NCBI GenBank assembly: GCA_049511795.1
Contig: JBEKXS010000003.1
Span: 1 to 24,296 of the forward strand
DNA from: Candidatus Saccharimonadota bacterium
GTDB lineage: Archaea > Nanobdellota > Nanobdellia > Pacearchaeales > GW2011-AR1
Reading direction: 5' to 3'
DNA: 24,296 nt
Shown: piece after piece, positions 1 through 24,296 of the stretch
How the letters are laid out: the number at the start of each line of letters is the position of its first letter
How positions within the stretch are numbered: position 1 is the first letter of the stretch
Notes under the pieces: model-generated
What the model was told of the DNA's origin: nothing
Database searches by the model: none
The model's input: the letters and a program-made list of their open reading frames with translations, nothing else
Position numbers and translations under genes: made by a program

Positions 1-122
1 ACAAGATAGCCGAATATCGTAGAAAGAACAAAGACAAGATAGCCGAACAAAAAGCTGAATATTATAGAAAGAACAAAGACAAGATAGCTGAATATTTAGC
101 TGAATATTATAGAAAGAACAAA
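1..122. repeat. Terminal direct overlap; nt 1-122 are identical to nt 24175-24296 (circular closure or terminal redundancy)
   Basis: Base-by-base comparison of both ends. The overlap lies inside a coding tandem-repeat array, but unique flanks on both sides fit one continuous ORF. Confidence 0.9.
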
Positions 123-188
123 AGGCAGAGAATGTCAGAGAGATATTCAAAATTACTAAAAGGGGGTCTCAATTCCTCCCAAGCTTGA
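3..188 (+). CDS. 3' part of the KIAEY/YRKNKDKI repeat protein (continuation of 23943..24296 across the junction); ends ...RQRMSERYSKLLKGGLNSSQA*
   Basis: Open frame from the window edge to TGA at 186-188. The frame matches 23943+3n once the 24174-nt offset is applied. The last 9 codons are shared with the methyltransferase gene. Confidence 0.7.
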   Translation, partial: KIAEYRRKNKDKIAEQKAEYYRKNKDKIAEYLAEYYRKNKRQRMSERYSKLLKGGLNSSQA

Positions 189-219
189 AAGCATGGGTAT
201 CCTTGAGACGATTATATGA
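158..219 (+). repeat. 62-nt gene-boundary element, copy 1 (identical to 3443-3504); long imperfect hairpin
   Basis: Perfect 62/62 identity. Outer stem is GTCTCAA (166-172) with TTGAGAC (203-209). Inner stem is CCCAAGC with GCATGGG (one mismatch). The upstream TGA stop lies in the loop and the downstream ATG (216) is inside the repeat. Confidence 0.9.
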
Positions 220-407
220 CACAAAAACAAATAACAAAACAAGAAGAGTTTAATGAAGCAACAAAACCAATTAGAAAATATGTAACAACTATTCCCATTC
301 TTTTGATAGGATTTACTGTTCTATTTGGTTTTCCATTTGGAATTAATTTAATGTCTATTCCTATATTTTCATTGGGAATTATAAATTGGATATATTATTC
401 AAAATGA
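216..407 (+). CDS. Small membrane protein (63 aa) with MTQKQ leader
   Basis: ORF track. Has a hydrophobic C-terminal two thirds. The start ATGACACAAAAACAAA is shared with ORFs at 20350 and 23775. Confidence 0.55.
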   Translation: MTQKQITKQEEFNEATKPIRKYVTTIPILLIGFTVLFGFPFGINLMSIPIFSLGIINWIYYSK

Positions 408-550
408 CAACACAAAAAACAAACACACGAGGGGGAACACAAACCCCCCAGAAAAACACAGAAACAAAGAAGAAGAAATGTAGAACTTGTTTAATTCCTT
501 TAATTCCAAATCATCCTAAATTAAATAAGATTATTCACTTTTTATGCTAA
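404..550 (+). CDS. Hypothetical 48-aa protein (MTTQKTNTRGG...CRTC...)
   Basis: ATGA overlap with the previous stop (405-407). Manually translated. Short, and contains a G5/C6 hairpin. Confidence 0.3.
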   Translation: MTTQKTNTRGGTQTPQKNTETKKKKCRTCLIPLIPNHPKLNKIIHFLC

Positions 551-551
551 A

Positions 552-599
552 ATGACGACTGAAACAGAAATCTTCGGCGATGATGCTGAATTAAAATGA
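552..599 (+). other. 15-codon mini-ORF whose first 19 nt (ATGACGACTGAAACAGAAA) equal the start of the gene at 22242; probable recombination remnant
   Basis: Direct sequence identity between 552-570 and 22242-22260. The ORF stops after MTTETEIFGDDAELK. Confidence 0.35.
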
Positions 600-629
600 A
601 GCCACAAAAACGGAGAAAATTTAGATAAC

Positions 630-1517
630 ATGGAAAAAAAAGAGGTAGATAAAGAAGTAAAAGTCCAAAAGTCAAGCTTTTACTTGTTCTTATTCAATCG
701 CATCAAGGAGGGAAAAACACCTTCTTCTATTTCTAAGGAGTATCAAATCCCTAAGCAAAAGCTCCAATATTATCTAAATCAGCTGAAGAAAGGAGGTTTC
801 ATAGAAAAAGTCGGTTACAAATCATGGAAAGTAAAAGTAAAAGAGTTCTCGTTAGGAACGAGACCGACAACCAACCTTCATGCCTTACAAATCAATATTC
901 CTATTCTTTCAGGGGAAATCAAGGGGTCGGACTGGGAAGTAAAAGAAGAATTAAGAAACTGGACTCCAAAATACAAAACTTTGGACATCTTAGGAGGTCT
1001 TACCATTAAAAACAATAATAATAAATCTATCAGCATCTTTGCTCATTCAAGGGATTTGAAGGAGTTGAAGGAGATTGATGCCCTTTCTTATGATATAGTA
1101 AATTTCGCATTAGAATGGTTTAAGCGAGACTTTAATGTAACTCTTGACTTGTTCAATGCAGAAGTCAAATCTCTTCATATCGCCACTCAAGATAAAGTAA
1201 GCGAAGATATGCAGAAGCAAGGAGATAGGTTTGAATTGGACTTGCAGAAGAAGGCAGAAAAGGTTTTTCCTAAAGATAAGATAGACGGAAAAGCATGGAT
1301 TGATGGTTCTCCTTTCACTTTTACAGCAGAAACAAATGATAAGGAATGGAAAAGAGCTTACTTGTCTATGCCTTTTATGATGGAAGAAATAGCAAAAGCA
1401 ACCCATTATATCGCATTAAACTATGCTTCCCATGTCAAACTGGTAGAAAAAGCAAGTAAAGTAATGGAGAAGCTGGATAAAAGATTATCTCAAACTAAAT
1501 TAACGGAGTTCCTATGA
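630..1517 (+). CDS. 295-aa protein with N-terminal winged-helix-like DNA-binding region; candidate regulator or replication-initiation protein
   Basis: The N-terminus, ...TPSSISKEYQIPKQKLQYYLNQLKKGGFIEKVGY, looks like a wHTH. It is first in an ATGA-coupled operon. No HUH or polymerase motifs were seen. Confidence 0.6.
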   Translation: MEKKEVDKEVKVQKSSFYLFLFNRIKEGKTPSSISKEYQIPKQKLQYYLNQLKKGGFIEKVGYKSWKVKVKEFSLGTRPTTNLHALQINIPILSGEIKGSDWEVKEELRNWTPKYKTLDILGGLTIKNNNNKSISIFAHSRDLKELKEIDALSYDIVNFALEWFKRDFNVTLDLFNAEVKSLHIATQDKVSEDMQKQGDRFELDLQKKAEKVFPKDKIDGKAWIDGSPFTFTAETNDKEWKRAYLSMPFMMEEIAKATHYIALNYASHVKLVEKASKVMEKLDKRLSQTKLTEFL

Positions 1518-1714
1518 CACTTGAACAATCAGTTTCTTCAAATCCAGATCCAGCAATTCGTTTTTATGAAAGCAACCTTACAGAAGAAGAAATAGCAAAG
1601 CTAAAGCTATTCTCCAAGACAGAGGAAGACTATGTATCCAGGTTGATTGATGCTTACAAGATGACTTTTCTAAACAAGAGATATGAGATAGTAAGAGGAG
1701 AAGAAGAATTATGA
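1514..1714 (+). CDS. Hypothetical 66-aa acidic protein
   Basis: ORF track; ATGA overlaps at both ends. Confidence 0.55.
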   Translation: MTLEQSVSSNPDPAIRFYESNLTEEEIAKLKLFSKTEEDYVSRLIDAYKMTFLNKRYEIVRGEEEL

Positions 1715-1953
1715 AGCAGCAGCTAATTCCCCAAGTTCAGAAAAAACCAATCATTAGAGTTCTCTGTCCTTACTGCCAGAAGAACTATTTGGTTTTGAGA
1801 AATAGACAATCAAACTTGAACCTTTCTTTTTTTGTAAGAAAATGGAAGGAAGAAAGAGAATGGCATTGCTCTGGCGGATGTATTTCTTCTTTCCCTGAAA
1901 ACTACTTTGATGTTTTTCCACAGTTTGAGAAATTTGTGGAGAGGAAAGTATGA
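1711..1953 (+). CDS. Small zinc-ribbon-like protein (CPYC ... HCSGGC)
   Basis: ORF track; Cys pairs; ATGA overlaps at both ends. Confidence 0.55.
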   Translation: MKQQLIPQVQKKPIIRVLCPYCQKNYLVLRNRQSNLNLSFFVRKWKEEREWHCSGGCISSFPENYFDVFPQFEKFVERKV

Positions 1954-2057
1954 AAGAAAAAATACAGAAAATCTTGTTCAAGATAGGAGAAGCAATCCTT
2001 ACAGGATTAGGAGTTACAATAGGCGCTTACTTGGCAGGAGTAGTGATAAGAAGATGA
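1950..2057 (+). CDS. 35-aa single-pass membrane peptide (MKEKIQKILFKIGEAILTGLGVTIGAYLAGVVIRR)
   Basis: Manually found. The ATG overlaps the previous TGA (1951-1953), and its TGA (2055-2057) overlaps the recombinase ATG (2054). Confidence 0.4.
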   Translation: MKEKIQKILFKIGEAILTGLGVTIGAYLAGVVIRR

Positions 2058-2596
2058 AAGTTTGTTTATATGCAAGAGTTTCAAAAGAAGAAGAAGGAAT
2101 GCAAGACCCAAACAATCAGCTTATTCCTTTAAGAAAATTCTGTGAATCAATGCAATGGGAAATAAAAAAAGAATTTATTGACAGGGCTTCTGGAGGTTCT
2201 GCAAACAGACCAGCATTTCAATTAATGTTAAGTGAAGTAAAGCAAAGGCATTTTGATTTGATTCTTATTTGGGCATTAGACAGATTTTCAAGAGAAGGAA
2301 TTGTTAGCACATTAAAATATTGCCAACTTCTTAATGATTATAAAACTTCCTTAAAGAGTCTGCAGGAATCATGGTTAGATACAAGAGATGAAGGCATGGG
2401 GCAATTAATGTTGGCAATGATGGCTTGGTTTGCCCAACAAGAAAGAAAAAGAATAAGTGATAGAACAAAAGCAGGATTAAAACAAAAGAAAGAAGAAGGG
2501 AAGATTTTGGGAAGACCAAAGGGATGGAGAAAAAGTAAAATAAAAGGGGTTCAAAATCCTTCTTATAAAAACACTCAAAAAGAGGTAGAGGTTTAG
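2054..2596 (+). CDS. Small serine recombinase (resolvase/invertase catalytic domain), 180 aa
   Basis: MKVCLYARVSKEEEG (catalytic Ser context), DRASG, LIWALDRFSREG, and the E-helix QQERKRISDRTKAGL...GRPKG. I prefer the ATG at 2054 over the track start at 1907. The C-terminal tail is short with no obvious HTH. Confidence 0.8.
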   Translation: MKVCLYARVSKEEEGMQDPNNQLIPLRKFCESMQWEIKKEFIDRASGGSANRPAFQLMLSEVKQRHFDLILIWALDRFSREGIVSTLKYCQLLNDYKTSLKSLQESWLDTRDEGMGQLMLAMMAWFAQQERKRISDRTKAGLKQKKEEGKILGRPKGWRKSKIKGVQNPSYKNTQKEVEV

Positions 2597-2636
2597 ATGT
2601 CCGTTTAATATGCAATTTGAAATAATCCAACTAAAA

Positions 2637-2789
2637 ATGGGAGGATGGAAGAAACTGAAATTTCCAAGAAGATGCAAAGTATGCAACAAAGTATTAGGCA
2701 AACAGAACAAATCAGGAATCTGCTCTAATTGCTCTCTTGAAATTCGTCAAAAAAATCAACATGACATACTCCCATACCCTAAAGGGTAG
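2637..2789 (+). CDS. 50-aa zinc-ribbon protein (CKVC...CSNC)
   Basis: Manual translation gives MGGWKKLKFPRRCKVCNKVLGKQNKSGICSNCSLEIRQKNQHDILPYPKG*. Its 3' end runs into the 50-nt boundary element. Confidence 0.4.
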   Translation: MGGWKKLKFPRRCKVCNKVLGKQNKSGICSNCSLEIRQKNQHDILPYPKG

Positions 2790-2810
2790 GGTATCTTAAA
2801 GAAAATGGAA
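2761..2810 (+). repeat. 50-nt gene-boundary element, copy 1 (identical to 23899-23948) with a dyad-symmetric core
   Basis: Perfect 50/50 identity. Hairpin is ATACCCTA (2774-2781) with TAGGGTAT (2787-2794). An overlapping palindrome TACCCT-AA-AGGGTA spans 2775-2788. The element ends with ATGGAA, the first 2 codons of the downstream gene. Confidence 0.9.
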
Positions 2811-3473
2811 ACAAAAACAATAAAGATTTTGAATTTATATGCTGGAATTGGTGGAAATAGAAAACTATGGACAGGAGATATAGAAGTTACGGCAGTAGAG
2901 AATGTTCCAGAGATAGCTAAGATATACCAAGACTTTTTCCCTAATGATAAGGTAATAGTAACAGATGCACACCAATTTTTATTAGAACATTTTAAAGAAT
3001 TTGATTTTATATGGAGTTCTCCACCTTGTCCAAGTCATAGTAGGATAAATACTATGTTAGTAAATGGAAGAGGGTTTAAAGCAAAGTTTCCAGATATGAA
3101 ACTTTATGAAGAGATATTGTTTCTACAAGCATACTTTAAAGGGAAATGGATTGTTGAGAATGTTAGAAGTTTTTATACTCCTTTAATTAAACCACAAGAA
3201 AGAGGTAGACATTATTATTGGAGTAATTTTGAGATAGGATATTTAGGAAAAAGTAAGAAAGTTAGGAATGATAAAGGTTCAATTTTGAGTTTAAAAATGA
3301 AAGATAGAGAAATGGTTGTTAGTGATTTTAAAGATTATAAAGGGGATAAAAGGACTTTGATAAATAATTGTGTAGAACCTATTGTAGGATTATTAATATT
3401 TGAAATGGCTTTCAAGAAACCACAAAAAACTTTATTAGAACAAAAAGGGGGTCTCAATTCCTCCCAAGCTTGA
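2805..3473 (+). CDS. Compact DNA (cytosine-5) methyltransferase, 222 aa; no adjacent restriction endonuclease recognised
   Basis: Motif I LNLYAGIGGN; motif IV SSPPCPSHS (Pro-Cys); motif VI IVENV; motif VIII-like QERGRHYYW; motif X-like NNCVEPIVGLLIF. The target-recognition region is very short. Confidence 0.8.
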   Translation: METKTIKILNLYAGIGGNRKLWTGDIEVTAVENVPEIAKIYQDFFPNDKVIVTDAHQFLLEHFKEFDFIWSSPPCPSHSRINTMLVNGRGFKAKFPDMKLYEEILFLQAYFKGKWIVENVRSFYTPLIKPQERGRHYYWSNFEIGYLGKSKKVRNDKGSILSLKMKDREMVVSDFKDYKGDKRTLINNCVEPIVGLLIFEMAFKKPQKTLLEQKGGLNSSQA

Positions 3474-3504
3474 AAGCATGGGTATCCTTGAGACGATTAT
3501 ATGA
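3443..3504 (+). repeat. 62-nt gene-boundary element, copy 2 (identical to 158-219)
   Basis: Perfect identity. Contains the last 9 codons plus stop of the methyltransferase and the ATG (3501) of the next gene. Confidence 0.9.
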
Positions 3505-3806
3505 ACACAAAAGAATTCTTCACTAAGTGGAAGCAGGGAATAGAAGCAATAACACCTTACCAGCAAGTCAGGGGTCAGTTATTCAGCATAATCCCAATCT
3601 TCATAGGAATTATCATAGGAATAATAGTAACAATAAAATCTCATACTTGGTGGCTTGTCTTAATTTTAGGTGGCTCTTTAATCCTGACTTTCTTCCAATT
3701 TATAGGAATGCTGCAAAGATTTTTAAGGTTGAGAGTCCAAAGAGATATTATGAAGTCCATGCAGGATGTGATTCCAGGAGGTTCAAGTGAAACCAAGACT
3801 CCTTAG
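3501..3806 (+). CDS. Membrane protein, 101 aa, two predicted TM helices
   Basis: ORF track; two hydrophobic stretches (IIPIFIGIIIGIIVTI, WWLVLILGGSLILTFFQFIGM). Confidence 0.6.
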   Translation: MNTKEFFTKWKQGIEAITPYQQVRGQLFSIIPIFIGIIIGIIVTIKSHTWWLVLILGGSLILTFFQFIGMLQRFLRLRVQRDIMKSMQDVIPGGSSETKTP

Positions 3807-4005
3807 ATTTCTTGCAGGGCTTTCAATAGCTTCTTCTCTTATGTTTATTCTTAGTAACATTGCAGCAATAAATGATGTAATGAAAGCAAACATTCCAAAC
3901 AAATTTCCCATTTATCTTGAAGCCATCATTTATCTTGTTCTTCTCATCGTTGATTTGATTGTCGCATTTCAGCTGTGGGAAAAGGCAAAGAAGAGGTTAA
4001 AGTAA
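3787..4005 (+). CDS. Membrane protein, 72 aa (GTG start; start uncertain)
   Basis: ORF track; two hydrophobic helices; overlaps the previous ORF by 20 nt. Confidence 0.5.
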   Translation: MKPRLLRFLAGLSIASSLMFILSNIAAINDVMKANIPNKFPIYLEAIIYLVLLIVDLIVAFQLWEKAKKRLK

Positions 4006-4006
4006 T

Positions 4007-4525
4007 ATGGTAAATAATTGTTTATGGTGTGGAGAACCAATTTTAGAAGGAATAAATAGGGAATATCATCCAATTTGTGTTAAAAGGAAATATAATTTTA
4101 ATAATAGAAAAAAAGCATCAGAGTATTTCCAAAAGAACAAGGAGAAGATTTATTCAGTTAAGAGAATTTATAACATTAAAAATAAGGAAAAAATAGATGA
4201 AATAAAAAGAAAGTATAGGATAAAGAATAGGGAAATTCTAAATAAAAAGGCATTAAAACATTCTAAAAAAAATAGAGACAAAATAAATAAATATCATAAA
4301 GAATGGAAGAAAAATAACAAAAAGATAGTTAATGCAGAAAATCAGGCATCTATAAAAATTCAATTATTAGATTCTTGTCAAATTTGTGGAAGTAAAGAGA
4401 ATCTACAAAGACATCACTGGGATTATAACAGACCATTATTAGTTACTACTTTATGTAAAGATTGTCATAGAATTCAACATATAAAGAACTTTGAAAACAG
4501 TTTCTTTGGGAGGGTATCTTGTTAG
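4007..4525 (+). CDS. HNH endonuclease with a Lys-rich KNKEKI-type repeat region
   Basis: N-terminal CLWCGE...C. The central region has repeated (Y)xxKNKEKI / KNREIL / KNRDKI motifs. C-terminal CQICG...LQRHHWDYN...CKDCHRIQH fits an HNH/beta-beta-alpha-Me motif. Confidence 0.8.
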   Translation: MVNNCLWCGEPILEGINREYHPICVKRKYNFNNRKKASEYFQKNKEKIYSVKRIYNIKNKEKIDEIKRKYRIKNREILNKKALKHSKKNRDKINKYHKEWKKNNKKIVNAENQASIKIQLLDSCQICGSKENLQRHHWDYNRPLLVTTLCKDCHRIQHIKNFENSFFGRVSC

Positions 4526-4791
4526 GAGATGTCTGGGATTGGATAGCAGAAAAAACAGGAGAAAGCTGGGAAACATTCTTAGGATATTTTTCTAATCTTA
4601 ATGAATTCTCTACTCCTGGATTAGTTGGAGGAATAATCTGCATGGGCTTTATTTTCTTCGTAAGGGGAAAACTTCTCAATCCATTCATCAAGGCAATGCC
4701 AGTAGCTCAAGGTGTTATAACTTATATTATTTGTTTTGCAGGAGCATTTATTGTAGGATACTTATTCATGAAGAGGGCATTTGAACAATGA
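4519..4791 (+). CDS. Membrane protein, 90 aa (TTG start; start uncertain)
   Basis: ORF track; two TM-like segments; no in-frame ATG near the 5' end. Confidence 0.45.
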   Translation: MLGDVWDWIAEKTGESWETFLGYFSNLNEFSTPGLVGGIICMGFIFFVRGKLLNPFIKAMPVAQGVITYIICFAGAFIVGYLFMKRAFEQ

Positions 4792-4801
4792 AAGGAGGTC
4801 T

Positions 4802-5161
4802 ATGGGAGAACGATTTGAAAGATTCAAGCTGGACTTGCACAATAAAATAAAGCAGGGAACAATAGAAAGCAATCTGAATGGAGAAAGAGTCCTGATGAAA
4901 TATGGAGGTTGGCATATTGGATTCTTTGACTTGAGAACCTGGCATGTTATCAATCCGCCAGTAGTAGAAGAAAATGGAAAGCTAAAGATGAATTGGCCTA
5001 ACTTTATTTTTGGAGGTTGGAAGAATCTCTGGAAACTTGTAGGAGTAATAATAGTATTCGGAGCTGTTTTATTGAGCTATTCTAATATAGTAAACCAATT
5101 CAATCATTTAGTAAAGACTTGCACACCTTATTCTGTTAATTTGTCAGCTGCATTGAAGTAA
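4802..5161 (+). CDS. Hypothetical protein with a C-terminal TM helix, 119 aa
   Basis: I prefer ATG 4802 (AAAGGAGGTCT ATG) over the track start 4781. It is the last gene before the convergent intergenic region. Confidence 0.6.
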   Translation: MGERFERFKLDLHNKIKQGTIESNLNGERVLMKYGGWHIGFFDLRTWHVINPPVVEENGKLKMNWPNFIFGGWKNLWKLVGVIIVFGAVLLSYSNIVNQFNHLVKTCTPYSVNLSAALK

Positions 5162-5164
5162 TTA

Positions 5165-5206
5165 GTTATTTTTTTGGATTTAACTTACCCTTCCTTTACT
5201 TTTTTC
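5165..5206 (+). terminator. T-runs after the + strand operon (T7 at 5169-5175, T6 at 5200-5205)
   Basis: Oligo-T tracts in a convergent intergenic region. This fits oligo-T termination, which is an inference. Confidence 0.4.
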
Positions 5207-5260
5207 TGATTTCCTTAGCCAGGTTAATTATTATAAAGTATACTTATAACCGAGAATTAG

Positions 5261-5270
5261 ACAAAAAACC
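5261..5270 (-). terminator. T6 run just downstream of the ATPase stop (minus strand)
   Basis: A6 on the + strand at 5263-5268, a few nt beyond the stop at 5274-5276. Confidence 0.35.
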
Positions 5271-5273
5271 TTA

Positions 5274-6140
5274 TTAGCCGTGTTTTTCCGACACTTCGCC
5301 GTCATTTTCTTCTGAGGTATCGGAGTATTCTTCAAGTATCTTGTAAATTTCAGCACGGCTCAAGCCACAAATCTCTGAAATCTCCTTTGCAGGTATTCTT
5401 TTCTTTTCTTTTAGGTAGACTATCAGCTTATTCCTTTGCTGAACCTTCTTATCCTGGTTCTGTTTGTTCTTTGATTGTTCAATCAGATGCTTTCCTTTCA
5501 TCTTCTCATACAAATCCCAGTCAGCAATCCATTTCTTTGTATATCTTCCCCTGAAGTTAGGTTTCTCTGCATTGTAATCAACAAACTTGTTCCCTTTGAC
5601 ATACAATTTCCTTTTTTCATCCCTTCCGAAAGCTGCAAAGTAACCTCTTTCAAAAGAATCAGAATAAACAACGAACAAATGCGAAGTCCTGAAGATAGCA
5701 ATGCCTTTAGACAAGTCAAAGAAATTAGGAAGGCAAAGAATAATGAATAATCCTTTCTGCCTTATTAGTTGCAGATGGTTTACAATCCTTAAAAATTCAG
5801 CAGAGCTTGAAACTCTTGAATTTAAGCTCTCAAAAGATTCATCAAGCATGAAAGCCATACCTGTTTTGGCATCAGGACTTGCTGTTCTTTCAATCAATCC
5901 ATTTTCTCCTGTTCCTGTAAAGCATATTCTGTCTTTTGCATTGAATGAAGGGTCAAGAAACTTGCATATCTGCTGTGTGAATGTAGATTTCCCTGTTCCT
6001 GGAATCCCTGCGACAATAGCCAAGTAATCCCATCCCCTTTTCAATACAGAATTTTTTACAGCTTCAAGATTTTCCTTTAATGTTTCATCAATATACATTT
6101 CATCATCAGAACCATCATCTCTTTTTGCAGGGACTATCAT
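5274..6140 (-). CDS. P-loop NTPase (AAA/DnaA-like ATPase) with a C-terminal HTH-like tail, 288 aa
   Basis: Walker A is VAGIPGTGKST; Walker B is MAFMLDES. The C-terminal ...IPAKEISEICGLSRAEIYKILEEY looks like an HTH. Size and position are reminiscent of the conserved fusellovirus DnaA-like ATPase (an inference). Confidence 0.75.
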   Translation of the reverse strand: MIVPAKRDDGSDDEMYIDETLKENLEAVKNSVLKRGWDYLAIVAGIPGTGKSTFTQQICKFLDPSFNAKDRICFTGTGENGLIERTASPDAKTGMAFMLDESFESLNSRVSSSAEFLRIVNHLQLIRQKGLFIILCLPNFFDLSKGIAIFRTSHLFVVYSDSFERGYFAAFGRDEKRKLYVKGNKFVDYNAEKPNFRGRYTKKWIADWDLYEKMKGKHLIEQSKNKQNQDKKVQQRNKLIVYLKEKKRIPAKEISEICGLSRAEIYKILEEYSDTSEENDGEVSEKHG

Positions 6141-6544
6141 TATTTGTTCAGGTTCTTCTTATCTTCCTTAGGGGGAATAAGATAACCATATTTTTTTAGA
6201 GTATCCATTAATAGTTCACTGTAAGAATCCAGATTTTTAATAAGTTCACTTCCATAATTCTTTGAGAACTCAACTTTCTTGGAAAGATTGAATCCAGAAT
6301 ATGTAGTAACCTGAAGTCCGAATGTATTGTTCAGCTCTTTTTCTTTTTCAACAAACTTTTCCCTCTCATCCTGCTTCAAATTAGCAACGATAATCATTCT
6401 TATCGCCTTAAGATTCCTAAAGCATGTTTCAAAATTATATCTTATGTAATTATTTGTAGCTGCATTGAGAATAATCGCTATTTGTTCAATAATTGCCTGG
6501 GATAAATTCCAAGCAACCTCTTGACTGTCAGAAGTGTATGCCAT
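6140..6544 (-). CDS. Hypothetical 134-aa protein, co-transcribed with the ATPase
   Basis: ORF track; 1-nt overlap with the ATPase start. Confidence 0.6.
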   Translation of the reverse strand: MAYTSDSQEVAWNLSQAIIEQIAIILNAATNNYIRYNFETCFRNLKAIRMIIVANLKQDEREKFVEKEKELNNTFGLQVTTYSGFNLSKKVEFSKNYGSELIKNLDSYSELLMDTLKKYGYLIPPKEDKKNLNK

Positions 6545-6646
6545 AATTATGAAACTATAAAAAACACAATCTTTATTAAGTTTGTGTTTATATTAAAATT
6601 ATGGAAAATCGCAAGATTCTTCCCTTCATGAAGGAGGGTAGTAAAG
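6545..6646. promoter_or_regulatory. Divergent control region between the ATPase operon and the capsid operon
   Basis: AT-rich. Has the TATA-like TTTATATTAAAA (about 6587-6598) and an 8-bp inverted repeat AAACACAA (6562-6569) with TTGTGTTT (6582-6589). The SD AAGGAGGG lies before ATG 6647. Confidence 0.45.
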
Positions 6647-6868
6647 ATGTTAGGAAATTTAATAACTGGGTTCTTGATTATTCTCGTTGGAGTAAATTTA
6701 GCCCCAACAGTTGCTAACCAGGTAGCTGCACAGACAAGCAATACAAACTTCACAAACGGCTCTTCTGCTGTTCTTAGTTTGGTTACATTGTTCTTTGTCC
6801 TTGCAGTCGCTGTAGCAGCAATGGATATAGCTGTCGTTGGACTCAGACAATCAGGACTTATAATTTAA
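6647..6868 (+). CDS. Major capsid protein candidate 1, fusellovirus VP1/VP3-like two-helix hydrophobic protein (73 aa)
   Basis: MLGNLITGFLIILVGVNLAPTVANQV...NFTNGSSAVLSLVTLFFVLAVAVAAMDIAVVGL. This matches the SSV1 VP1 pattern recalled from memory (..LIGIVLLPVIVSQV .. ATLLNLVPLFYILVLIIVPAVV). Confidence 0.7.
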   Translation: MLGNLITGFLIILVGVNLAPTVANQVAAQTSNTNFTNGSSAVLSLVTLFFVLAVAVAAMDIAVVGLRQSGLII

Positions 6869-6888
6869 GTTTCCACATTTGAAATAAA

Positions 6889-7152
6889 ATGTTAGGAAAT
6901 TTAATTACAGGATTCTTGATTATCTTGGTTGGAGTGAATATAGCTCCAACAGTCGCATCACAAGTCCAGGTAGCAGTTTATCCATGGTCAAACGGAACAG
7001 GGCCAGGAGCAAACTTGACCCCAAGCGATAACTTCACAAACGGTTCAGGAGCAGTGCTTACACTTGTAACACTATTCTTCGTTTTGGCAGTTGCTGTTGC
7101 TGCGATGGATATTGCAGTAGTAGGCCTTAGACAATCAGGACTCGTCATATAA
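6889..7152 (+). CDS. Major capsid protein candidate 2 (paralog, 87 aa) with a longer inter-helix loop
   Basis: N- and C-terminal helices are nearly identical to 6647..6868. The loop carries a 14-aa insertion. Confidence 0.7.
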   Translation: MLGNLITGFLIILVGVNIAPTVASQVQVAVYPWSNGTGPGANLTPSDNFTNGSGAVLTLVTLFFVLAVAVAAMDIAVVGLRQSGLVI

Positions 7153-7167
7153 AGAGGAAAAGAGAGA

Positions 7168-8433
7168 ATGAATCATAAAATTCACAATGGGAACGATTTG
7201 TTTAAAATGATTTTTTGTTCCCTTCTCTTTCTTAGTCTCATTAGTTTTGCTTCTGCTTCTTTCGGCTACGGAAATATAAATACTTCCACAAAATATGGAT
7301 ATGGAAATATTTTCACAACATCTCCCCAAGTAAATAATTATAACAATACATATACAAATGTAACAAATGGAACAGATAGCTTTGCAGGAAATTTCTCCAA
7401 CTTCTCCTCTGTTTATGCCATCGGAACTAATGGAACATTTTATCTCGCTTCAAATCCTTCTTCATTCATAACTGCTTCTTCTCTTTCTCCTTATCTTCTT
7501 ATAACAAATTGGAACTCCACAAATTCATCTTATAACACTTTTTTAACAAATAATACTTTCTTGCAGATTTCAAATTGGAATTCAACAAATTCAAGTTATA
7601 ATACAGCTTTTTTTTTAGCAACCAATAATACTTTTATGAAATTCTCGGATTGGAATAGCACTAATTCAAGCTATCTTACATCAGAAACTTACTGGAATGG
7701 AAATTGGTCTGCATTCAAAACAATAAATCAATCTGTAACCAATAATACATTCTTACAAATAAGCAATTTCAATGTTACAAATTCCTCTTACCTAACTTCC
7801 TATACAGAAACAGACCCAAAATGGACTGCTAACTATTCAGGATTCCTTACAACTCAAAATTATGCTCTTAATTGGAATAACAACTGGACATGGTTTAAAA
7901 CAATTAACACAACTATCTCCAATGGAACATTCGCACAATTAGTTTCAACATCAAATCCTACTACGGCTAATTTCACAGGCAATCTTTCTGTATTCCAGAA
8001 CTTCACAGTTGATTCAGGAACATTCTTCGTAGATGCACTTCATAATTATATTGGTGTCAATCTTTCAACTCCTCAAAATGCACTGAATGTTTTTGGAGAT
8101 GCAAACATAACAGGAACAATATACACAAATTTCAATCAGAATTTAACAATACCTTATTTGTTGGCAACAAACAATACTTTCACTCAGCTTACAATCCTTA
8201 ACAACGGAACATATACAACATGGGCAAATATTTTCAATGGAACAATAGCAACCAATGGAACACAAAATAACTTTTCAGTTGCAGGGATAAACACAAACTC
8301 AATAAGGATAAATGGAACAAATGGAAACCAGAGTGCAAAATACAATCTTCATGTCAATGGAAGTGCAGGAAAGATATGCTGGATAAATTATACAGGAGGA
8401 TTGTTCAACTGGTCTGACTGCCCACAAGGTTAA
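7168..8433 (+). CDS. Secreted virion-surface protein candidate, 421 aa, hyper-rich in N-glycosylation sequons with internal repeats
   Basis: Signal-like N-terminus MIFCSLLFLSLISFASA. I count about 40 N-x-S/T sequons by hand. NNTF(L/M)(Q/K)(I/F)S(N/D)(W/F)N(S/V)TNSSY repeats 3 times, preceded by one shorter NWNSTNSSY copy. Confidence 0.7.
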   Translation: MNHKIHNGNDLFKMIFCSLLFLSLISFASASFGYGNINTSTKYGYGNIFTTSPQVNNYNNTYTNVTNGTDSFAGNFSNFSSVYAIGTNGTFYLASNPSSFITASSLSPYLLITNWNSTNSSYNTFLTNNTFLQISNWNSTNSSYNTAFFLATNNTFMKFSDWNSTNSSYLTSETYWNGNWSAFKTINQSVTNNTFLQISNFNVTNSSYLTSYTETDPKWTANYSGFLTTQNYALNWNNNWTWFKTINTTISNGTFAQLVSTSNPTTANFTGNLSVFQNFTVDSGTFFVDALHNYIGVNLSTPQNALNVFGDANITGTIYTNFNQNLTIPYLLATNNTFTQLTILNNGTYTTWANIFNGTIATNGTQNNFSVAGINTNSIRINGTNGNQSAKYNLHVNGSAGKICWINYTGGLFNWSDCPQG

Positions 8434-8475
8434 AATGAAAAAACTATATTCAAATAGCAAGAAAGGAGAGAAAAG

Positions 8476-9084
8476 ATGAAAAAGATATATTTGTTTTTGA
8501 TGGCTTTTCTTCTGATAGGAGTAGTCAGTGCTTCAACAAATGACCTCGGCTTCTTTGCCCCTGGCTCATGTGTTCCCTTGATTCAGACCTGCTCCAACAA
8601 CTGCACATTCAACAACATCAGCTCAATCTATGTTTCAAATGGAGGAGGAACTCCTACAGTAACTTCCTATTCTTCCCCTCTTGTAATGACAACGACAAAT
8701 AATTTCTCCTACAATTACACTTACTGCAATACAACCTCGCTGGGAAATTATTATGTCAATGGATATGGAAATGACGGAGGAACACAAGGAAATTGGACAT
8801 ACCAGTTTGAAATAGGATTTCCAATGTGGCTTGTTATTGTCTTCATGATTTTCTCCTATGGTCTTGCCATAATGGGCTTCTTTATGTATAAGAACGAATG
8901 GATTTCTCTTGCAGGGGGAATGATGATGCTTCTCCTTGGAATTTACATAACTTCATACGGAATTTCAATCTACAACAATACCCTGACTTTGGCGATTGGG
9001 TATTTCACTATTGCACTTGGAGGAGTTGCAGCATTAGTTCCAATAGGAGAAAGATTGGAAGTAGATTTCAATCGGTTCGGATAA
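8476..9084 (+). CDS. Signal peptide protein with a Cys/sequon-rich ectodomain and C-terminal multi-TM anchor (202 aa)
   Basis: MKKIYLFLMAFLLIGVVSAS; several N-x-S/T sequons; three hydrophobic helices at the C-terminus. Confidence 0.65.
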   Translation: MKKIYLFLMAFLLIGVVSASTNDLGFFAPGSCVPLIQTCSNNCTFNNISSIYVSNGGGTPTVTSYSSPLVMTTTNNFSYNYTYCNTTSLGNYYVNGYGNDGGTQGNWTYQFEIGFPMWLVIVFMIFSYGLAIMGFFMYKNEWISLAGGMMMLLLGIYITSYGISIYNNTLTLAIGYFTIALGGVAALVPIGERLEVDFNRFG

Positions 9085-9096
9085 AAAGGAGGAAAA

Positions 9097-9252
9097 ATGG
9101 CAGAAGACAAAAAAGAAGTTGAGATAATCCAAGTTCCTACACAGACAGCTTCGGCATTCAAGCTCCCAGACGGAAGAGTGCTTAACTTTGACGAATATCT
9201 CACTTGGATTGGAAACATTCTCATAAAACTTGAAAAAGTTTGGAGCAAATAA
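9097..9252 (+). CDS. Hypothetical 51-aa protein
   Basis: Manually found. Strong SD AAAGGAGG lies 6 nt upstream, and a TAATG overlap joins it to the next gene. Confidence 0.5.
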   Translation: MAEDKKEVEIIQVPTQTASAFKLPDGRVLNFDEYLTWIGNILIKLEKVWSK

Positions 9253-9569
9253 TGATTAAAGGATACATAAGCCAGGCAGACCAGATGGTAGAAGTAACAA
9301 TAGCAGGAGATGGACTGAAATTCATGGACATCACGAATGACGATTTGATAATGCCTAATTTTGTCTATCTCAAGGTCATCCAAGAGTTCCCTGACTTGAA
9401 GGATGACAAAGACTGGGCAGCAAAGGCATTTGAAAGATTCAAACAGCATTTCCTCAAGATAGAAGGCGAAATGAACAGATTAAAATACATAGTGGCAGAA
9501 ATGATTAAACAAGGTTACAAGCCAGAATATTACGAAGAAAACGGATTCAGGCGAAGGAGGTTTGAATGA
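9252..9569 (+). CDS. Hypothetical 105-aa protein
   Basis: ORF track frame. I prefer ATG 9252 over TTG 9240. Confidence 0.6.
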   Translation: MIKGYISQADQMVEVTIAGDGLKFMDITNDDLIMPNFVYLKVIQEFPDLKDDKDWAAKAFERFKQHFLKIEGEMNRLKYIVAEMIKQGYKPEYYEENGFRRRRFE

Positions 9570-9737
9570 ATGAGCTTCAACACGGACTTGAACTCAGTAT
9601 TGAGTTTTGTTCTTCCGATAGTTGCTCTTTTTCTTTTCATGGTTGCAGCATACGGAGTTGTAAAGCAGATTTCTTTTGGAGAAGCATACAAGGAGATAAT
9701 GGAAAAAATAAGGGAGGGATTATCTAATGGCAGATGA
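9570..9737 (+). CDS. 55-aa single-pass membrane protein
   Basis: Manual translation gives MSFNTDLNSVLSFVLPIVALFLFMVAAYGVVKQ.... SD GAAGGAGG lies upstream. Confidence 0.5.
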   Translation: MSFNTDLNSVLSFVLPIVALFLFMVAAYGVVKQISFGEAYKEIMEKIREGLSNGR

Positions 9738-10167
9738 AGATTTTGATTTAAGCAAATTATCTCCAACGGAGCAGGAAATAGTCAAGGCAGAAGTAGTAAG
9801 AGTCTTCGGTTCTGAAAAGATTGGAAATATCCATGAGTTTCTTACAAAAGTAATTCAGGAAGGCGACACGACAAAGTTGGGTTATCTTACAAAGGAAGAA
9901 GTCGGCTATCCTCATTTAACTCTCCGTTCTTATAAAAAATTAGCACACATGTCAAAAGAATTTGAACTGCCTGAATTTACAGATTACTTTGACAATCTTG
10001 CACACAATGTCGTTGCATCTCCAAGTCTGTCTAAGGAAGGATTCTTACTTCTATTGTCAATCACAGAGAAGAAAAAATCAGAGCTTAAGATTCCAGGGCA
10101 GAAGAAAGAGAACAAGGGATGGTTTGGAAGCAAGAATACTCCAGAAACAGCAGGAGATAATTTATGA
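9727..10167 (+). CDS. Hypothetical 146-aa protein
   Basis: ORF track; SD AAGGGAGGG upstream. Confidence 0.6.
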   Translation: MADEDFDLSKLSPTEQEIVKAEVVRVFGSEKIGNIHEFLTKVIQEGDTTKLGYLTKEEVGYPHLTLRSYKKLAHMSKEFELPEFTDYFDNLAHNVVASPSLSKEGFLLLLSITEKKKSELKIPGQKKENKGWFGSKNTPETAGDNL

Positions 10168-10189
10168 TAGTTGAAAGGAGGAGATATTG

Positions 10190-10714
10190 ATGGCAGAAGA
10201 AAATAAAGAAATCAAGCCAGAAGAAAAAACTCCCCTTCAGAAGATAGATGAAATACATAATCTTTTTGTTCCTGCAGACGATAAAAAGCTGAAGAAGAAG
10301 GAGCTTAAAATTCCAAAGATTTCAAAAGGAAAGGCGAAGAAGGGATGGGTAATAGTAGAAAAGATTGATACAAACAGAAATATCAGCTTTGAGAAACAGC
10401 AAGTAGCACAGGATATATTCAAGATGAAGGATGGAATTTTACATGCCACAGACGGAAGGGAAATATTCTTCTACAAGAATCTTCCCTTGATTCATCAACC
10501 AGCATGGAGAATAAATCCATTTGACCCTGTAACAGAAAAAGGAGAATTGACAAGCAGGAACAATGTCTATGGATTAAAACCAATATTAGCAGAGATAGAA
10601 TCAGGAAAATATGTTGAGCAGAAGAAAAGAGGAGGATTAGGAGGTATCTGGATGATTATTTTAATCATCGGTGGTGGATACTTGTTAGGTCATTCCCTAT
10701 TGCATATATTTTGA
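10190..10714 (+). CDS. Hypothetical protein with a C-terminal TM anchor (174 aa)
   Basis: I prefer ATG 10190, preceded by AGGAGG. C-terminal GGIWMIILIIGGGYLLGHSLL. Confidence 0.6.
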   Translation: MAEENKEIKPEEKTPLQKIDEIHNLFVPADDKKLKKKELKIPKISKGKAKKGWVIVEKIDTNRNISFEKQQVAQDIFKMKDGILHATDGREIFFYKNLPLIHQPAWRINPFDPVTEKGELTSRNNVYGLKPILAEIESGKYVEQKKRGGLGGIWMIILIIGGGYLLGHSLLHIF

Positions 10715-10995
10715 GCTACGGAAAGGCAAAATGGAATCCTTATGGGGATTTGGAAGGATACAACATAGAAATAAGCATTCGTGATAGTGCAAACAACAAA
10801 ATTGACCATTACAGAATATACAATGAGAATCAGTATCAAGCAGTCCTGAAGGAAATAAAGAACAAATATGGATTAAAGTATCCTATTGAAATAAAGGAAG
10901 TGGAAAAGAAGCAGACTCCTTTAACTATGACTGCAACACAGATTAAGATAGAAGCAGGAATAGAAGAAACGGAAAAGAAAACACAATCTATTTAA
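10711..10995 (+). CDS. Hypothetical 94-aa protein (TTG start)
   Basis: ORF track; TTGA overlap with the previous stop; no in-frame ATG nearby. Confidence 0.5.
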   Translation: MSYGKAKWNPYGDLEGYNIEISIRDSANNKIDHYRIYNENQYQAVLKEIKNKYGLKYPIEIKEVEKKQTPLTMTATQIKIEAGIEETEKKTQSI

Positions 10996-11017
10996 AGTTT
11001 AAAATACATGTAAATTG

Positions 11018-11170
11018 ATGAAATGGTTTACTATAAAACCAATAGTCAATAAAGCAAACAACCAGATTAATATTTCCCTTCCTAAAAAGGAACTGCCCTC
11101 AGAACTATTAAAGGATATTCATACAAATAAAAAGATTGAAATAACATTCAAAGGGAGGAAACTAAAATGA
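11018..11170 (+). CDS. 50-aa AbrB/SpoVT-like DNA-binding protein candidate
   Basis: Manual translation gives MKWFTIKPIVNKANNQINISLPKKELPSELLKDIHTNKKIEITFKGRKLK. The pattern resembles a swapped-hairpin domain. AT-rich TTTAAAGTTTAAAATA lies upstream. Confidence 0.35.
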   Translation: MKWFTIKPIVNKANNQINISLPKKELPSELLKDIHTNKKIEITFKGRKLK

Positions 11171-11343
11171 GATTTAAACTTATAGATAATAACGAACCAG
11201 CAGATAGGAGAGATTTTTTATTTATATCTGCCATTTGTTTTGTCCTTGCACTTACTGTTCTTGTTGCACCTTTAATTGCTCAACATCTTTCAACTCAGCA
11301 TATTGTTTATCAATCATTGATTCAAAACCAATGCCTTAAATGA
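11167..11343 (+). CDS. 58-aa single-pass membrane protein
   Basis: ATGA overlap with the previous ORF; hydrophobic core FLFISAICFVLALTVLVAPLI. Confidence 0.45.
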   Translation: MRFKLIDNNEPADRRDFLFISAICFVLALTVLVAPLIAQHLSTQHIVYQSLIQNQCLK

Positions 11344-11391
11344 TAAATAATAAAACCATGATAATCAATTCAAGCCAGAAGATGAGTTTCT

Positions 11392-13620
11392 GTGGTTGAT
11401 ACAAATACAGTAGTTAATGCAGCATTTCTATCAGGAGCAGCAGCATCAAATGCAGGAATTACAAGTAGTTCTTCCTCATCTTCAACAGCAGCTACTAATT
11501 CAGGATTTAATGCAGCAGGTCAGGCAGTAGTTCAGAATGCTTTTGGAGGTTGGTCTCCAGTTATCAATGGAGTTGTTCAAAATCAATCAGTATTAGGTCC
11601 AGTATCTCCAGCTTCAATAAATGTTTCAGGTGGAGGAGGTTATTTCGGCGGAGGTGGTGGGGGCGGAGTTTTTCAATCAACTCCTTTCACTTCTTCTATT
11701 CTTGGAGGTTCAGGAGCTTTAAGTGGAAGTCAGGCAGCACAACAAGCAGCACAAAATGCAGGACTTTCAGCTTCTCAATTATCTTCTTACCTTACTTCCC
11801 AACAGGCAGCAGCACAATCAGCAGCAAGATTAGCAGCTCAAAGTAACATAGCTGTTGGAGATATATATGTTCCTGGATTAAATATGTATTCTTCAGGAGG
11901 AACAAAAGACCAGACAGCAATATTAAGATTTCCAACACCATCAGAACAGAAGAAAATAGATTTAGCAAATGCACAAGGTTCTTTTTCCAACCTTCCTCCA
12001 GTTAAATTCTTAAAAGGAGAATATGGATTTCAGCAAAAGACATTGAAAGGAACACCAATAAATCAATCAGCAACAAGCAGTTATGGTCAGCCAACAATCC
12101 CTTCAAATTATACTGGCTTTAATGTCTATAAGACAACAGATGACTTATTCCAAAAAGGAAATGAGATATTTACAAAGAATATAAATCCACTTCTTATCAA
12201 GGCAGGAGTTAATAAAGAGCTTGTCAATACAAATGTTTCTGTTCCATCAAATCTTCCTGGACAGCTTCTTGTTACTTCCTTTTTCAGCCCTTTGCTAAAT
12301 ACAGGGAGTTATTCACAAGAAGCAGCACAAGAAGTAGCAAATGGAGAACTTAGATATGATTATGTAAAGGGAATATGGGTAAGAGTAAATAAGATAACTG
12401 GAGAAGTAACTCCTGCAGTAACAAGAGATAGTGCCTTAGCTGAATTTAAGGCATCTCCAGAAGAAAGACAAATATCTATATTAAAAAAAGCATTTACCCA
12501 CGAAGGACTTAATCCAGATGCTACCCCAATACAAAAAGTCTATCTTGACCAGCCAAGTTTATTAAAGGATGTAGAAAAAGCAAAATCATTTATGAAAGAA
12601 GCTGGATTGACTGAAGAACAAGCAAACAATCTTATATACAAGTTATTTCCAAAATTAAAACCTAAACTTCCTGCAACTGCAATTTCTTCAGACACAATTT
12701 TAAATGAGCAAACACAAACACCAGTTGCTCCAGTTTCTTCTGGCTATGAAATTAATGCCGAGATACCAAATACAAGAGGAATAAGCAAAATAACTGCTGC
12801 TTCTCAAGTTCCTGCAGAACCTCCTCCACAGAATATCTTAGTCGGAGGAAATCAGCTTTCAACTTCTTATGTAGGAACAAATCAATATGAAAGAACAGCA
12901 GGAGGATTATTACCAAAATCTGCAACCAATCTTAAAATCCAAATGAACGAACAAAGTTCAAGTCTTCTTAATCCTGCTTCTTTGTCAATTAGTGAAGGGT
13001 TGTCTTCTTTGTCAAATCAGGCAAGTTCCTTAAGTAATCCGTCTGCAAGTCTTTCTTCTTCTGCTTCAGTTTCAAGTTCAGCTTCGGCTTCAAAAAGTGC
13101 ATCAGAAACATCACAAATTAGTAATTTATTAAATCCAGAATCTTCTCTTTCTATAAATCAACAGGCATCTACTTCTCAAACACAAGAAGAACAGCAGAAT
13201 CAAAATCAAAGAACAAAGTCAAAGGGATTAAGTCTTCTTCTTCCAAGCAATCTTTTAAACAAAGTAAAAAATATTGTCAAAAAACAAGCTCATATCTACG
13301 AAGCTCTGACAATAAGAAAAAAGAAGTTAGTTCCTTTGGGAGATTTCCTTTCTGCTGATGAGGCATTCAAAAAAGGAGAGGAAGTCAGCAGAAGAACTCT
13401 TGCTCGTTCTTCTTTGGTTATAGCAAAAGATACAGGGCAATTCATCAAACCTTCTAATCTTCCAAATGACTTCAGGTTCTCTAAAAGAAATCCCTATCAG
13501 TTAGTTCAAAGGAAAGCATTGAACAGAGGAACAGGAGAAGTTCCAGAAATTCAGGCAGCAAAAAGAAGCTCTGGAAGAAGATTCACTCCAACTAAATCAT
13601 TCAAGAAAGGAAGAATATGA
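11392..13620 (+). CDS. Large (742 aa) Ser/Ala/Gln/Gly-rich low-complexity protein with a basic C-terminus; virion or tail-structure candidate
   Basis: ORF track; GTG start. Contains a G-run (GGGGYFGGGGGGG), poly-Ser tracts and a K/R-rich last ~150 aa. Confidence 0.7.
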   Translation: MVDTNTVVNAAFLSGAAASNAGITSSSSSSSTAATNSGFNAAGQAVVQNAFGGWSPVINGVVQNQSVLGPVSPASINVSGGGGYFGGGGGGGVFQSTPFTSSILGGSGALSGSQAAQQAAQNAGLSASQLSSYLTSQQAAAQSAARLAAQSNIAVGDIYVPGLNMYSSGGTKDQTAILRFPTPSEQKKIDLANAQGSFSNLPPVKFLKGEYGFQQKTLKGTPINQSATSSYGQPTIPSNYTGFNVYKTTDDLFQKGNEIFTKNINPLLIKAGVNKELVNTNVSVPSNLPGQLLVTSFFSPLLNTGSYSQEAAQEVANGELRYDYVKGIWVRVNKITGEVTPAVTRDSALAEFKASPEERQISILKKAFTHEGLNPDATPIQKVYLDQPSLLKDVEKAKSFMKEAGLTEEQANNLIYKLFPKLKPKLPATAISSDTILNEQTQTPVAPVSSGYEINAEIPNTRGISKITAASQVPAEPPPQNILVGGNQLSTSYVGTNQYERTAGGLLPKSATNLKIQMNEQSSSLLNPASLSISEGLSSLSNQASSLSNPSASLSSSASVSSSASASKSASETSQISNLLNPESSLSINQQASTSQTQEEQQNQNQRTKSKGLSLLLPSNLLNKVKNIVKKQAHIYEALTIRKKKLVPLGDFLSADEAFKKGEEVSRRTLARSSLVIAKDTGQFIKPSNLPNDFRFSKRNPYQLVQRKALNRGTGEVPEIQAAKRSSGRRFTPTKSFKKGRI

Positions 13621-13877
13621 ACAACAAAGGAGCAAGTATTTTTGTAGTCTTCATGTTTGCAATGTTACTCTTTGCATTTGGATTAGCAATAGCATCTGGA
13701 TTAAATTCTGCTGTCCAATCTGTCAGAACAACTTGGGGTTGCACGACAAACTTTACTACAATGGATTATGGAAATCAAGTTGGTTGCACAGTATCTGATT
13801 TATACTCTCCTTTATTTGTAGCAATCATTTTTGGTATTGCAGGTAGCTTAATAGCAATAAAAATAGGAGGAGCATGA
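13617..13877 (+). CDS. Two-TM membrane protein with a Cys pair in the loop (86 aa), paralog A
   Basis: MNNK start; TM, then loop (WGC...GC), then TM; ATGA overlaps. Confidence 0.65.
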   Translation: MNNKGASIFVVFMFAMLLFAFGLAIASGLNSAVQSVRTTWGCTTNFTTMDYGNQVGCTVSDLYSPLFVAIIFGIAGSLIAIKIGGA

Positions 13878-14125
13878 ACAATAAGGCACAGGGTTTATTT
13901 ATGGGATTGGTCTTCGCAGTAGTAATCTGGATAGCTGGAATCCTCTTTCTTCCAATAGTAATAAGTCTTGTTGATACAGGAAGAACAGGGCTTCAATGTT
14001 CTTTAGGTTCAATAACAGATGGAACTAAATTAATGTGCTTGATGATGGACGGAGCTATTCCTTACTTGATTTGGACAATTATAAGTCTTTCAATAGGATT
14101 AATAATAGAGGGAAGATTAAGATGA
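13874..14125 (+). CDS. Two-TM membrane protein with a Cys pair in the loop (83 aa), paralog B
   Basis: MNNK start; same TM-loop(C...C)-TM layout; ATGA overlaps. Confidence 0.65.
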   Translation: MNNKAQGLFMGLVFAVVIWIAGILFLPIVISLVDTGRTGLQCSLGSITDGTKLMCLMMDGAIPYLIWTIISLSIGLIIEGRLR

Positions 14126-16446
14126 AGAAAATAATGTTTGCTTTAGTGTTTGTAATCATTCTACTTAGCATGGTTTCTGCATATACTATGGAATCAAGTT
14201 TGACAAACTGGACTAACTTTACTACTCAATCATCAACTTCACAAAGTTTTTCAGGAGTTCAATTCACAGTTATAGGTTCAGGCATTTCTTTTAATACAGT
14301 AAATGTTTCCTCAATTAATAATGCTACTTCTGCTTATTTGGTTAATGCAAGTTCAAGTGTTGTTTTGAATAGTGCTTATAACAGAACAGGCAATCTTTTT
14401 GTTTTCCCTAAAAATATAAATTTAAACACTTCTGCTTCATACTGGATCCAGTTTGATGCCAATGGTTCAAACTTTAATTATGCAACGGAACCAGTTGCAG
14501 GAAGTTTTTATCCAGTTCTTAGTAATGGAATAAATTATACAGGAAGAAACACAGATAACAACCCAACAATTCTTAATGGACTTTTTAGCATAGGGAATCT
14601 TACCAATCCTATTTTAGCTGGAGCAATTAGTGTAGCTCTTAATTCTCCTGAAGACAATACACAAACAAATCTTAACTTAACATCTTTCAATGCAACAGAA
14701 ACACCAAGCACATTTAGTCTTGTCAATGCAACCCTTTACACTTGGTTCAATAATGGAACTTTGTTTAATACTTCTACACAAACAATAACAGGAAGTGTGG
14801 CAAATGCGACAAATTGGAGTTTAAACCTGCCAATATATAATAATTATCTTTGGAATGTATTGGGAGTTCAGGGAAATGCAAACGGAACAAACAGTTCTTA
14901 TGCTCTTAACAATAACACTTTAGTTTTTACTCCTTTGATTACACAGGGAATAACATTCAATCCATTCACTTACGAAACAGCGAGTGAAACATTTTATGCA
15001 AATATATCTTCAATATCTATTCCAACAAATGCCTTTTTAATCTACAATTCAAGCACATATCCAGCAAGTATAATAAACATAGCAGGAAATTATTATAATC
15101 TTTCCTCAACAATAGACATTCAACCAGGAGTTACAAATAATACTTTCTATTTCAATACAAGCATAAGAGGATTTACAACAACAACAAATTCATCATCTCA
15201 GGGAGTCTATAATGCTTCTTTATTAATGACAAGCAGTGCAGCATGTAATTCAGGATGGCTTCCTTATCTTAATCTGACATTCCAGGATGAAATCAATTCA
15301 ACCATGCTGAATGGAACAATGGGAACTGCAAATGTTACTTATTGGCTTGGAACAGGAACACAGACTAAAAATCTATTAACTTCAAACTCGTCAGGAAACC
15401 AATTCTATCAGCTTTGCTTTGCTCCACAAAATAGGACAATAATCACAAATTATAATTTTGAATATGGAGCAACTGGCTATCCTGGAAGAAATATCGTATC
15501 AACTAATGTTCCCTTGACAAGCTCAATAACAAATAATGTTCTTTATCTTCTTCAGCAAAGCCAAGGGCAGATAGTTACATTCCAAATGGTCAATTCTGCA
15601 ACCCAACCTATTTCAGGAGTTTATGGAACAGCATCAAGGGTAATAAATGGAGTTTCAACAGTTATAGGTTCAGGCATTTCAGGAAATGATGGTGGAATTG
15701 CTTTCTTTTTGAATCCCTTGTCTCAATATTCTTTCTCTTTCTCTTTAGCAGGATATACTACATTTACGGAAACAATATTCCCAACACAGTCAGGATATAC
15801 AGTAACATTAAGCTCTACAGCAGGTGGAGGAGCAAATGATTATACAAGGGGAATAACACAGACAATCCAACCTACAATAGGGGAATTGACAAATGGAACT
15901 TATTATCTTTTCAACTATTCTGTAGGAAGCACTTATTGGACTCTGCAAAATTTCAGTTTCAGTCTATATAGAAATAATGGAACTTTGATAGGAACACAGT
16001 CTTCTACTACTCCTGGAACTCTCACTTTGAATGCTTCCACATCTAATTATACAAGTCTGACAATGTATTATTATTATGGAATCAATGGAACAATAACTAA
16101 TTCTTCTGTTACTTGGATTATTTCCAATCCTGGAAGCTATGGAATCTTGACATTATTTACTGATTTCAAGAATTATTTGATTGGAGGATTGTTTGGAGCA
16201 AATGCCTTCGCAGTTGCTTTAATTATTTACTTGGTAATCTTCATTTCAACAGGTTTAATCGCCTGGAAGGTAGGATACACAGCTCCAGGAACAGTTATAG
16301 CAGTCTTTACAGGGTTAGTCATCATATTTGATGTGGCCTTAGGATTTGATAGTGTAATGAATCCAGCAAATGCAGTTCCTTACTTCCCAAGCATATTCAT
16401 GTTAATCTTAGCTATAGCAGGGATACTAAGAGATAATCAAAGATGA
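14122..16446 (+). CDS. Large (774 aa) sequon-rich envelope/adhesion protein candidate with signal peptide and C-terminal multi-TM anchor
   Basis: I prefer ATG 14122 (MKKIMFALVFVIILLSMVSA) over track start 14035, with an ATGA overlap. Has dozens of N-x-S/T sequons and hydrophobic helices in the last ~110 aa. Confidence 0.75.
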   Translation: MKKIMFALVFVIILLSMVSAYTMESSLTNWTNFTTQSSTSQSFSGVQFTVIGSGISFNTVNVSSINNATSAYLVNASSSVVLNSAYNRTGNLFVFPKNINLNTSASYWIQFDANGSNFNYATEPVAGSFYPVLSNGINYTGRNTDNNPTILNGLFSIGNLTNPILAGAISVALNSPEDNTQTNLNLTSFNATETPSTFSLVNATLYTWFNNGTLFNTSTQTITGSVANATNWSLNLPIYNNYLWNVLGVQGNANGTNSSYALNNNTLVFTPLITQGITFNPFTYETASETFYANISSISIPTNAFLIYNSSTYPASIINIAGNYYNLSSTIDIQPGVTNNTFYFNTSIRGFTTTTNSSSQGVYNASLLMTSSAACNSGWLPYLNLTFQDEINSTMLNGTMGTANVTYWLGTGTQTKNLLTSNSSGNQFYQLCFAPQNRTIITNYNFEYGATGYPGRNIVSTNVPLTSSITNNVLYLLQQSQGQIVTFQMVNSATQPISGVYGTASRVINGVSTVIGSGISGNDGGIAFFLNPLSQYSFSFSLAGYTTFTETIFPTQSGYTVTLSSTAGGGANDYTRGITQTIQPTIGELTNGTYYLFNYSVGSTYWTLQNFSFSLYRNNGTLIGTQSSTTPGTLTLNASTSNYTSLTMYYYYGINGTITNSSVTWIISNPGSYGILTLFTDFKNYLIGGLFGANAFAVALIIYLVIFISTGLIAWKVGYTAPGTVIAVFTGLVIIFDVALGFDSVMNPANAVPYFPSIFMLILAIAGILRDNQR

Positions 16447-16874
16447 AGATAGTCTGGAATTACATATTTATTCTGACAGGAACAGCAATCTTGCTTCAGT
16501 TAGCAGGAATACAGATAGGTGGATTGACTCAATTATTCAATCTTATAGGTATAACATTCAATCAGTCAGCAATTAAGTCAATCAGTTCAAATCCAAGTTT
16601 CTGGAATGCAATCTTTGGTTCAGGAATAGGAATATTAATAGGTGTAGGAATAGGAGTCATAATAGGATTCTTCACAAGAGCAACTCCTGAAAACTTTATT
16701 ATACTTCCATTCATAACAGGAACTTTAACAATTTATGTTTCAGCAATATACTCAATAATAACATACAGCACTTCTTTCGGATGGGTAGGAGTTGTAATAG
16801 CTGCGATACTTCTTCCTTATGCTATCAGCTTGATTGCTGCTTTGGTAGATTATTTTCGCGGTGGAGATTTTTGA
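16443..16874 (+). CDS. Polytopic membrane protein (143 aa)
   Basis: ORF track; four hydrophobic segments; ATGA overlap. Confidence 0.65.
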   Translation: MKIVWNYIFILTGTAILLQLAGIQIGGLTQLFNLIGITFNQSAIKSISSNPSFWNAIFGSGIGILIGVGIGVIIGFFTRATPENFIILPFITGTLTIYVSAIYSIITYSTSFGWVGVVIAAILLPYAISLIAALVDYFRGGDF

Positions 16875-16877
16875 AAA

Positions 16878-17591
16878 ATGGAACAAAAAAAGAAAATAAT
16901 ATCTGAAGAAACGAGAAAAAAGATTAGCGAAGCCCTTAAAGGAAAAAAGTATCCAAGAGAATTGTATCCAAATCGTTCTACAACAGGAAAGAAATATAAA
17001 TGGAAAGTAAAAGATTTTATTCCTAAAAATTTAAATGTATTCATAGAAAGTGGAAAGAATACAAGATTCAATAAAAATATTATTCCTTGGAATAAAGGAT
17101 TAACAAAAGAAACAGATGAAAGAGTGAAAAAATATAGTGAAAATTTAAAAGAAATAGCTAAAACAGGAATATTTATTCCAAATTCTCCATTCACTAAAGG
17201 GCATAAGTCTTATACTCCAGAACATCTTTCTGAAGAACAGAAGAGAAAGATAGGAATTAAGAATAAAGAACATAGAAAATATCAGGTATTTCCTATTAAG
17301 GACACTTCAATAGAACTAAAAATACAATCATTCCTTAAGCAGTTAGGCATAGAATACATTGCTCATGGATATATGCACATTGAACATGGTTATCAATGCG
17401 ACATTCTTATCCCTTCAACTAAAACAATAATAGAATGTGATGGAAACTACTGGCACAAATATCCTAATGGAACAGAGATAGACCATATTAGGACAAAAGA
17501 ATTAATAGAAAAAGGTTATAGAGTAATAAGATTATGGGAGCATGAGATTAAGAAAATGGACTTAAATCAATTTCAGGGGAAAATTTTATGA
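16878..17591 (+). CDS. Homing-endonuclease-like protein: NUMOD3-type DNA-binding repeats plus a Vsr/DUF559-like PD-(D/E)xK nuclease domain (237 aa)
   Basis: SEETRKKISEALKGKK, WNKGLTKETDERVKK and SEEQKRKIGIKNKEH are NUMOD3-like. C-terminal YQCDILIPSTKTIIECDGNYWHKYP...DHIRTKELIEKGYRVIRLWEHEI fits a Vsr/DUF559 pattern. Confidence 0.7.
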   Translation: MEQKKKIISEETRKKISEALKGKKYPRELYPNRSTTGKKYKWKVKDFIPKNLNVFIESGKNTRFNKNIIPWNKGLTKETDERVKKYSENLKEIAKTGIFIPNSPFTKGHKSYTPEHLSEEQKRKIGIKNKEHRKYQVFPIKDTSIELKIQSFLKQLGIEYIAHGYMHIEHGYQCDILIPSTKTIIECDGNYWHKYPNGTEIDHIRTKELIEKGYRVIRLWEHEIKKMDLNQFQGKIL

Positions 17592-17854
17592 GTATCACAT
17601 ACATAAACCCACTTAATTTATACACAATCTTCGTAACCTACTTAGCAGGAAACCTGACTGTCTTTATTTTCTTGGCAATGATAGGAATAAGTCTATTAGC
17701 AGGAAGATTCAGGATGCCTGACAGGGTATTCATGAGTTTAATCGCTTTGTTTGGAATAATAATGAGTCAGTATCTTGGTGGCTTGTATGCCTTAATGATA
17801 GTAGTAGCAGGACTTGTAATATATTATCAACTCGCAAAGGAGGTAAAATACTAA
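17588..17854 (+). CDS. Membrane protein (88 aa, three hydrophobic segments)
   Basis: ORF track; ATGA overlap. Confidence 0.6.
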   Translation: MSITYINPLNLYTIFVTYLAGNLTVFIFLAMIGISLLAGRFRMPDRVFMSLIALFGIIMSQYLGGLYALMIVVAGLVIYYQLAKEVKY

Positions 17855-18231
17855 TGGGAATCAGTGAATTTTTATCCAGTTGGAGAGAGAAACGAGCAGA
17901 AAGAAAGGAATATGAGAAGCAGCTTGAAGACCATCAACATGCAGAAAAGCATCTTGAACAGAAAAAGAAGACTCCCATGGAAAGGGAACTGGAGAAATAC
18001 AAGGAACAGGACAGGCAGAAGCAGATTACAGATGAGGTATTAAAGAGAAGAAGAGAAAAGAAGTATGAGATAGAGATGAGAAACACTCCCATAAACATAA
18101 AGCCGATTTTCAGGGATGAGAAGAACAGGAATCTCTTTAATTCAGAAAATGTATTCACAAAGAAACTTCCAAGACCTAAGATAAATCCATTCAAGGGAAA
18201 AAACATATTCATTGAAAGGAGGAAAAAATAA
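17854..18231 (+). CDS. Highly charged Lys/Glu/Arg-rich protein (125 aa)
   Basis: ORF track; TAATG overlap; SD AAAGGAGG upstream. Confidence 0.6.
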   Translation: MGISEFLSSWREKRAERKEYEKQLEDHQHAEKHLEQKKKTPMERELEKYKEQDRQKQITDEVLKRRREKKYEIEMRNTPINIKPIFRDEKNRNLFNSENVFTKKLPRPKINPFKGKNIFIERRKK

Positions 18232-18232
18232 C

Positions 18233-18433
18233 ATGGGAATATTAGACACAATTCCAGCACTTCAATCTACTGCTTTAGTAGCTAAAAATGTAAAGGAAGT
18301 AAAAACGGAAATTAAGCCATCAAAGAAACCGCAAAAGTCAAACTTTGTAAAAAGTGCAGTAAGGAATATAGTTGGAGTAAATCTTATAGGAGCAACTGCT
18401 AATGCAATAAAATCAGCAAATTTGAATGTATAA
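18233..18433 (+). CDS. Hypothetical 66-aa basic protein
   Basis: I prefer ATG 18233 (AAAGGAGG about 10 nt upstream) over TTG 18212. Confidence 0.55.
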   Translation: MGILDTIPALQSTALVAKNVKEVKTEIKPSKKPQKSNFVKSAVRNIVGVNLIGATANAIKSANLNV

Positions 18434-18434
18434 A

Positions 18435-18593
18435 ATGACGAAAGAAAACAAATTTATCAAAGGATACGGAAAAGCAATAGGAAAAATAAATATTTCAACT
18501 CCAAAATATAAAGAGACAAAGAAGTCAGGTGGAAATTTCCTACTTCAATACTCCAAAGGAATCAATACTAAACTGCAGAAGAGGGTAAGATGA
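18435..18593 (+). CDS. Hypothetical 52-aa basic protein
   Basis: Manual translation gives MTKENKFIKGYGKAIGKINISTPKYKETKKSGGNFLLQYSKGINTKLQKRVR*. Confidence 0.4.
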   Translation: MTKENKFIKGYGKAIGKINISTPKYKETKKSGGNFLLQYSKGINTKLQKRVR

Positions 18594-18606
18594 AAGGAGG
18601 TGTAAA

Positions 18607-18825
18607 ATGAGCAAATACTGGATACAGAAGGCATTAGCCAAGCACGAGAAGGGAGCTTTGCACAGGGAGTTGGGAATACCAAAAGGCAAGATAATTCCAA
18701 ATAAGGAGCTGAAAAAGATAGAACATGCTCCTTTGGGAACAAGAGTAGAAGGGCATAAGGTTACACATCTCCTGAAAGAAAGGGCAACATTGGCAGAGAC
18801 ATTGAGGAAGTTCCACAAGAAATAG
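18607..18825 (+). CDS. Hypothetical 72-aa basic protein
   Basis: ORF track; SD AGGAGGTG upstream. Confidence 0.6.
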   Translation: MSKYWIQKALAKHEKGALHRELGIPKGKIIPNKELKKIEHAPLGTRVEGHKVTHLLKERATLAETLRKFHKK

Positions 18826-18838
18826 AGGAGGTATAATA

Positions 18839-18886
18839 ATGGCAAAAAAGGGAAAGAGAAGCAAAAAGAAGATAGTAACTTTGTAG
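18839..18886 (+). CDS. 15-aa very basic peptide (MAKKGKRSKKKIVTL), tentative
   Basis: Strong SD AGAGGAGG lies 8 nt upstream. Too short to support otherwise. Confidence 0.2.
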   Translation: MAKKGKRSKKKIVTL

Positions 18887-18939
18887 TGGCTACATCCATA
18901 ATATTTAAATAGTTGTAGTGCCTAATTAAATTGGTCTTC

Positions 18940-18959
18940 AGCTGGGTTAAATCCCAGCT
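18940..18959 (+). terminator. 7-bp stem / 6-nt loop hairpin (AGCTGGG TTAAAT CCCAGCT) followed by a T-rich tract, at the end of the long + strand operon
   Basis: Perfect inverted repeat read directly. It lies in the largest non-coding stretch (18887-19063). Confidence 0.35.
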
Positions 18960-19063
18960 CTCATACTCATTTTCTTAGTTACCACTTGATAGTTAATAGT
19001 GTTCACTAAGCTAACCTTCATGCACACAGAAAAGCTTAAATAGTTACTTACTTACTATATTTC

Positions 19064-19204
19064 ATGAAGACCATAAACGAAACATTCACGGATGATGAAT
19101 TTAATTCTCTGTTGAAATTGAAGAAGGATTTGTCTTGGCATGATTTTATTCTATCATTAATTCAAGAACAAAATGGAAGACCAAAAACTAATAAAAATAA
19201 TTGA
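19064..19204 (+). CDS. 46-aa ribbon-helix-helix-like protein candidate
   Basis: Manual translation gives MKTINETFTDDEFNSLLKLKKDLSWHDFILSLIQEQNGRPKTNKNN. The beta-strand, helix, helix pattern is typical of Arc/CopG-type regulators. It is the first ORF after the non-coding region. Confidence 0.35.
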   Translation: MKTINETFTDDEFNSLLKLKKDLSWHDFILSLIQEQNGRPKTNKNN

Positions 19205-19547
19205 ACAGCTGAAAGAAGTAAGAACACAGACAAAAAGCAAAGTCCCAGATGAAACATTGTTTGATGCAGCAGTAAGAATTTATAACTCAGAAGAAATTGA
19301 GAATCATAGGCAGGGGAATAAAACTTTTTCACCAAAGGTTGCTTACCCAAAAATCCATACTGTTTTTTCGGATTCCCCTGCTACTTCTGCTCCAATAAAA
19401 GAAAATATAGACTTAGCAACTCCAAACCAATTATCTGCCTTGAAGAAGATGGGCTATGACAAGGATACTTCTAAATTAACCAAATATCAGGCATGGGTTT
19501 TAATAAAGGGAGGCAAGAAATCATGGAAGACAATGGCATCTTCGTAG
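19173..19547 (+). CDS. Hypothetical 124-aa protein
   Basis: ORF track. Confidence 0.55.
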   Translation: MEDQKLIKIIEQLKEVRTQTKSKVPDETLFDAAVRIYNSEEIENHRQGNKTFSPKVAYPKIHTVFSDSPATSAPIKENIDLATPNQLSALKKMGYDKDTSKLTKYQAWVLIKGGKKSWKTMASS

Positions 19548-19609
19548 AATCACAAGAAGAGTTAGAGAAGATAAGCTGGAATTTGTTGTTAAGGAGGGAG
19601 GAAGAATGA
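19523..19609 (+). CDS. 28-aa acidic peptide, tentative
   Basis: SD AAAGGGAGG lies about 10 nt upstream. Its stop makes an ATGA overlap with the ATG at 19606. Confidence 0.25.
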   Translation: MEDNGIFVESQEELEKISWNLLLRREEE

Positions 19610-19884
19610 GAGTTGAAAAAGTATTAAGTTGGATAGGAATATACAAAGAACAAGGTAAATGGAATATAGATTTTAGACAAGTTTATTCAATAATTGGAAT
19701 ACTTTTTTTAATTGGATTAGGTTCTGATGCTTATTTATCTCAACCTATTTTCTGGGATAATTGGGGAATAACAAGTCCTTACATTACAAAGTTTATGATT
19801 ATCTTTATGTTTTTTATAGTTGGTTATTACATTTGGGGATATTTAAGATTATTAAATAGAGTAAATAAATTGGAGAAAAAATGA
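19606..19884 (+). CDS. Membrane protein (92 aa)
   Basis: ORF track; SD AAGGAGGGAGG upstream; two hydrophobic helices. Confidence 0.6.
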   Translation: MRVEKVLSWIGIYKEQGKWNIDFRQVYSIIGILFLIGLGSDAYLSQPIFWDNWGITSPYITKFMIIFMFFIVGYYIWGYLRLLNRVNKLEKK

Positions 19885-20213
19885 CAACCTATGAAGCAGT
19901 AGAAGAAGTATTGGAAGAGAACGAAAAGGCCAGAGATGACGATTTTCTCCTATGTGTTCATGTTTATCTCAAGCTCGGCTTCGCCCACAGAATCCCATTA
20001 GGCATAGTCATTCATTATGACAAGATAGAGTTTGCCCCTGCCTTTGAAACTATTACAAGATGCAGAAGACTGATACAAAATAGAGAGAAACGATTAAGAG
20101 CAACACCTGAAACAGAATTAAGAAGACTAAACAGGGAGATTGAACTGCATACATACTTCTCAAGCAAATCAACTAAATTAGATAGCTTTCCAGGAAGCTG
20201 GATGTTAGGATGA
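19881..20213 (+). CDS. Hypothetical 110-aa protein; its C-terminal 33 codons are duplicated at 21350-21450
   Basis: ORF track; ATGA overlaps; internal motif ITRCRRLIQNREKRLRATPE. Confidence 0.6.
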   Translation: MTTYEAVEEVLEENEKARDDDFLLCVHVYLKLGFAHRIPLGIVIHYDKIEFAPAFETITRCRRLIQNREKRLRATPETELRRLNREIELHTYFSSKSTKLDSFPGSWMLG

Positions 20214-20353
20214 CAGCACAAAAAGCTAAAGATACAGAATCGTTTTTTAGAGAAATACAATTAAGAGGAATGATAGCAAAGCAAAGTCCTTTTTATTGGA
20301 TAAGATATAAGATTTATAGGATAAAAGAATATCTATATTATTATTTAACATGA
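20210..20353 (+). CDS. Hypothetical 47-aa protein
   Basis: Manual; ATGA overlaps at both ends. Confidence 0.35.
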   Translation: MTAQKAKDTESFFREIQLRGMIAKQSPFYWIRYKIYRIKEYLYYYLT

Positions 20354-20425
20354 CACAAAAACAAACAAAACAAACAGAGGAGAGCAAAGAATGAAAACTA
20401 AAAAAGAAATACTAAAGATGACTGA
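20354..20425 (+). repeat. 72-nt perfect repeat, copy 1 (identical to 21585-21656), spanning a leader mini-ORF, the RBS and the first 11 codons of the downstream gene
   Basis: Base-by-base identity checked: CACAAAAACAAACAAAACAAACAGAGGAGAGCAAAGAATGAAAACTAAAAAAGAAATACTAAAGATGACTGA. Confidence 0.9.
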
Positions 20426-20591
20426 CTGGATGGATCTTGAAGGATACTGCAACAAGTCATATTACACTGCATTGAGCTACACGAAGAATTCAATATTCAT
20501 TCACATTGGGCCTTATGCCGCAAAAAAGATGGATGTGCTGCCTAAAGTAAGGGAAATAATCACAATCGCAAAGGAGGTGCAATACAAATGA
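20391..20591 (+). CDS. Hypothetical 66-aa protein (MKTKKEILKMT leader)
   Basis: ORF track. The first 11 codons are identical to those of 21622..21858. Confidence 0.55.
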   Translation: MKTKKEILKMTDWMDLEGYCNKSYYTALSYTKNSIFIHIGPYAAKKMDVLPKVREIITIAKEVQYK

Positions 20592-20947
20592 ACAAAAAAG
20601 GATCTATTCTTAGCAAATTTATTGTTACAGTTCTGATTCTTCTTGCTTTGGCTATTCTTATCTTTGGTATTCCATACAAGACAGTTGTCAATGGAACGCA
20701 TACAGGAATAATCACTGCAGTTGAAACAACAGGAATTTTCTTCAAGACAGTGACTGTTTATGTTAAGACATCTGCCTTCTCTTCTCAGGAAGACCAATAT
20801 TGCCTGAAAAATCAATCATTGATTCCAATGCTGCAGCAATATGAGACTTCTGCTGAGAATGTCACAGTAACTTTTGACAGCTATCTTTGGAATGGATATT
20901 TACATTGCGGAGACGAGTCGGCAGTTGTAACAGGAGTGTTGAAATAA
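20588..20947 (+). CDS. N-terminally anchored protein (119 aa)
   Basis: ORF track; SD AAGGAGGTG upstream; TM helix FIVTVLILLALAILIFGI. Confidence 0.6.
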   Translation: MNKKGSILSKFIVTVLILLALAILIFGIPYKTVVNGTHTGIITAVETTGIFFKTVTVYVKTSAFSSQEDQYCLKNQSLIPMLQQYETSAENVTVTFDSYLWNGYLHCGDESAVVTGVLK

Positions 20948-20948
20948 A

Positions 20949-21374
20949 ATGCCAGAAGGAATAAAGATACGCGCTGTATCTAAGAAAGCTAAAAGGAAAA
21001 AGAAAAGATTAGTTAGACTAACCCTATTTTTGAGAAGATGGATGCCTCCTTTACATATGATTGAGCCATTTATGCTAATCCTTGCATTTGTAATTGTCAC
21101 ACCAACTCTTTTAGGAACTCCCTTTGCATGGCTCTTTGCTTTATGCGCCTTTGAAGTTGCAATGAGGGTTGTAACAAGTGATCTTGAAGAAATATTCAAA
21201 GATGAAATAAAAACAGAAGATATGATTGAAGAAAATAATATCCAAATCTCTCACCTGCAAAGCGATATAAAAAGATTGAGAAGAAAGATGAAAAGGCAGA
21301 AGAAGCTCAACAAACAATTAGAAAAACTGAAAGGAGGCTTCTCCAGAGGCAGAATTAAGAAGATTAAATCATGA
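20949..21374 (+). CDS. Basic N-terminus, TM and coiled-coil protein (141 aa)
   Basis: ORF track; hydrophobic central part; K/R/E-rich heptad-like C-terminus. Confidence 0.55.
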   Translation: MPEGIKIRAVSKKAKRKKKRLVRLTLFLRRWMPPLHMIEPFMLILAFVIVTPTLLGTPFAWLFALCAFEVAMRVVTSDLEEIFKDEIKTEDMIEENNIQISHLQSDIKRLRRKMKRQKKLNKQLEKLKGGFSRGRIKKIKS

Positions 21375-21450
21375 GGTTGAATTGCACACATATTTCTCAA
21401 GTAAATCTGCTCGGATAGACACATTTCCGAATAGCTGGATGAGTCCATGA
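21331..21450 (+). pseudogene. Start-less C-terminal fragment homologous to the end of 19881..20213 (KEASPEAELRRLNHEVELHTYFSSKSARIDTFPNSWMSP*)
   Basis: Ungapped alignment of 21350-21450 with 20113-20213. The frame opens after TGA at 21328-21330 and has no start codon. It is +1 relative to the overlapping ORF 20949..21374. Confidence 0.55.
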
Positions 21451-21581
21451 CACAAACAACTAACCAACCAAATCCCTATAAACAACTAAGAAAAGAAATC
21501 ATACAAATATATTATGAACTTGGAAAAACCTTAGAAAAAGTTGATAGGATATTAAAAAGATTACAGAACGAAACACAATGA
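21447..21581 (+). CDS. Hypothetical 44-aa protein
   Basis: Manual; ATGA overlaps at both ends. Confidence 0.35.
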   Translation: MTQTTNQPNPYKQLRKEIIQIYYELGKTLEKVDRILKRLQNETQ

Positions 21582-21584
21582 CAA

Positions 21585-21656
21585 CACAAAAACAAACAAA
21601 ACAAACAGAGGAGAGCAAAGAATGAAAACTAAAAAAGAAATACTAAAGATGACTGA
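21585..21656 (+). repeat. 72-nt perfect repeat, copy 2 (identical to 20354-20425)
   Basis: Base-by-base identity. Confidence 0.9.
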
Positions 21657-21858
21657 AAAAGAACTTCAAGATTATAAATGGAGTTCTGATTTAGATATTA
21701 AAGAAGAGAAGAAAGAAACTAACTCTGACTGCTCTGACTGCTTTAACTGCTCTAACTGCAGAAACATAAAAACATATTCGAAGTTTATGATATGCAATGT
21801 TCAGCTTACAGAAAAAGAATACAGAAAGAAGATGAAGGAGTTGAAGAATGAAAACTAA
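21622..21858 (+). CDS. Cys-rich 78-aa protein (SDCSDCFNCSNC), MKTKKEILKMT leader
   Basis: ORF track. Confidence 0.55.
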   Translation: MKTKKEILKMTEKELQDYKWSSDLDIKEEKKETNSDCSDCFNCSNCRNIKTYSKFMICNVQLTEKEYRKKMKELKNEN

Positions 21859-22252
21859 AATAACTGAAACAGAAACAGAATACATAGTTAACGGCGACTT
21901 GATACTTACAGAAGATTTCAAGATTTCAAAGCATCTCATAGTTCATGGAGATGTTGAAGGAAAAGACGGCGAGAGATTTAACATAAATGCACGGAACATA
22001 GATGCAGGGAACATAAATGCATGGAACATAGATGCAAGGAACATAGATGCAAGGAACATAAATGCATGGAACATAGATGCAAGGAACATAAATGCATTGG
22101 ACATAAATGCATGGAACATAGATGCATGGAACATAGATGCAAGGAACATAATCTGCGAAACTCGTGTTAAGAAAGATAAGAAATGCAAAACAATAGCGAG
22201 AATTTACATTAAAAATAGAAGCAAAATAAAGAGGAAAGAACATGACGACTGA
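21848..22252 (+). CDS. Pentapeptide-like repeat (beta-solenoid) protein, paralog 1 (134 aa)
   Basis: 11 consecutive 5-aa units (N/D)I(N/D)A(R/W/G/L). Fits a pentapeptide-repeat pattern with D/N at the i-1 position. Confidence 0.7.
   Translation: MKTKITETETEYIVNGDLILTEDFKISKHLIVHGDVEGKDGERFNINARNIDAGNINAWNIDARNIDARNINAWNIDARNINALDINAWNIDAWNIDARNIICETRVKKDKKCKTIARIYIKNRSKIKRKEHDD
21980..22144 (+). repeat. In-frame 15-bp tandem repeat, 11 copies (AACATAGATGCAAGG type)
   Basis: Read directly; the period of 15 matches the 5-aa protein repeat. Confidence 0.9.
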
Positions 22253-22652
22253 AACAGAAACAGAATACATAGTTAACGGCGACTTGATACTTGAAGAAGA
22301 TTTCAAGATTTCGAAAAATCTCATAGTTCACGGAAATATTAAAGGGAAAGACGGCGAGAGATTTAACATAGATGCATTAGACATAGATGCATGGAACATA
22401 GATGCAAGGAACATAGATGCAAGGAACATAAATGCAAGGAACATAAATGCAGGGGACATAAATGCATGGGACATAAATGCAGGGGACATAGATGCAGGGG
22501 ACATAAATGCAGGGAACATAAATGCATGGAACATAAATGCATTAGACATAATCTGCGAAACTCGTATTAAGAAGTTAAAGGAATGCAAAACAAAGGCGAG
22601 AATTTACATTAAAAATAAAAACAAAATAGAGAGGAAAGAATATGACGACTAA
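22242..22652 (+). CDS. Pentapeptide-like repeat (beta-solenoid) protein, paralog 2 (136 aa)
   Basis: 12 consecutive 5-aa units. N- and C-terminal flanks are highly similar to 21848..22252. Confidence 0.7.
   Translation: MTTETETEYIVNGDLILEEDFKISKNLIVHGNIKGKDGERFNIDALDIDAWNIDARNIDARNINARNINAGDINAWDINAGDIDAGDINAGNINAWNINALDIICETRIKKLKECKTKARIYIKNKNKIERKEYDD
22365..22544 (+). repeat. In-frame 15-bp tandem repeat, 12 copies
   Basis: Read directly. Confidence 0.9.
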
Positions 22653-23274
22653 AACAGAAATCTGCTCGTGTGGGCATGAAAGAAAAGAACATAAAAATGA
22701 TTATTATATGATGGGTTCTCAAAAGATAGTTGAAGAAGATGTATGTTGGCATAAAGAAGGTAATTATTATAATTGCTCCTGTAAAAAGTTCACACCTCAA
22801 ACTCCCGAAGACAAAAAGCCAAAAGTATTTATTGAAAGAGCAGAGCCATTAACAATAGAAGGAATAAGAGCAATTTGTATGAATGATGAAGATTATGCTA
22901 AATATAGAAAGGACAAAACTTCGGGGGATTTTTGTTTGAGTGATAAGATTTTGAGTAGAGTAAATCAAGTTAATGAACATTTTAAAGAATTAGATAAAAG
23001 GAAATTACCTTATGATATTAGAGAAAGAGCATTAATGACTTCTCTACCTTTGGTTATTCAAAATGATGTAAAAGAATTCGTGCGGAGATTGAAGTCTAAA
23101 TTTAAAGATGGATGTGGAATGGGTTTTACTTGGAATGACCAAGATGCCACTTGTGGAGATGATTTTGAATATGAAGGTAAGATTAAAGTTATCTTATGTT
23201 CTACTTGTCTTGAAAAGATAAAAGAAATAGACAAACTGTGTGGTTCAAAATTATCAGGAGAAAAAGATGCCTAA
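22642..23274 (+). CDS. Cys/His-rich 210-aa protein (putative zinc-binding N- and C-termini)
   Basis: ORF track. N-terminal TEICSCGHERKEH...CWH...CSC; C-terminal CGMG...CGDD...CSTC. Confidence 0.6.
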   Translation: MTTKTEICSCGHERKEHKNDYYMMGSQKIVEEDVCWHKEGNYYNCSCKKFTPQTPEDKKPKVFIERAEPLTIEGIRAICMNDEDYAKYRKDKTSGDFCLSDKILSRVNQVNEHFKELDKRKLPYDIRERALMTSLPLVIQNDVKEFVRRLKSKFKDGCGMGFTWNDQDATCGDDFEYEGKIKVILCSTCLEKIKEIDKLCGSKLSGEKDA

Positions 23275-23623
23275 GAAAGGATATATCAAAACAGAAGAGC
23301 ATAGAAAGAAACTAAGTAATTCTATTTTAGAATCTGATAAGGGTTTTCAGAAAGGACATCAGACTTGGAACAAACAAGGGAAAGGCAGACTTAAAAGAAA
23401 GTTCAAGAGAGTAGAAGGCAAGATGATACTTAACTCTCATCACGTTTGGCTTATGCACAATAATCTAAAGACTATACCTAAAGGGTATATAATTCATCAC
23501 AAAGACCTAAACTCTATGAATGATGACATCTCTAATCTTATCTTAATGACTGATATTGACCATAAGAAATTGCATGGAGAGTTAGATAGAAAACGATTTA
23601 TGGCGGAGGAAAAATTAATATGA
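23267..23623 (+). CDS. HNH homing-endonuclease-like protein (118 aa) with a NUMOD-like N-terminal motif
   Basis: I prefer ATG 23267 over GTG 23240. TEEHRKKLSNS; HHVW...GYIIHHKDLNSMNDDISNLILMTDIDHKKLH fits an HNH_3-type pattern. Confidence 0.75.
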   Translation: MPKKGYIKTEEHRKKLSNSILESDKGFQKGHQTWNKQGKGRLKRKFKRVEGKMILNSHHVWLMHNNLKTIPKGYIIHHKDLNSMNDDISNLILMTDIDHKKLHGELDRKRFMAEEKLI

Positions 23624-23778
23624 TTAGAACTGAAATTTGTGGGTGTAAATATCTTTTGGATATAGATGGAACTAAAACTTTCGTAGCATTTTGTAAAGAA
23701 CATTCTTTTCTTAATTTTGGAAGGCATCCAAATCAAATAAAACCAATTGTAAAATCGGGGGAAAAATTAAGCAAATGA
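23620..23778 (+). CDS. 52-aa Cys-containing protein (MIRTEICGCK...), N-terminus similar to 22642 ORF
   Basis: Manual; ATGA overlaps at both ends. Confidence 0.4.
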   Translation: MIRTEICGCKYLLDIDGTKTFVAFCKEHSFLNFGRHPNQIKPIVKSGEKLSK

Positions 23779-23897
23779 CACAAAAACAAATAAAACAAGA
23801 ACTTAAGAGAAAGGTTGAAGAAAGAGATTGGATAATAATAGCATTAGTAATATTATGGTTTTTAACTTTAGCTTTTTTTAATATGGGTTTATGGTAA
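23775..23897 (+). CDS. 40-aa single-pass membrane protein with MTQKQ leader
   Basis: Manual translation gives MTQKQIKQELKRKVEERDWIIIALVILWFLTLAFFNMGLW*. The leader is identical at nt level to the 216 ORF start. Confidence 0.45.
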   Translation: MTQKQIKQELKRKVEERDWIIIALVILWFLTLAFFNMGLW

Positions 23898-23898
23898 A

Positions 23899-23948
23899 AT
23901 GACATACTCCCATACCCTAAAGGGTAGGGTATCTTAAAGAAAATGGAA
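23899..23948 (+). repeat. 50-nt gene-boundary element, copy 2 (identical to 2761-2810)
   Basis: Perfect identity; hairpin at 23912-23932. Confidence 0.9.
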
Positions 23949-24296
23949 CTAAAGCAATTTATAAAACAAATACCAACACCAGAAGAAACACTTGTTGATT
24001 ATGATAAAAAGATAGCCGAACAAAAAGCTGAATATTATAGAAAGAACAAAGACAAGATAGCCGAATATCGTAGAAAGAACAAAGACAAGATAGCCGAATA
24101 TTTAGCTGAATATTATAGAAAGAACAAAGACAAGATAGCCGAATATTTAGCTGAATATTATAGAAAGAACAAAGACAAGATAGCCGAATATCGTAGAAAG
24201 AACAAAGACAAGATAGCCGAACAAAAAGCTGAATATTATAGAAAGAACAAAGACAAGATAGCTGAATATTTAGCTGAATATTATAGAAAGAACAAA
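23943..24296 (+). CDS. 5' part of the KIAEY/YRKNKDKI repeat protein (no stop in window; continues at nt 3..188 if circular)
   Basis: MELKQFIKQIPTPEETLVDYDK, followed by units KIAEQKAEYYRKNKD, KIAEYRRKNKD and KIAEYLAEYYRKNKD. There are 118 complete codons to the window edge. Confidence 0.7.
   Translation, partial: MELKQFIKQIPTPEETLVDYDKKIAEQKAEYYRKNKDKIAEYRRKNKDKIAEYLAEYYRKNKDKIAEYLAEYYRKNKDKIAEYRRKNKDKIAEQKAEYYRKNKDKIAEYLAEYYRKNK
24008..24296 (+). repeat. Coding tandem-repeat array of 33- and 45-bp units (continues into nt 1-125)
   Basis: Unit order read directly: 45a, 33b, 45c, 45c, 33b, 45a, 45c. Confidence 0.85.
24175..24296. repeat. Terminal direct overlap (identical to nt 1-122)
   Basis: See the first feature. 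Confidence 0.9.

Follow-up and report, generated by a model that had tools for sequence, protein, structure and literature searches.

A circular 24-kb genome from peat metagenomes as a probable new lineage of spindle-shaped archaeal viruses

Identity of the Element

The question raised by this locus is whether the window (the whole stretch of 24,296 nt that was analysed) is a complete viral genome and, if so, to which group of viruses it belongs. The genome was recovered from peat metagenomes, and the virus is uncultivated. The window is very probably the complete genome of a dsDNA virus belonging to the assemblage of spindle-shaped archaeal viruses, which comprises fuselloviruses, halspiviruses, thaspiviruses, wyrdviruses and nanohaloarchaeal DNSVs. 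The signature module of these viruses consists of a hairpin capsid protein and an AAA+ ATPase (10.1101/2025.02.15.638363). As the capsid protein and the assembly ATPase found here are typical of spindle-shaped archaeal viruses, the element adds a new lineage to a virus type that is already known and does not represent a novel kind of element. Since the virus is known from its genes alone, its spindle-shaped morphology is predicted by homology. The preliminary description had proposed a fusellovirus-like, spindle-shaped archaeal virus, and the homology of the capsid proteins and the ATPase supports this assignment, but outside Fuselloviridae proper.

Capsid Proteins and Morphogenesis ATPase

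Two tandem genes on the + strand encode major capsid protein 1 (MCP1, 6647..6868), an alpha-helical hairpin of 73 aa from the VP1 family, and its 87-aa paralog, major capsid protein 2 (MCP2, 6889..7152), which has a longer, sequon-bearing loop and is 85% identical to MCP1 outside this loop. The 73-aa protein matched phrog_11172 (E 7.9e-6), which is the family of SSV1 VP1, as SSV1 VP1 itself matches it at 1.3e-40; the Pfam VP1_VP3 and His1_capsid matches to the capsid candidates were sub-threshold. A capsid family profile was built from 121 sequences and compared with the SSV1 and His1 proteins using hhalign. The profile matched SSV1 VP1 with 98.0% probability (E 2e-13), SSV1 VP3 with 90.3% and His1 VP21 with 90.1%, and all controls (reversed and shuffled sequences, six other small membrane proteins) gave at most 2%. 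Profile comparison thereby identifies the tandem proteins, first described as VP1/VP3-like two-helix proteins, as homologs of the SSV1 VP1/VP3 and His1 VP21 capsid proteins. The family has 209 representatives in 1.84 billion proteins, and many of its members are 130–145 aa long and carry the domain C-terminally, as the SSV1 VP1 precursor does.

The morphogenesis ATPase is encoded on the opposite strand (5274..6140, − strand), as the preliminary description had it, and combines a P-loop domain (Walker A GIPGTGKST, Walker B LDES) with a C-terminal HTH. Its expected kinship with fusellovirus B251 held in part: in hhalign, the ATPase (A2) matched His1 ORF16 with 96.8% probability (E 2.6e-10) in an alignment of 222 columns that takes in the C-terminal HTH, whereas the direct profile comparison with SSV1 B251 gave 28.9% and aligned the P-loop alone. 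Both His1 ORF16 and SSV1 B251 belong to phrog_5484, and the direct search of PHROG with the ATPase gave no match to phrog_5484 itself. The ATPase is thus classified at the profile level as a homolog of His1 ORF16 and is tied to SSV1 B251 only via this His1 protein. Its AF2 model had a pLDDT of 92, and the Foldseek matches were weak (TM 0.3–0.5), the best in PDB being the Zot N-domain 2r2a (E 5e-5), which agrees with the resemblance of spindle-virus ATPases to pI (10.1101/2021.07.29.453957). In total, 163 homologs of the ATPase were found.

A conserved partner of 134 aa (6140..6544, − strand), co-transcribed with the ATPase, is also located directly upstream of it in the relatives L014, L015, L016 and L018. 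The ATPase is adjoined by one to three capsid-family ORFs in 14 of the 25 related loci with sufficient flank, and the arrangement is divergent in 12 of these 14. The sequence of the intergenic region from which the ATPase operon and the capsid genes diverge (6545..6646, no strand assigned) was read directly; it contains an AT-rich TTTATATT box as well as the capsid gene's SD, GGAGGG, and would represent a promoter region.

Surface and Morphogenetic Module

Downstream of the capsid genes there is a conserved block of membrane proteins and heavily sequon-bearing secreted proteins, all encoded on the + strand. It starts with a 421-aa secreted protein (7168..8433) with 40 N-x-S/T sequons, a putative glycosylated virion surface protein for which no family match was found in Pfam and PHROG. 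The next gene encodes a 202-aa protein (8476..9084) with a signal peptide and C-terminal membrane spans in its translation, and it shares 50% identity with its counterpart in L001. The genes of the conserved morphogenetic-module block at 9252..10995 (105, 55, 146, 174 and 94 aa) have homologs in L001 and L018 in the same order. Further downstream, a 742-aa low-complexity protein (11392..13620), rich in Ser, Ala and Gln and with a basic C-terminus according to its translation, gave no family match in Pfam and PHROG.

Two small membrane proteins of 86 and 83 aa (13617..14125) directly precede the gene of a large glycoprotein and form a conserved trio with it; their homologs occur in L001 and L100 with the order kept. 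The third member is a 774-aa sequon-rich protein (14122..16446) with 41 N-x-S/T, a signal peptide and a C-terminal multi-span anchor, and it is 35–36% identical over about 500 aa to proteins of L001 and L100. By analogy with SSV1 VP4 and the position of the wyrdvirus adhesin, it is a putative receptor-binding adhesin or terminal-fibre protein. A 143-aa polytopic membrane protein (16443..16874) is conserved beside the adhesin gene (36% identity in L100). The sequon content of the 421-aa and 774-aa proteins is about twice the composition-based expectation, which bears out their initial characterisation as hyper-sequon-rich.

On the model of SSV1, His1 and wyrdviruses, the hairpin proteins would enter the host membrane and form a polymer around the DNA, while the ATPase would drive extrusion or budding-type assembly without lysis, and the N-glycosylated 774-aa and 421-aa proteins would build a receptor-binding end structure.

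Recombination, DNA Modification and Replication

The small serine recombinase (2054..2596, + strand) is a 180-aa protein with a catalytic domain and the YARVS nucleophile motif, and it matched Pfam Resolvase (E 7.9e-35), phrog_95 and phrog_125. Its C-terminus contains no recognisable HTH, and a homolog is present in L001. The protein is classified by these matches as a small resolvase/invertase-type catalytic domain; as it consists of the catalytic domain only, its role as an integrase is unproven. No SSV-type tyrosine integrase was found in the window. Of the earlier statement that a serine recombinase takes the place of the SSV-type integrase, the recombinase therefore stands, but not as a demonstrated integrase. 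The recombinase may resolve genome multimers or mediate site-specific recombination, rather than act as an SSV-type integrase.

The remaining enzymes are likewise encoded on the + strand. A short C5 cytosine DNA methyltransferase of 222 aa (2805..3473) matched Pfam DNA_methylase (E 2.1e-7) and phrog_363 (E 1.4e-12). Three endonuclease genes were found, where the preliminary description had named several homing-endonuclease-like ones: an HNH-like endonuclease with N-terminal KNKEKI repeats (4007..4525; phrog_2340 endonuclease, E 1.4e-8), a NUMOD3 and Vsr/DUF559-type, homing-endonuclease-like enzyme inserted in the structural module (16878..17591; Pfam DUF559, E 4.9e-8, and NUMOD3; phrog_559 and phrog_3339) and a 118-aa HNH endonuclease (23267..23623; Pfam HNH_3, E 3.4e-6; phrog_7545, E 3.4e-9).

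The conserved 295-aa DNA-binding protein (630..1517, + strand) consists of an N-terminal winged HTH with weak Pfam wHTH matches, a beta/alpha domain of two repeats whose fold is TBP-like, and a long helix at the C-terminus. Its AF2 model (pLDDT 80.7) matched TBPs in Foldseek (E 5e-4, TMt up to 0.56), and 198 homologs were found. It is a candidate origin-binding or transcription factor. In agreement with the preliminary description, Pfam and PHROG searches of the window detected no polymerase, terminase, portal or icosahedral capsid families, and no Rep. As neither a polymerase nor a Rep was found, replication would be carried out by host enzymes, and the wHTH/TBP-fold protein may direct it.

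The lack of a recognisable replication protein in these searches would also fit a plasmid or virus satellite (pSSVx- or SRCE-like) that borrowed its capsid and ATPase genes from a spindle-shaped helper virus and forms no virions of its own. Small circular elements with the capsid protein and/or the ATPase do exist (10.1101/2025.02.15.638363), and the 295-aa protein is common to another element, L101, without the capsid/ATPase module. However, the size of 24 kb is far above the 2.7–9 kb of satellites, and the long membrane/glycoprotein block is conserved in order in L001, L018 and L100. As adhesin-like proteins form part of this block, the morphogenetic module seems full and not partial, and a satellite is an improbable explanation compared with an autonomous virus.

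Genome Unit and Circular Closure

Positions 1..122 (no strand assigned) are identical to 24175–24296, which is the assembly signature of a circular molecule, and the genome unit is 24,174 bp with a GC content of 34.1%. The comparison of the window ends revealed no other terminal overlap, and none longer. The overlap alone could have been a repeat artefact, because it sits within a tandem array with a period of 45 nt and inside the window the 122-mer recurs with up to 96% identity. The same element was found in at least 10 public contigs from independent assemblies, with contigs starting at window positions 21541, 8919 and 12590, i.e., as circular permutations. The contigs JAFMOA010001199.1 and JAFMOA010001204.1 run through 24174->1 internally with 100% identity, and the unique sequence flanking the join on both sides is contiguous, with 100% identity, in other, permuted contigs. 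One contig of 24,301 nt comprises the unit plus 127 nt. Since independent contigs start elsewhere and span the join unbroken, the molecule is either circular or permuted circularly, and the 122-nt overlap does not stem from the repeats. The ~24.17-kb circle and the correct assembly of its join, both proposed initially, are thus upheld.

It is highly improbable that the closure is a tandem-repeat assembly artefact of a linear molecule or of a part of a larger genome or provirus: the near-identical copies of the array and the repeat number varying among assemblies would allow it, but the permuted contigs and the 24,301-nt contig contradict it, cellular DNA was present at the contig ends of none of more than 100 relatives, and neither terminal inverted repeats nor a protein-primed polymerase was found in the window.

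The junction ORF (23943..24296, continuing to the stop at 186–188, + strand) reads in frame through the join, as first noted, and encodes 139 aa. Its product contains 15-aa KDKIAEY..YYRKNK repeats and a C-terminal GGLNSSQA as in the methyltransferase, matches phrog_17714 (E 2e-13) and has no nuclease domain. Its length is 139, 124 or 72 aa depending on the assembly, and only the repeat number in this ORF differs between assemblies. The gene with which it had been said to share its 5' and 3' flanks is the methyltransferase: two repeats (D9 and D7), 2758–2815 versus 23896–23953 (95% match) and 155–230 versus 3440–3515 (92% match), bracket both genes.

Comparison with Known Spindle-Shaped Viruses

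The genome resembles Fuselloviridae in its circular dsDNA, in two VP1/VP3-type hairpin paralogs with a sequon just before helix 2, in a soluble ATPase whose relationship runs through His1 ORF16 and phrog_5484, in a possible large counterpart of VP4 (C792) with about 780 aa, and in many tiny ORFs. Its size is also similar and, contrary to the earlier view of an unusually large replicon, not atypical, since the fusellovirus ASV1 has 24,186 bp. Unlike in Fuselloviridae, the recombinase is a small serine enzyme, SSV1 B251 aligns directly with the ATPase only at the P-loop, the capsid proteins have no N-terminal propeptide, and the source is mesophilic peat (34% GC here) and not Sulfolobales hot springs. 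Because the VP1-family capsid protein is the sole fusellovirus-specific PHROG/Pfam family detected and the SSV-type integrase is missing, the gene content places the virus outside Fuselloviridae proper and in the broader spindle-shaped assemblage.

With His1 (Halspiviridae), the virus shares the ATPase architecture of a P-loop and a C-terminal HTH (222 aligned columns), the local synteny of an ATPase operon on one strand and a divergent capsid gene on the other, and the 73-aa capsid protein (90% hhalign probability). In contrast, the His1 genome is linear (14.5 kb), has inverted terminal repeats and encodes a protein-primed family B polymerase, none of which was found here; it contains only one capsid gene, and the His1 host is halophilic.

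The DNSV-1/2 (20.8–22.1 kb) and the Asgard wyrdviruses (WyrdV1, 15.6 kb) are likewise metagenome-derived and combine an AAA+ ATPase with one or two paralogous hairpin capsid proteins, two being present in wyrdviruses and DNSVs (10.1101/2025.02.15.638363; 10.1101/2021.07.29.453957). The hosts of DNSVs are DPANN archaea (10.1101/2025.02.15.638363; 10.1101/2021.07.29.453957), and spindle-shaped viruses of other DPANN archaea have already been published. Further shared features are an ATPase closest to filamentous-phage pI/Zot and an adhesin gene with a conserved block of unknown genes. However, DNSVs share a tyrosine integrase where a small serine recombinase is present here, and by their descriptions DNSVs and wyrdviruses are set apart by brines or deep-sea sediment versus acidic peat. 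Wu, Liu and Ni reportedly recorded spindle-shaped viruses among 97 DPANN-associated elements in 2024. The families Kirinvirus and Ditingvirus are mentioned by name in PMC13573593.

Source, Host and Translation Signals

Two of the element's contigs (JAFMOA01) are SPRUCE peat vOTUs (PMC8626947), which supports the mesophilic part of the host originally suggested; the archaeal part is only suggested, by a single MAG label. The NCBI protein label is 'Candidatus Pacearchaeota archaeon', the bin labels of relatives disagree, no CRISPR or provirus link to a host emerged, and no long host contig carrying a relative was found. The host is probably an archaeon, the one MAG label suggests a DPANN host, and the virus may infect a mesophilic archaeon with AT-rich DNA, possibly one of the DPANN (Pacearchaeota).

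The GGAGG motif precedes 16 of 54 genes, hence not most of them as first claimed, although it is enriched against a background of 1.6%; 33 of 54 have some 4-mer SD core in front of them (background 13%). Frequent SD motifs, together with a serine recombinase and HNH and Vsr-like genes common in phages, ATPase relatives in a MAG labelled Bacillota and a relative of the 295-aa protein labelled Ignavibacteria, could point to a bacterial phage or plasmid whose resemblance to archaeal viruses is convergent or compositional. This is very unlikely. The 'bacterial' contigs are either 2–4 kb fragments or a 35-kb syntenic relative of the virus with 25% GC, so the labels are artefacts of binning. The homology of the capsid proteins is specific and withstands the composition controls, and this capsid type is known from archaeal viruses only (10.1101/2021.07.29.453957). 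Moreover, sigma-70 promoter-like and intrinsic-terminator-like sites were not enriched over shuffles, bacterial phage hallmarks were not found in Pfam and PHROG searches, and the N-x-S/T enrichment of the secreted proteins is extreme.

Non-Coding Region and Repeats

The largest non-coding stretch of the viral genome (238 nt, 18826..19063, no strand assigned) contains two TTAAATAGTT boxes and a CAGCTGGG/CCCAGCTG hairpin, matched no Rfam family and is a candidate origin or regulatory region. Two tandem paralogs of 134 and 136 aa (21848..22652, + strand) carry 5-aa NIDAR/NINAW repeats (repeat family D1), and their copy number is strain-dependent, with additional copies of 154 and 167 aa in L002.

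Genome Closure

The window is 24,296 nt long with a GC content of 34.1%. The 122 nt at its start are repeated exactly at its end and form the sole terminal overlap, which gives a unit of 24,174 bp. On the circularised sequence, the ORF starting at 23943 continues in frame across the 24174/1 join to a stop at 186-188 and encodes 139 aa of KDKIAEY...YYRKNK repeats. The terminal overlap sits within a tandem array with a 45-nt period, in which the best other internal copy matches the 122-mer at 96% identity, and therefore the overlap by itself cannot exclude a repeat-induced false closure. The circular closure with an ORF across the join, as proposed in the preliminary description, was established from independent, permuted contigs. 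The identical ATPase protein (5274-6140, minus strand) was found on 21 public contigs, among them GenBank JAFMOA010001199.1 (24,338 nt) and JAFMOA010001204.1 (24,301 nt), as well as one contig each from JGI (25,826 nt) and ENA (24,069 nt). Both GenBank contigs span the 24174->1 junction internally with 100% identity in blastn against the circular model. The contigs start at different points (21541, 8919 and 12590 of the window) and hence represent circular permutations of one molecule. Between assemblies, the sole variation in the junction ORF is the number of repeats (139, 124 and 72 aa).

Capsid Proteins

Two tandem genes on the plus strand, at 6647-6868 and 6889-7152, encode paralogous proteins of 73 aa and 87 aa, each with two hydrophobic helices and a variable loop carrying N-x-S/T sequons. 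The Pfam matches of these proteins were sub-threshold only, yet they fell in both capsid families of spindle viruses (VP1_VP3 and His1_capsid). The 73-aa protein matched phrog_11172 (E 7.9e-6) across the mature-VP1 region, and VP1 of the fusellovirus SSV1 itself matches this family at 1.3e-40.

The first, narrow profile of 13 capsid sequences gave weak results (34% against VP3 and 10% against VP21) and was widened by searching 1.84 billion representative proteins with an HMM. This search yielded 209 capsid-family relatives (cluster representatives), many of which are 130-145 aa long and carry the capsid domain at their C-terminal end, like the SSV1 VP1 precursor. In the hhalign comparison, the family profile of 121 sequences was aligned with mature SSV1 VP1 at 98.0% probability (E 2e-13, 57 columns), with VP3 at 90.3% and with His1 VP21 at 90.1%. 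The negative controls, i.e., reversed VP1 and VP21, 30 VP1 shuffles and six other small membrane proteins of the window, did not exceed 2%, which shows that the capsid homology is specific and not compositional. The earlier recognition of two tandem VP1/VP3-like two-helix proteins agrees with these profile matches, on which both proteins are predicted to be small alpha-helical-hairpin major capsid proteins homologous to SSV1 VP1 and His1 VP21. A tblastn search of the capsid protein against 50,697 phage records returned no match.

ATPase and Its Linkage to the Capsid Genes

The ATPase encoded on the minus strand at 5274-6140 has 288 aa, and 163 homologs were detected. In its structural model (pLDDT 92), the P-loop core is succeeded by a long helix and then by an HTH at the C-terminus. 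Neither Pfam nor PHROG gave a strong family for this protein, and phrog_5484 was not matched directly. The best solved structure retrieved by Foldseek was the N-domain of Zot (2r2a, E 5e-5), a homolog of the filamentous-phage pI protein, followed by STIV2 B204 and inovirus Zot proteins; the matches in the viral and PDB libraries were generic P-loop and Zot-like only, with TM <=0.5, and are not decisive for the family. The Zot-like fold agrees with the published analysis, according to which the spindle-virus ATPases are closest to filamentous-phage pI but devoid of its membrane span (bioRxiv 10.1101/2021.07.29.453957).

The profile built from 63 ATPase sequences was aligned with His1 ORF16 at 96.8% probability (E 2.6e-10, 222 columns), from Walker A via Walker B to the C-terminal HTH. 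SSV1 B251 alone was aligned with the profile over the P-loop only, and in pairwise BLASTP, the ATPase shared just a P-loop or HTH snippet with B251 and His1 ORF16. The suggested relationship to B251 was thus seen directly in the P-loop alone, and its remaining part holds through His1 ORF16, as phrog_5484 contains both ORF16 and B251. By this route, the protein is assigned, at the profile level, to the conserved soluble AAA+/pI-like family of SSV1 B251 and His1 ORF16.

The local synteny also resembles that of His1: in both genomes the capsid gene is divergent from the ATPase operon, which occupies the opposite strand. In 25 related metagenomic loci, the sequence upstream of the ATPase covered at least 2.5 kb; 14 of these loci carried one to three capsid-family ORFs, which were divergent in 12 cases. 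In the relatives, a protein of ~134 aa (6140-6544, minus strand) is always encoded directly upstream of the ATPase, overlapping the start of its gene, and is probably an obligate ATPase partner. An IMG/VR scan with the ATPase alone as the query gave no match.

Virion Module

The region downstream of the capsid genes starts with a secreted protein of 421 aa, whose 40 sequons (9.5 per 100 aa) are about twice as frequent as predicted from its composition. It is followed by a membrane-anchored protein of 202 aa, five small conserved genes in a block, a low-complexity protein of 742 aa, a pair of small membrane proteins and a 774-aa protein with a signal peptide, 41 sequons and a C-terminal multi-span anchor. 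The sequon counts bear out the sequon-rich character noted previously. The order and sequences of this module are kept in the 27.4-kb IMG/VR contig L001 and in the related contigs L018 and L100. By analogy in position and architecture, the large glycoproteins may constitute a receptor-binding or terminal structure, a counterpart of SSV1 VP4 or the wyrdvirus adhesin.

Overall Gene Content

The coding fraction is ~95%, with 52 of the ~54 genes located on one strand. All proteins were scanned with Pfam and PHROG, and no polymerase, Rep, primase, terminase, portal, HK97 or jelly-roll capsid family was found among them, as expected from the preliminary description, which had listed no polymerase, terminase, portal or icosahedral capsid gene. 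Megablast of the whole window against the 50,697 phage records returned no match. Motifs of Shine-Dalgarno type exceed their background frequency: GGAGG stands before 16 of 54 genes (background 1.6%) and the 4-mer core before 33 of 54 (background 13%). The GGAGG sites described earlier are therefore enriched, but not placed before most genes. Sites resembling sigma-70 promoters and intrinsic terminators were not enriched relative to shuffles.

The several homing-endonuclease-like genes reported before correspond to three endonuclease genes identified in the Pfam/PHROG scans: an HNH-like gene (4007-4525), a NUMOD3+DUF559/Vsr gene (16878-17591) and an HNH_3 gene (23267-23623). An account of these genes in terms of ncRNA or introns was rejected, with no Rfam match and no tRNA gene in the window. 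The two largest non-coding stretches, 18826-19063 with two TTAAATAGTT boxes and a CAGCTGGG/CCCAGCTG hairpin, and 408-629 with a GGGGG...CCCCCC hairpin, matched no Rfam family and are candidate origin or promoter regions.

Affiliation

A hairpin capsid protein and an AAA+ ATPase form the signature module of spindle-shaped viruses (10.1101/2025.02.15.638363). The VP1-family capsid (98.0%) and the ATPase matching His1 ORF16 (96.8%) support the earlier reading of a spindle-shaped-type archaeal virus, and the window is regarded as the complete genome of a new lineage within this assemblage, i.e., of a known kind of virus.

With regard to Fuselloviridae proper, the 24,174-bp circularly permuted unit agrees with the circular dsDNA of ~15-24 kb in this family, and the size previously considered atypically large for fuselloviruses is within their range, as ASV1 has 24,186 bp. 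The window is not a member, since it has no SSV-type integrase and no fusellovirus-specific family was detected beyond the VP1-family capsid protein; apart from VP1 and the ATPase, PHROG scans of all proteins gave no shared fusellovirus core genes. Membership in Halspiviridae is excluded because the genome is not linear and has neither terminal inverted repeats nor a protein-primed polymerase. A pleolipovirus-like reading was dismissed, as the matches of the capsid protein are specific to the VP1/VP21 families.

The closest published analogues of this new lineage are the nanohaloarchaeal viruses DNSV-1/2 and the Asgard wyrdviruses. DNSV-1/2 have genomes of 20.8-22.1 kb, two capsid paralogs, a DPANN host and a tyrosine integrase. 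Wu et al. 2024 reportedly described spindle-shaped viruses of DPANN archaea as well. In the proposed infection cycle, the capsid proteins would insert into the host membrane, the ATPase would power non-lytic assembly of the extrusion or budding type, the glycoproteins would serve adsorption, and replication would proceed via host enzymes.

Spindle-shaped viruses are an archaea-specific lineage thought to be as old as the last archaeal common ancestor, and each new habitat or host range tests this origin. The VP1-type capsid/ATPase module, for which 209 capsid-family representatives and 163 ATPase homologs were found, occurs widely in cold, acidic peat and in many anoxic sediments. In the window, it is paired with an unexplained replication module and a recombinase of non-canonical type. 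No new kind of biological system is revealed; the further interest of the window, moderate overall, lies in the serine recombinase and the protein with a possible TBP fold.

Host and Relatives

The JAFMOA01 contigs belong to the 5,006 vOTUs of the SPRUCE peat bog in Minnesota, two of which they represent, so that the sequence was publicly available before, as a vOTU lacking annotation. The SPRUCE study gave no host link for the two contigs, all its CRISPR links connecting bacterial MAGs with other vOTUs (PMC8626947). Identical proteins in NCBI come from a MAG labelled Candidatus Pacearchaeota. The bin labels of relatives differ. In the GTDB genome scan, two contigs of 2-4 kb (L014/L015, DATKUW01) were labelled Bacillota and look like viral contigs mis-binned into bacterial MAGs. 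The contig L100 (ENA ERZ508539 NODE_270, 35,029 nt) carries an Ignavibacteria label; its GC content of 25% and its synteny with the window identify it as a viral contig mis-binned in a bacterial MAG. The window is a complete, well-validated reference for annotating the fragmentary "viral dark matter" contigs of a large, poorly annotated group, several of which turn out to be mis-binned into bacterial MAGs.

Integrated copies were not found among more than 100 related contigs, all of which are <=~56 kb, with no cellular genes and no credible tRNA att site. An archaeal host is the best inference, because VP1-type capsids are known only from archaeal viruses (10.1101/2021.07.29.453957), and a DPANN host is plausible.

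The 295-aa Protein

The gene at 630-1517 (plus strand) encodes a 295-aa protein with weak winged-helix matches in the Pfam and PHROG scans and 198 homologs at 49-77% identity. Its model (pLDDT 80.7) begins with a winged helix, after which comes a beta/alpha domain of two repeats that resembles archaeal and eukaryotic TATA-binding proteins (TBP) in fold only (Foldseek E 5e-4 to 3e-3, TMt 0.49-0.56, ~200 columns). There was no Pfam TBP match in the protein, nor was an internal sequence repeat detected of the kind that a TBP-like duplication would leave, so the TBP likeness is only a lead. The gene is shared with L101, an unrelated-looking element from 0.1-µm-filtered groundwater that is devoid of the capsid/ATPase module, which suggests a mobile expression or replication module. 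In a reading that we consider rather unlikely, this highly conserved protein would be a viral fusion of winged helix and TBP fold that could redirect the host archaeal transcription machinery or mark the replication origin, and that many different mobile elements of habitats rich in ultra-small archaea would have in common. On this reading, the protein and the small serine recombinase would jointly set apart a separate, so far undescribed family of mesophilic spindle-shaped viruses, equipped with a new module for genome expression or replication.

Recombinase, Methyltransferase Cassette and Repeats

A serine recombinase catalytic domain of 180 aa is encoded at 2054-2596 (Pfam Resolvase, residues 4-150, E 7.9e-35). 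The translation carries the YARVS motif and an N-terminal catalytic domain with the Ser nucleophile; only ~25 residues follow the GRPKG linker, and no C-terminal HTH or HTH_7 match was found there. Phage_integrase was not matched by any window protein and the Resolvase-domain protein is the only recombinase, consistent with the previous report of a serine recombinase in place of an SSV-type tyrosine integrase. Its size class is that of resolvases and invertases, and it would more plausibly resolve multimers or recombine specific sites than act as a large-serine integrase. Inverted repeats that could convincingly delimit an invertible segment were not found in the window. L001 also has a serine recombinase, and many relatives have tyrosine integrases instead: L018 carries two adjacent Phage_integrase ORFs (217 and 234 aa), and such genes are also present in L016 and L017. 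The last two contigs measure 28,972 nt and 56,297 nt, respectively, and the nearly twofold ratio (56.3 kb to 29.0 kb) suggests that a circular genome was assembled in dimer-like form.

A short C5 DNA methyltransferase gene (2805-3473, Pfam/PHROG scans) and the junction ORF are bracketed by the same elements: a 58-nt upstream element (2758-2815 and 23896-23953, 95% identical) and a 76-nt downstream element (155-230 and 3440-3515, 92% identical). The shared flanks of two genes, described earlier, were thus recovered. The upstream element holds a ATACCCTA..TAGGGTAT hairpin, and the downstream one codes for the common C-terminus GGLNSSQA. This layout is cassette-like and could be a footprint of recombination or homing.

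Tandem paralogs composed of 15-nt repeats (5 aa, NIDAR/NINAW) are located at 21848-22652. The 25,826-nt strain variant L002 has extra, longer copies of 154 and 167 aa at ~17600-19200, which makes this locus hypervariable among otherwise 99-100% identical genomes. A segmental duplication (20106-20425 and 21343-21656, 1.23-kb spacing), including a 73-nt stretch of 100% identity, places the same leader and N-terminus, MKTKKEILKMT, on two genes.

Follow-up and report, generated by a model that had tools for sequence, protein, structure and literature searches.

The repeats in this window very probably are the left (LE) and right (RE) subterminal hairpin ends of two non-autonomous IS200/IS605-superfamily transposons, with ends of the ISC/IscB-HEARO kind known from ISGst5. 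The window, by which we mean the whole 24,296-nt stretch analyzed, has a 122-nt overlap between its two ends (1-122 equals 24175-24296), so that the sequence closes as a circle of ∼24,174 bp. This circular ∼24.2-kb element was binned in a Pacearchaeota (DPANN) MAG. The mobile units are two RE-gene-LE cassettes, in which a methyltransferase or a repeat protein replaces tnpA, iscB, or tnpB. The canonical transposon top strand is the minus strand of the window, reading transposon-adjacent motif (TAM, T/G-TCAT), LE, passenger gene in antisense, and RE ending in TCAT; the naming of LE and RE rests on orientation logic and on one paper. The features are, in their order on the circle:

23899-23948, + strand: RE copy A (50-nt element), exact repeat of 2761-2810, CM R1 match
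23943-24296, + strand: cargo A, repeat protein, first part (from translation; continues at 123-188)
1-188, + strand: cargo A, 3' part (1-122 duplicates 24175-24296)
159-215, + strand: LE copy A (62-nt element), CM R1 63.1 bits, E 6.7e-21, supported by fold and family covariation
216-407, + strand: resident 63-aa membrane-protein gene, ATGA start (216-219) adjoining LE copy A
630-1517, + strand: resident wHTH protein, weak Pfam matches to TrmB, DUF4423, and MCM_C wHTH
2054-2596, + strand: resident small serine recombinase, Pfam Resolvase 7.9e-35, residues 4-150 of 180
2610-2789, + strand: 59-aa Zn-ribbon ORF, following the recombinase here and in loci L130 and L132
2761-2810, + strand: RE copy B, exact repeat of 23899-23948, CM R1 match
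2805-3473, + strand: cargo B, 222-aa C5-cytosine-type DNA methyltransferase, Pfam DNA_methylase 2.1e-7, phrog_363
3444-3500, + strand: LE copy B, identical to copy A, CM R1 63.1 bits
3501-3806, + strand: resident 101-aa membrane-protein gene, with an ATGAA start exactly complementary to the TAM TTCAT

A preliminary description of this DNA had reported two direct-repeat pairs with dyad symmetry, their spacing, and their order among the genes, all of which we could confirm. The 62-nt pair contains an exact 58-nt core (162-219 equals 3447-3504) in a longer stretch of 92% identity (155-230 compared with 3440-3515), and the 50-nt pair is identical throughout (2761-2810 equals 23899-23948). All four copies lie on the + strand, and 0 of 100 dinucleotide shuffles of the sequence contained matching repeat pairs. 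On the circle the copies are 3,285 bp (62-nt pair) and 3,036 bp (50-nt pair) apart, compared with the ∼3.3 and ∼3.0 kb given earlier. The order is 50-nt element, repeat gene, 62-nt element, module 216-2760 (small TM protein, wHTH protein, Zn-ribbon ORFs, and serine recombinase), 50-nt element, methyltransferase, and 62-nt element. Both the 50-nt and the 62-nt element fold into hairpins.

Read 5' to 3', LE starts with an SD-like GGGGG followed by an outer stem (GTCTCAA/TTGAGAC), an internal loop (UUCCU/UAUCC), an inner stem-loop (CCCAAGCU-UGAA-AGCAUGGG), and a GATTAT spacer. Covariation supports the two-helix structure: 83.8% of cells are paired, compared with 23–39% when the partner is slid, and the covariation score of 0.54 (compared with 0.06–0.12) was reached by 0 of 500 shuffles. 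The covarying outer stem is not known to belong to the classical IS608 end model, which speaks somewhat against the assignment. A fixed 13-nt gap is seen in 67 of 100 matches to the LE core pattern in IMG/VR, and a stricter pattern (the same core plus three fixed loop bases) located at least 119 loci in cellular genomes. Of 58 ATG codons downstream of the LE core, at +12/13 nt, 57 read ATGA, and the SD-like motif is present in 65% of LE instances and 16% of controls. The ATG of the TAM opens an ORF of 60 aa or more in only 48–49% of instances, compared with 25–31% at control ATGA sites. Next to LE copy A, the ATGA at 216-219 complements the transposon-adjacent motif (here GTCAT), and both window cassettes sit directly 5' of an ATGA start codon (216, 3501). 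Because each cassette exactly fronts the ATG of a gene, we regard the recombinase region as resident DNA between two insertions.

RE copy A comprises an element-encoded ATGA, the reverse complement of TCAT (23899-23902), and a hairpin (23909-23929); the corresponding parts of copy B lie at 2761-2764 and 2771-2791. As RE starts with ATGA, the cargo start codon is preceded by a mini-ORF; in copy A the latter translates to MTYSHTLKGRVS followed by a stop (23899-23937, cargo start ATGGAA at 23943), and in copy B it spans 2761-2799 (cargo start at 2805). In the 50-nt class this mini-ORF has its own SD. The CM R1 match on RE covers the inner hairpin and GGGUAUC. RE and the first hairpin of HEARO/ωRNA are homologous; the Rfam HEARO family begins exactly at the far end of LE-bearing elements, with a CUAAAG-loop hairpin as in the 50-nt element. 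The distance from the TAM to the foot of the LE hairpin is 18 nt, and from the foot of the RE hairpin to the element end 10 nt, a geometry resembling that of IS608, for which Barabas and colleagues reportedly described 19 and 10 nt in 2008.

The identity of these ends, their association with TnpA, IscB, and TnpB, and their target motif are apparent from other genomes. Immediately inside LE, 31 loci have a same-strand gene for IscB, 19 an opposite-strand gene for TnpB, and 15 a same-strand gene for the Y1 transposase TnpA, with RRXRR+HNH, OrfB_IS605+TNB, and Y1_Tnp as Pfam assignments of LE-linked genes. Assemblies of Limosilactobacillus gorillae, Methanosarcinales, and Woesearchaeota carry many LE copies at contig ends, and the cellular copies are conserved up to ATGA(A), from where on the flanks diverge. 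This boundary is the reverse complement of the published ISGst5 motif, the IscB TAM 5'-TTCAT-3' located 5' of LE, and HEARO is bounded by the transposon RE (Meers et al., 10.1101/2023.03.14.532601). RE-gene-LE units recur with unrelated cargo on unrelated contigs, as do RE-tnpA-methyltransferase-LE units (or units with other cargo in the methyltransferase place), which are autonomous relatives. Such relatives with tnpA and a methyltransferase exist in DPANN genomes, and a Woesearchaeota MAG (L141) has the order tnpA, methyltransferase, LE.

The window copies resemble IS200/IS605 elements with IscB and HEARO/ωRNA, such as ISGst5 from Geobacillus stearothermophilus (Meers et al., 10.1101/2023.03.14.532601), in having subterminal hairpins at either end on one strand, no terminal inverted repeats, a T(T)CAT motif beside LE, and an RE equivalent to the HEARO 5' hairpin; TnpA-less copies, presumably mobilized in trans, are common in that group. 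They differ from it in carrying a single passenger gene each, in sitting in a small virus or plasmid of a DPANN archaeon, and in an RE that begins with ATGA and is reduced to one hairpin. We could detect no tnpA, tnpB, iscB, or ωRNA in the window, and present mobility would therefore rely on an unseen helper. Palindrome-associated transposable elements (PATEs), non-autonomous IS200/IS605 members described without protein-coding genes (Meers et al., 10.1101/2023.03.14.532601), likewise keep LE and RE alone and need TnpA in trans, and ∼490-nt HEARO plus LE copies in Methanosarcina are PATE-like. In contrast to PATEs, the window elements hold a complete, apparently functional ORF with its end codons fused to the transposon ends.

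We propose that the copies move, or have moved, by single-strand “peel-and-paste” transposition, probably catalyzed in trans by a Y1 HUH TnpA of the host or of a co-resident element. With a TAM complementary to ATGA(A), the element would land directly 5' of a start codon. On the far side, its terminal ATGA may restore the stop/start overlap, and the old ribosome-binding site would then drive the 12-codon mini-ORF, which ends 5 nt before the cargo ATG. LE would provide an SD-like motif that its hairpin places beside the ATG of the displaced gene. Both of these effects on translation, by the SD-hairpin and by the mini-ORF, are putative.

The preliminary description had envisaged recombination at the repeats; direct copies could recombine in principle, but these are IS200/IS605 ends, served by a Y1 HUH enzyme and not by a serine resolvase. 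It is possible, though unlikely, that homologous recombination (host or viral) between the 50–62-bp copies is the relevant effect of the transposon ends. It would yield 3.0–3.3-kb mini-circles, a ∼21-kb deletion derivative, and cargo swaps, with chimeric junctions of the type repeat gene-LE-ATGAACACAAAAG or methyltransferase-LE-ATGACACAAAAAC. The 100% identical flanks around unrelated cargo are expected of flank-mediated cassette exchange, and there is a precedent in the PeSL cassettes of T4-type phages, short conserved intergenic stem-loops flanking accessory genes, identical copies of which can drive gene swapping and mini-circle formation via homologous recombination (PMC2839356, PMC4122927). 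PeSLs are promoter plus terminator, however, belong to one phage group, and are not transposon ends, whereas the window elements are IS ends that have a defined target motif and occur in bacteria, archaea, and viruses alike. Public contigs with the genes downstream of the two 62-nt copies have parental junctions in 18 of 18 and 9 of 9 cases, and the excised circle or deletion derivative suggested earlier is thus not found among these majority forms, low-frequency events being below the reach of assemblies. Neither excision nor new-insertion polymorphism was seen among near-identical assemblies, and a deletion derivative would lack the conserved wHTH gene.

It is quite improbable that the elements are instead vertically inherited, non-mobile cis-regulatory RNAs, duplicated in the genome and acting as terminators or as devices for translational coupling between cistrons. 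Such a role would fit the upstream SD-like motif, the constant ATGA distance, the strong stem covariation, and the mini-ORF of the 50-nt class. It would also fit the orientation of the element, which among the viral instances examined nearly always matches that of the gene running into it. However, cellular copies are multicopy with diverging flanks, the element is inverted in L126 and L127, linkage to TnpA, TnpB, IscB, and HEARO is tight, and these features are also present in TnpB-type elements, in which the neighboring gene lies on the other strand. An Rfam search of the elements returned no family match. The elements could have a regulatory role as well, but it would be secondary to their being transposon ends.

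A compound transposon, in which TnpA pairs LE copy B (3444-3500) with RE copy A (23899-23948) and moves 3.75 kb (cassette A, recombinase module, and cassette B), is highly improbable. The canonical order LE(B)-RE(B)-LE(A)-RE(A) would give this outer pair the right IS200/IS605 polarity, but no relative has the 3.75-kb block at another place, assemblies give no evidence for it, and in L125 and L252 the genes of the module belong to the syntenic core.

The serine recombinase has no link to the elements. None of its relatives is encoded in ∼108 viral loci with the element, or found nearby in more than 200 element loci from viruses, bacteria, and archaea. Conversely, three relatives (L131, L132, and L252) keep the recombinase or the module without elements. 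In L252 a homologue of the 101-aa membrane-protein gene lies directly 3' of the recombinase without a cassette, and L125 has a tyrosine integrase in place of the recombinase. The cassette of L130 is upstream of the recombinase, compared with downstream in the window, and is inserted exactly at the recombinase ATGA, where the window has no insertion. Dyad-symmetric direct repeats near a small serine recombinase do recall resolvase res sites, but Pfam recognizes only the catalytic domain and no DNA-binding domain in the enzyme, and the covarying hairpin with its conserved internal loop is a single-strand transposon end architecture. The wHTH gene (198 homologues; the identical protein is labeled Candidatus Pacearchaeota MAG at NCBI) is a conserved gene of the virus/plasmid family, neither transposon part nor insertion. 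That the module and one cassette form a composite excisable unit, with the recombinase acting resolvase-style on the dyad cores, is scarcely credible: the repeats are direct, exact, and dyad-symmetric, they bracket the recombinase, and the L130 element adjoins its gene, but Y1 TnpA, IscB, and TnpB elements account for the ends, recombinase and elements do not co-occur across relatives, the module includes the family's conserved wHTH gene, and public assemblies have no recombinant junctions. What stands of the proposed mobile segment is that the repeats are mobile cassette ends; the mobile unit is the single-gene cassette and not the 2.5-kb module.

Cargo A is 139 aa long once the 122-nt terminal overlap is collapsed, contains AEYYRKNKDKI repeats, and matches phrog_17714 (6e-16); its length differs among assemblies (72, 124, or 139 aa). 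Its TGA stop (186-188) falls within the LE hairpin loop, and cargo B obtains its last 8 codons and stop codon from LE. Cargo B is 82%/50% identical to the methyltransferase following tnpA in the Woesearchaeota IS (L141), 43% to an RE/LE-flanked methyltransferase (L023), and 57% to the element-free orthologue in L125. The latter occupies the same position without ends, implying loss of the ends in L125 or else capture of a resident gene. The last 9 codons of the Zn-ribbon ORF overlap RE copy B. Both cassette genes start with ATGGAA within the 50-nt element and end in KGGLNSSQA and a stop within the 62-nt element, which had been missed earlier.

The contig closes on itself: a 122-nt overlap between its ends, within a gene of 45/33-nt tandem repeats, defines a circular molecule of ~24.17 kb. 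The overlap (1-122 = 24175-24296) sits in the tandem repeat of gene 23943..188, whose product is 72, 124 or 139 aa long among otherwise near-identical assemblies (L003/L005, L004 and L006); its repeat copy number is either truly variable or collapsed in assembly. We located at least nine assemblies of this genome from several samples, and the recombinase-containing module (216-2760) and both flanking cassettes are present in every one. Samples with this genome include SRR7027834, the runs that gave ERZ27250022 and ERZ27250124, and JGI 3300041418. Sequence comparison confirmed the two exact repeat pairs of the preliminary description, a 58-nt core of the 62-nt element (162-219 = 3447-3504; 92% identity when widened to 76 nt) and the fully duplicated 50-nt element (2761-2810 = 23899-23948), and a search for comparable repeats in 100 shuffles of the window returned 0 matches. 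The pairs are 3,285 bp (62-nt) and 3,036 bp (50-nt) apart on the circle, in line with the ~3.3 and ~3.0 kb initially proposed. ORF translation and Pfam also bore out the genes and domains first described:

216-407, ORF for a 63-aa membrane protein
630-1517, ORF for a wHTH protein
2054-2596, serine recombinase of 180 aa, catalytic domain only (Pfam Resolvase, 7.9e-35)
2805-3473, C5-type methyltransferase (ORF and domain search)
within the module (216-2760), small Zn-ribbon ORFs

The two cassette genes, the repeat-protein gene (cassette A) and the methyltransferase (cassette B), both start with ATGGAA inside the 50-nt element, and their shared C-terminus (...KGGLNSSQA*) is encoded inside the 62-nt element. 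Unrelated genes have thus been fused to the same 5' and 3' flanks.

We searched viral contigs (IMG/VR) for the 62-nt core using the degenerate pattern TTCCTCCCA-N(8-22)-GGGTATCC. The gap is exactly 13 nt in 67 of the 100 matches, and matches with other gaps look like chance. Real instances share a conserved architecture, which from 5' to 3' comprises a Shine-Dalgarno (SD)-like purine run, a variable outer stem, an internal loop (UUCCU/UAUCC), an inner stem (CCCA-NNNN/NNNN-UGGG) with a UAAA or UGAA loop, a spacer of 12-13 nt and ATGA; an A follows the downstream ATG, at a fixed distance, in 57/58 viral instances. Over 48 distinct instances, 83.8% of cells in the two helices are paired, compared with 23-39% when the partner column is slid, and the covariation score of 0.54 (control, 0.06-0.12) was reached by 0/500 shuffles. 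A covariance model of the element (R1) recovers both 62-nt copies at 63 bits and also picks up both 50-nt copies by a partial match to the inner hairpin and GGGUAUC, so the two element classes have a core in common. This core, CUCCCA-stem-loop-GGGUAUC, forms hairpins in both elements on one strand, and two unrelated IMG/VR contigs also have its 50-nt version 5' of other methyltransferase genes.

A stricter pattern with three loop bases fixed (TTCCTCCCANNNNTNAANNNNNGGGTATCC) was run on representative cellular genomes and returned at least 119 loci, including many Woesearchaeota and Nanoarchaeota MAGs, Methanosarcinales, Limosilactobacillus gorillae, Oligoflexus, Ktedonobacteraceae and Chlamydiae; a position at a contig end is common among the cellular matches listed. 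In multicopy cellular sets, conservation runs to ATGA(A) and the flanks differ at once beyond it, which is how the terminus of an insertion sequence behaves. An LE-like element (E 5e-9) in an intergenic gap of two contigs (L126:10209-10261 and L127:7357-7409, minus strand) points the opposite way to every gene around it, and its ATGA does not lead into a real ORF; co-orientation with genes is thus not a constant feature of the element. The window itself has a weak match to the model at 481-525 (E 0.13), with the AAUUCCU...AUCCU flanks and the outer stem and without the inner hairpin, and this may be a decayed copy or chance.

Which strand the gene just inside the element occupies is fixed for each gene type. 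We find an IscB-type gene on the same strand at 31 loci, a TnpB gene on the opposite strand at 19 loci and a Y1 TnpA gene on the same strand at 15 loci, confirmed with Pfam as RRXRR plus HNH, OrfB_IS605 plus a Cas12f-like TNB domain, and Y1_Tnp, respectively. In several loci a long ORF without Pfam matches precedes the element, and these ORFs are antisense shadows of tnpB. An outer stem, an SD-like motif and the ATGA characterise this end in general, irrespective of whether the element carries TnpA, IscB, TnpB or cargo only. The far end of the IscB elements is the start of Rfam HEARO, the IscB ωRNA, which begins with GUCAACUACCC and a CUAAAG-loop hairpin, and the window's 50-nt element is of like design. 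The transposon-adjacent motif (TAM) of the ISGst5 IscB is 5'-TTCAT-3', located 5' of the left end (Meers et al., bioRxiv 10.1101/2023.03.14.532601); the same authors state that the transposon right end bounds HEARO. TTCAT is the reverse complement of ATGAA. Together with the HEARO start at the other end, this assigns the 62-nt element as the left end (LE) and the 50-nt element as the right end (RE), so that the ATGA following the LE represents the target motif as it appears on the complementary strand. In the window and in three other loci (L141, L067 and L052), ATGA forms the first bases of the RE.

The end geometry, with 18 nt from the TAM to the foot of the LE hairpin and 10 nt from the foot of the RE hairpin to the end, is close to that of IS608, where these distances are 19 and 10 nt. 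The elements have subterminal hairpins on the same strand at both ends and lack terminal inverted repeats. They adjoin a fixed 4-5-nt motif at the LE, encode their own motif at the RE and show no target-site duplication, as is characteristic of IS200/IS605 elements. The third hallmark of this superfamily, a link to a Y1 HUH TnpA and/or to TnpB/IscB with ωRNA, is present in relatives and absent from the window: no window ORF matches Y1_Tnp, OrfB_IS605 or RRXRR, and no HEARO was detected in the window. The window copies are therefore non-autonomous. These comparisons establish what the ends are, which motif they target and which partners they have elsewhere. Among known systems, IS200/IS605 elements of the ISC/ISGst5 type, together with their PATE derivatives, come closest; ORF-less HEARO plus LE copies of ~490 nt in Methanosarcina are PATE-like derivatives.

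Units of the order 50-nt class, gene, 62-nt class on one strand occur in at least eight unrelated contigs. A recurrent autonomous form, RE-tnpA-cargo-LE, encodes a TnpA of ~185 aa followed by an N6/N4 methyltransferase (locus L182), an MT-A70 protein (L178), a C5 methyltransferase (L068), other methyltransferases (L087 and L067), a PAPS reductase (L109) or proteins of unknown function. On viral contigs the upstream ORF enters the element in either of two frames; one frame is closed by a stop codon within the loop of the hairpin and the other by the TGA contained in ATGA. By Pfam, the viral upstream genes are typical accessory genes, namely DNA methyltransferases from no fewer than five Pfam families, HNH and RRXRR proteins, a PAPS reductase and one Y1 transposase. 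One relative, L141 on a Woesearchaeota MAG contig (JAGVXT010000010.1), contains tnpA (Y1_Tnp, 1.8e-33), then a methyltransferase and then an LE. Its methyltransferase shares 82% identity with that of the window over the N-terminal 76 residues and 50% over the C-terminal part. Cassette B is thus best understood as derived from such an element and lacking tnpA; cassette A is the same chassis carrying a different passenger. In this autonomous insertion sequence (L141:238-1490, minus strand) the methyltransferase is split into two ORFs, by frameshift or assembly error.

N-terminal KNKEKI-type repeats in the HNH endonuclease encoded at 4007-4525 resemble the repeats of cargo A (23943..188; repeat family D3), and both proteins match phrog_17714; possibly, cargo A is related to the DNA-binding repeat region of the HNH protein and lacks the nuclease. 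At another locus (L093:3-581), one ORF directly 5' of the LE combines the head domain of a poly(A) polymerase/CCA-adding enzyme with a Y1_Tnp domain whose HUH motif is altered (RIHLF), and may represent an insertion sequence inserted into a nucleotidyltransferase gene.

Several other identities were considered for the elements. A purely translational device, such as a split ribosome-binding site or a leader-peptide switch, would be a secondary property, given the multicopy cellular sets and the links to TnpA, IscB and TnpB. The preliminary description had proposed that the directly repeated elements make the module a composite, potentially excisable segment, with the small serine recombinase perhaps acting on their dyad-symmetric cores in resolvase fashion. 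The Resolvase catalytic domain occupies residues 4-150 of 180 in this protein, and a domain search detected no HTH or other DNA-binding domain, at odds with a resolvase-style reading of the cores. An ORF of 59-63 aa encoding a Zn-ribbon protein follows the recombinase in the window (2610-2789) and in two related loci (L130, after 341-892; L132, 4544-4723, after 3988-4485); this protein may be a separate DNA-binding partner that substitutes for the missing domain. A metagenome scan for recombinase relatives yielded five short contigs only.

In more distant relatives these features come apart. The recombinase is present and the elements are absent in L132, where a Zn-ribbon ORF accompanies the recombinase, and in L131. 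L252 keeps the module synteny with a distant serine recombinase followed directly by a homologue of 3501-3806, with no cassette. Conversely, 0 of ~108 element-bearing viral loci encode a relative of the recombinase. An action of the recombinase on the elements is thus not borne out, and the layout that the preliminary description had itself named as counting against excision, the module without flanking elements, is found among these relatives. In L125, a tyrosine integrase replaces the serine recombinase and is followed directly by an orthologous methyltransferase (57% identity), without LE or RE. Our comparison of layouts hence lends no support to a composite excisable module and establishes that the ends are independent of the recombinase. 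The equivalent position is taken by the tyrosine integrase in L125 and by ParB in L124 and L254. We found 198 homologues of the wHTH protein; their contigs reach 47 kb, and several measure 20-47 kb. The gene thus belongs to the core of a family of small elements associated with DPANN archaea; an identical protein is labelled by NCBI as coming from a Candidatus Pacearchaeota MAG.

Parental junctions are present in 18/18 public contigs with the 101-aa gene and in 9/9 with the 63-aa gene, and recombinant (deletion or circle) junctions in none of these assemblies, from which rare events are beyond reach. The 708-nt contig L259, considered as a candidate deletion junction, is a normal methyltransferase-LE junction. 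For the recombination consequences initially envisaged, the closest analogue is provided by the PeSL cassettes of T4-type phages (PMC2839356, PMC4122927). PeSLs combine a promoter with a terminator stem-loop. The window element has a stem-loop, and its A/T-rich spacer, immediately at the ATG, does not have TATA-box placement. BLAST of a common element variant against GenBank phages gave chance 18-nt matches only. An integron attC cassette array has a different architecture, and the window has no tyrosine recombinase, the class to which the integron enzyme IntI belongs; attC carries R''/L''-L'/R' sites, whereas the window element is conserved in the internal loop and stem base and not in outer R boxes. 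A described RNA family is not indicated, since Rfam 15 gave no match at E<=1 in the whole window and chance-level matches only (E<=10) for the element and eight instances. ARAGORN found no tRNA, dismissing a tRNA-derived att site.

Two relatives bear on the mobility of the IS200/IS605-type elements themselves. L130 contains a complete RE-ORF-LE cassette immediately 5' of the recombinase's ATGA; the window has no insertion at this site, and the homology stops precisely at the ATG. L252 retains an exact 23-nt LE remnant (L252:211-233, the LE terminus plus ATGACA, = window 199-221) 5' of the wHTH gene. The remnant is exact though neighbouring proteins are ~63% identical, and L252 has lost the hairpin itself. 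Single-strand excision and integration of such elements gain indirect support from the differing insertion site in L130 and from this remnant.

In the mechanism that we propose, a Y1 TnpA acting in trans on single-stranded DNA would mobilise the window copies. On the top strand the insertion point would be 3' of T(T)CAT, which on the sense strand of the gene places it immediately 5' of ATGA, and the RE's own ATGA would restore the stop/start overlap for the upstream gene. The RE ATG, using the old ribosome-binding site, would open a 12-codon mini-ORF (MTYSHTLKGRVS*) ending 5 nt before the cargo ATG; its frame is kept in four loci (L001, L002, L016 and L017) despite stem changes. The LE would bring an SD-like motif, with the hairpin shortening its distance to the resident ATG. 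We find this motif in 65% of instances, compared with 16% of controls, with its peak 6-8 nt 5' of the core. An ORF of at least 60 aa starts at the TAM-ATG in 48-49% of instances, as one does at 25-31% of control ATGA sites; the enrichment is real but moderate. Precise excision would join TTTATGGTAAA to ATGACACAAAAAC (23898|216) for copy A and AAAAAATCAAC to ATGAACACAAAAG (2760|3501) for copy B, and a transposon circle would carry the junction TTGAGACGATTAT|ATGACATACTCCC. Homologous recombination between the copies would instead give repeat gene-LE-ATGAACACAAAAG and methyltransferase-LE-ATGACACAAAAAC.

We tentatively propose a joint reading, which we regard as possible and not yet probable: an IS200/IS605 lineage swapped its RNA-guided nuclease for passengers, chiefly a methyltransferase together with the Y1 transposase, and shuttles among DPANN archaea, other prokaryotes and their viruses. 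Evolution may have shaped its ends for translationally neutral insertion, the target being a start-codon complement, the LE a portable Shine-Dalgarno plus a hairpin that rebuilds the ribosome-binding site of the displaced gene, and the RE making the former start codon open a short leader ORF, from which ribosomes pass to the cargo.

The ends, the TAM and HEARO are already known. The passenger-carrying forms, especially tnpA plus methyltransferase, the occurrence of one-gene cassettes without tnpA in a small DPANN virus or plasmid, and the start-codon logic of target and ends appear to be new; a literature search on Y1-TnpA elements with methyltransferase passengers returned nothing relevant, which is weak evidence of novelty. 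An attractive, unsupported recombinase-driven module gives way to a testable view, that of cargo-carrying single-strand transposon ends. If the details hold, methyltransferases and other accessory genes can replace TnpB or IscB, autonomous tnpA plus methyltransferase forms exist in DPANN genomes, and such elements carry accessory genes into very small viral or plasmid genomes, which would interest the IS200/IS605, OMEGA and archaeal virus fields. A TTCAT that is a reversed start codon, combined with an SD-bearing LE, may then explain why insertions are tolerated in tightly packed operons. The signature TTCCTCCCA-N13-GGGTATCC-N12/13-ATGA can be used to annotate these ends, which Rfam does not cover at present.

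The window contains other duplications. A second one, ~1.23 kb apart, involves 20106-20425 and 21343-21656, and includes an exact 73-nt repeat (20353-20425 = 21584-21656) that takes in the first codons of two small paralogous genes together with their 5' regions. The start ATGACACAAAAACAAA is common to several small genes (216, 20350 and 23775). Two adjacent paralogous hydrophobic proteins (6647-6868, 73 aa; 6889-7152, 87 aa), for which no family match was obtained, have 85% nucleotide identity at their 5' ends. They adjoin a P-loop ATPase on the minus strand (5274-6140), a layout reminiscent of the capsid modules of small archaeal viruses.

Follow-up and report, generated by a model that had tools for sequence, protein, structure and literature searches.

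Three architectures have been described for serine recombinases and each of them comprises a DNA-binding domain, namely a C-terminal helix–turn–helix (HTH), a large C-terminal region or, in the IS607-type enzymes, an N-terminal HTH (Boocock and Rice 2013, PMC4058570). The recombinase of the present study fits none of the three. It is encoded in a stretch of 24,296 nucleotides which was analysed as a whole and to which we refer as the window. As the protein has no HTH_7 domain, it is not a canonical small serine recombinase of the resolvase/invertase group; as it has neither a Recombinase (PF07508) nor a Zn_ribbon_recom (PF13408) domain, it is not a large serine recombinase; and as its catalytic domain begins at residue 1–2, it is not IS607-like. 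The 72 in-frame codons upstream of its start are occupied by other open reading frames.

The invertases Gin and Hin have the catalytic domain, the E-helix and the G-R-P minor-groove arm in common with the window protein. In addition, the gix site and the candidate site described below have the same inner layout, in which an A-tract and two G/C positions lie on either side of a 2-bp centre. In phage Mu, the sequences AAACC-TC-GGTTT and AAACC-GA-GGTTT are centred on the annotated boundaries of the G segment, and gin lies 67 nt downstream of one of them. The repeats of the Bacteroides Mpi invertase may contain an AAACG-NN-CGT-like core, which we do not count as evidence. On the other hand, the window protein is devoid of an HTH, so that nothing would be available to read the outer 6–7 bp of a gix-type site, and its conserved dyad measures about 16 bp compared with 26 bp for the gix-type site. 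Moreover, the window genome has one site and no inverted pair, and its strain variants show no invertible segment. The resolvases of Tn3 and gamma-delta have the same fold and the same catalytic residues; here, too, the gene adjoins the site, and directly repeated sites are the substrate that we propose for the window protein. These resolvases, however, possess a C-terminal HTH and an upstream res with three subsites, whereas the window has no HTH and a single dyad at the 3′ end of the gene. The fusellovirus SSV differs in the enzyme itself, as it carries a tyrosine recombinase gene which contains attP. In agreement with the original prediction, no tyrosine integrase (Phage_integrase) was detected in the window ORFs of at least 80 aa.

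In two reports (PMC3510496, PMC5175349), engineered recombinases consist of a resolvase/invertase catalytic domain joined to a zinc-finger, TALE or dCas9 module. In these enzymes the residues up to the arm constitute a self-contained catalytic module, and the minimal core site of recCas9 is recognised apart from the flanking sequences specified by the DNA-binding domain. The natural window protein is essentially this catalytic module. The engineered enzymes depend on activating mutations and on a DNA-binding domain joined to them, whereas the natural clade has no added domain nor, as far as known, such mutations.

The recombinase gene and its parts are located as follows.

2054-2596, plus strand: serine recombinase gene P0001, 180 aa, stop codon TAG at 2594-2596
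2081-2083, plus strand: codon of the nucleophile Ser10, read from the sequence
2396-2494, plus strand: E-helix, residues 115-147, from the AlphaFold2 secondary structure; the dimer/tetramer and minor-groove helix
2510-2518, plus strand: G153-R154-P155 arm motif, invariant in 36/36 close relatives, equivalent of the resolvase/invertase minor-groove arm
2522-2569, plus strand: conserved tail motif, residues 157-172 (GWRKSKIKGVQNPSYK), from the conservation across 38 sequences

Judged from its sequence and predicted fold, this ORF is a genuine small serine recombinase without an HTH, as the original prediction had claimed; Pfam, AlphaFold2 and the tail length all bear this out. The protein contains the catalytic motifs YARVS (Y6, R8, S10), DRASG (D43) and LDRFSREG (D76, R77, R80) as well as ERKRISDRTKAGL and GRPKG (residues 153–157). 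Pfam assigns residues 4–150 to the Resolvase family PF00239 (E 7.9e-35, 120.5 bits at a gathering cut-off of 23.3) and reports neither HTH_7 nor any second domain in the 180-aa protein. Sequence matches in the PDB are catalytic domains, namely those of TP901-1 integrase (2.5e-13), gamma-delta resolvase (1.5e-10) and Gin (2.6e-9), and the Tn3 resolvase catalytic domain is also among the closest solved structures by sequence. The alignment with gamma-delta (query residues 37–157) stops at the GRPKG arm, which corresponds to gamma-delta residues 141–145. D43, D76, R77, R80, E130, R131 and R137 align with D36, D67, R68, R71, E118, R119 and R125 of gamma-delta, and the numbering of Y6, R8 and S10 is identical in both proteins. 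Residues S10, R8, D43, D76, R77, R80 and R137 are invariant across 36 relatives, and the catalytic core has 54 invariant columns in the alignment of close relatives. The AlphaFold2 model, calculated from a 36-sequence alignment, has a mean pLDDT of 81 and displays the canonical alpha/beta core and the long E-helix. Structure prediction on the full ORF had been proposed as a check for a C-terminal HTH, and none is found in the model, in which the tail has pLDDT values of 68/58/50. With Foldseek only serine recombinase catalytic domains are matched (top TP901-1, gamma-delta and Tn3) with TM values of up to 0.82, normalised by target.

After GRPKG 23 residues follow, and not about 28 as had been stated; 23 is also the number in the string that was quoted with that statement. 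In 38 sequences of the window's type, the mean top-residue frequency is 0.81 for tail residues 158–173 and 0.82 for the core, whereas residues 174–180 are unconserved (0.30). Thus, the tail is a constrained short motif and no remnant. The consensus of its first 16 residues is GWRKSKIxGVxNPxYK. Several types of short tail are found: the window's GRPxGWRKSKIxGVxNPxYK, a type with GQWKGGRPKK, forms in which just six residues follow the arm, and a type ending in SGY-LRW which occurs in bins of Omnitrophota, Saccharibacteria, Woesearchaeota and Thermoplasmata. In P0070, P0072, P0117, L192 and L193 a fused CxxC-GW-H...C knuckle directly follows GRP.

The identical 180-aa protein is encoded on 11–12 contigs from several samples (NCBI, JGI, ENA and Logan) and the relatives end at the same place. 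The stop codon is therefore real, and the sequencing error that had been considered as a way to restore a longer C-terminus can be set aside. A length-restricted homologue search yielded 1814 matches, and the best 120 of these 1814 (at least 58% identity) are all 161–220 aa long and contain PF00239 alone; in JGI the relatives bear the name 'DNA invertase Pin-like'. No longer, fused relative above 36% identity was retrieved when longer proteins were searched. By an exhaustive HMMER search, 64 clusters at E 1e-30 or better were retrieved from 1.84 billion representatives. Tail length, counted from the residue that follows the R154 equivalent, was measured in 201 fetched loci: it is at most 32 aa in 76 of the 87 relatives with at least 50% identity and at least 42 aa in every relative with 40% identity or less.

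A tree of 109 catalytic cores consists of a 94-row clade (SH-aLRT 98) and an outgroup clade of 15 members. Within the 94-row clade 79 members are short-tailed and four are Zn-knuckle forms, and seven rows were read as HTH-bearing (L142, L020, L063, L176, L179, L183 and L185). Pfam was run on L142, L020 and L176 out of these seven and confirmed HTH_7 in all three, so that the search is able to detect this domain. The outgroup members have long tails throughout (15/15, 39–86 aa), which are HTH-like by reading of the sequence, without a Pfam run. Well-supported branches force at least seven state changes. As the HTH-bearing members are scattered within one well-supported clade, this domain has probably disappeared on several occasions. 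Members of the clade occur in viruses and in mobile elements from DPANN archaea, CPR bacteria, Omnitrophota and others. This branch of HTH-less serine recombinases is large and apparently undescribed; full-text searches yielded no description of such a clade or of the dyad site to which we now turn.

2593-2608, no strand assigned: imperfect dyad of 16 bp, TTAGATG-TC-CGTTTAA, with central TC; candidate crossover site, overlapping the TAG stop codon

The dyad emerged when the sequences 3′ of the stop codons were placed side by side for the window's clade, and the pattern is thus a post hoc one. The family consensus is WWAAAYG-NN-CRTTTWW and occurs at gene 3′ ends across the clade; in the window copy five of the seven dyad arm positions pair. 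Within one mismatch of the consensus there is one copy in the window, where 0.81 would be expected by chance for the window alone. As one match is to be expected by chance, the case rests on the position of the site and on its recurrence in the family. In the clade-a set (24 loci, 135.9 kb) the zone from −60 to +160 nt around the recombinase stop makes up 3.9% of the sequence, and it contains all ten perfect matches and 18 of the 25 one-mismatch matches. Shuffled clade-a sequence contains 0.26 perfect and 6.5 one-mismatch matches. Since the pattern was derived from these 24 loci, it was tested on the other 87 loci of the tree. Of the 28 matches in this independent set (586 kb), 11 are no more than 60 nt away from the stop. 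A survey of 181 unique loci (1.24 Mb) yielded 29 occurrences of the 12-nt core AAAYG-NN-CRTTT, and 22 of these occurrences are gene-proximal, 16 at the 3′ end of the gene and six within 200 nt upstream, the latter mostly beside distant HTH-bearing relatives in Mycobacterium, Calditrichaeota and Caldilineaceae. Clade-b sites are longer (AAATAAACG-NN-CGTTTATTT), and clade-c sites read AAAGG-GA-CGTTT and are situated immediately 3′ of the stop codon. In five loci (L126, L129, L138, L144 and L127) the last codons of the gene contain the motif, so that the end of the tail is encoded by it.

The motif is sequence-specific and stays with the gene across bacteria and archaea, and a promoter or terminator is therefore unlikely. 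We suggest that the dyad at 2593-2608 is probably the crossover site of the recombinase and that this compact stop-codon dyad is the likely answer to the question how an enzyme without an HTH is targeted to DNA. The 50-nt and the 62-nt cassette ends were also considered as recombinase sites and were rejected, as a short-BLAST search found no copy of them in any other recombinase locus; since the motif at 2593-2608 is family-wide, the cassette dyad is not the site of the family. By reading of the sequence, no further half-sites of the res II/III type are present near 2593-2608. In 12 of 29 loci the start of a downstream ORF falls between −8 and +15 nt relative to the site end, which is suggestive of a gene-boundary position and not diagnostic. 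Two pairs of loci are anecdotal: the homology of L130 and L141 ends at the dyad site, and the homology break of L009 and L010 lies 54 nt upstream of the gene and thus off the site. Across five MAGs the degenerate site pattern is too noisy to pick out a second site.

The ends of the window overlap (1-122 is identical to 24175-24296), which corresponds to a circular genome of 24.2 kb. Contigs from at least five samples are 99.4–100% identical, collinear and circularly permuted, and neither an inversion nor a host junction was seen in them. An inversion switch can be rejected, as a strong inverted-repeat pair of such sites is absent and the variants are collinear throughout. The genome encodes, in tandem, two small hydrophobic proteins which are capsid-like and of which one gives a weak PHROG structural match, and judging from these proteins a spindle-shaped or pleomorphic virus is plausible. 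The window is contig 3 of a bin of 530,569 bp which is 92.5% complete and whose SSU rRNA scores 1295 bits with the archaeal and 1009 bits with the bacterial model. An archaeon of DPANN size is thus a possible host, for which the co-binning is a hint only.

Taken together, we lean slightly towards the view that the window encodes an active small serine recombinase of an HTH-less clade which recombines at the stop-codon dyad and thereby resolves multimers. A recombinase dimer would bind the 16-bp dyad TTAGATG-TC-CGTTTAA on the stop codon of its own gene by means of those elements alone which touch the inner half in a normal crossover site, namely the catalytic domain, the E-helix in its C-terminal portion, the GRP arm and the basic/aromatic tail. 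Two site-bound dimers would then form the synaptic tetramer, Ser10 would cleave both strands at the central dinucleotide, and after a 180-degree rotation of one half the ends would be rejoined. As there is a single site per 24.2-kb circle, the substrates would be multimers or co-infecting genomes: either direct repeats of the site within dimeric or concatemeric genomes, which would be converted to monomers, or alternatively sites on two co-infecting genomes, which would lead to an exchange of modules. We consider resolution to monomers most likely to be the main role and module exchange to be a by-product. Cre/loxP of phage P1, where one short dyad lies beside the gene of a tyrosine recombinase, likewise resolves multimers and cyclises genomes; this is an analogy of role only, as enzyme family and chemistry are unrelated. 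A single site without accessory sites provides no topological filter that would favour resolution over fusion.

According to the best-supported reading, a minimal serine recombinase acts, probably alone, at a single dyad. When isolated, the catalytic domains of the resolvases studied so far are poor DNA binders, and accordingly a 16-bp site might offer too little affinity to an unaided enzyme. Only tentatively, and with the odds rather against it, do we extend the proposal to the point that no DNA-binding domain is needed at all, that is that the catalytic domain, the E-helix, the GRP arm and the 16-residue tail together would read the 16-bp site while the enzyme's own C-terminus has been swapped repeatedly. 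Since the site is located on or in the last codons of the gene, recombination would exchange the C-terminus of the enzyme together with the downstream gene. Such swapping would explain why HTH, Zn-knuckle, basic-tail and nearly tail-less forms are interleaved in one clade. Tail length and dyad arm length do not correlate (rho 0.08), which leaves a role of the tail in DNA reading unsupported.

The proposal that the enzyme acts alone has to be weighed against a separate targeting partner, which could be a small Zn-ribbon protein, the wHTH protein or a host factor. Such a partner would take over the sequence recognition formerly due to the HTH, and the dyad would be no more than the catalytic core within a larger composite site. 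Three neighbouring ORFs have to be considered.

2610-2789, plus strand: Zn-ribbon-like ORF, 59 aa, starting 1 nt after the dyad and found in this virus only
1711-1953, plus strand: Cys-rich ORF, 80 aa, virus-specific and without relatives beside other family members
630-1517, plus strand: wHTH protein, 295 aa, of a family encoded upstream of the recombinase gene in four distinct viruses

Zn-ribbon-like ORFs thus flank the recombinase gene on both sides. Within 450 nt of recombinase genes without an HTH, the density of small CxxC...CxxC ORFs is 2.2-fold that of the remainder of the same loci (22 in 68.8 kb near the genes versus 55 in 370 kb elsewhere, P 0.003), and the fused Zn-knuckle of several relatives points in the same direction. 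This enrichment may, however, merely mirror the place of recombinase genes among small early genes. Both Zn-ribbon ORFs had been named as candidate partners in the original prediction, which finds no support, as they are confined to one virus and no relative of either was detectable next to the other family members. The ORF at 2610-2789 is in addition uncalled in the annotations of NCBI, JGI and ENA, and its last codons enter the 50-nt cassette end; ORFs of 35 and 66 aa between the Zn-ribbon-like ORFs are likewise found in this virus only. The wHTH protein had been put forward as well, and its recurrence in four viruses would speak for it. Nevertheless, the same family is also found upstream of the HTH-bearing recombinase L020, which suggests conserved synteny and not compensation, and from its gene context the 295-aa protein looks like a syntenic neighbour rather than a replacement of the HTH. 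An alignment of four sequences revealed no invariant set of Arg or Tyr residues in it, and the complex prediction of recombinase and wHTH protein gave a score of 0.00, which says nothing either way. No neighbour family is present in more than 9 of 76 loci, and the commonest one is a P-loop ATPase of about 290 aa (9/76, also at L207 and L208), of which the 288-aa ATPase-like ORF of the window (5274-6140, minus strand) may be the counterpart. We therefore regard a separate partner as rather unlikely.

Alternatively, the protein could be the integrase of a temperate virus, with the dyad as attP, a matching site in the host and the gene at the provirus edge. It is the sole recombinase of the genome, the site adjoins the gene like the attP of many integrases, and the five loci with the site within the last codons recall integrase genes that span their attachment sites. 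Clade-b and clade-c relatives are moreover found in long MAG contigs. An integration role had been suggested in the original prediction together with a search for proviruses, and the contigs and genomes covered here lend no support to such a role. All six long contigs are circular permutations of about 22–26 kb which are collinear and without host junctions, and no clade-a member was found in 185,579 species-representative genomes. The best attB candidate in the co-binned archaeal genome has three mismatches and lies within a 514-aa ORF with no tRNA nearby; the identity extends over 12 nt and is non-palindromic, and the control with the reversed pattern yields more matches, so that this candidate is not convincing and was rejected. 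In addition, the sequence past the dyad site is conserved in two Omnitrophota contigs, which argues that the site is internal to the element. An integrase thus appears improbable to us, and multimer resolution remains the preferred reading.

It has also been considered that the protein modulates another recombinase, either in mixed tetramers with a serine integrase or in directionality control. In fact several clade-b genes lie directly upstream of a large serine recombinase, overlapping it or separated by 3–5 nt (L044, L048, L145 and L146, also L014 and L045), and Recombinase and zinc beta-ribbon domains are found in the genes neighbouring clade-b relatives. Others are next to a tyrosine recombinase (L014, L049, L055, L147, L190 and L201). 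In the window and its bin, however, there is no second PF00239 or Phage_integrase recombinase, the window recombinase being the only PF00239 gene of the 530-kb bin, and the gene-linked site is present with or without an adjacent second recombinase. Furthermore, the catalytic residues are all invariant across the clade, which argues for catalysis beyond mere binding. A modulator is therefore quite improbable. Decay of a truncated gene, or an artefact of assembly, has nothing but the short length in its favour and is effectively refuted by the recurrence of the identical ORF on 11–12 contigs from independent samples, by the short-tailed PF00239-only relatives and by the conservation of core and tail, and we give it practically no credence.

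The significance of the finding lies in a large and conserved clade of serine recombinases, present in bacteria and archaea, which has no DNA-binding domain and for which a candidate cognate site of 16 bp is available. Should the enzyme prove to act on its own, it would represent the smallest natural system for site-specific recombination in the serine recombinase family. It would then offer a test bed for how a catalytic module selects its DNA and a compact scaffold for designed recombinases, which are now made by cutting the DNA-binding domain off resolvases and invertases. For the poorly known viruses of DPANN archaea the gene and its dyad represent a candidate genome-resolution module, and DPANN viruses of this kind depart from the fusellovirus pattern of a tyrosine integrase.

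Just 3' of the recombinase gene, which encodes an HTH-less serine recombinase of 180 aa, the window carries a methyltransferase cassette, and insertions at the same gene end are found in two loci of recombinase relatives:

window 2758-3515, methyltransferase cassette with hairpin ends
L148:880-1720, methyltransferase cassette with hairpin ends, just 3' of the recombinase
L207:10582-12224, N6/N4 methyltransferase gene and IS200/IS605 Y1 transposase gene (PF01797), in the context of recombinase P0035 of a related virus

At L207 the two genes lie 15 nt 3' of the recombinase and its site. These are three independent insertions adjoining the same gene end, and this supports the reading of the cassettes as IS200/IS605-related.

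In the window, a 59-aa Zn-ribbon-like ORF (2610-2789) starts 1 nt past the dyad, the candidate crossover site on the recombinase stop codon, and takes its last 10 codons from the 50-nt cassette end. As its final codons thus lie within the element, and the ORF upstream of the second copy of this element (window 23896) stops exactly at the element edge, the end of the 59-aa ORF may have been altered by the cassette insertion.

Three copies of the dyad are present in the related locus L151:

L151:1181-1212, a tandem pair of copies, about 500 nt 5' of the recombinase gene
L151:2407-2422, one copy, 155 nt downstream of the recombinase gene

With the tandem pair upstream and the single copy downstream, the recombinase gene of this locus is bracketed by sites.

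Directly after the GRP arm, some clade members (P0070, P0072 at L006:6001-6591, P0117, and those at L192 and L193/L197) have a short CxxC-GW-H...C zinc-knuckle-like tail. In a MAFFT alignment the GW of these tails aligns with the GW of the window recombinase tail, and on this sequence comparison the latter may therefore be a degenerate zinc knuckle. Domain-less small serine recombinase genes whose tail is of the SGY-LRW type have a large serine recombinase gene, a tyrosine recombinase gene or, in L014, both immediately downstream, the bins being named Omnitrophota, Saccharibacteria, Staskawiczbacteria, and Thermoplasmata:

L014:5001-8754, small gene, then both a large serine and a tyrosine recombinase
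L044, L048, L145, L146, small gene, then immediately a gene of about 540 aa
L049, L055, L147, L190, small gene next to a tyrosine recombinase gene

The wHTH protein belongs to a family of 295-325 aa, of which four divergent members were compared:

window 630-1517 (+)
L011:3022-3999
L020:3972-4925
L199:822-1778

H84, H183, D225, S227, E234, and H268 are invariant in these four, and the C-terminal two thirds match no Pfam family; a replication or nuclease protein could be encoded here.

The window genome is circularly closed (about 24,174 bp, window 1-122 being equal to 24175-24296), and one NCBI assembly carries two near-identical copies as separate contigs (JAFMOA010001204.1 and JAFMOA010001199.1; lengths 24,301 and 24,338 bp). 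The main differences among the variants concern two genes, one for the repeat protein (72, 124 or 139 aa) and one for the glycoprotein (408 or 421 aa). A 23-nt inverted repeat (window 6569-6591 and 8287-8309, 91% complementary), whose left arm falls in a divergent intergenic region, flanks the pair of capsid-like genes together with most of the gene for the glycoprotein; among the strain variants compared, no inversion of the segment between its arms was seen. For the recombinase gene end, the adjoining insertions hint at an insertion hot spot.

Follow-up and report, generated by a model that had tools for sequence, protein, structure and literature searches.

The DNA analysed here, referred to as the window, is a stretch of 24,296 nt whose first 122 nt recur at its end (1-122 = 24175-24296), and this terminal overlap indicates that the window represents a circle of 24,174 bp. 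It carries two genes, a short C5 cytosine DNA methyltransferase gene (cargo A; Pfam PF00145, E = 2e-7; phrog_363, DNA methyltransferase, E = 1e-12) and a gene for a repeat protein (cargo B; phrog_17714, unknown function, E = 6e-16), that lie between the same two short sequences, an upstream element (5'E) and a downstream element (3'E). The reading frame of cargo B opens at 23943 and stays uninterrupted where the ends of the circle meet. An earlier note, made from the sequence alone, had described both pairs of elements as identical and had pointed out that the two proteins both start with ME and end with KGGLNSSQA. Recomputation gives the same values, 50/50 for 2761-2810 versus 23899-23948 and 62/62 for 3443-3504 versus 158-219, with sharp edges at which no further base matches on either side, and the shared termini are confirmed by the sequence and its translations. 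The motif CTCCCA-N(8-20)-GGGTATC occurs four times in the window, compared with 0.00 expected from 100 shuffles; an additional GGGTATC at 4512-4518 lacks a hairpin partner and is probably due to chance. The terminal overlap sits within a 33/45-nt tandem repeat, and consequently it is uncertain how many repeats cargo B contains. An assembler could also, in principle, have swapped the cargo between the two sites through the perfect repeats of 50-62 nt.

Scans of the window with Rfam at gathering thresholds returned no family, and ARAGORN found neither a tRNA nor an att-like site. A search of IMG/VR with the gene flanking cassette A yielded no close relatives of the window, and blastn against INPHARED recovered methyltransferase fragments only. 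The features of the two cassettes are collected in Table 1. The last nine codons of cargo A and its stop codon fall within the hairpin of the downstream element.

Table 1. Features of cassettes A and B (coordinates of the window; RE, right end; LE, left end; motifs of the ends are written as read on the minus strand unless stated otherwise)
Feature	Position	Strand	Basis or remark
Cassette A, tnpA-less IS608-like element, 740 bp	2761..3500	minus (active strand)	two conserved ends matching IS608 RE and LE
C_R, right-end cleavage tetranucleotide, last 4 nt of element A	2761..2764	minus	TCAT on minus, ATGA on plus
RE of element A	2765..2795	minus	alignment to IS608 RE; covariation
RE A, spacer AGTATG	2765-2770	minus	
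RE A, hairpin CCCTACCC-TTTA-GGGTA(T)GGG	2771-2791	minus	
RE A, guide GATA	2792-2795	minus	
Cargo A, short C5 cytosine DNA methyltransferase, 222 aa	2805..3473	plus	Pfam PF00145, phrog_363
LE of element A	3443..3500	minus	DNA fold; IS608 LE layout; covariation
LE A, spacer ATAATC		minus	
LE A, outer-stem arm GTCTCAA	3488-3494	minus	
LE A, guide GATA	3483-3486	minus	
LE A, hairpin CCCATGC-TTTCAA-GCTTGGG, followed by AGGAA	3463-3482	minus	
LE A, outer-stem arm TTGAGAC	3451-3457	minus	
Target and left cleavage tetranucleotide, cassette A	3501..3504	minus (TCAT)	on plus, ATG+A start of ORF 3501-3806
Cassette B, first part: RE (23899-23933) and start of cargo B	23899..24174	minus	50/50 identity to 2761-2810
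RE B: ATGA 23899-23902; hairpin 23909-23929; guide 23930-23933	23899-23933		
Cassette B, second part: end of cargo B and LE (158-215)	1..215	minus	62/62 identity to 3443-3504
LE B: hairpin 178-197; guide 198-201; outer stem 166-172 with 203-209	158-215		
Cargo B, 139-aa YRKNKDKIAE-repeat protein	start 23943, stop 185-187		phrog_17714
Target tetranucleotide, cassette B	216..219	minus (TCAT)	on plus, ATG+A start of ORF 216-407

When the elements are read on the minus strand, their anatomy is that of the ends of IS608, the prototype of the IS200/IS605 family, for which an actual copy from an H. pylori plasmid (L151) was used as the reference. The RE of this copy reads GAAT-CCCCTAGCTTTAGCTA(T)GGGG-AGTATG-TCAA or, with the arms of the hairpin separated, GAAT-[CCCCTAGC TTT AGCTA(T)GGGG]-AGTATG-TCAA, and the corresponding element in the window reads GATA-[CCCTACCC TTTA GGGTA(T)GGG]-AGTATG-TCAT. 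The 5'E corresponds to the right end and is made up of GATA, a hairpin from which one T is extrahelical, the AGTATG spacer (identical in IS608) and a terminal TCAT, and the 3'E corresponds to the left end and is made up of a target TCAT, a spacer of 14-17 nt, GATA, a hairpin and an outer stem, which encloses guide and hairpin as in IS608. At both ends the hairpins are subterminal and imperfect, terminal inverted repeats are absent, and on the minus strand a T bulges out at the same place as in the hairpins of IS608. The spacer of 6 nt and the 4 nt of the site itself place the right cleavage site, which lies inside the element, 10 nt from the hairpin foot, the distance found for TCAA in IS608 (PMC3201880). 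On the left, where the site lies outside the element, the distance from cleavage site to foot is 18-21 nt in the window-type elements and 19-20 nt in IS608. In both systems insertion occurs 3' of a fixed tetranucleotide.

The guide and cleavage sequences of IS608, including the A+16:T-3 and A+17:T-4 pairs, have been published (PMC5934647, PMC3201880), and a guide rule (G1:C2, G2:C1, G4:C4) was inferred from these sequences and applied here by analogy. IS608 uses GAAT/TCAA and AAAG/TTAC, whereas the window elements have GATA/TCAT, with GATA 5' of both hairpins on the minus strand and TCAT as both left flank and right terminus; this combination gives all three canonical pairs. On the sense strand, the candidate guide, TACT 5' of the hairpin, breaks the IS608 rule and would lie just 2 nt from the cleavage site, a problem that is resolved when the opposite strand is read. 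Rare GTGA flank variants and guide variants revealed no clear covariation. In contrast, the hairpins themselves covary. In the 5'E hairpin (alignment A2), 91% of the cells are paired and five of the eight pairs show compensatory changes, a score reached by none of 500 shuffles; for the inner and outer helices of the 3'E (alignment A4), 10 of 14 pairs are compensatory, and again none of 500 shuffles reaches any of the measures. The DNA fold of the LE has an energy of -10 kcal/mol (z = -2.9).

Pattern scans of IMG/VR contigs, DPANN MAGs (Woesearchaeota, Nanoarchaeota) and metagenome contigs have revealed the two elements on either side of single genes in at least about 140 contigs of low GC content from these three sources. 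Both elements are present in at least 119 metagenome contigs, nearly all with 25-40% GC. Among the matches listed there are 69 complete 5'E-to-3'E units; most hold one ORF, and the cargo ORF typically starts 6-18 nt past the 5'E core. DNA methyltransferases account for at least 30 of the 75 cargo ORFs among these matches, which also include seven homologues of cargo A as cargo of other cassettes, and other cargo includes TBP-like, PAPS-reductase-like and unknown proteins. The virus types that carry the cassettes are unrelated, the window being a spindle-shaped genome and another contig (L002) a head-tailed one; all are viruses of DPANN archaea, a group about which little is known.

Six of the 75 listed cargo ORFs encode IS200-type Y1 transposases (TnpA; Pfam Y1_Tnp, best E = 1e-34), located between the same two ends (L021, L042, L043, L082, L103, L109). 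By tblastn, tnpA was detected in 13-15 of the loci listed, always co-oriented with the ends and lying between or adjoining them. The TnpA proteins match known structures (PDB 2ec2, 2.6e-28; IS608 TnpA 2a6m, 8.6e-13; ISDra2 2xm3, 1.7e-10), and their HUH motif and catalytic-Tyr region align in the Sulfolobus and IS608 alignments. The window itself yielded no homologue of Y1_Tnp; cassettes A and B are consequently non-autonomous.

The elements are inserted directly 5' of ATGA, typically a start codon plus A and often a stop/start overlap. In RE-type ends, ATG stands at a fixed offset in 72 of 74 copies, those listed reading ATGA and rarely GTGA. Among the listed 3'E matches, ATGA follows in 134 of 140, mostly at a distance of 18 nt after GGGTATC (110 copies) and otherwise often at 21 nt (17 copies). 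Furthermore, occupied and empty sites break exactly at ATGA. In one case, the unit interrupts a methyltransferase ORF (L103), and subtraction of the element plus one ATGA gives the frame and length of the uninterrupted gene (L006). In another, that of L008, a cassette lies directly against the ATGA of a gene, and the homologues of this gene at 20391 and 21622 of the window and in L123 are free of cassettes. Finally, an occupied and an empty locus (L121 and L123, respectively) are 99% identical from ATGA onward. Cassettes also occur head to tail with one common ATGA (L073, L047, L094). These junctions fit precise insertion without target duplication, but the sequences alone would fit a 4-bp ATGA duplication equally well.

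Taken together, the anatomy of the ends and their homology to those of IS608, the covariation, the cargo census, the presence of TnpA in relatives and the exact junctions have led us to the interpretation that the boundary pairs are the two ends of an IS608-like (IS200/IS605) transposon in which one passenger gene has replaced the transposase gene, a reading to which we assign a probability of roughly 0.87. In this model, Y1 HUH TnpA would be provided in trans by autonomous relatives on other contigs. By analogy with IS608, the enzyme would bind single-stranded DNA at its hairpins, locate the TCAT sites through pairing with GATA, cut out the strand as a circle and then rejoin it 3' of another TCAT; both the mobilisation in trans and the single-stranded circular intermediate are thus modelled on that element, and the two copies in the window are presumably mobile. 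On the coding strand, the element would come to lie directly 5' of an ATGA, with its own ATGA at the far end. The predicted joint after precise excision is ...AAAAATCAAC-ATGA-ACACAAAAGAATTC for cassette A and ...TTATGGTAAA-ATGA-CACAAAAACAAATA for cassette B, and the predicted RE-LE circle junction, which tandem cassettes would also give, is ...GAGACGATTAT|ATGACATACTCCC on the plus strand.

This model changes the earlier note in some respects and upholds it in others. The proposal of mobile single-gene cassettes is borne out by the search for the elements in related genomes that the note had suggested, with tabulation of what they enclose: the elements are widespread and their single ORFs diverse. 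Exchange of cargo between boundaries is likewise seen, since the methyltransferase of the window and its homologue in L121 (59% identity) have different end subtypes as flanks. The boundary elements themselves, which had been taken for fixed, PeSL- or integron-like borders, are instead the RE and LE of IS608-like transposons, antisense to the genes. In addition, the 3' element had been thought to supply the ATG of the next gene. An ATG is indeed present there, but it is better read as part of the native target (ATGA at 3501-3504 and 216-219), with the ATGA at 2761-2764 and 23899-23902 belonging to the elements. The note had also been unaware of a previous description in archaeal viruses, and our literature searches gave none of this arrangement.

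It could also be postulated that these are PeSL-like regulatory cassettes, conserved expression stem-loops between which genes are swapped by homologous recombination alone when viruses co-infect. Recombination within the conserved core does take place: chimeric 3' elements join outer-stem halves of different subtypes, and hybrids of a 3'E left half with a 5'E right half also occur (chimeric and hybrid ends: L034, L077, L143, L117, L126, L042, L060, L098, L124). The different end subtypes around one cargo family in the window and L121 would fit as well. However, this explanation, which we consider very unlikely, leaves several observations unaccounted for: the ends agree with those of IS608 feature for feature, GATA can pair with TCAT, ATGA is invariant at both borders, TnpA genes lie between the same ends, and in L103 the element has inserted within a coding sequence. 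The PeSL criterion of an early sigma-70 promoter plus a terminator is inapplicable to an archaeal-virus-like genome, and the ends match transposon ends. Ordinary recombination inside the hairpin core nevertheless also shuffles the cassettes; transposition is therefore not the sole process, and recombination is better viewed as an additional one to which the transposon ends are subject.

A further hypothesis, which we regard as a shade less likely still, is that the elements are mainly mRNA structures of the sense strand, conserved for a role in translational coupling: the upstream ORF ends in the hairpin loop, and folding would bring a 5' GGAGG to the next AUG. The LE does contain stops in all three frames (ACTAAACTAAA; TAA/TGA in the loop, ..SSQA then stop; a terminal TGA, ..IPPKPKVLGILPNFI then stop). 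GGAGG sits just outside its outer stem, with GGAG or GAGG just 5' of this stem in 81 of the 140 copies among the matches listed, and in two loci (L018, L010) an SD-like GGTGA lies within the 3' arm of the outer stem. However, the mismatches in the stems on the sense strand are mostly A.C, which is unfavourable in an mRNA (A.C versus G.T, 17 versus 4 in the 5'E and 32 versus 1 in the inner 3'E helix). On the antisense strand these become G.T wobbles; consequently, folding of the antisense DNA strand is favoured, which would indirectly fit a strand-specific single-strand mechanism, although part of the asymmetry could come from mutation bias. Furthermore, bacterial IS608 has the same anatomy as a DNA substrate, and Rfam gave no match in the window. 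An SD-hairpin-AUG device with an anti-SD CCUCC was demoted because of the sense-strand A.C excess and the match to IS608. The translational features are most simply explained if they arose secondarily, as adaptations in a transposon whose insertion sites are the starts of genes. Together with the conserved cargo start ATGGAA, the three-frame stops and GGAGG would make most intergenic insertions harmless, and an adaptive role for them seems plausible.

Barely credible is the idea that the hairpin cores, which presumably resemble hix/gix-type sites, are imperfect dsDNA palindromes (central AA) used by the serine recombinase at 2054-2596 or by an integron-like integrase, with direct repeats permitting excision: a Resolvase-family gene (Pfam E = 8e-35) does lie about 165 nt upstream of cassette A, and a homologue begins right after the 3' element in L135, but recombinase homologues are present in just 3 of the roughly 140 loci among the matches listed, neither the cargo nor the loci read showed an integrase, and the compensatory changes in the stems favour a folded single strand over dsDNA half-sites. 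A BHB intron or processing stem was rejected, since pairing between the 5' and 3' elements, judged by eye, is at most 6 bp.

The transposon interpretation raises a broader question of what such elements do for the viruses that carry them. What the cassette system moves between the viruses of tiny DPANN archaea appears to be mostly DNA methyltransferases, and this cargo would presumably protect the viruses from host restriction. More tentatively, and with somewhat less than an even chance in our estimate, a lineage of IS608-like elements may have become specialised in delivering gene cassettes to DPANN-archaeal viruses. On this view, tiny transposons without tnpA, each with a single ready-to-translate gene, mainly for anti-restriction methyltransferases, home to ATGA start codons, preserve the operons through built-in three-frame stops and a replacement ribosome-binding site, stack head to tail and exchange cargo by recombination in the hairpin cores. 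If so, it would be a functional analogue of the integron based on single-strand HUH transposition. Members of the IS200/IS605 family are usually viewed as minimal insertion sequences with tnpA, tnpB or iscB alone; here, their machinery appears to serve as a vehicle for single passenger genes. The cassettes offer a concrete way in which methyltransferases and other accessory genes of these viruses could turn over rapidly, and they are a natural case of start-codon-targeted, operon-compatible insertion. In addition, metagenomes can be searched with the short DNA signature of the ends for such viruses and for the mobile genes that they carry. The guide/target logic of IS608 has been reprogrammed before, and that of GATA/TCAT could be reprogrammed as well.

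Compared with known systems, the elements are closest in the above features to IS608, with which their autonomous relatives also share a Y1 HUH TnpA. Unlike IS608, the copies in the window have a passenger gene in place of tnpA and tnpB, their genes run from RE to LE on the strand that is not the active one, the target is at the same time an ATGA start codon, and the hosts are viruses of DPANN archaea. Furthermore, the left target equals the right terminus (TCAT), and the elements are consequently able to stack head to tail. PATEs and the REP/BIME sequences associated with RAYT TnpA-REP are likewise short hairpin elements that lack a transposase of their own and are thought to be mobilised by Y1 enzymes in trans. 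These are, to our knowledge, intergenic repeats of cellular genomes without protein-coding cargo, whereas each element in the window delivers a complete, presumably expressed gene. Like integron cassettes, the present units are single promoter-less ORFs between folded single-stranded sites, occur in arrays and hold diverse cargo. However, IntI, the R and L boxes of attI/attC and a platform promoter are all missing from the window type, whose cassettes each have two unlike ends and an HUH transposase as their enzyme, and no tyrosine integrase was found among the window proteins scanned or the cargo ORFs. Finally, the PeSLs of T4-type phages are short conserved stem-loops that similarly border variable accessory genes, whose shuffling among related viruses they promote. 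PeSLs are transcription signals that serve as homology for recombination; unlike them, ends of the present type are linked to a transposase, a target tetranucleotide and a guide/cleavage logic.

The earlier note's idea of gene cassettes was broadly right, but the PeSL-bounded and integron-like cassettes to which it had likened the arrangement are not the mechanism: the ends fit IS200/IS605 criteria, and in relatives tnpA, the gene for an IS200-type Y1 HUH transposase, lies between the same ends. We rate the finding as an IS200/IS605 variant, known machinery in a passenger-gene format. Both repeats behind the proposal are exact, 2761-2810 being identical to 23899-23948 (50/50) and 3443-3504 to 158-219 (62/62), each with zero extension on either side. 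The 5' element corresponds to the right end (RE) and the 3' element to the left end (LE) of an IS608-like element, with the minus strand as the active strand.

Between these ends, element A carries a short C5 methyltransferase (cargo A, 2805-3473) and element B a repeat protein (cargo B, from 23943) that matches phrog_17714, of unknown function. The window has a terminal overlap of 122 nt (1-122 equals 24175-24296) and thus represents a 24,174-bp circle, so that the repeat-protein ORF crosses the junction and stops at 185-187. The overlap sits within a tandem repeat of 33/45 nt in cargo B (1-122 and 23974-24296; YRKNKDKIAE units), and how many units it has is uncertain; the canonical layout of 5' element, ORF and 3' element over the junction supports circular closure. 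Assembly errors may affect the 50-62-nt perfect repeats as well as this tandem repeat.

IS200-type Y1 transposase genes are present between the same two ends in the related loci L021, L042, L043, L082, L103, and L109, beginning in L042 and L109 about 10 nt past the 5' element. By tblastn, tnpA occurs in 13-15 loci, always co-oriented with the ends and between or adjoining them, and is absent from the window; elements A and B would consequently need TnpA in trans. The transposase matches the solved TnpA structures of Sulfolobus (2ec2, 2.6e-28), IS608 (2a6m, 8.6e-13), and ISDra2 (2xm3, 1.7e-10), and its HUH motif and catalytic-tyrosine region align with Sulfolobus and IS608 TnpA. L021 and L022, contigs assigned to bins of Paceibacterota (a bacterial CPR group) and Methylococcales, have an identical tnpA-bearing element; given their short length, low coverage, and GC of 30%, these contigs probably represent viral or DPANN DNA placed in the wrong bins.

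On the coding strand, each unit is bounded by ATGA...ATGA. An ATG lies at a fixed offset in 72 of 74 5'-type ends (ATGA, rarely GTGA, in the listed copies), ATGA follows 134 of 140 3'-type ends, and three comparisons of occupied with empty sites put the border exactly at ATGA. The tnpA-bearing unit of L103 interrupts a methyltransferase ORF whose frame and length are restored when the unit plus one ATGA is removed (..FRENEIQLIIPNRRINF in L103 versus ..YRKYGISLIIPNKRFNF in L006). In L008, the cassette adjoins ATGAAAACTAAAAAAG, exactly at the gene's ATGA; homologous genes with ordinary upstream sequence are present in L123 and in the window at 20391 and 21622, the window genes being empty sites. 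In their right flanks, L121 and L123 share 99% identity beginning at the ATGA and are unrelated before it. Head-to-tail cassettes (L073, L047, L094) have a single ATGA in common, as expected given that the right terminus equals the target.

For both window elements, the target ATGA serves as start codon (plus A) for the gene that follows, and the ATGA belonging to the element itself, at its opposite end, opens a mini-ORF of 12 codons, MTYSHTLKGRVS. Stops in all three frames are present in the left end, supplied by a frequent ACTAAACTAAA motif, by a loop TAA or TGA that gives the ..SSQA tail, and by a terminal TGA that gives the ..IPPKPKVLGILPNFI tail. In addition, GGAG or GAGG is found just outside the outer stem in 81/140 copies. 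We infer that the stops and this motif are adaptive, allowing densely packed operons still to be translated once an element has inserted.

Compensatory substitutions support both hairpins. In the 5' element, pairing holds in 91% of cells, 5/8 pairs have both-sided changes, and 0/500 shuffles reached the covariation score; in the inner and outer helices of the 3' element, 10/14 pairs are compensatory, and 0/500 shuffles reached any of the measures. Non-Watson-Crick cells on the coding strand are mainly A.C rather than G.T (17 versus 4 in the 5' element, 32 versus 1 in the inner 3' helix), and such A.C cells are G.T wobbles on the opposite strand. This asymmetry, which may have a mutational component, argues for folding of the antisense DNA strand over folding of mRNA.

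When public collections were scanned using short cores of both elements, the 5' element was found in IMG/VR contigs, and the 3' element in 11 IMG/VR contigs, in low-GC MAG contigs labelled Woesearchaeota, Nanoarchaeota or 'archaeon', and in at least 119 metagenome contigs, about 117 of those listed having 25-40% GC. High-GC matches of the MAG scan were rejected as chance. The metagenome carriers listed include 0.1-µm groundwater fractions. L002 has ORFs whose translations read as portal-like and HK97-type-capsid-like, as in a head-tailed virus; if so, the elements cross virus types.

In these loci, 69 complete units extend from a 5' to a 3' element. In most of them there is a single ORF; it begins 6-18 nt past the 5' core, usually with ATGGAA, and terminates in or at the 3' element. 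Among 75 cargo ORFs (60 aa or longer), Pfam matches comprised N6_N4_Mtase (11), C5 DNA_methylase (10), Y1_Tnp (6), D12 class N6 methyltransferase (5), MT-A70 (2), TBP-like (2), Dam (1), and PAPS reductase (1), with some general methyltransferase matches probably on the same proteins; many small cargo proteins had no Pfam match. The TBP-like cargo is single-repeat (Pfam TBP, 1.8e-7; L040:454-801, L066:748-1101), and the PAPS-reductase-family cargo is at L109:2287-3258. A 299-aa cargo without a Pfam match (L011:2580-3476) has a CxxxCxxC motif, which suggests a radical-SAM enzyme.

Both window cassettes have a rare LE subtype (outer stem GTCTCAA/TTGAGAC), 62/62 identical, yet unrelated cargo; the L121 homologue of the cargo A methyltransferase, 59% identical, has different end subtypes. 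Many ends are chimeric (L034, L077, L143, L117, L126, L042, L060, L098, L124, L136), some with outer-stem halves of different subtypes. L034 joins the left half of a 3' element to the right half of a 5' element, and L077, an almost empty cassette, has the left half of a 5' element fused directly to a 3' element. Thus, besides transposition, recombination inside the conserved hairpin core reshuffles ends and cargo.

The window genome looks like that of a spindle-shaped archaeal virus. Two small hydrophobic proteins (6647-6868, 6889-7152), with a homologous pair in L050, resemble, by our reading, the major capsid protein of such viruses; large Asn-X-Ser/Thr-rich proteins are also encoded, and nearly all genes lie on one strand. 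There are several HNH or Vsr-type nucleases and a serine recombinase, the latter with homologues in just three of the related loci. The L135 homologue begins directly after a 3' element, which makes its start codon a cassette target. The N-terminal half of the HNH endonuclease ORF 4007-4525 has Y(R/Q)KNK(D/E)KI repeats of the kind seen in cargo B, and phrog_17714 is touched by both. A lysine-rich tandem-repeat ORF directly upstream of the cassette in L121 (360-563, KQYQKQYKKTDKYKQ units) is reminiscent of cargo B. A lone GGGTATC at 4512-4518 lacks a partner arm for a hairpin. A perfect 73-nt repeat (20353-20425 and 21584-21656) belongs to a module of roughly 1.2 kb that is duplicated (also 20106-20215/21343-21452). 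Adjacent paralogues (21848-22252, 22242-22652) consist of 15-nt (pentapeptide) repeats, NIDAR/NINAW/DINAG, the window's largest direct-repeat family. A near-identical ATGACACAAAAACAAA... (MTQKQ...) opens four small genes (216-257, 20350-20391, 21581-21622, 23775-23816), two of which flank cassette B; they may encode small membrane proteins that are paralogues, or reflect a conserved start context.

Features of the window, with the ends of IS608 (H. pylori plasmid pUM157 copy) for comparison; slash, element border
Feature	Position	Strand	Description
Element A	2761-3500		target ATGA 3501-3504
Element B	23899 through junction to 215		target ATGA 216-219
RE, window	complement of 2761-2795	minus	GATA-[CCCTACCC TTTA GGGTA(T)GGG]-AGTATG-TCAT/
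RE, IS608			GAAT-[CCCCTAGC TTT AGCTA(T)GGGG]-AGTATG-TCAA/
LE, window	complement of 3451-3504	minus	TCAT/ATAATC-GTCTCAA-GGATA-[CCCATGC TTTCAA GCTTGGG]-AGGAA-TTGAGAC
LE, IS608			TTAC/CCAAAACTAA-CGCCTT-AAAG-[hairpin]-ATAC-AAGGCG
Small serine recombinase	2054-2596		Pfam Resolvase, 8e-35; just upstream of cassette A
Perfect 73-nt repeat	20353-20425 and 21584-21656		covers the 5' flank and opening codons (MKTKKEILKMT) of two genes that diverge elsewhere

In IS608, the left site TTAC is external to the element, at 19 nt on the 5' side of the hairpin foot, and the right site TCAA is internal, at 10 nt on the 3' side; each foot is directly preceded by its guide, AAAG or GAAT, and A+16 pairs with T-3 and A+17 with T-4 (PMC3201880, PMC5934647). 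From these published rules, we infer a guide rule (G1:C2, G2:C1, G4:C4) that fits both IS608 ends; applied by analogy, it is satisfied by GATA/TCAT in all three canonical pairs. Full-text literature searches found no description of such elements, which does not prove them unreported. The right ends of IS608 and the window have an identical AGTATG spacer, an extrahelical T in the same place, and the same 10-nt geometry, and DNA folds and alignment place an outer stem around guide and hairpin in both left ends. The distance from LE cleavage to foot is 18 nt (110 copies) or 21 nt (17 copies), versus 20 nt in the pUM157 copy and 19 nt as published. At the sequence level, the ends agree with every IS200/IS605 criterion that could be tested. 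Unlike IS200/IS605, however, the elements described here have a passenger-only, single-gene format, an inverted gene orientation, identical left and right tetranucleotides, a target that coincides with start codons, and DPANN archaeal viruses as hosts.

Follow-up and report, generated by a model that had tools for sequence, protein, structure and literature searches.

A probable accessory cassette between two identical gene-start repeats in a virus-like, probably archaeal element

Near-identical contigs of one virus-like element differ in whether they carry a block of ~1.2 kb that contains three orphan genes and lies between the two copies of a perfect 73-nt repeat, here called J. We consider it probable that this block, at positions 20426-21656 of the window (the whole stretch of DNA analyzed, 24,296 nt), is an accessory cassette of the element that can be present or absent. 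The host element is circular, ~24.2 kb long and was binned with a Pacearchaeota (DPANN archaeon) MAG; it is probably archaeal, of DPANN affiliation. In the long form the order is X, orf47, J, orf66, orf119, orf141, a remnant of a second X-family gene (X'), orf44, J and orf78, the cassette running from orf66 through the second J. In the short form the order is X, orf47, J and orf78, free of the scars described below. Together with a third allele, these forms show, at the level of a population, how an uncultivated, probably DPANN-archaeal, virus-like element evolves by modules; its three structural alleles differ only through recombination at shared gene 5' ends. Homology-driven recombination between those ends would be the most likely mechanism. 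The segment and its genes are as follows.

20426-21656 (equivalently 20353-21583), no strand: segment of 1,231 bp lost in the short-form contigs L005 and L007
19881-20213, + strand: gene X, 110 aa, intact, AlphaFold2 pLDDT 87.6
20210-20353, + strand: orf47, 47 aa; its start overlaps the X stop as ATGA; called as a gene in public annotations
20391-20591, + strand: orf66, 66 aa, chimeric, with 11 N-terminal codons of the 21622 family (orf78) and an orphan body
20588-20947, + strand: orf119, 119 aa, cargo, with an N-terminal hydrophobic segment and no Pfam or PHROG family match
20949-21374, + strand: orf141, 141 aa, orphan cargo, with hydrophobic segments and a basic, coiled-coil-like tail
21447-21581, + strand: orf44, 44 aa, ATGA overlap after X'; called as a gene in only some public annotations
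21622-21858, + strand: orf78, 78 aa, Cys-rich with a CSxCSxC repeat; family widespread in viral contigs

The cassette sits inside a chain of ATGA-coupled ORFs. Phage GenBank records searched with the whole window yielded no close relatives, Rfam and tRNA scans of the window gave no matches, and the cassette ORFs produced nothing above noise against Pfam and PHROG. The only homologue of orf141 among 5.8 billion proteins is orf141 itself, and a protein search returned nothing meaningful for orf66. No terminator-like sites were found in 19800-22000, and sigma-70-type sites, in an element whose host is probably archaeal, were not enriched (5 found vs 7.6 expected).

The first-pass annotation had predicted that recombination between the repeat copies could delete 20426-21656. 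Exactly this arrangement occurs in L005 (a JGI assembly) and L007 (a Logan k=31 assembly), which correspond to the element minus 20426-21656, with the junction inside J. The flanks of this short allele agree at 99.98-100% for 3.0-4.6 kb on the upstream side and for 217-293 nt on the downstream side, where the comparison runs to the contig end (L007) or to a variable-repeat gene (L005). Both contigs may come from the same underlying sample, JGI data being deposited in SRA, in which case they represent two assemblies and not two samples. The long allele is present in at least 12 other contigs (L001-L004, L009, L020-L023, L028, L029 and L038). In the third allele, which is based on the final 87 nt of a single contig, orf78 is deleted (21635-21860) across a 17-nt shared gene start.

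21844-21860, + strand: third copy of the 17-nt gene start AAGAATGAAAACTAAAA, also at 20387 and 21618; junction of the third allele

Apart from these rearrangements and changes in repeat number, the contigs of the lineage are >99.9% identical, with about 1 point difference per 5-10 kb. That such near-identical contigs differ in structure indicates that rearrangement at shared starts is faster than point mutation.

Could the duplication or the short form be an assembly artefact caused by the repeat? J does perturb assembly graphs, as the low-coverage contigs L006, L008, L020, L021 and L037 break exactly at it. Nevertheless, an artefact is extremely improbable, since each of the four junctions (orf47-J-orf66, orf44-J-orf78, orf141-X' and orf47-J-orf78) is spanned by contigs, the spanning contigs come from different pipelines (metaSPAdes, MEGAHIT k141 and Logan k31), and no orf66 or orf141 contigs from short-form samples are among the matches listed. 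In particular, independent assemblies span both long-form contexts of the 73-nt repeat, which disposes of the concern, raised at the outset, that the duplication was artefactual.

The identity of J extends over 73/73 nt (20353-20425 = 21584-21656). Previously, 72 identical nucleotides had been reported (20354-20425 = 21585-21656); the identity is real, and only the length needs amending, by one extra base on the left. Farther to the left, homology reaches the ATG of both mini-ORFs (20350 and 21578) if a 3-nt indel is allowed. A scan of the window with up to 3 mismatches returned 2 matches to J vs 0 expected from 100 shuffles. The described contents are borne out by the sequence and its translations: each 73-nt copy contains a mini-ORF of 14 or 15 codons, a GAGGAG located 8 nt upstream of an ATG, and the MKTKKEILKMT codons of one of two otherwise unrelated ORFs.

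20353-20425, + strand: J copy A; mini-ORF body, GAGGAG, ATG and first 11 codons plus 2 nt
21584-21656, + strand: J copy B, in the native position upstream of the 21622 gene
20350-20394, + strand: mini-ORF A, MTQKQTKQTEESKE and stop, with an ATGA overlap at each end
21578-21625, + strand: mini-ORF B, MTTQKQTKQTEESKE and stop, with an exact 16-nt match to the gene start at 403

J is itself a composite, its left part being the 5' end of a small-membrane-protein gene (compare 216 and 23775) and its right part the first 35 nt of the 21622 gene. Mini-ORF A is what remains of the 5' end of a gene of the small-membrane-protein type found at 216-407 and 23775-23897, and is related to this type over 42 nt at 69-76%, with exact 16-19 nt matches to 216 and 23775. 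The GAGGAG of the mini-ORF would act as a ribosome-binding site. Predicted RNA folding energies of the two copies are -1.8 and -0.4 kcal/mol, no better than shuffles, and no inverted repeats of at least 8 nt occur in 20340-20440, J being without dyad symmetry. J is an unstructured, A-rich translation-initiation module made of two older gene 5' pieces. A structured RNA or a palindromic recombination site is ruled out by the weak folding and the absence of dyad symmetry. Two further features can be read near J: the motif ATAGGATA..AAAAGA lies 40-46 nt upstream of both copies, and A/T-rich TATA-like stretches, read directly from the sequence, also lie upstream of both. Exact scans for J (38-nt or 22-nt pattern) in IMG/VR and JGI metagenome contigs gave no matches, nor did searches of these collections reveal another lineage that carries it.

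The presence of J in front of two genes raises the question of which owns it. The 11 codons had been described as if shared equally by the two genes, but they are original to the 21622 family, and the 20391 gene carries them secondarily. The orf78 family is characterized by the N-terminus MKTK(K/E)EILKM followed by ...YKW..DL, and a start of the MKTK.EILKM type is kept in 22/22 aligned orf78 homologues (23 sequences aligned), and a further search gave additional examples. In one relative, the gene is shared from the ATG onwards and a different element lies upstream. In comparison, orf66 and orf78 have only their first 11 residues in common. On the strength of these alignments, the MKTKKEILKMT start belongs natively to the orf78 family, and because that start is conserved in this family, orf66 is a chimera.

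It is doubtful that the perfect identity of J reflects selection on a shared leader, composed of an upstream ORF, a ribosome-binding site and an unstructured start, rather than recent recombination. The initiation region is unusually unstructured and A-rich, ATGA-coupled mini-ORFs are found in both copies and the upstream motif is common to them, all of which would suit such a leader. However, selection on translation signals rarely keeps 73/73 nt including synonymous positions, orf78 homologues differ at synonymous sites within the same codons, and the left half of J has no counterpart upstream of orf78 homologues elsewhere.

The second repeat involves the end of gene X. X belongs to a family of ~110-aa proteins with the pattern ...ARDDDFLL...FETITR.RR.IQN...FPNSWM.P that are encoded in diverse integrase-bearing elements; 11 X-family proteins were found, and the contexts L010-L014 are unrelated integrase-bearing elements. 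A search of IMG/VR gave no X relatives. In the AlphaFold2 model, X folds into a winged-helix-like N-domain followed by a C-terminal helix (residues 76-94), and its tail is flexible. Compared with the PDB, the model has no significant fold match, the best E-value being 2.5 with winged-helix proteins as top matches.

20106-20215, + strand: diverged repeat copy A; last 35 codons and stop of X (PETELRRLNREIELHTYFSSKSTKLDSFPGSWMLG and stop)
21331-21450, + strand: X' remnant; 3' end of a second X-family gene (KEASPEAELRRLNHEVELHTYFSSKSARIDTFPNSWMSP and stop), without a start codon

The first-pass annotation had described a gapless, divergent 101-nt copy at roughly 70-75% identity, and the alignment of 20106-20215 with 21343-21452 agrees, being ungapped over 110 nt at 72%. 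Over 108 nt there are 77 identities vs a background of 29.2 +/- 4.8 (z = 9.9), and the next best match to that 108 nt anywhere in the window, on either strand, has 49. The claim that this copy is a reused gene junction has to be abandoned. X' is a gene remnant, truncated at its 5' end and out of frame, and its breakpoint lies inside the gene, at X residue about 74-76, in the linker that precedes the C-terminal helix in the model. Homology to X starts at ~21337-21343. The X' frame is +1 relative to 20949-21374 and is open only from 21331, after the TGA at 21328-21330, such that the final ~12 codons of orf141 read the remnant out of frame.

Despite this position, X' bears the mark of selection on a protein. 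Codon changes between X and X' comprise 11 synonymous and 10 replacement changes, the latter mostly conservative, and 26/36 amino acids are identical vs 16.4 +/- 1.9 when the same number of substitutions is placed randomly (p < 5e-5). Every full-length X-family member can be aligned, at its C-terminal tail, with the 39-aa translation of X'; this translation is 67% identical to X, on a par with the best in the family, and covers only residues ~72-110 of 110. A full-length X' donor genome is absent among the 11 X-family proteins found. A protein-level selection signature in a truncated, out-of-frame sequence implies that X' is a recombination scar. By this sequence evidence, X' is best described as the 5'-truncated, out-of-frame remnant of a second X-family gene that diverged under protein-level selection.

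Alternatively, X' could be functional. A programmed +1 frameshift at CTG-AAA-G (21327-21333) would fuse orf141 to an X-type C-terminal helix and tail, giving the predicted fusion peptide ...LEKLKEASPEAELR... and two proteins with a common C-terminal module. The X' frame has its selection signature and no internal stop, it opens exactly at AAA-G, where, as read directly from the sequence, tRNA-Lys could re-pair in +1, the fragment starts at the linker before the C-terminal helix of the X model, and orf141 ends in a helical, basic segment. Yet the signature is equally explained by divergence before truncation, and the putative shift site has neither a rare nor a stop codon in the A-site. Its Shine-Dalgarno-like GGAGG lies 3' of the site and not 5' as in prfB, and AAAG is very common in this A-rich genome. 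Furthermore, orf141 has no homologues with which conservation of the arrangement could be tested, and the short form does without the entire block, X' included. We regard a functional fusion as very improbable and favor the view that X' is a scar.

This has consequences for the ORFs that follow the two copies. The ATGA stop/start overlaps are present as had been reported, at 20210-20213 (X/orf47) and 21447-21450 (X'/orf44), but at the second the X' frame upstream of orf44 is not translated, and there is nothing for orf44 to be coupled to. As it has no translated frame upstream and no clear ribosome-binding site, orf44 is probably stranded. The two small ORFs, of 47 and 44 aa, had been called unrelated in sequence, and they indeed lack clear similarity: the alignment score of orf47 and orf44 is marginal, 8 vs -5.6 +/- 5.0 for shuffles with a maximum of 10.

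Divergence across the duplicated region is very uneven. J is identical at 73/73 nt vs 77/108 for the X end (Fisher p = 2e-8), and the middle segments are essentially unrelated. A simple, single intragenomic tandem duplication is ruled out by this unevenness. For J to be perfect beside a 72% X, its copies must have been exchanged very recently, evened out by gene conversion or strongly conserved. We propose that the long form was built by recombination between diverged relatives that did not respect gene ends. This would have left two scars, the chimeric orf66 with its orf78 N-terminus and the 3' piece of a second X gene, out of frame and truncated at its 5' side; that gene would have diverged from X in another lineage, still functional, before it was truncated. 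The perfect pair of J copies would then be a substrate for homology-driven recombination or replication slippage. A J x J event of this type would remove 1,231 bp and yield the scar-free order X, orf47, J and orf78, if deletion is the direction of change, as we infer. The excised circle could in principle insert again, and the same process at the 17-nt shared gene start would remove orf78. An orf44-J-orf66 junction, which would mark an excised circle with one chimeric unit, is in none of the contigs compared.

Might the direction instead be one of gain, with the short form ancestral and the long form produced when a circle or fragment bearing J inserted into J by Campbell-type integration? The short form consists of intact genes only, with the native J-orf78 junction, a single crossover at J would yield two identical copies, and the mini-circles of PeSL (see below) are a precedent for reversible insertion (PMC2839356). 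The insert, however, would need to have both scars already and would thus derive from an earlier arrangement like the long form. The long form is also the commoner among the contigs seen, and the identity of the flanks fits deletion equally well. We consider gain unlikely, and deletion remains our preferred direction.

The element also encodes a serine recombinase of the resolvase/invertase family (1907-2596; Pfam Resolvase, E = 1.5e-34), a match that shows its presence only; no link to J was found. As resolvases remove DNA between direct repeat sites, J could be its site and the 1,231-bp block excisable in a resolvase- or integron-like manner. This seems most improbable, given that J shows neither inverted-repeat nor dyad structure, has a strong strand asymmetry and falls exactly on a translation-initiation region and coding sequence. 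Moreover, the third-allele rearrangement uses another repeat, of 17 nt, which points to homology and not to a specific site. Homology at gene starts would also fit the distribution of repeats, as, with the tandem arrays set aside, 9 of the 13 longest exact repeats overlap the start of a gene or mini-ORF, and start windows make up only 13% of the genome. The proposal that the region was assembled by recombination at gene boundaries thus stands for the J and 17-nt start junctions and the start-enriched repeats, and fails for the X' breakpoint, which lies inside a gene.

These observations suggest that gene-start sequences can serve as recombination handles and that such recombination produces chimeric N-termini and stranded gene fragments. 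They also call for caution in annotation, as a divergent "duplicated" coding end may go unexpressed and still hold a signature of selection that it inherited from another lineage. More tentatively, and with little confidence, we raise the idea that the shared gene-start modules together, that is, J, the 17-nt MKTK start, the MTQKQ and MTTETE starts and the hairpin cassettes 155-230/3440-3515 and 2758-2815/23896-23953, the latter pair being palindromic and 58 nt long, form a selected cassette-exchange system in archaeal viruses. The 155-230 cassette and orf78 are common to the element and an unrelated IMG/VR contig, which fits exchange. In IMG/VR, a 15-mer of this hairpin cassette has 43 matches, of which only the already known contig has the full element and the rest are due to chance. 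If exchange of this kind does occur, unstructured initiation modules would be portable recombination handles, orphan genes would be gained and lost reversibly via small circles, genes would traffic between otherwise unrelated viruses, and the system would be an archaeal counterpart of PeSL shuffling that acts on coding 5' ends.

By analogy, the cassette resembles the shuffling of PeSL (promoter-early stem-loop) units, the mobile regulatory cassettes known from T4-type phages (Arbiol et al. 2010, PMC2839356; Comeau et al. 2014, PMC4122927). PeSL units are conserved sequences of ~50-100 bp that have a Shine-Dalgarno and start codon at their end and lie on either side of orphan genes in the genome's variable part; indels between nearly identical genomes are explained by recombination of neighboring units, and a reversible excised-circle route has been proposed (PMC2839356, PMC4122927). 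Likewise, J ends past a Shine-Dalgarno and start codon and flanks orphans (orf66 and orf141), and the 1,231-bp indel maps to J between flanks that are 99.98-100% identical. Unlike PeSL, J has no stem-loop or terminator, and no promoter is recognizable in it; it reaches 11 codons into coding sequence, leading to recombinants with chimeric N-termini, and itself consists of two joined gene 5' ends, in an element that is probably archaeal. There are only 2-3 copies of J, in contrast to ~50 of PeSL. A second precedent is mycobacteriophage Island3 gp67/gp68 compared with Brujita, close relatives in which an orphan gene, with related sequences of ~50 bp on both sides and a repeated C-terminal coding end among them, is present or absent, which was read as intramolecular deletion or intermolecular exchange between short homologies close to gene borders (Pope et al. 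2011, PMC3029335). Our cassette similarly combines orphan genes that are present or absent with a repeated C-terminal coding end (X'). In this case, however, the recombining repeat is at gene 5' ends, perfect and 73 nt long, the crossover does not lie in the repeated 3' end, which is out of frame, and both alleles occur within one >99.9%-identical population.

Morons and the illegitimate-recombination mosaicism of tailed phages, associated with Hendrix and colleagues, place extra orphan genes between genes that are adjacent in a relative, and truncated gene fragments persist there as scars of non-homologous joins. A boundary-sequence model is also said to have been put forward by Susskind and Botstein and by Clark et al. 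The cassette orphans likewise lie between genes adjacent in the short form, with the X' fragment as a scar, but the cassette shows no evident promoter or terminator of its own and lies within its ATGA-coupled ORF chain. Finally, L005 and L007 lose exactly one repeat copy and the intervening DNA, as in RecA/RadA-dependent deletion or replication slippage between direct repeats, and there is no mechanistic difference from direct-repeat deletion in viral and plasmid genomes. The proposed mechanism fits phage precedents, and the cassette is an ordinary but well-documented case of the reshuffling of a viral accessory region.

The two direct repeats that the first-pass annotation described at duplicated gene junctions are genuine. 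The perfect repeat, J, occurs twice where shuffled sequences give none; its exact identity stands, and its length is 73 nt rather than the 72 nt first given. The diverged repeat aligns without gaps at 72% identity (77 identities over 108 nt; background 29.2 ± 4.8, next best match 49). The features concerned are listed in window coordinates.

19881-20213: gene X, 110 aa
20106-20215 and 21343-21452: diverged repeat, copies A and B
20210-20353: orf47
20353-20425 and 21584-21656: J, copies A and B
20387, 21618 (21618-21634) and 21844 (21844-21860): 17-nt start AAGAATGAAAACTAAAA
20391-20591: orf66
20426-21656: 1,231-bp block, present in the long form and absent from the short form
20949-21374: orf141
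21331-21450: stretch containing X', an X-like 3' piece
21447-21581: orf44
21622-21858: orf78
L026:5194-5314: third-allele junction, at the end of JAFMOA010001199.1, second contig of the GCA_017886315.1 MAG

The 47-aa and 44-aa products of orf47 and orf44, which lie between the repeats, are essentially unrelated, as had been claimed, their alignment score barely exceeding that of shuffles. Divergence is uneven, with J identical at 73/73 positions and the X end at 77/108 (Fisher p = 2e-8). Therefore, a single simple duplication with uniform decay afterwards is ruled out as the origin of the two modules. A motif, T.ATAGGATA..AAAAGA, sits inside the otherwise unrelated orf47 and orf44 (20307-20325 and 21541-21560), 40-46 nt upstream of each J copy, and might be a promoter-like element for J-led genes.

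With three alleles in a single natural population, the recombination here is documented unusually well. In the short form, found in JGI 3300038417 (L005) and Logan SRR12951270 (L007), X and the orf47 side lead into a single J and then orf78, an arrangement equal to the window minus exactly 20426-21656; this is the deletion between repeat copies that the first-pass annotation had proposed to look for. In the upstream flank, L007 matches at 100% over 3,050 nt and L005 carries one mismatch in 4,642 nt; downstream, the match is perfect over 217-293 nt, as far as the end of the contig in L007 and as far as the variable-repeat gene in L005. In the long form, contigs produced by several pipelines (L001-L004, L009, L020-L023, L028, L029, L038) span either side of both J copies and the orf141/X' join. 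Some low-coverage contigs break at J (L006, L008, L020, L021, L037), as expected of a repeat. In the third allele, the J leader is joined to a 134-aa gene across the identical 17-nt start and orf78 (21635-21860) is deleted, while the start of the same contig carries orf78 intact. Barring these rearrangements and copy-number changes in the 15-nt-repeat genes, all element contigs are >99.9% identical. The latter genes are two tandem paralogs made of 15-nt repeats (21848-22252 and 22242-22652; NIDAR/NINAW pentapeptides). The repeat number differs among contigs (134 aa in the window, 154 aa at L005:4834-5298), and SNPs concentrate in these repeats.

Sequence comparison indicates that J is a composite of the 5' ends of separate genes. 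Its right part is an ATG plus 35 nt. The 78-aa orf78 product has 25 homologs, spread over many unrelated viral contigs, and a MKTK(K/E)EILKM-type start is present in 22/22 of those aligned, ahead of Cys-rich CSxCSxC repeats and a tail, ICNVQLTKEEY, that is also conserved. In IMGVR_UViG_3300009285_006738 (L041), DNA similarity to the window begins exactly at the orf78 ATG (84% over 138 nt), and upstream lies a copy of the hairpin cassette at 155-230 instead of J. Therefore, orf78 is the native owner of the 11 codons, and the 66-aa ORF at 20391 is chimeric, with these codons placed in front of an orphan body. The left part holds a mini-ORF, MTQKQTKQTEESKE-stop, resembling the 5' ends of small membrane-protein genes at 216 and 23775 (16-19 nt exact; 42 nt at 69-76%), in which GAGGAG serves as both Glu-Glu codons and ribosome-binding site. 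J shows no RNA structure, no dyad symmetry and no adjoining terminator. A further intergenic mini-ORF (552-599; MTTETEIFGDDAELK-stop) appears to be another gene 5' end left stranded: over its first 25 nt it matches the gene starts at 22242 and 22642 at 84-92% identity.

Copy A of the diverged repeat comprises the last 35 codons of X, and copy B, translated in the equivalent frame, reads PEAELRRLNHEVELHTYFSSKSARIDTFPNSWMSP-stop. Of the codons that differ between X and X', 11 are synonymous and 10 change the amino acid, mostly conservatively. Amino-acid identity is 26/36, whereas random placement of equally many substitutions gives 16.4 ± 1.9 (p < 5e-5); the two other frames contain stops. The X family comprises 11 proteins of ~110 aa (44-68% identity to X) ending in FPNSWM.P, the tail to which X' aligns. 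In an AlphaFold2 model of X (pLDDT 87.6), a linker connects a compact N-domain (residues 1-68) to a long helix (76-94), after which comes a flexible tail; the fold has no significant neighbor in the PDB, and X' corresponds to helix plus tail. The X' frame opens only at 21331, directly after a TGA, and is +1 relative to the 141-aa orf141, the end of which runs out of frame through ~12 X' codons before stopping at 21374. A functional +1 frameshift at CTG-AAA-G linking orf141 to X' is very improbable. The open X' frame is its sole supporting feature, and no orf141 homologs were found in which conservation could be checked. Most simply, X' would have diverged within an intact gene of another lineage before a non-homologous join at ~21331-21340 cut off its 5' part. 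The first-pass observation holds and its interpretation is supported in part: the deletion that it proposed is seen, but the 101-nt copy is best read as an out-of-frame stump.

The sequences show two perfect direct repeats, natural variants precisely lacking one repeat and the DNA between, and another junction at a shorter start that genes have in common. The block would be deleted when shared gene 5' ends recombine through their homology or when slippage occurs between them, and it may re-insert through a 1,231-bp circle. The long form would have arisen earlier, when diverged relatives were connected by at least one non-homologous join that captured ~0.9 kb of orphan cargo and left both the X' stump and the chimeric orf66. 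The short form could instead be ancestral, and the block an insertion, because the short form is scar-free; we consider deletion the probable direction. The encoded serine recombinase is unlikely to act site-specifically here, given that J has no dyad at all and that another repeat serves as a junction too.

The window covers one unit length of a circular element of ~24,174 bp (~34% G+C; terminal redundancy of 122 nt, 1-122 = 24175-24296), with nearly all genes on the plus strand in chains of ATGA-overlapping ORFs. Products include a small serine recombinase, a C5-methyltransferase-like protein, three HNH-type or Vsr-like nucleases and a winged-helix protein; many remaining ORFs have no assigned family. 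The element recurs in JGI, ENA and Logan assemblies and has no relative among GenBank phages. A contig of GCA_017886315.1, with proteins that carry the NCBI label "Candidatus Pacearchaeota archaeon", matches it at 99.97-100% identity. This single "Pacearchaeota" MAG holds two circularly permuted, near-identical element contigs, JAFMOA010001204.1 (L001/L015) and JAFMOA010001199.1 (L019/L026), and the host assignment is therefore one of binning only. The terminal redundancy falls within a coding tandem array (1-170 and 23960-24296; 45- and 33-nt periods), and the exact unit length hinges on array assembly; public contigs measure 24,301 and 24,338 nt, and the gene starting at 23943 spans the contig ends. 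Adjacent paralogous genes (6647-6868 and 6889-7152) encode small hydrophobic proteins of 73 and 87 aa, the former with a faint, sub-threshold, nearly full-length match to the His1 virus capsid family (PF25665, E = 0.046) that hints at a spindle-shaped archaeal virus. The methyltransferase-like ORF (2805-3473, 222 aa) matches its Pfam profile only over the first third (positions 1-112 of 324) and may be truncated or split.

Gene or mini-ORF starts overlap 9 of the 13 exact repeats of at least 16 nt genome-wide (tandem arrays left out), although start windows make up only 13% of the sequence. A 76-nt hairpin cassette (155-230 and 3440-3515; MFE -18.7 kcal/mol) precedes two different genes, ends in TTGAGAC.ATTATATG at the start codon, and in its second copy overlaps the 3' end of the methyltransferase-like ORF. 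It also precedes the orf78 homolog in the otherwise unrelated IMG/VR contig (L041:2940-3003). Its inner stem differs in sequence with pairing kept (GCU/AGC vs GCAU/AUGC), and cassette plus gene look horizontally mobile. A 58-nt direct repeat (2758-2815 and 23896-23953; 95% identity, 50 nt exact) with a perfect 8-bp palindromic stem, ATACCCTA..TAGGGTAT, lies immediately downstream of the serine recombinase block, is followed by two gene starts, and might function in regulation or recombination.

The most likely mechanism is recombination of an ordinary kind, homologous or illegitimate; morons, mosaicism by illegitimate recombination and deletion between direct repeats are textbook background. 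The closest described analog is PeSL shuffling in T4-type phages, in which conserved ~100-bp units, with a Shine-Dalgarno sequence and start codon at their end, flank orphan genes, account for indels between near-identical phages and produce mini-circles (PMC2839356). J would act like a PeSL but is not one, as it lacks the defining promoter and stem-loop in recognizable form and extends into coding sequence. The same logic applies to gp67/gp68 of mycobacteriophage Island3, but there the ~50-bp homologies lie at gene 3' ends (PMC3029335).
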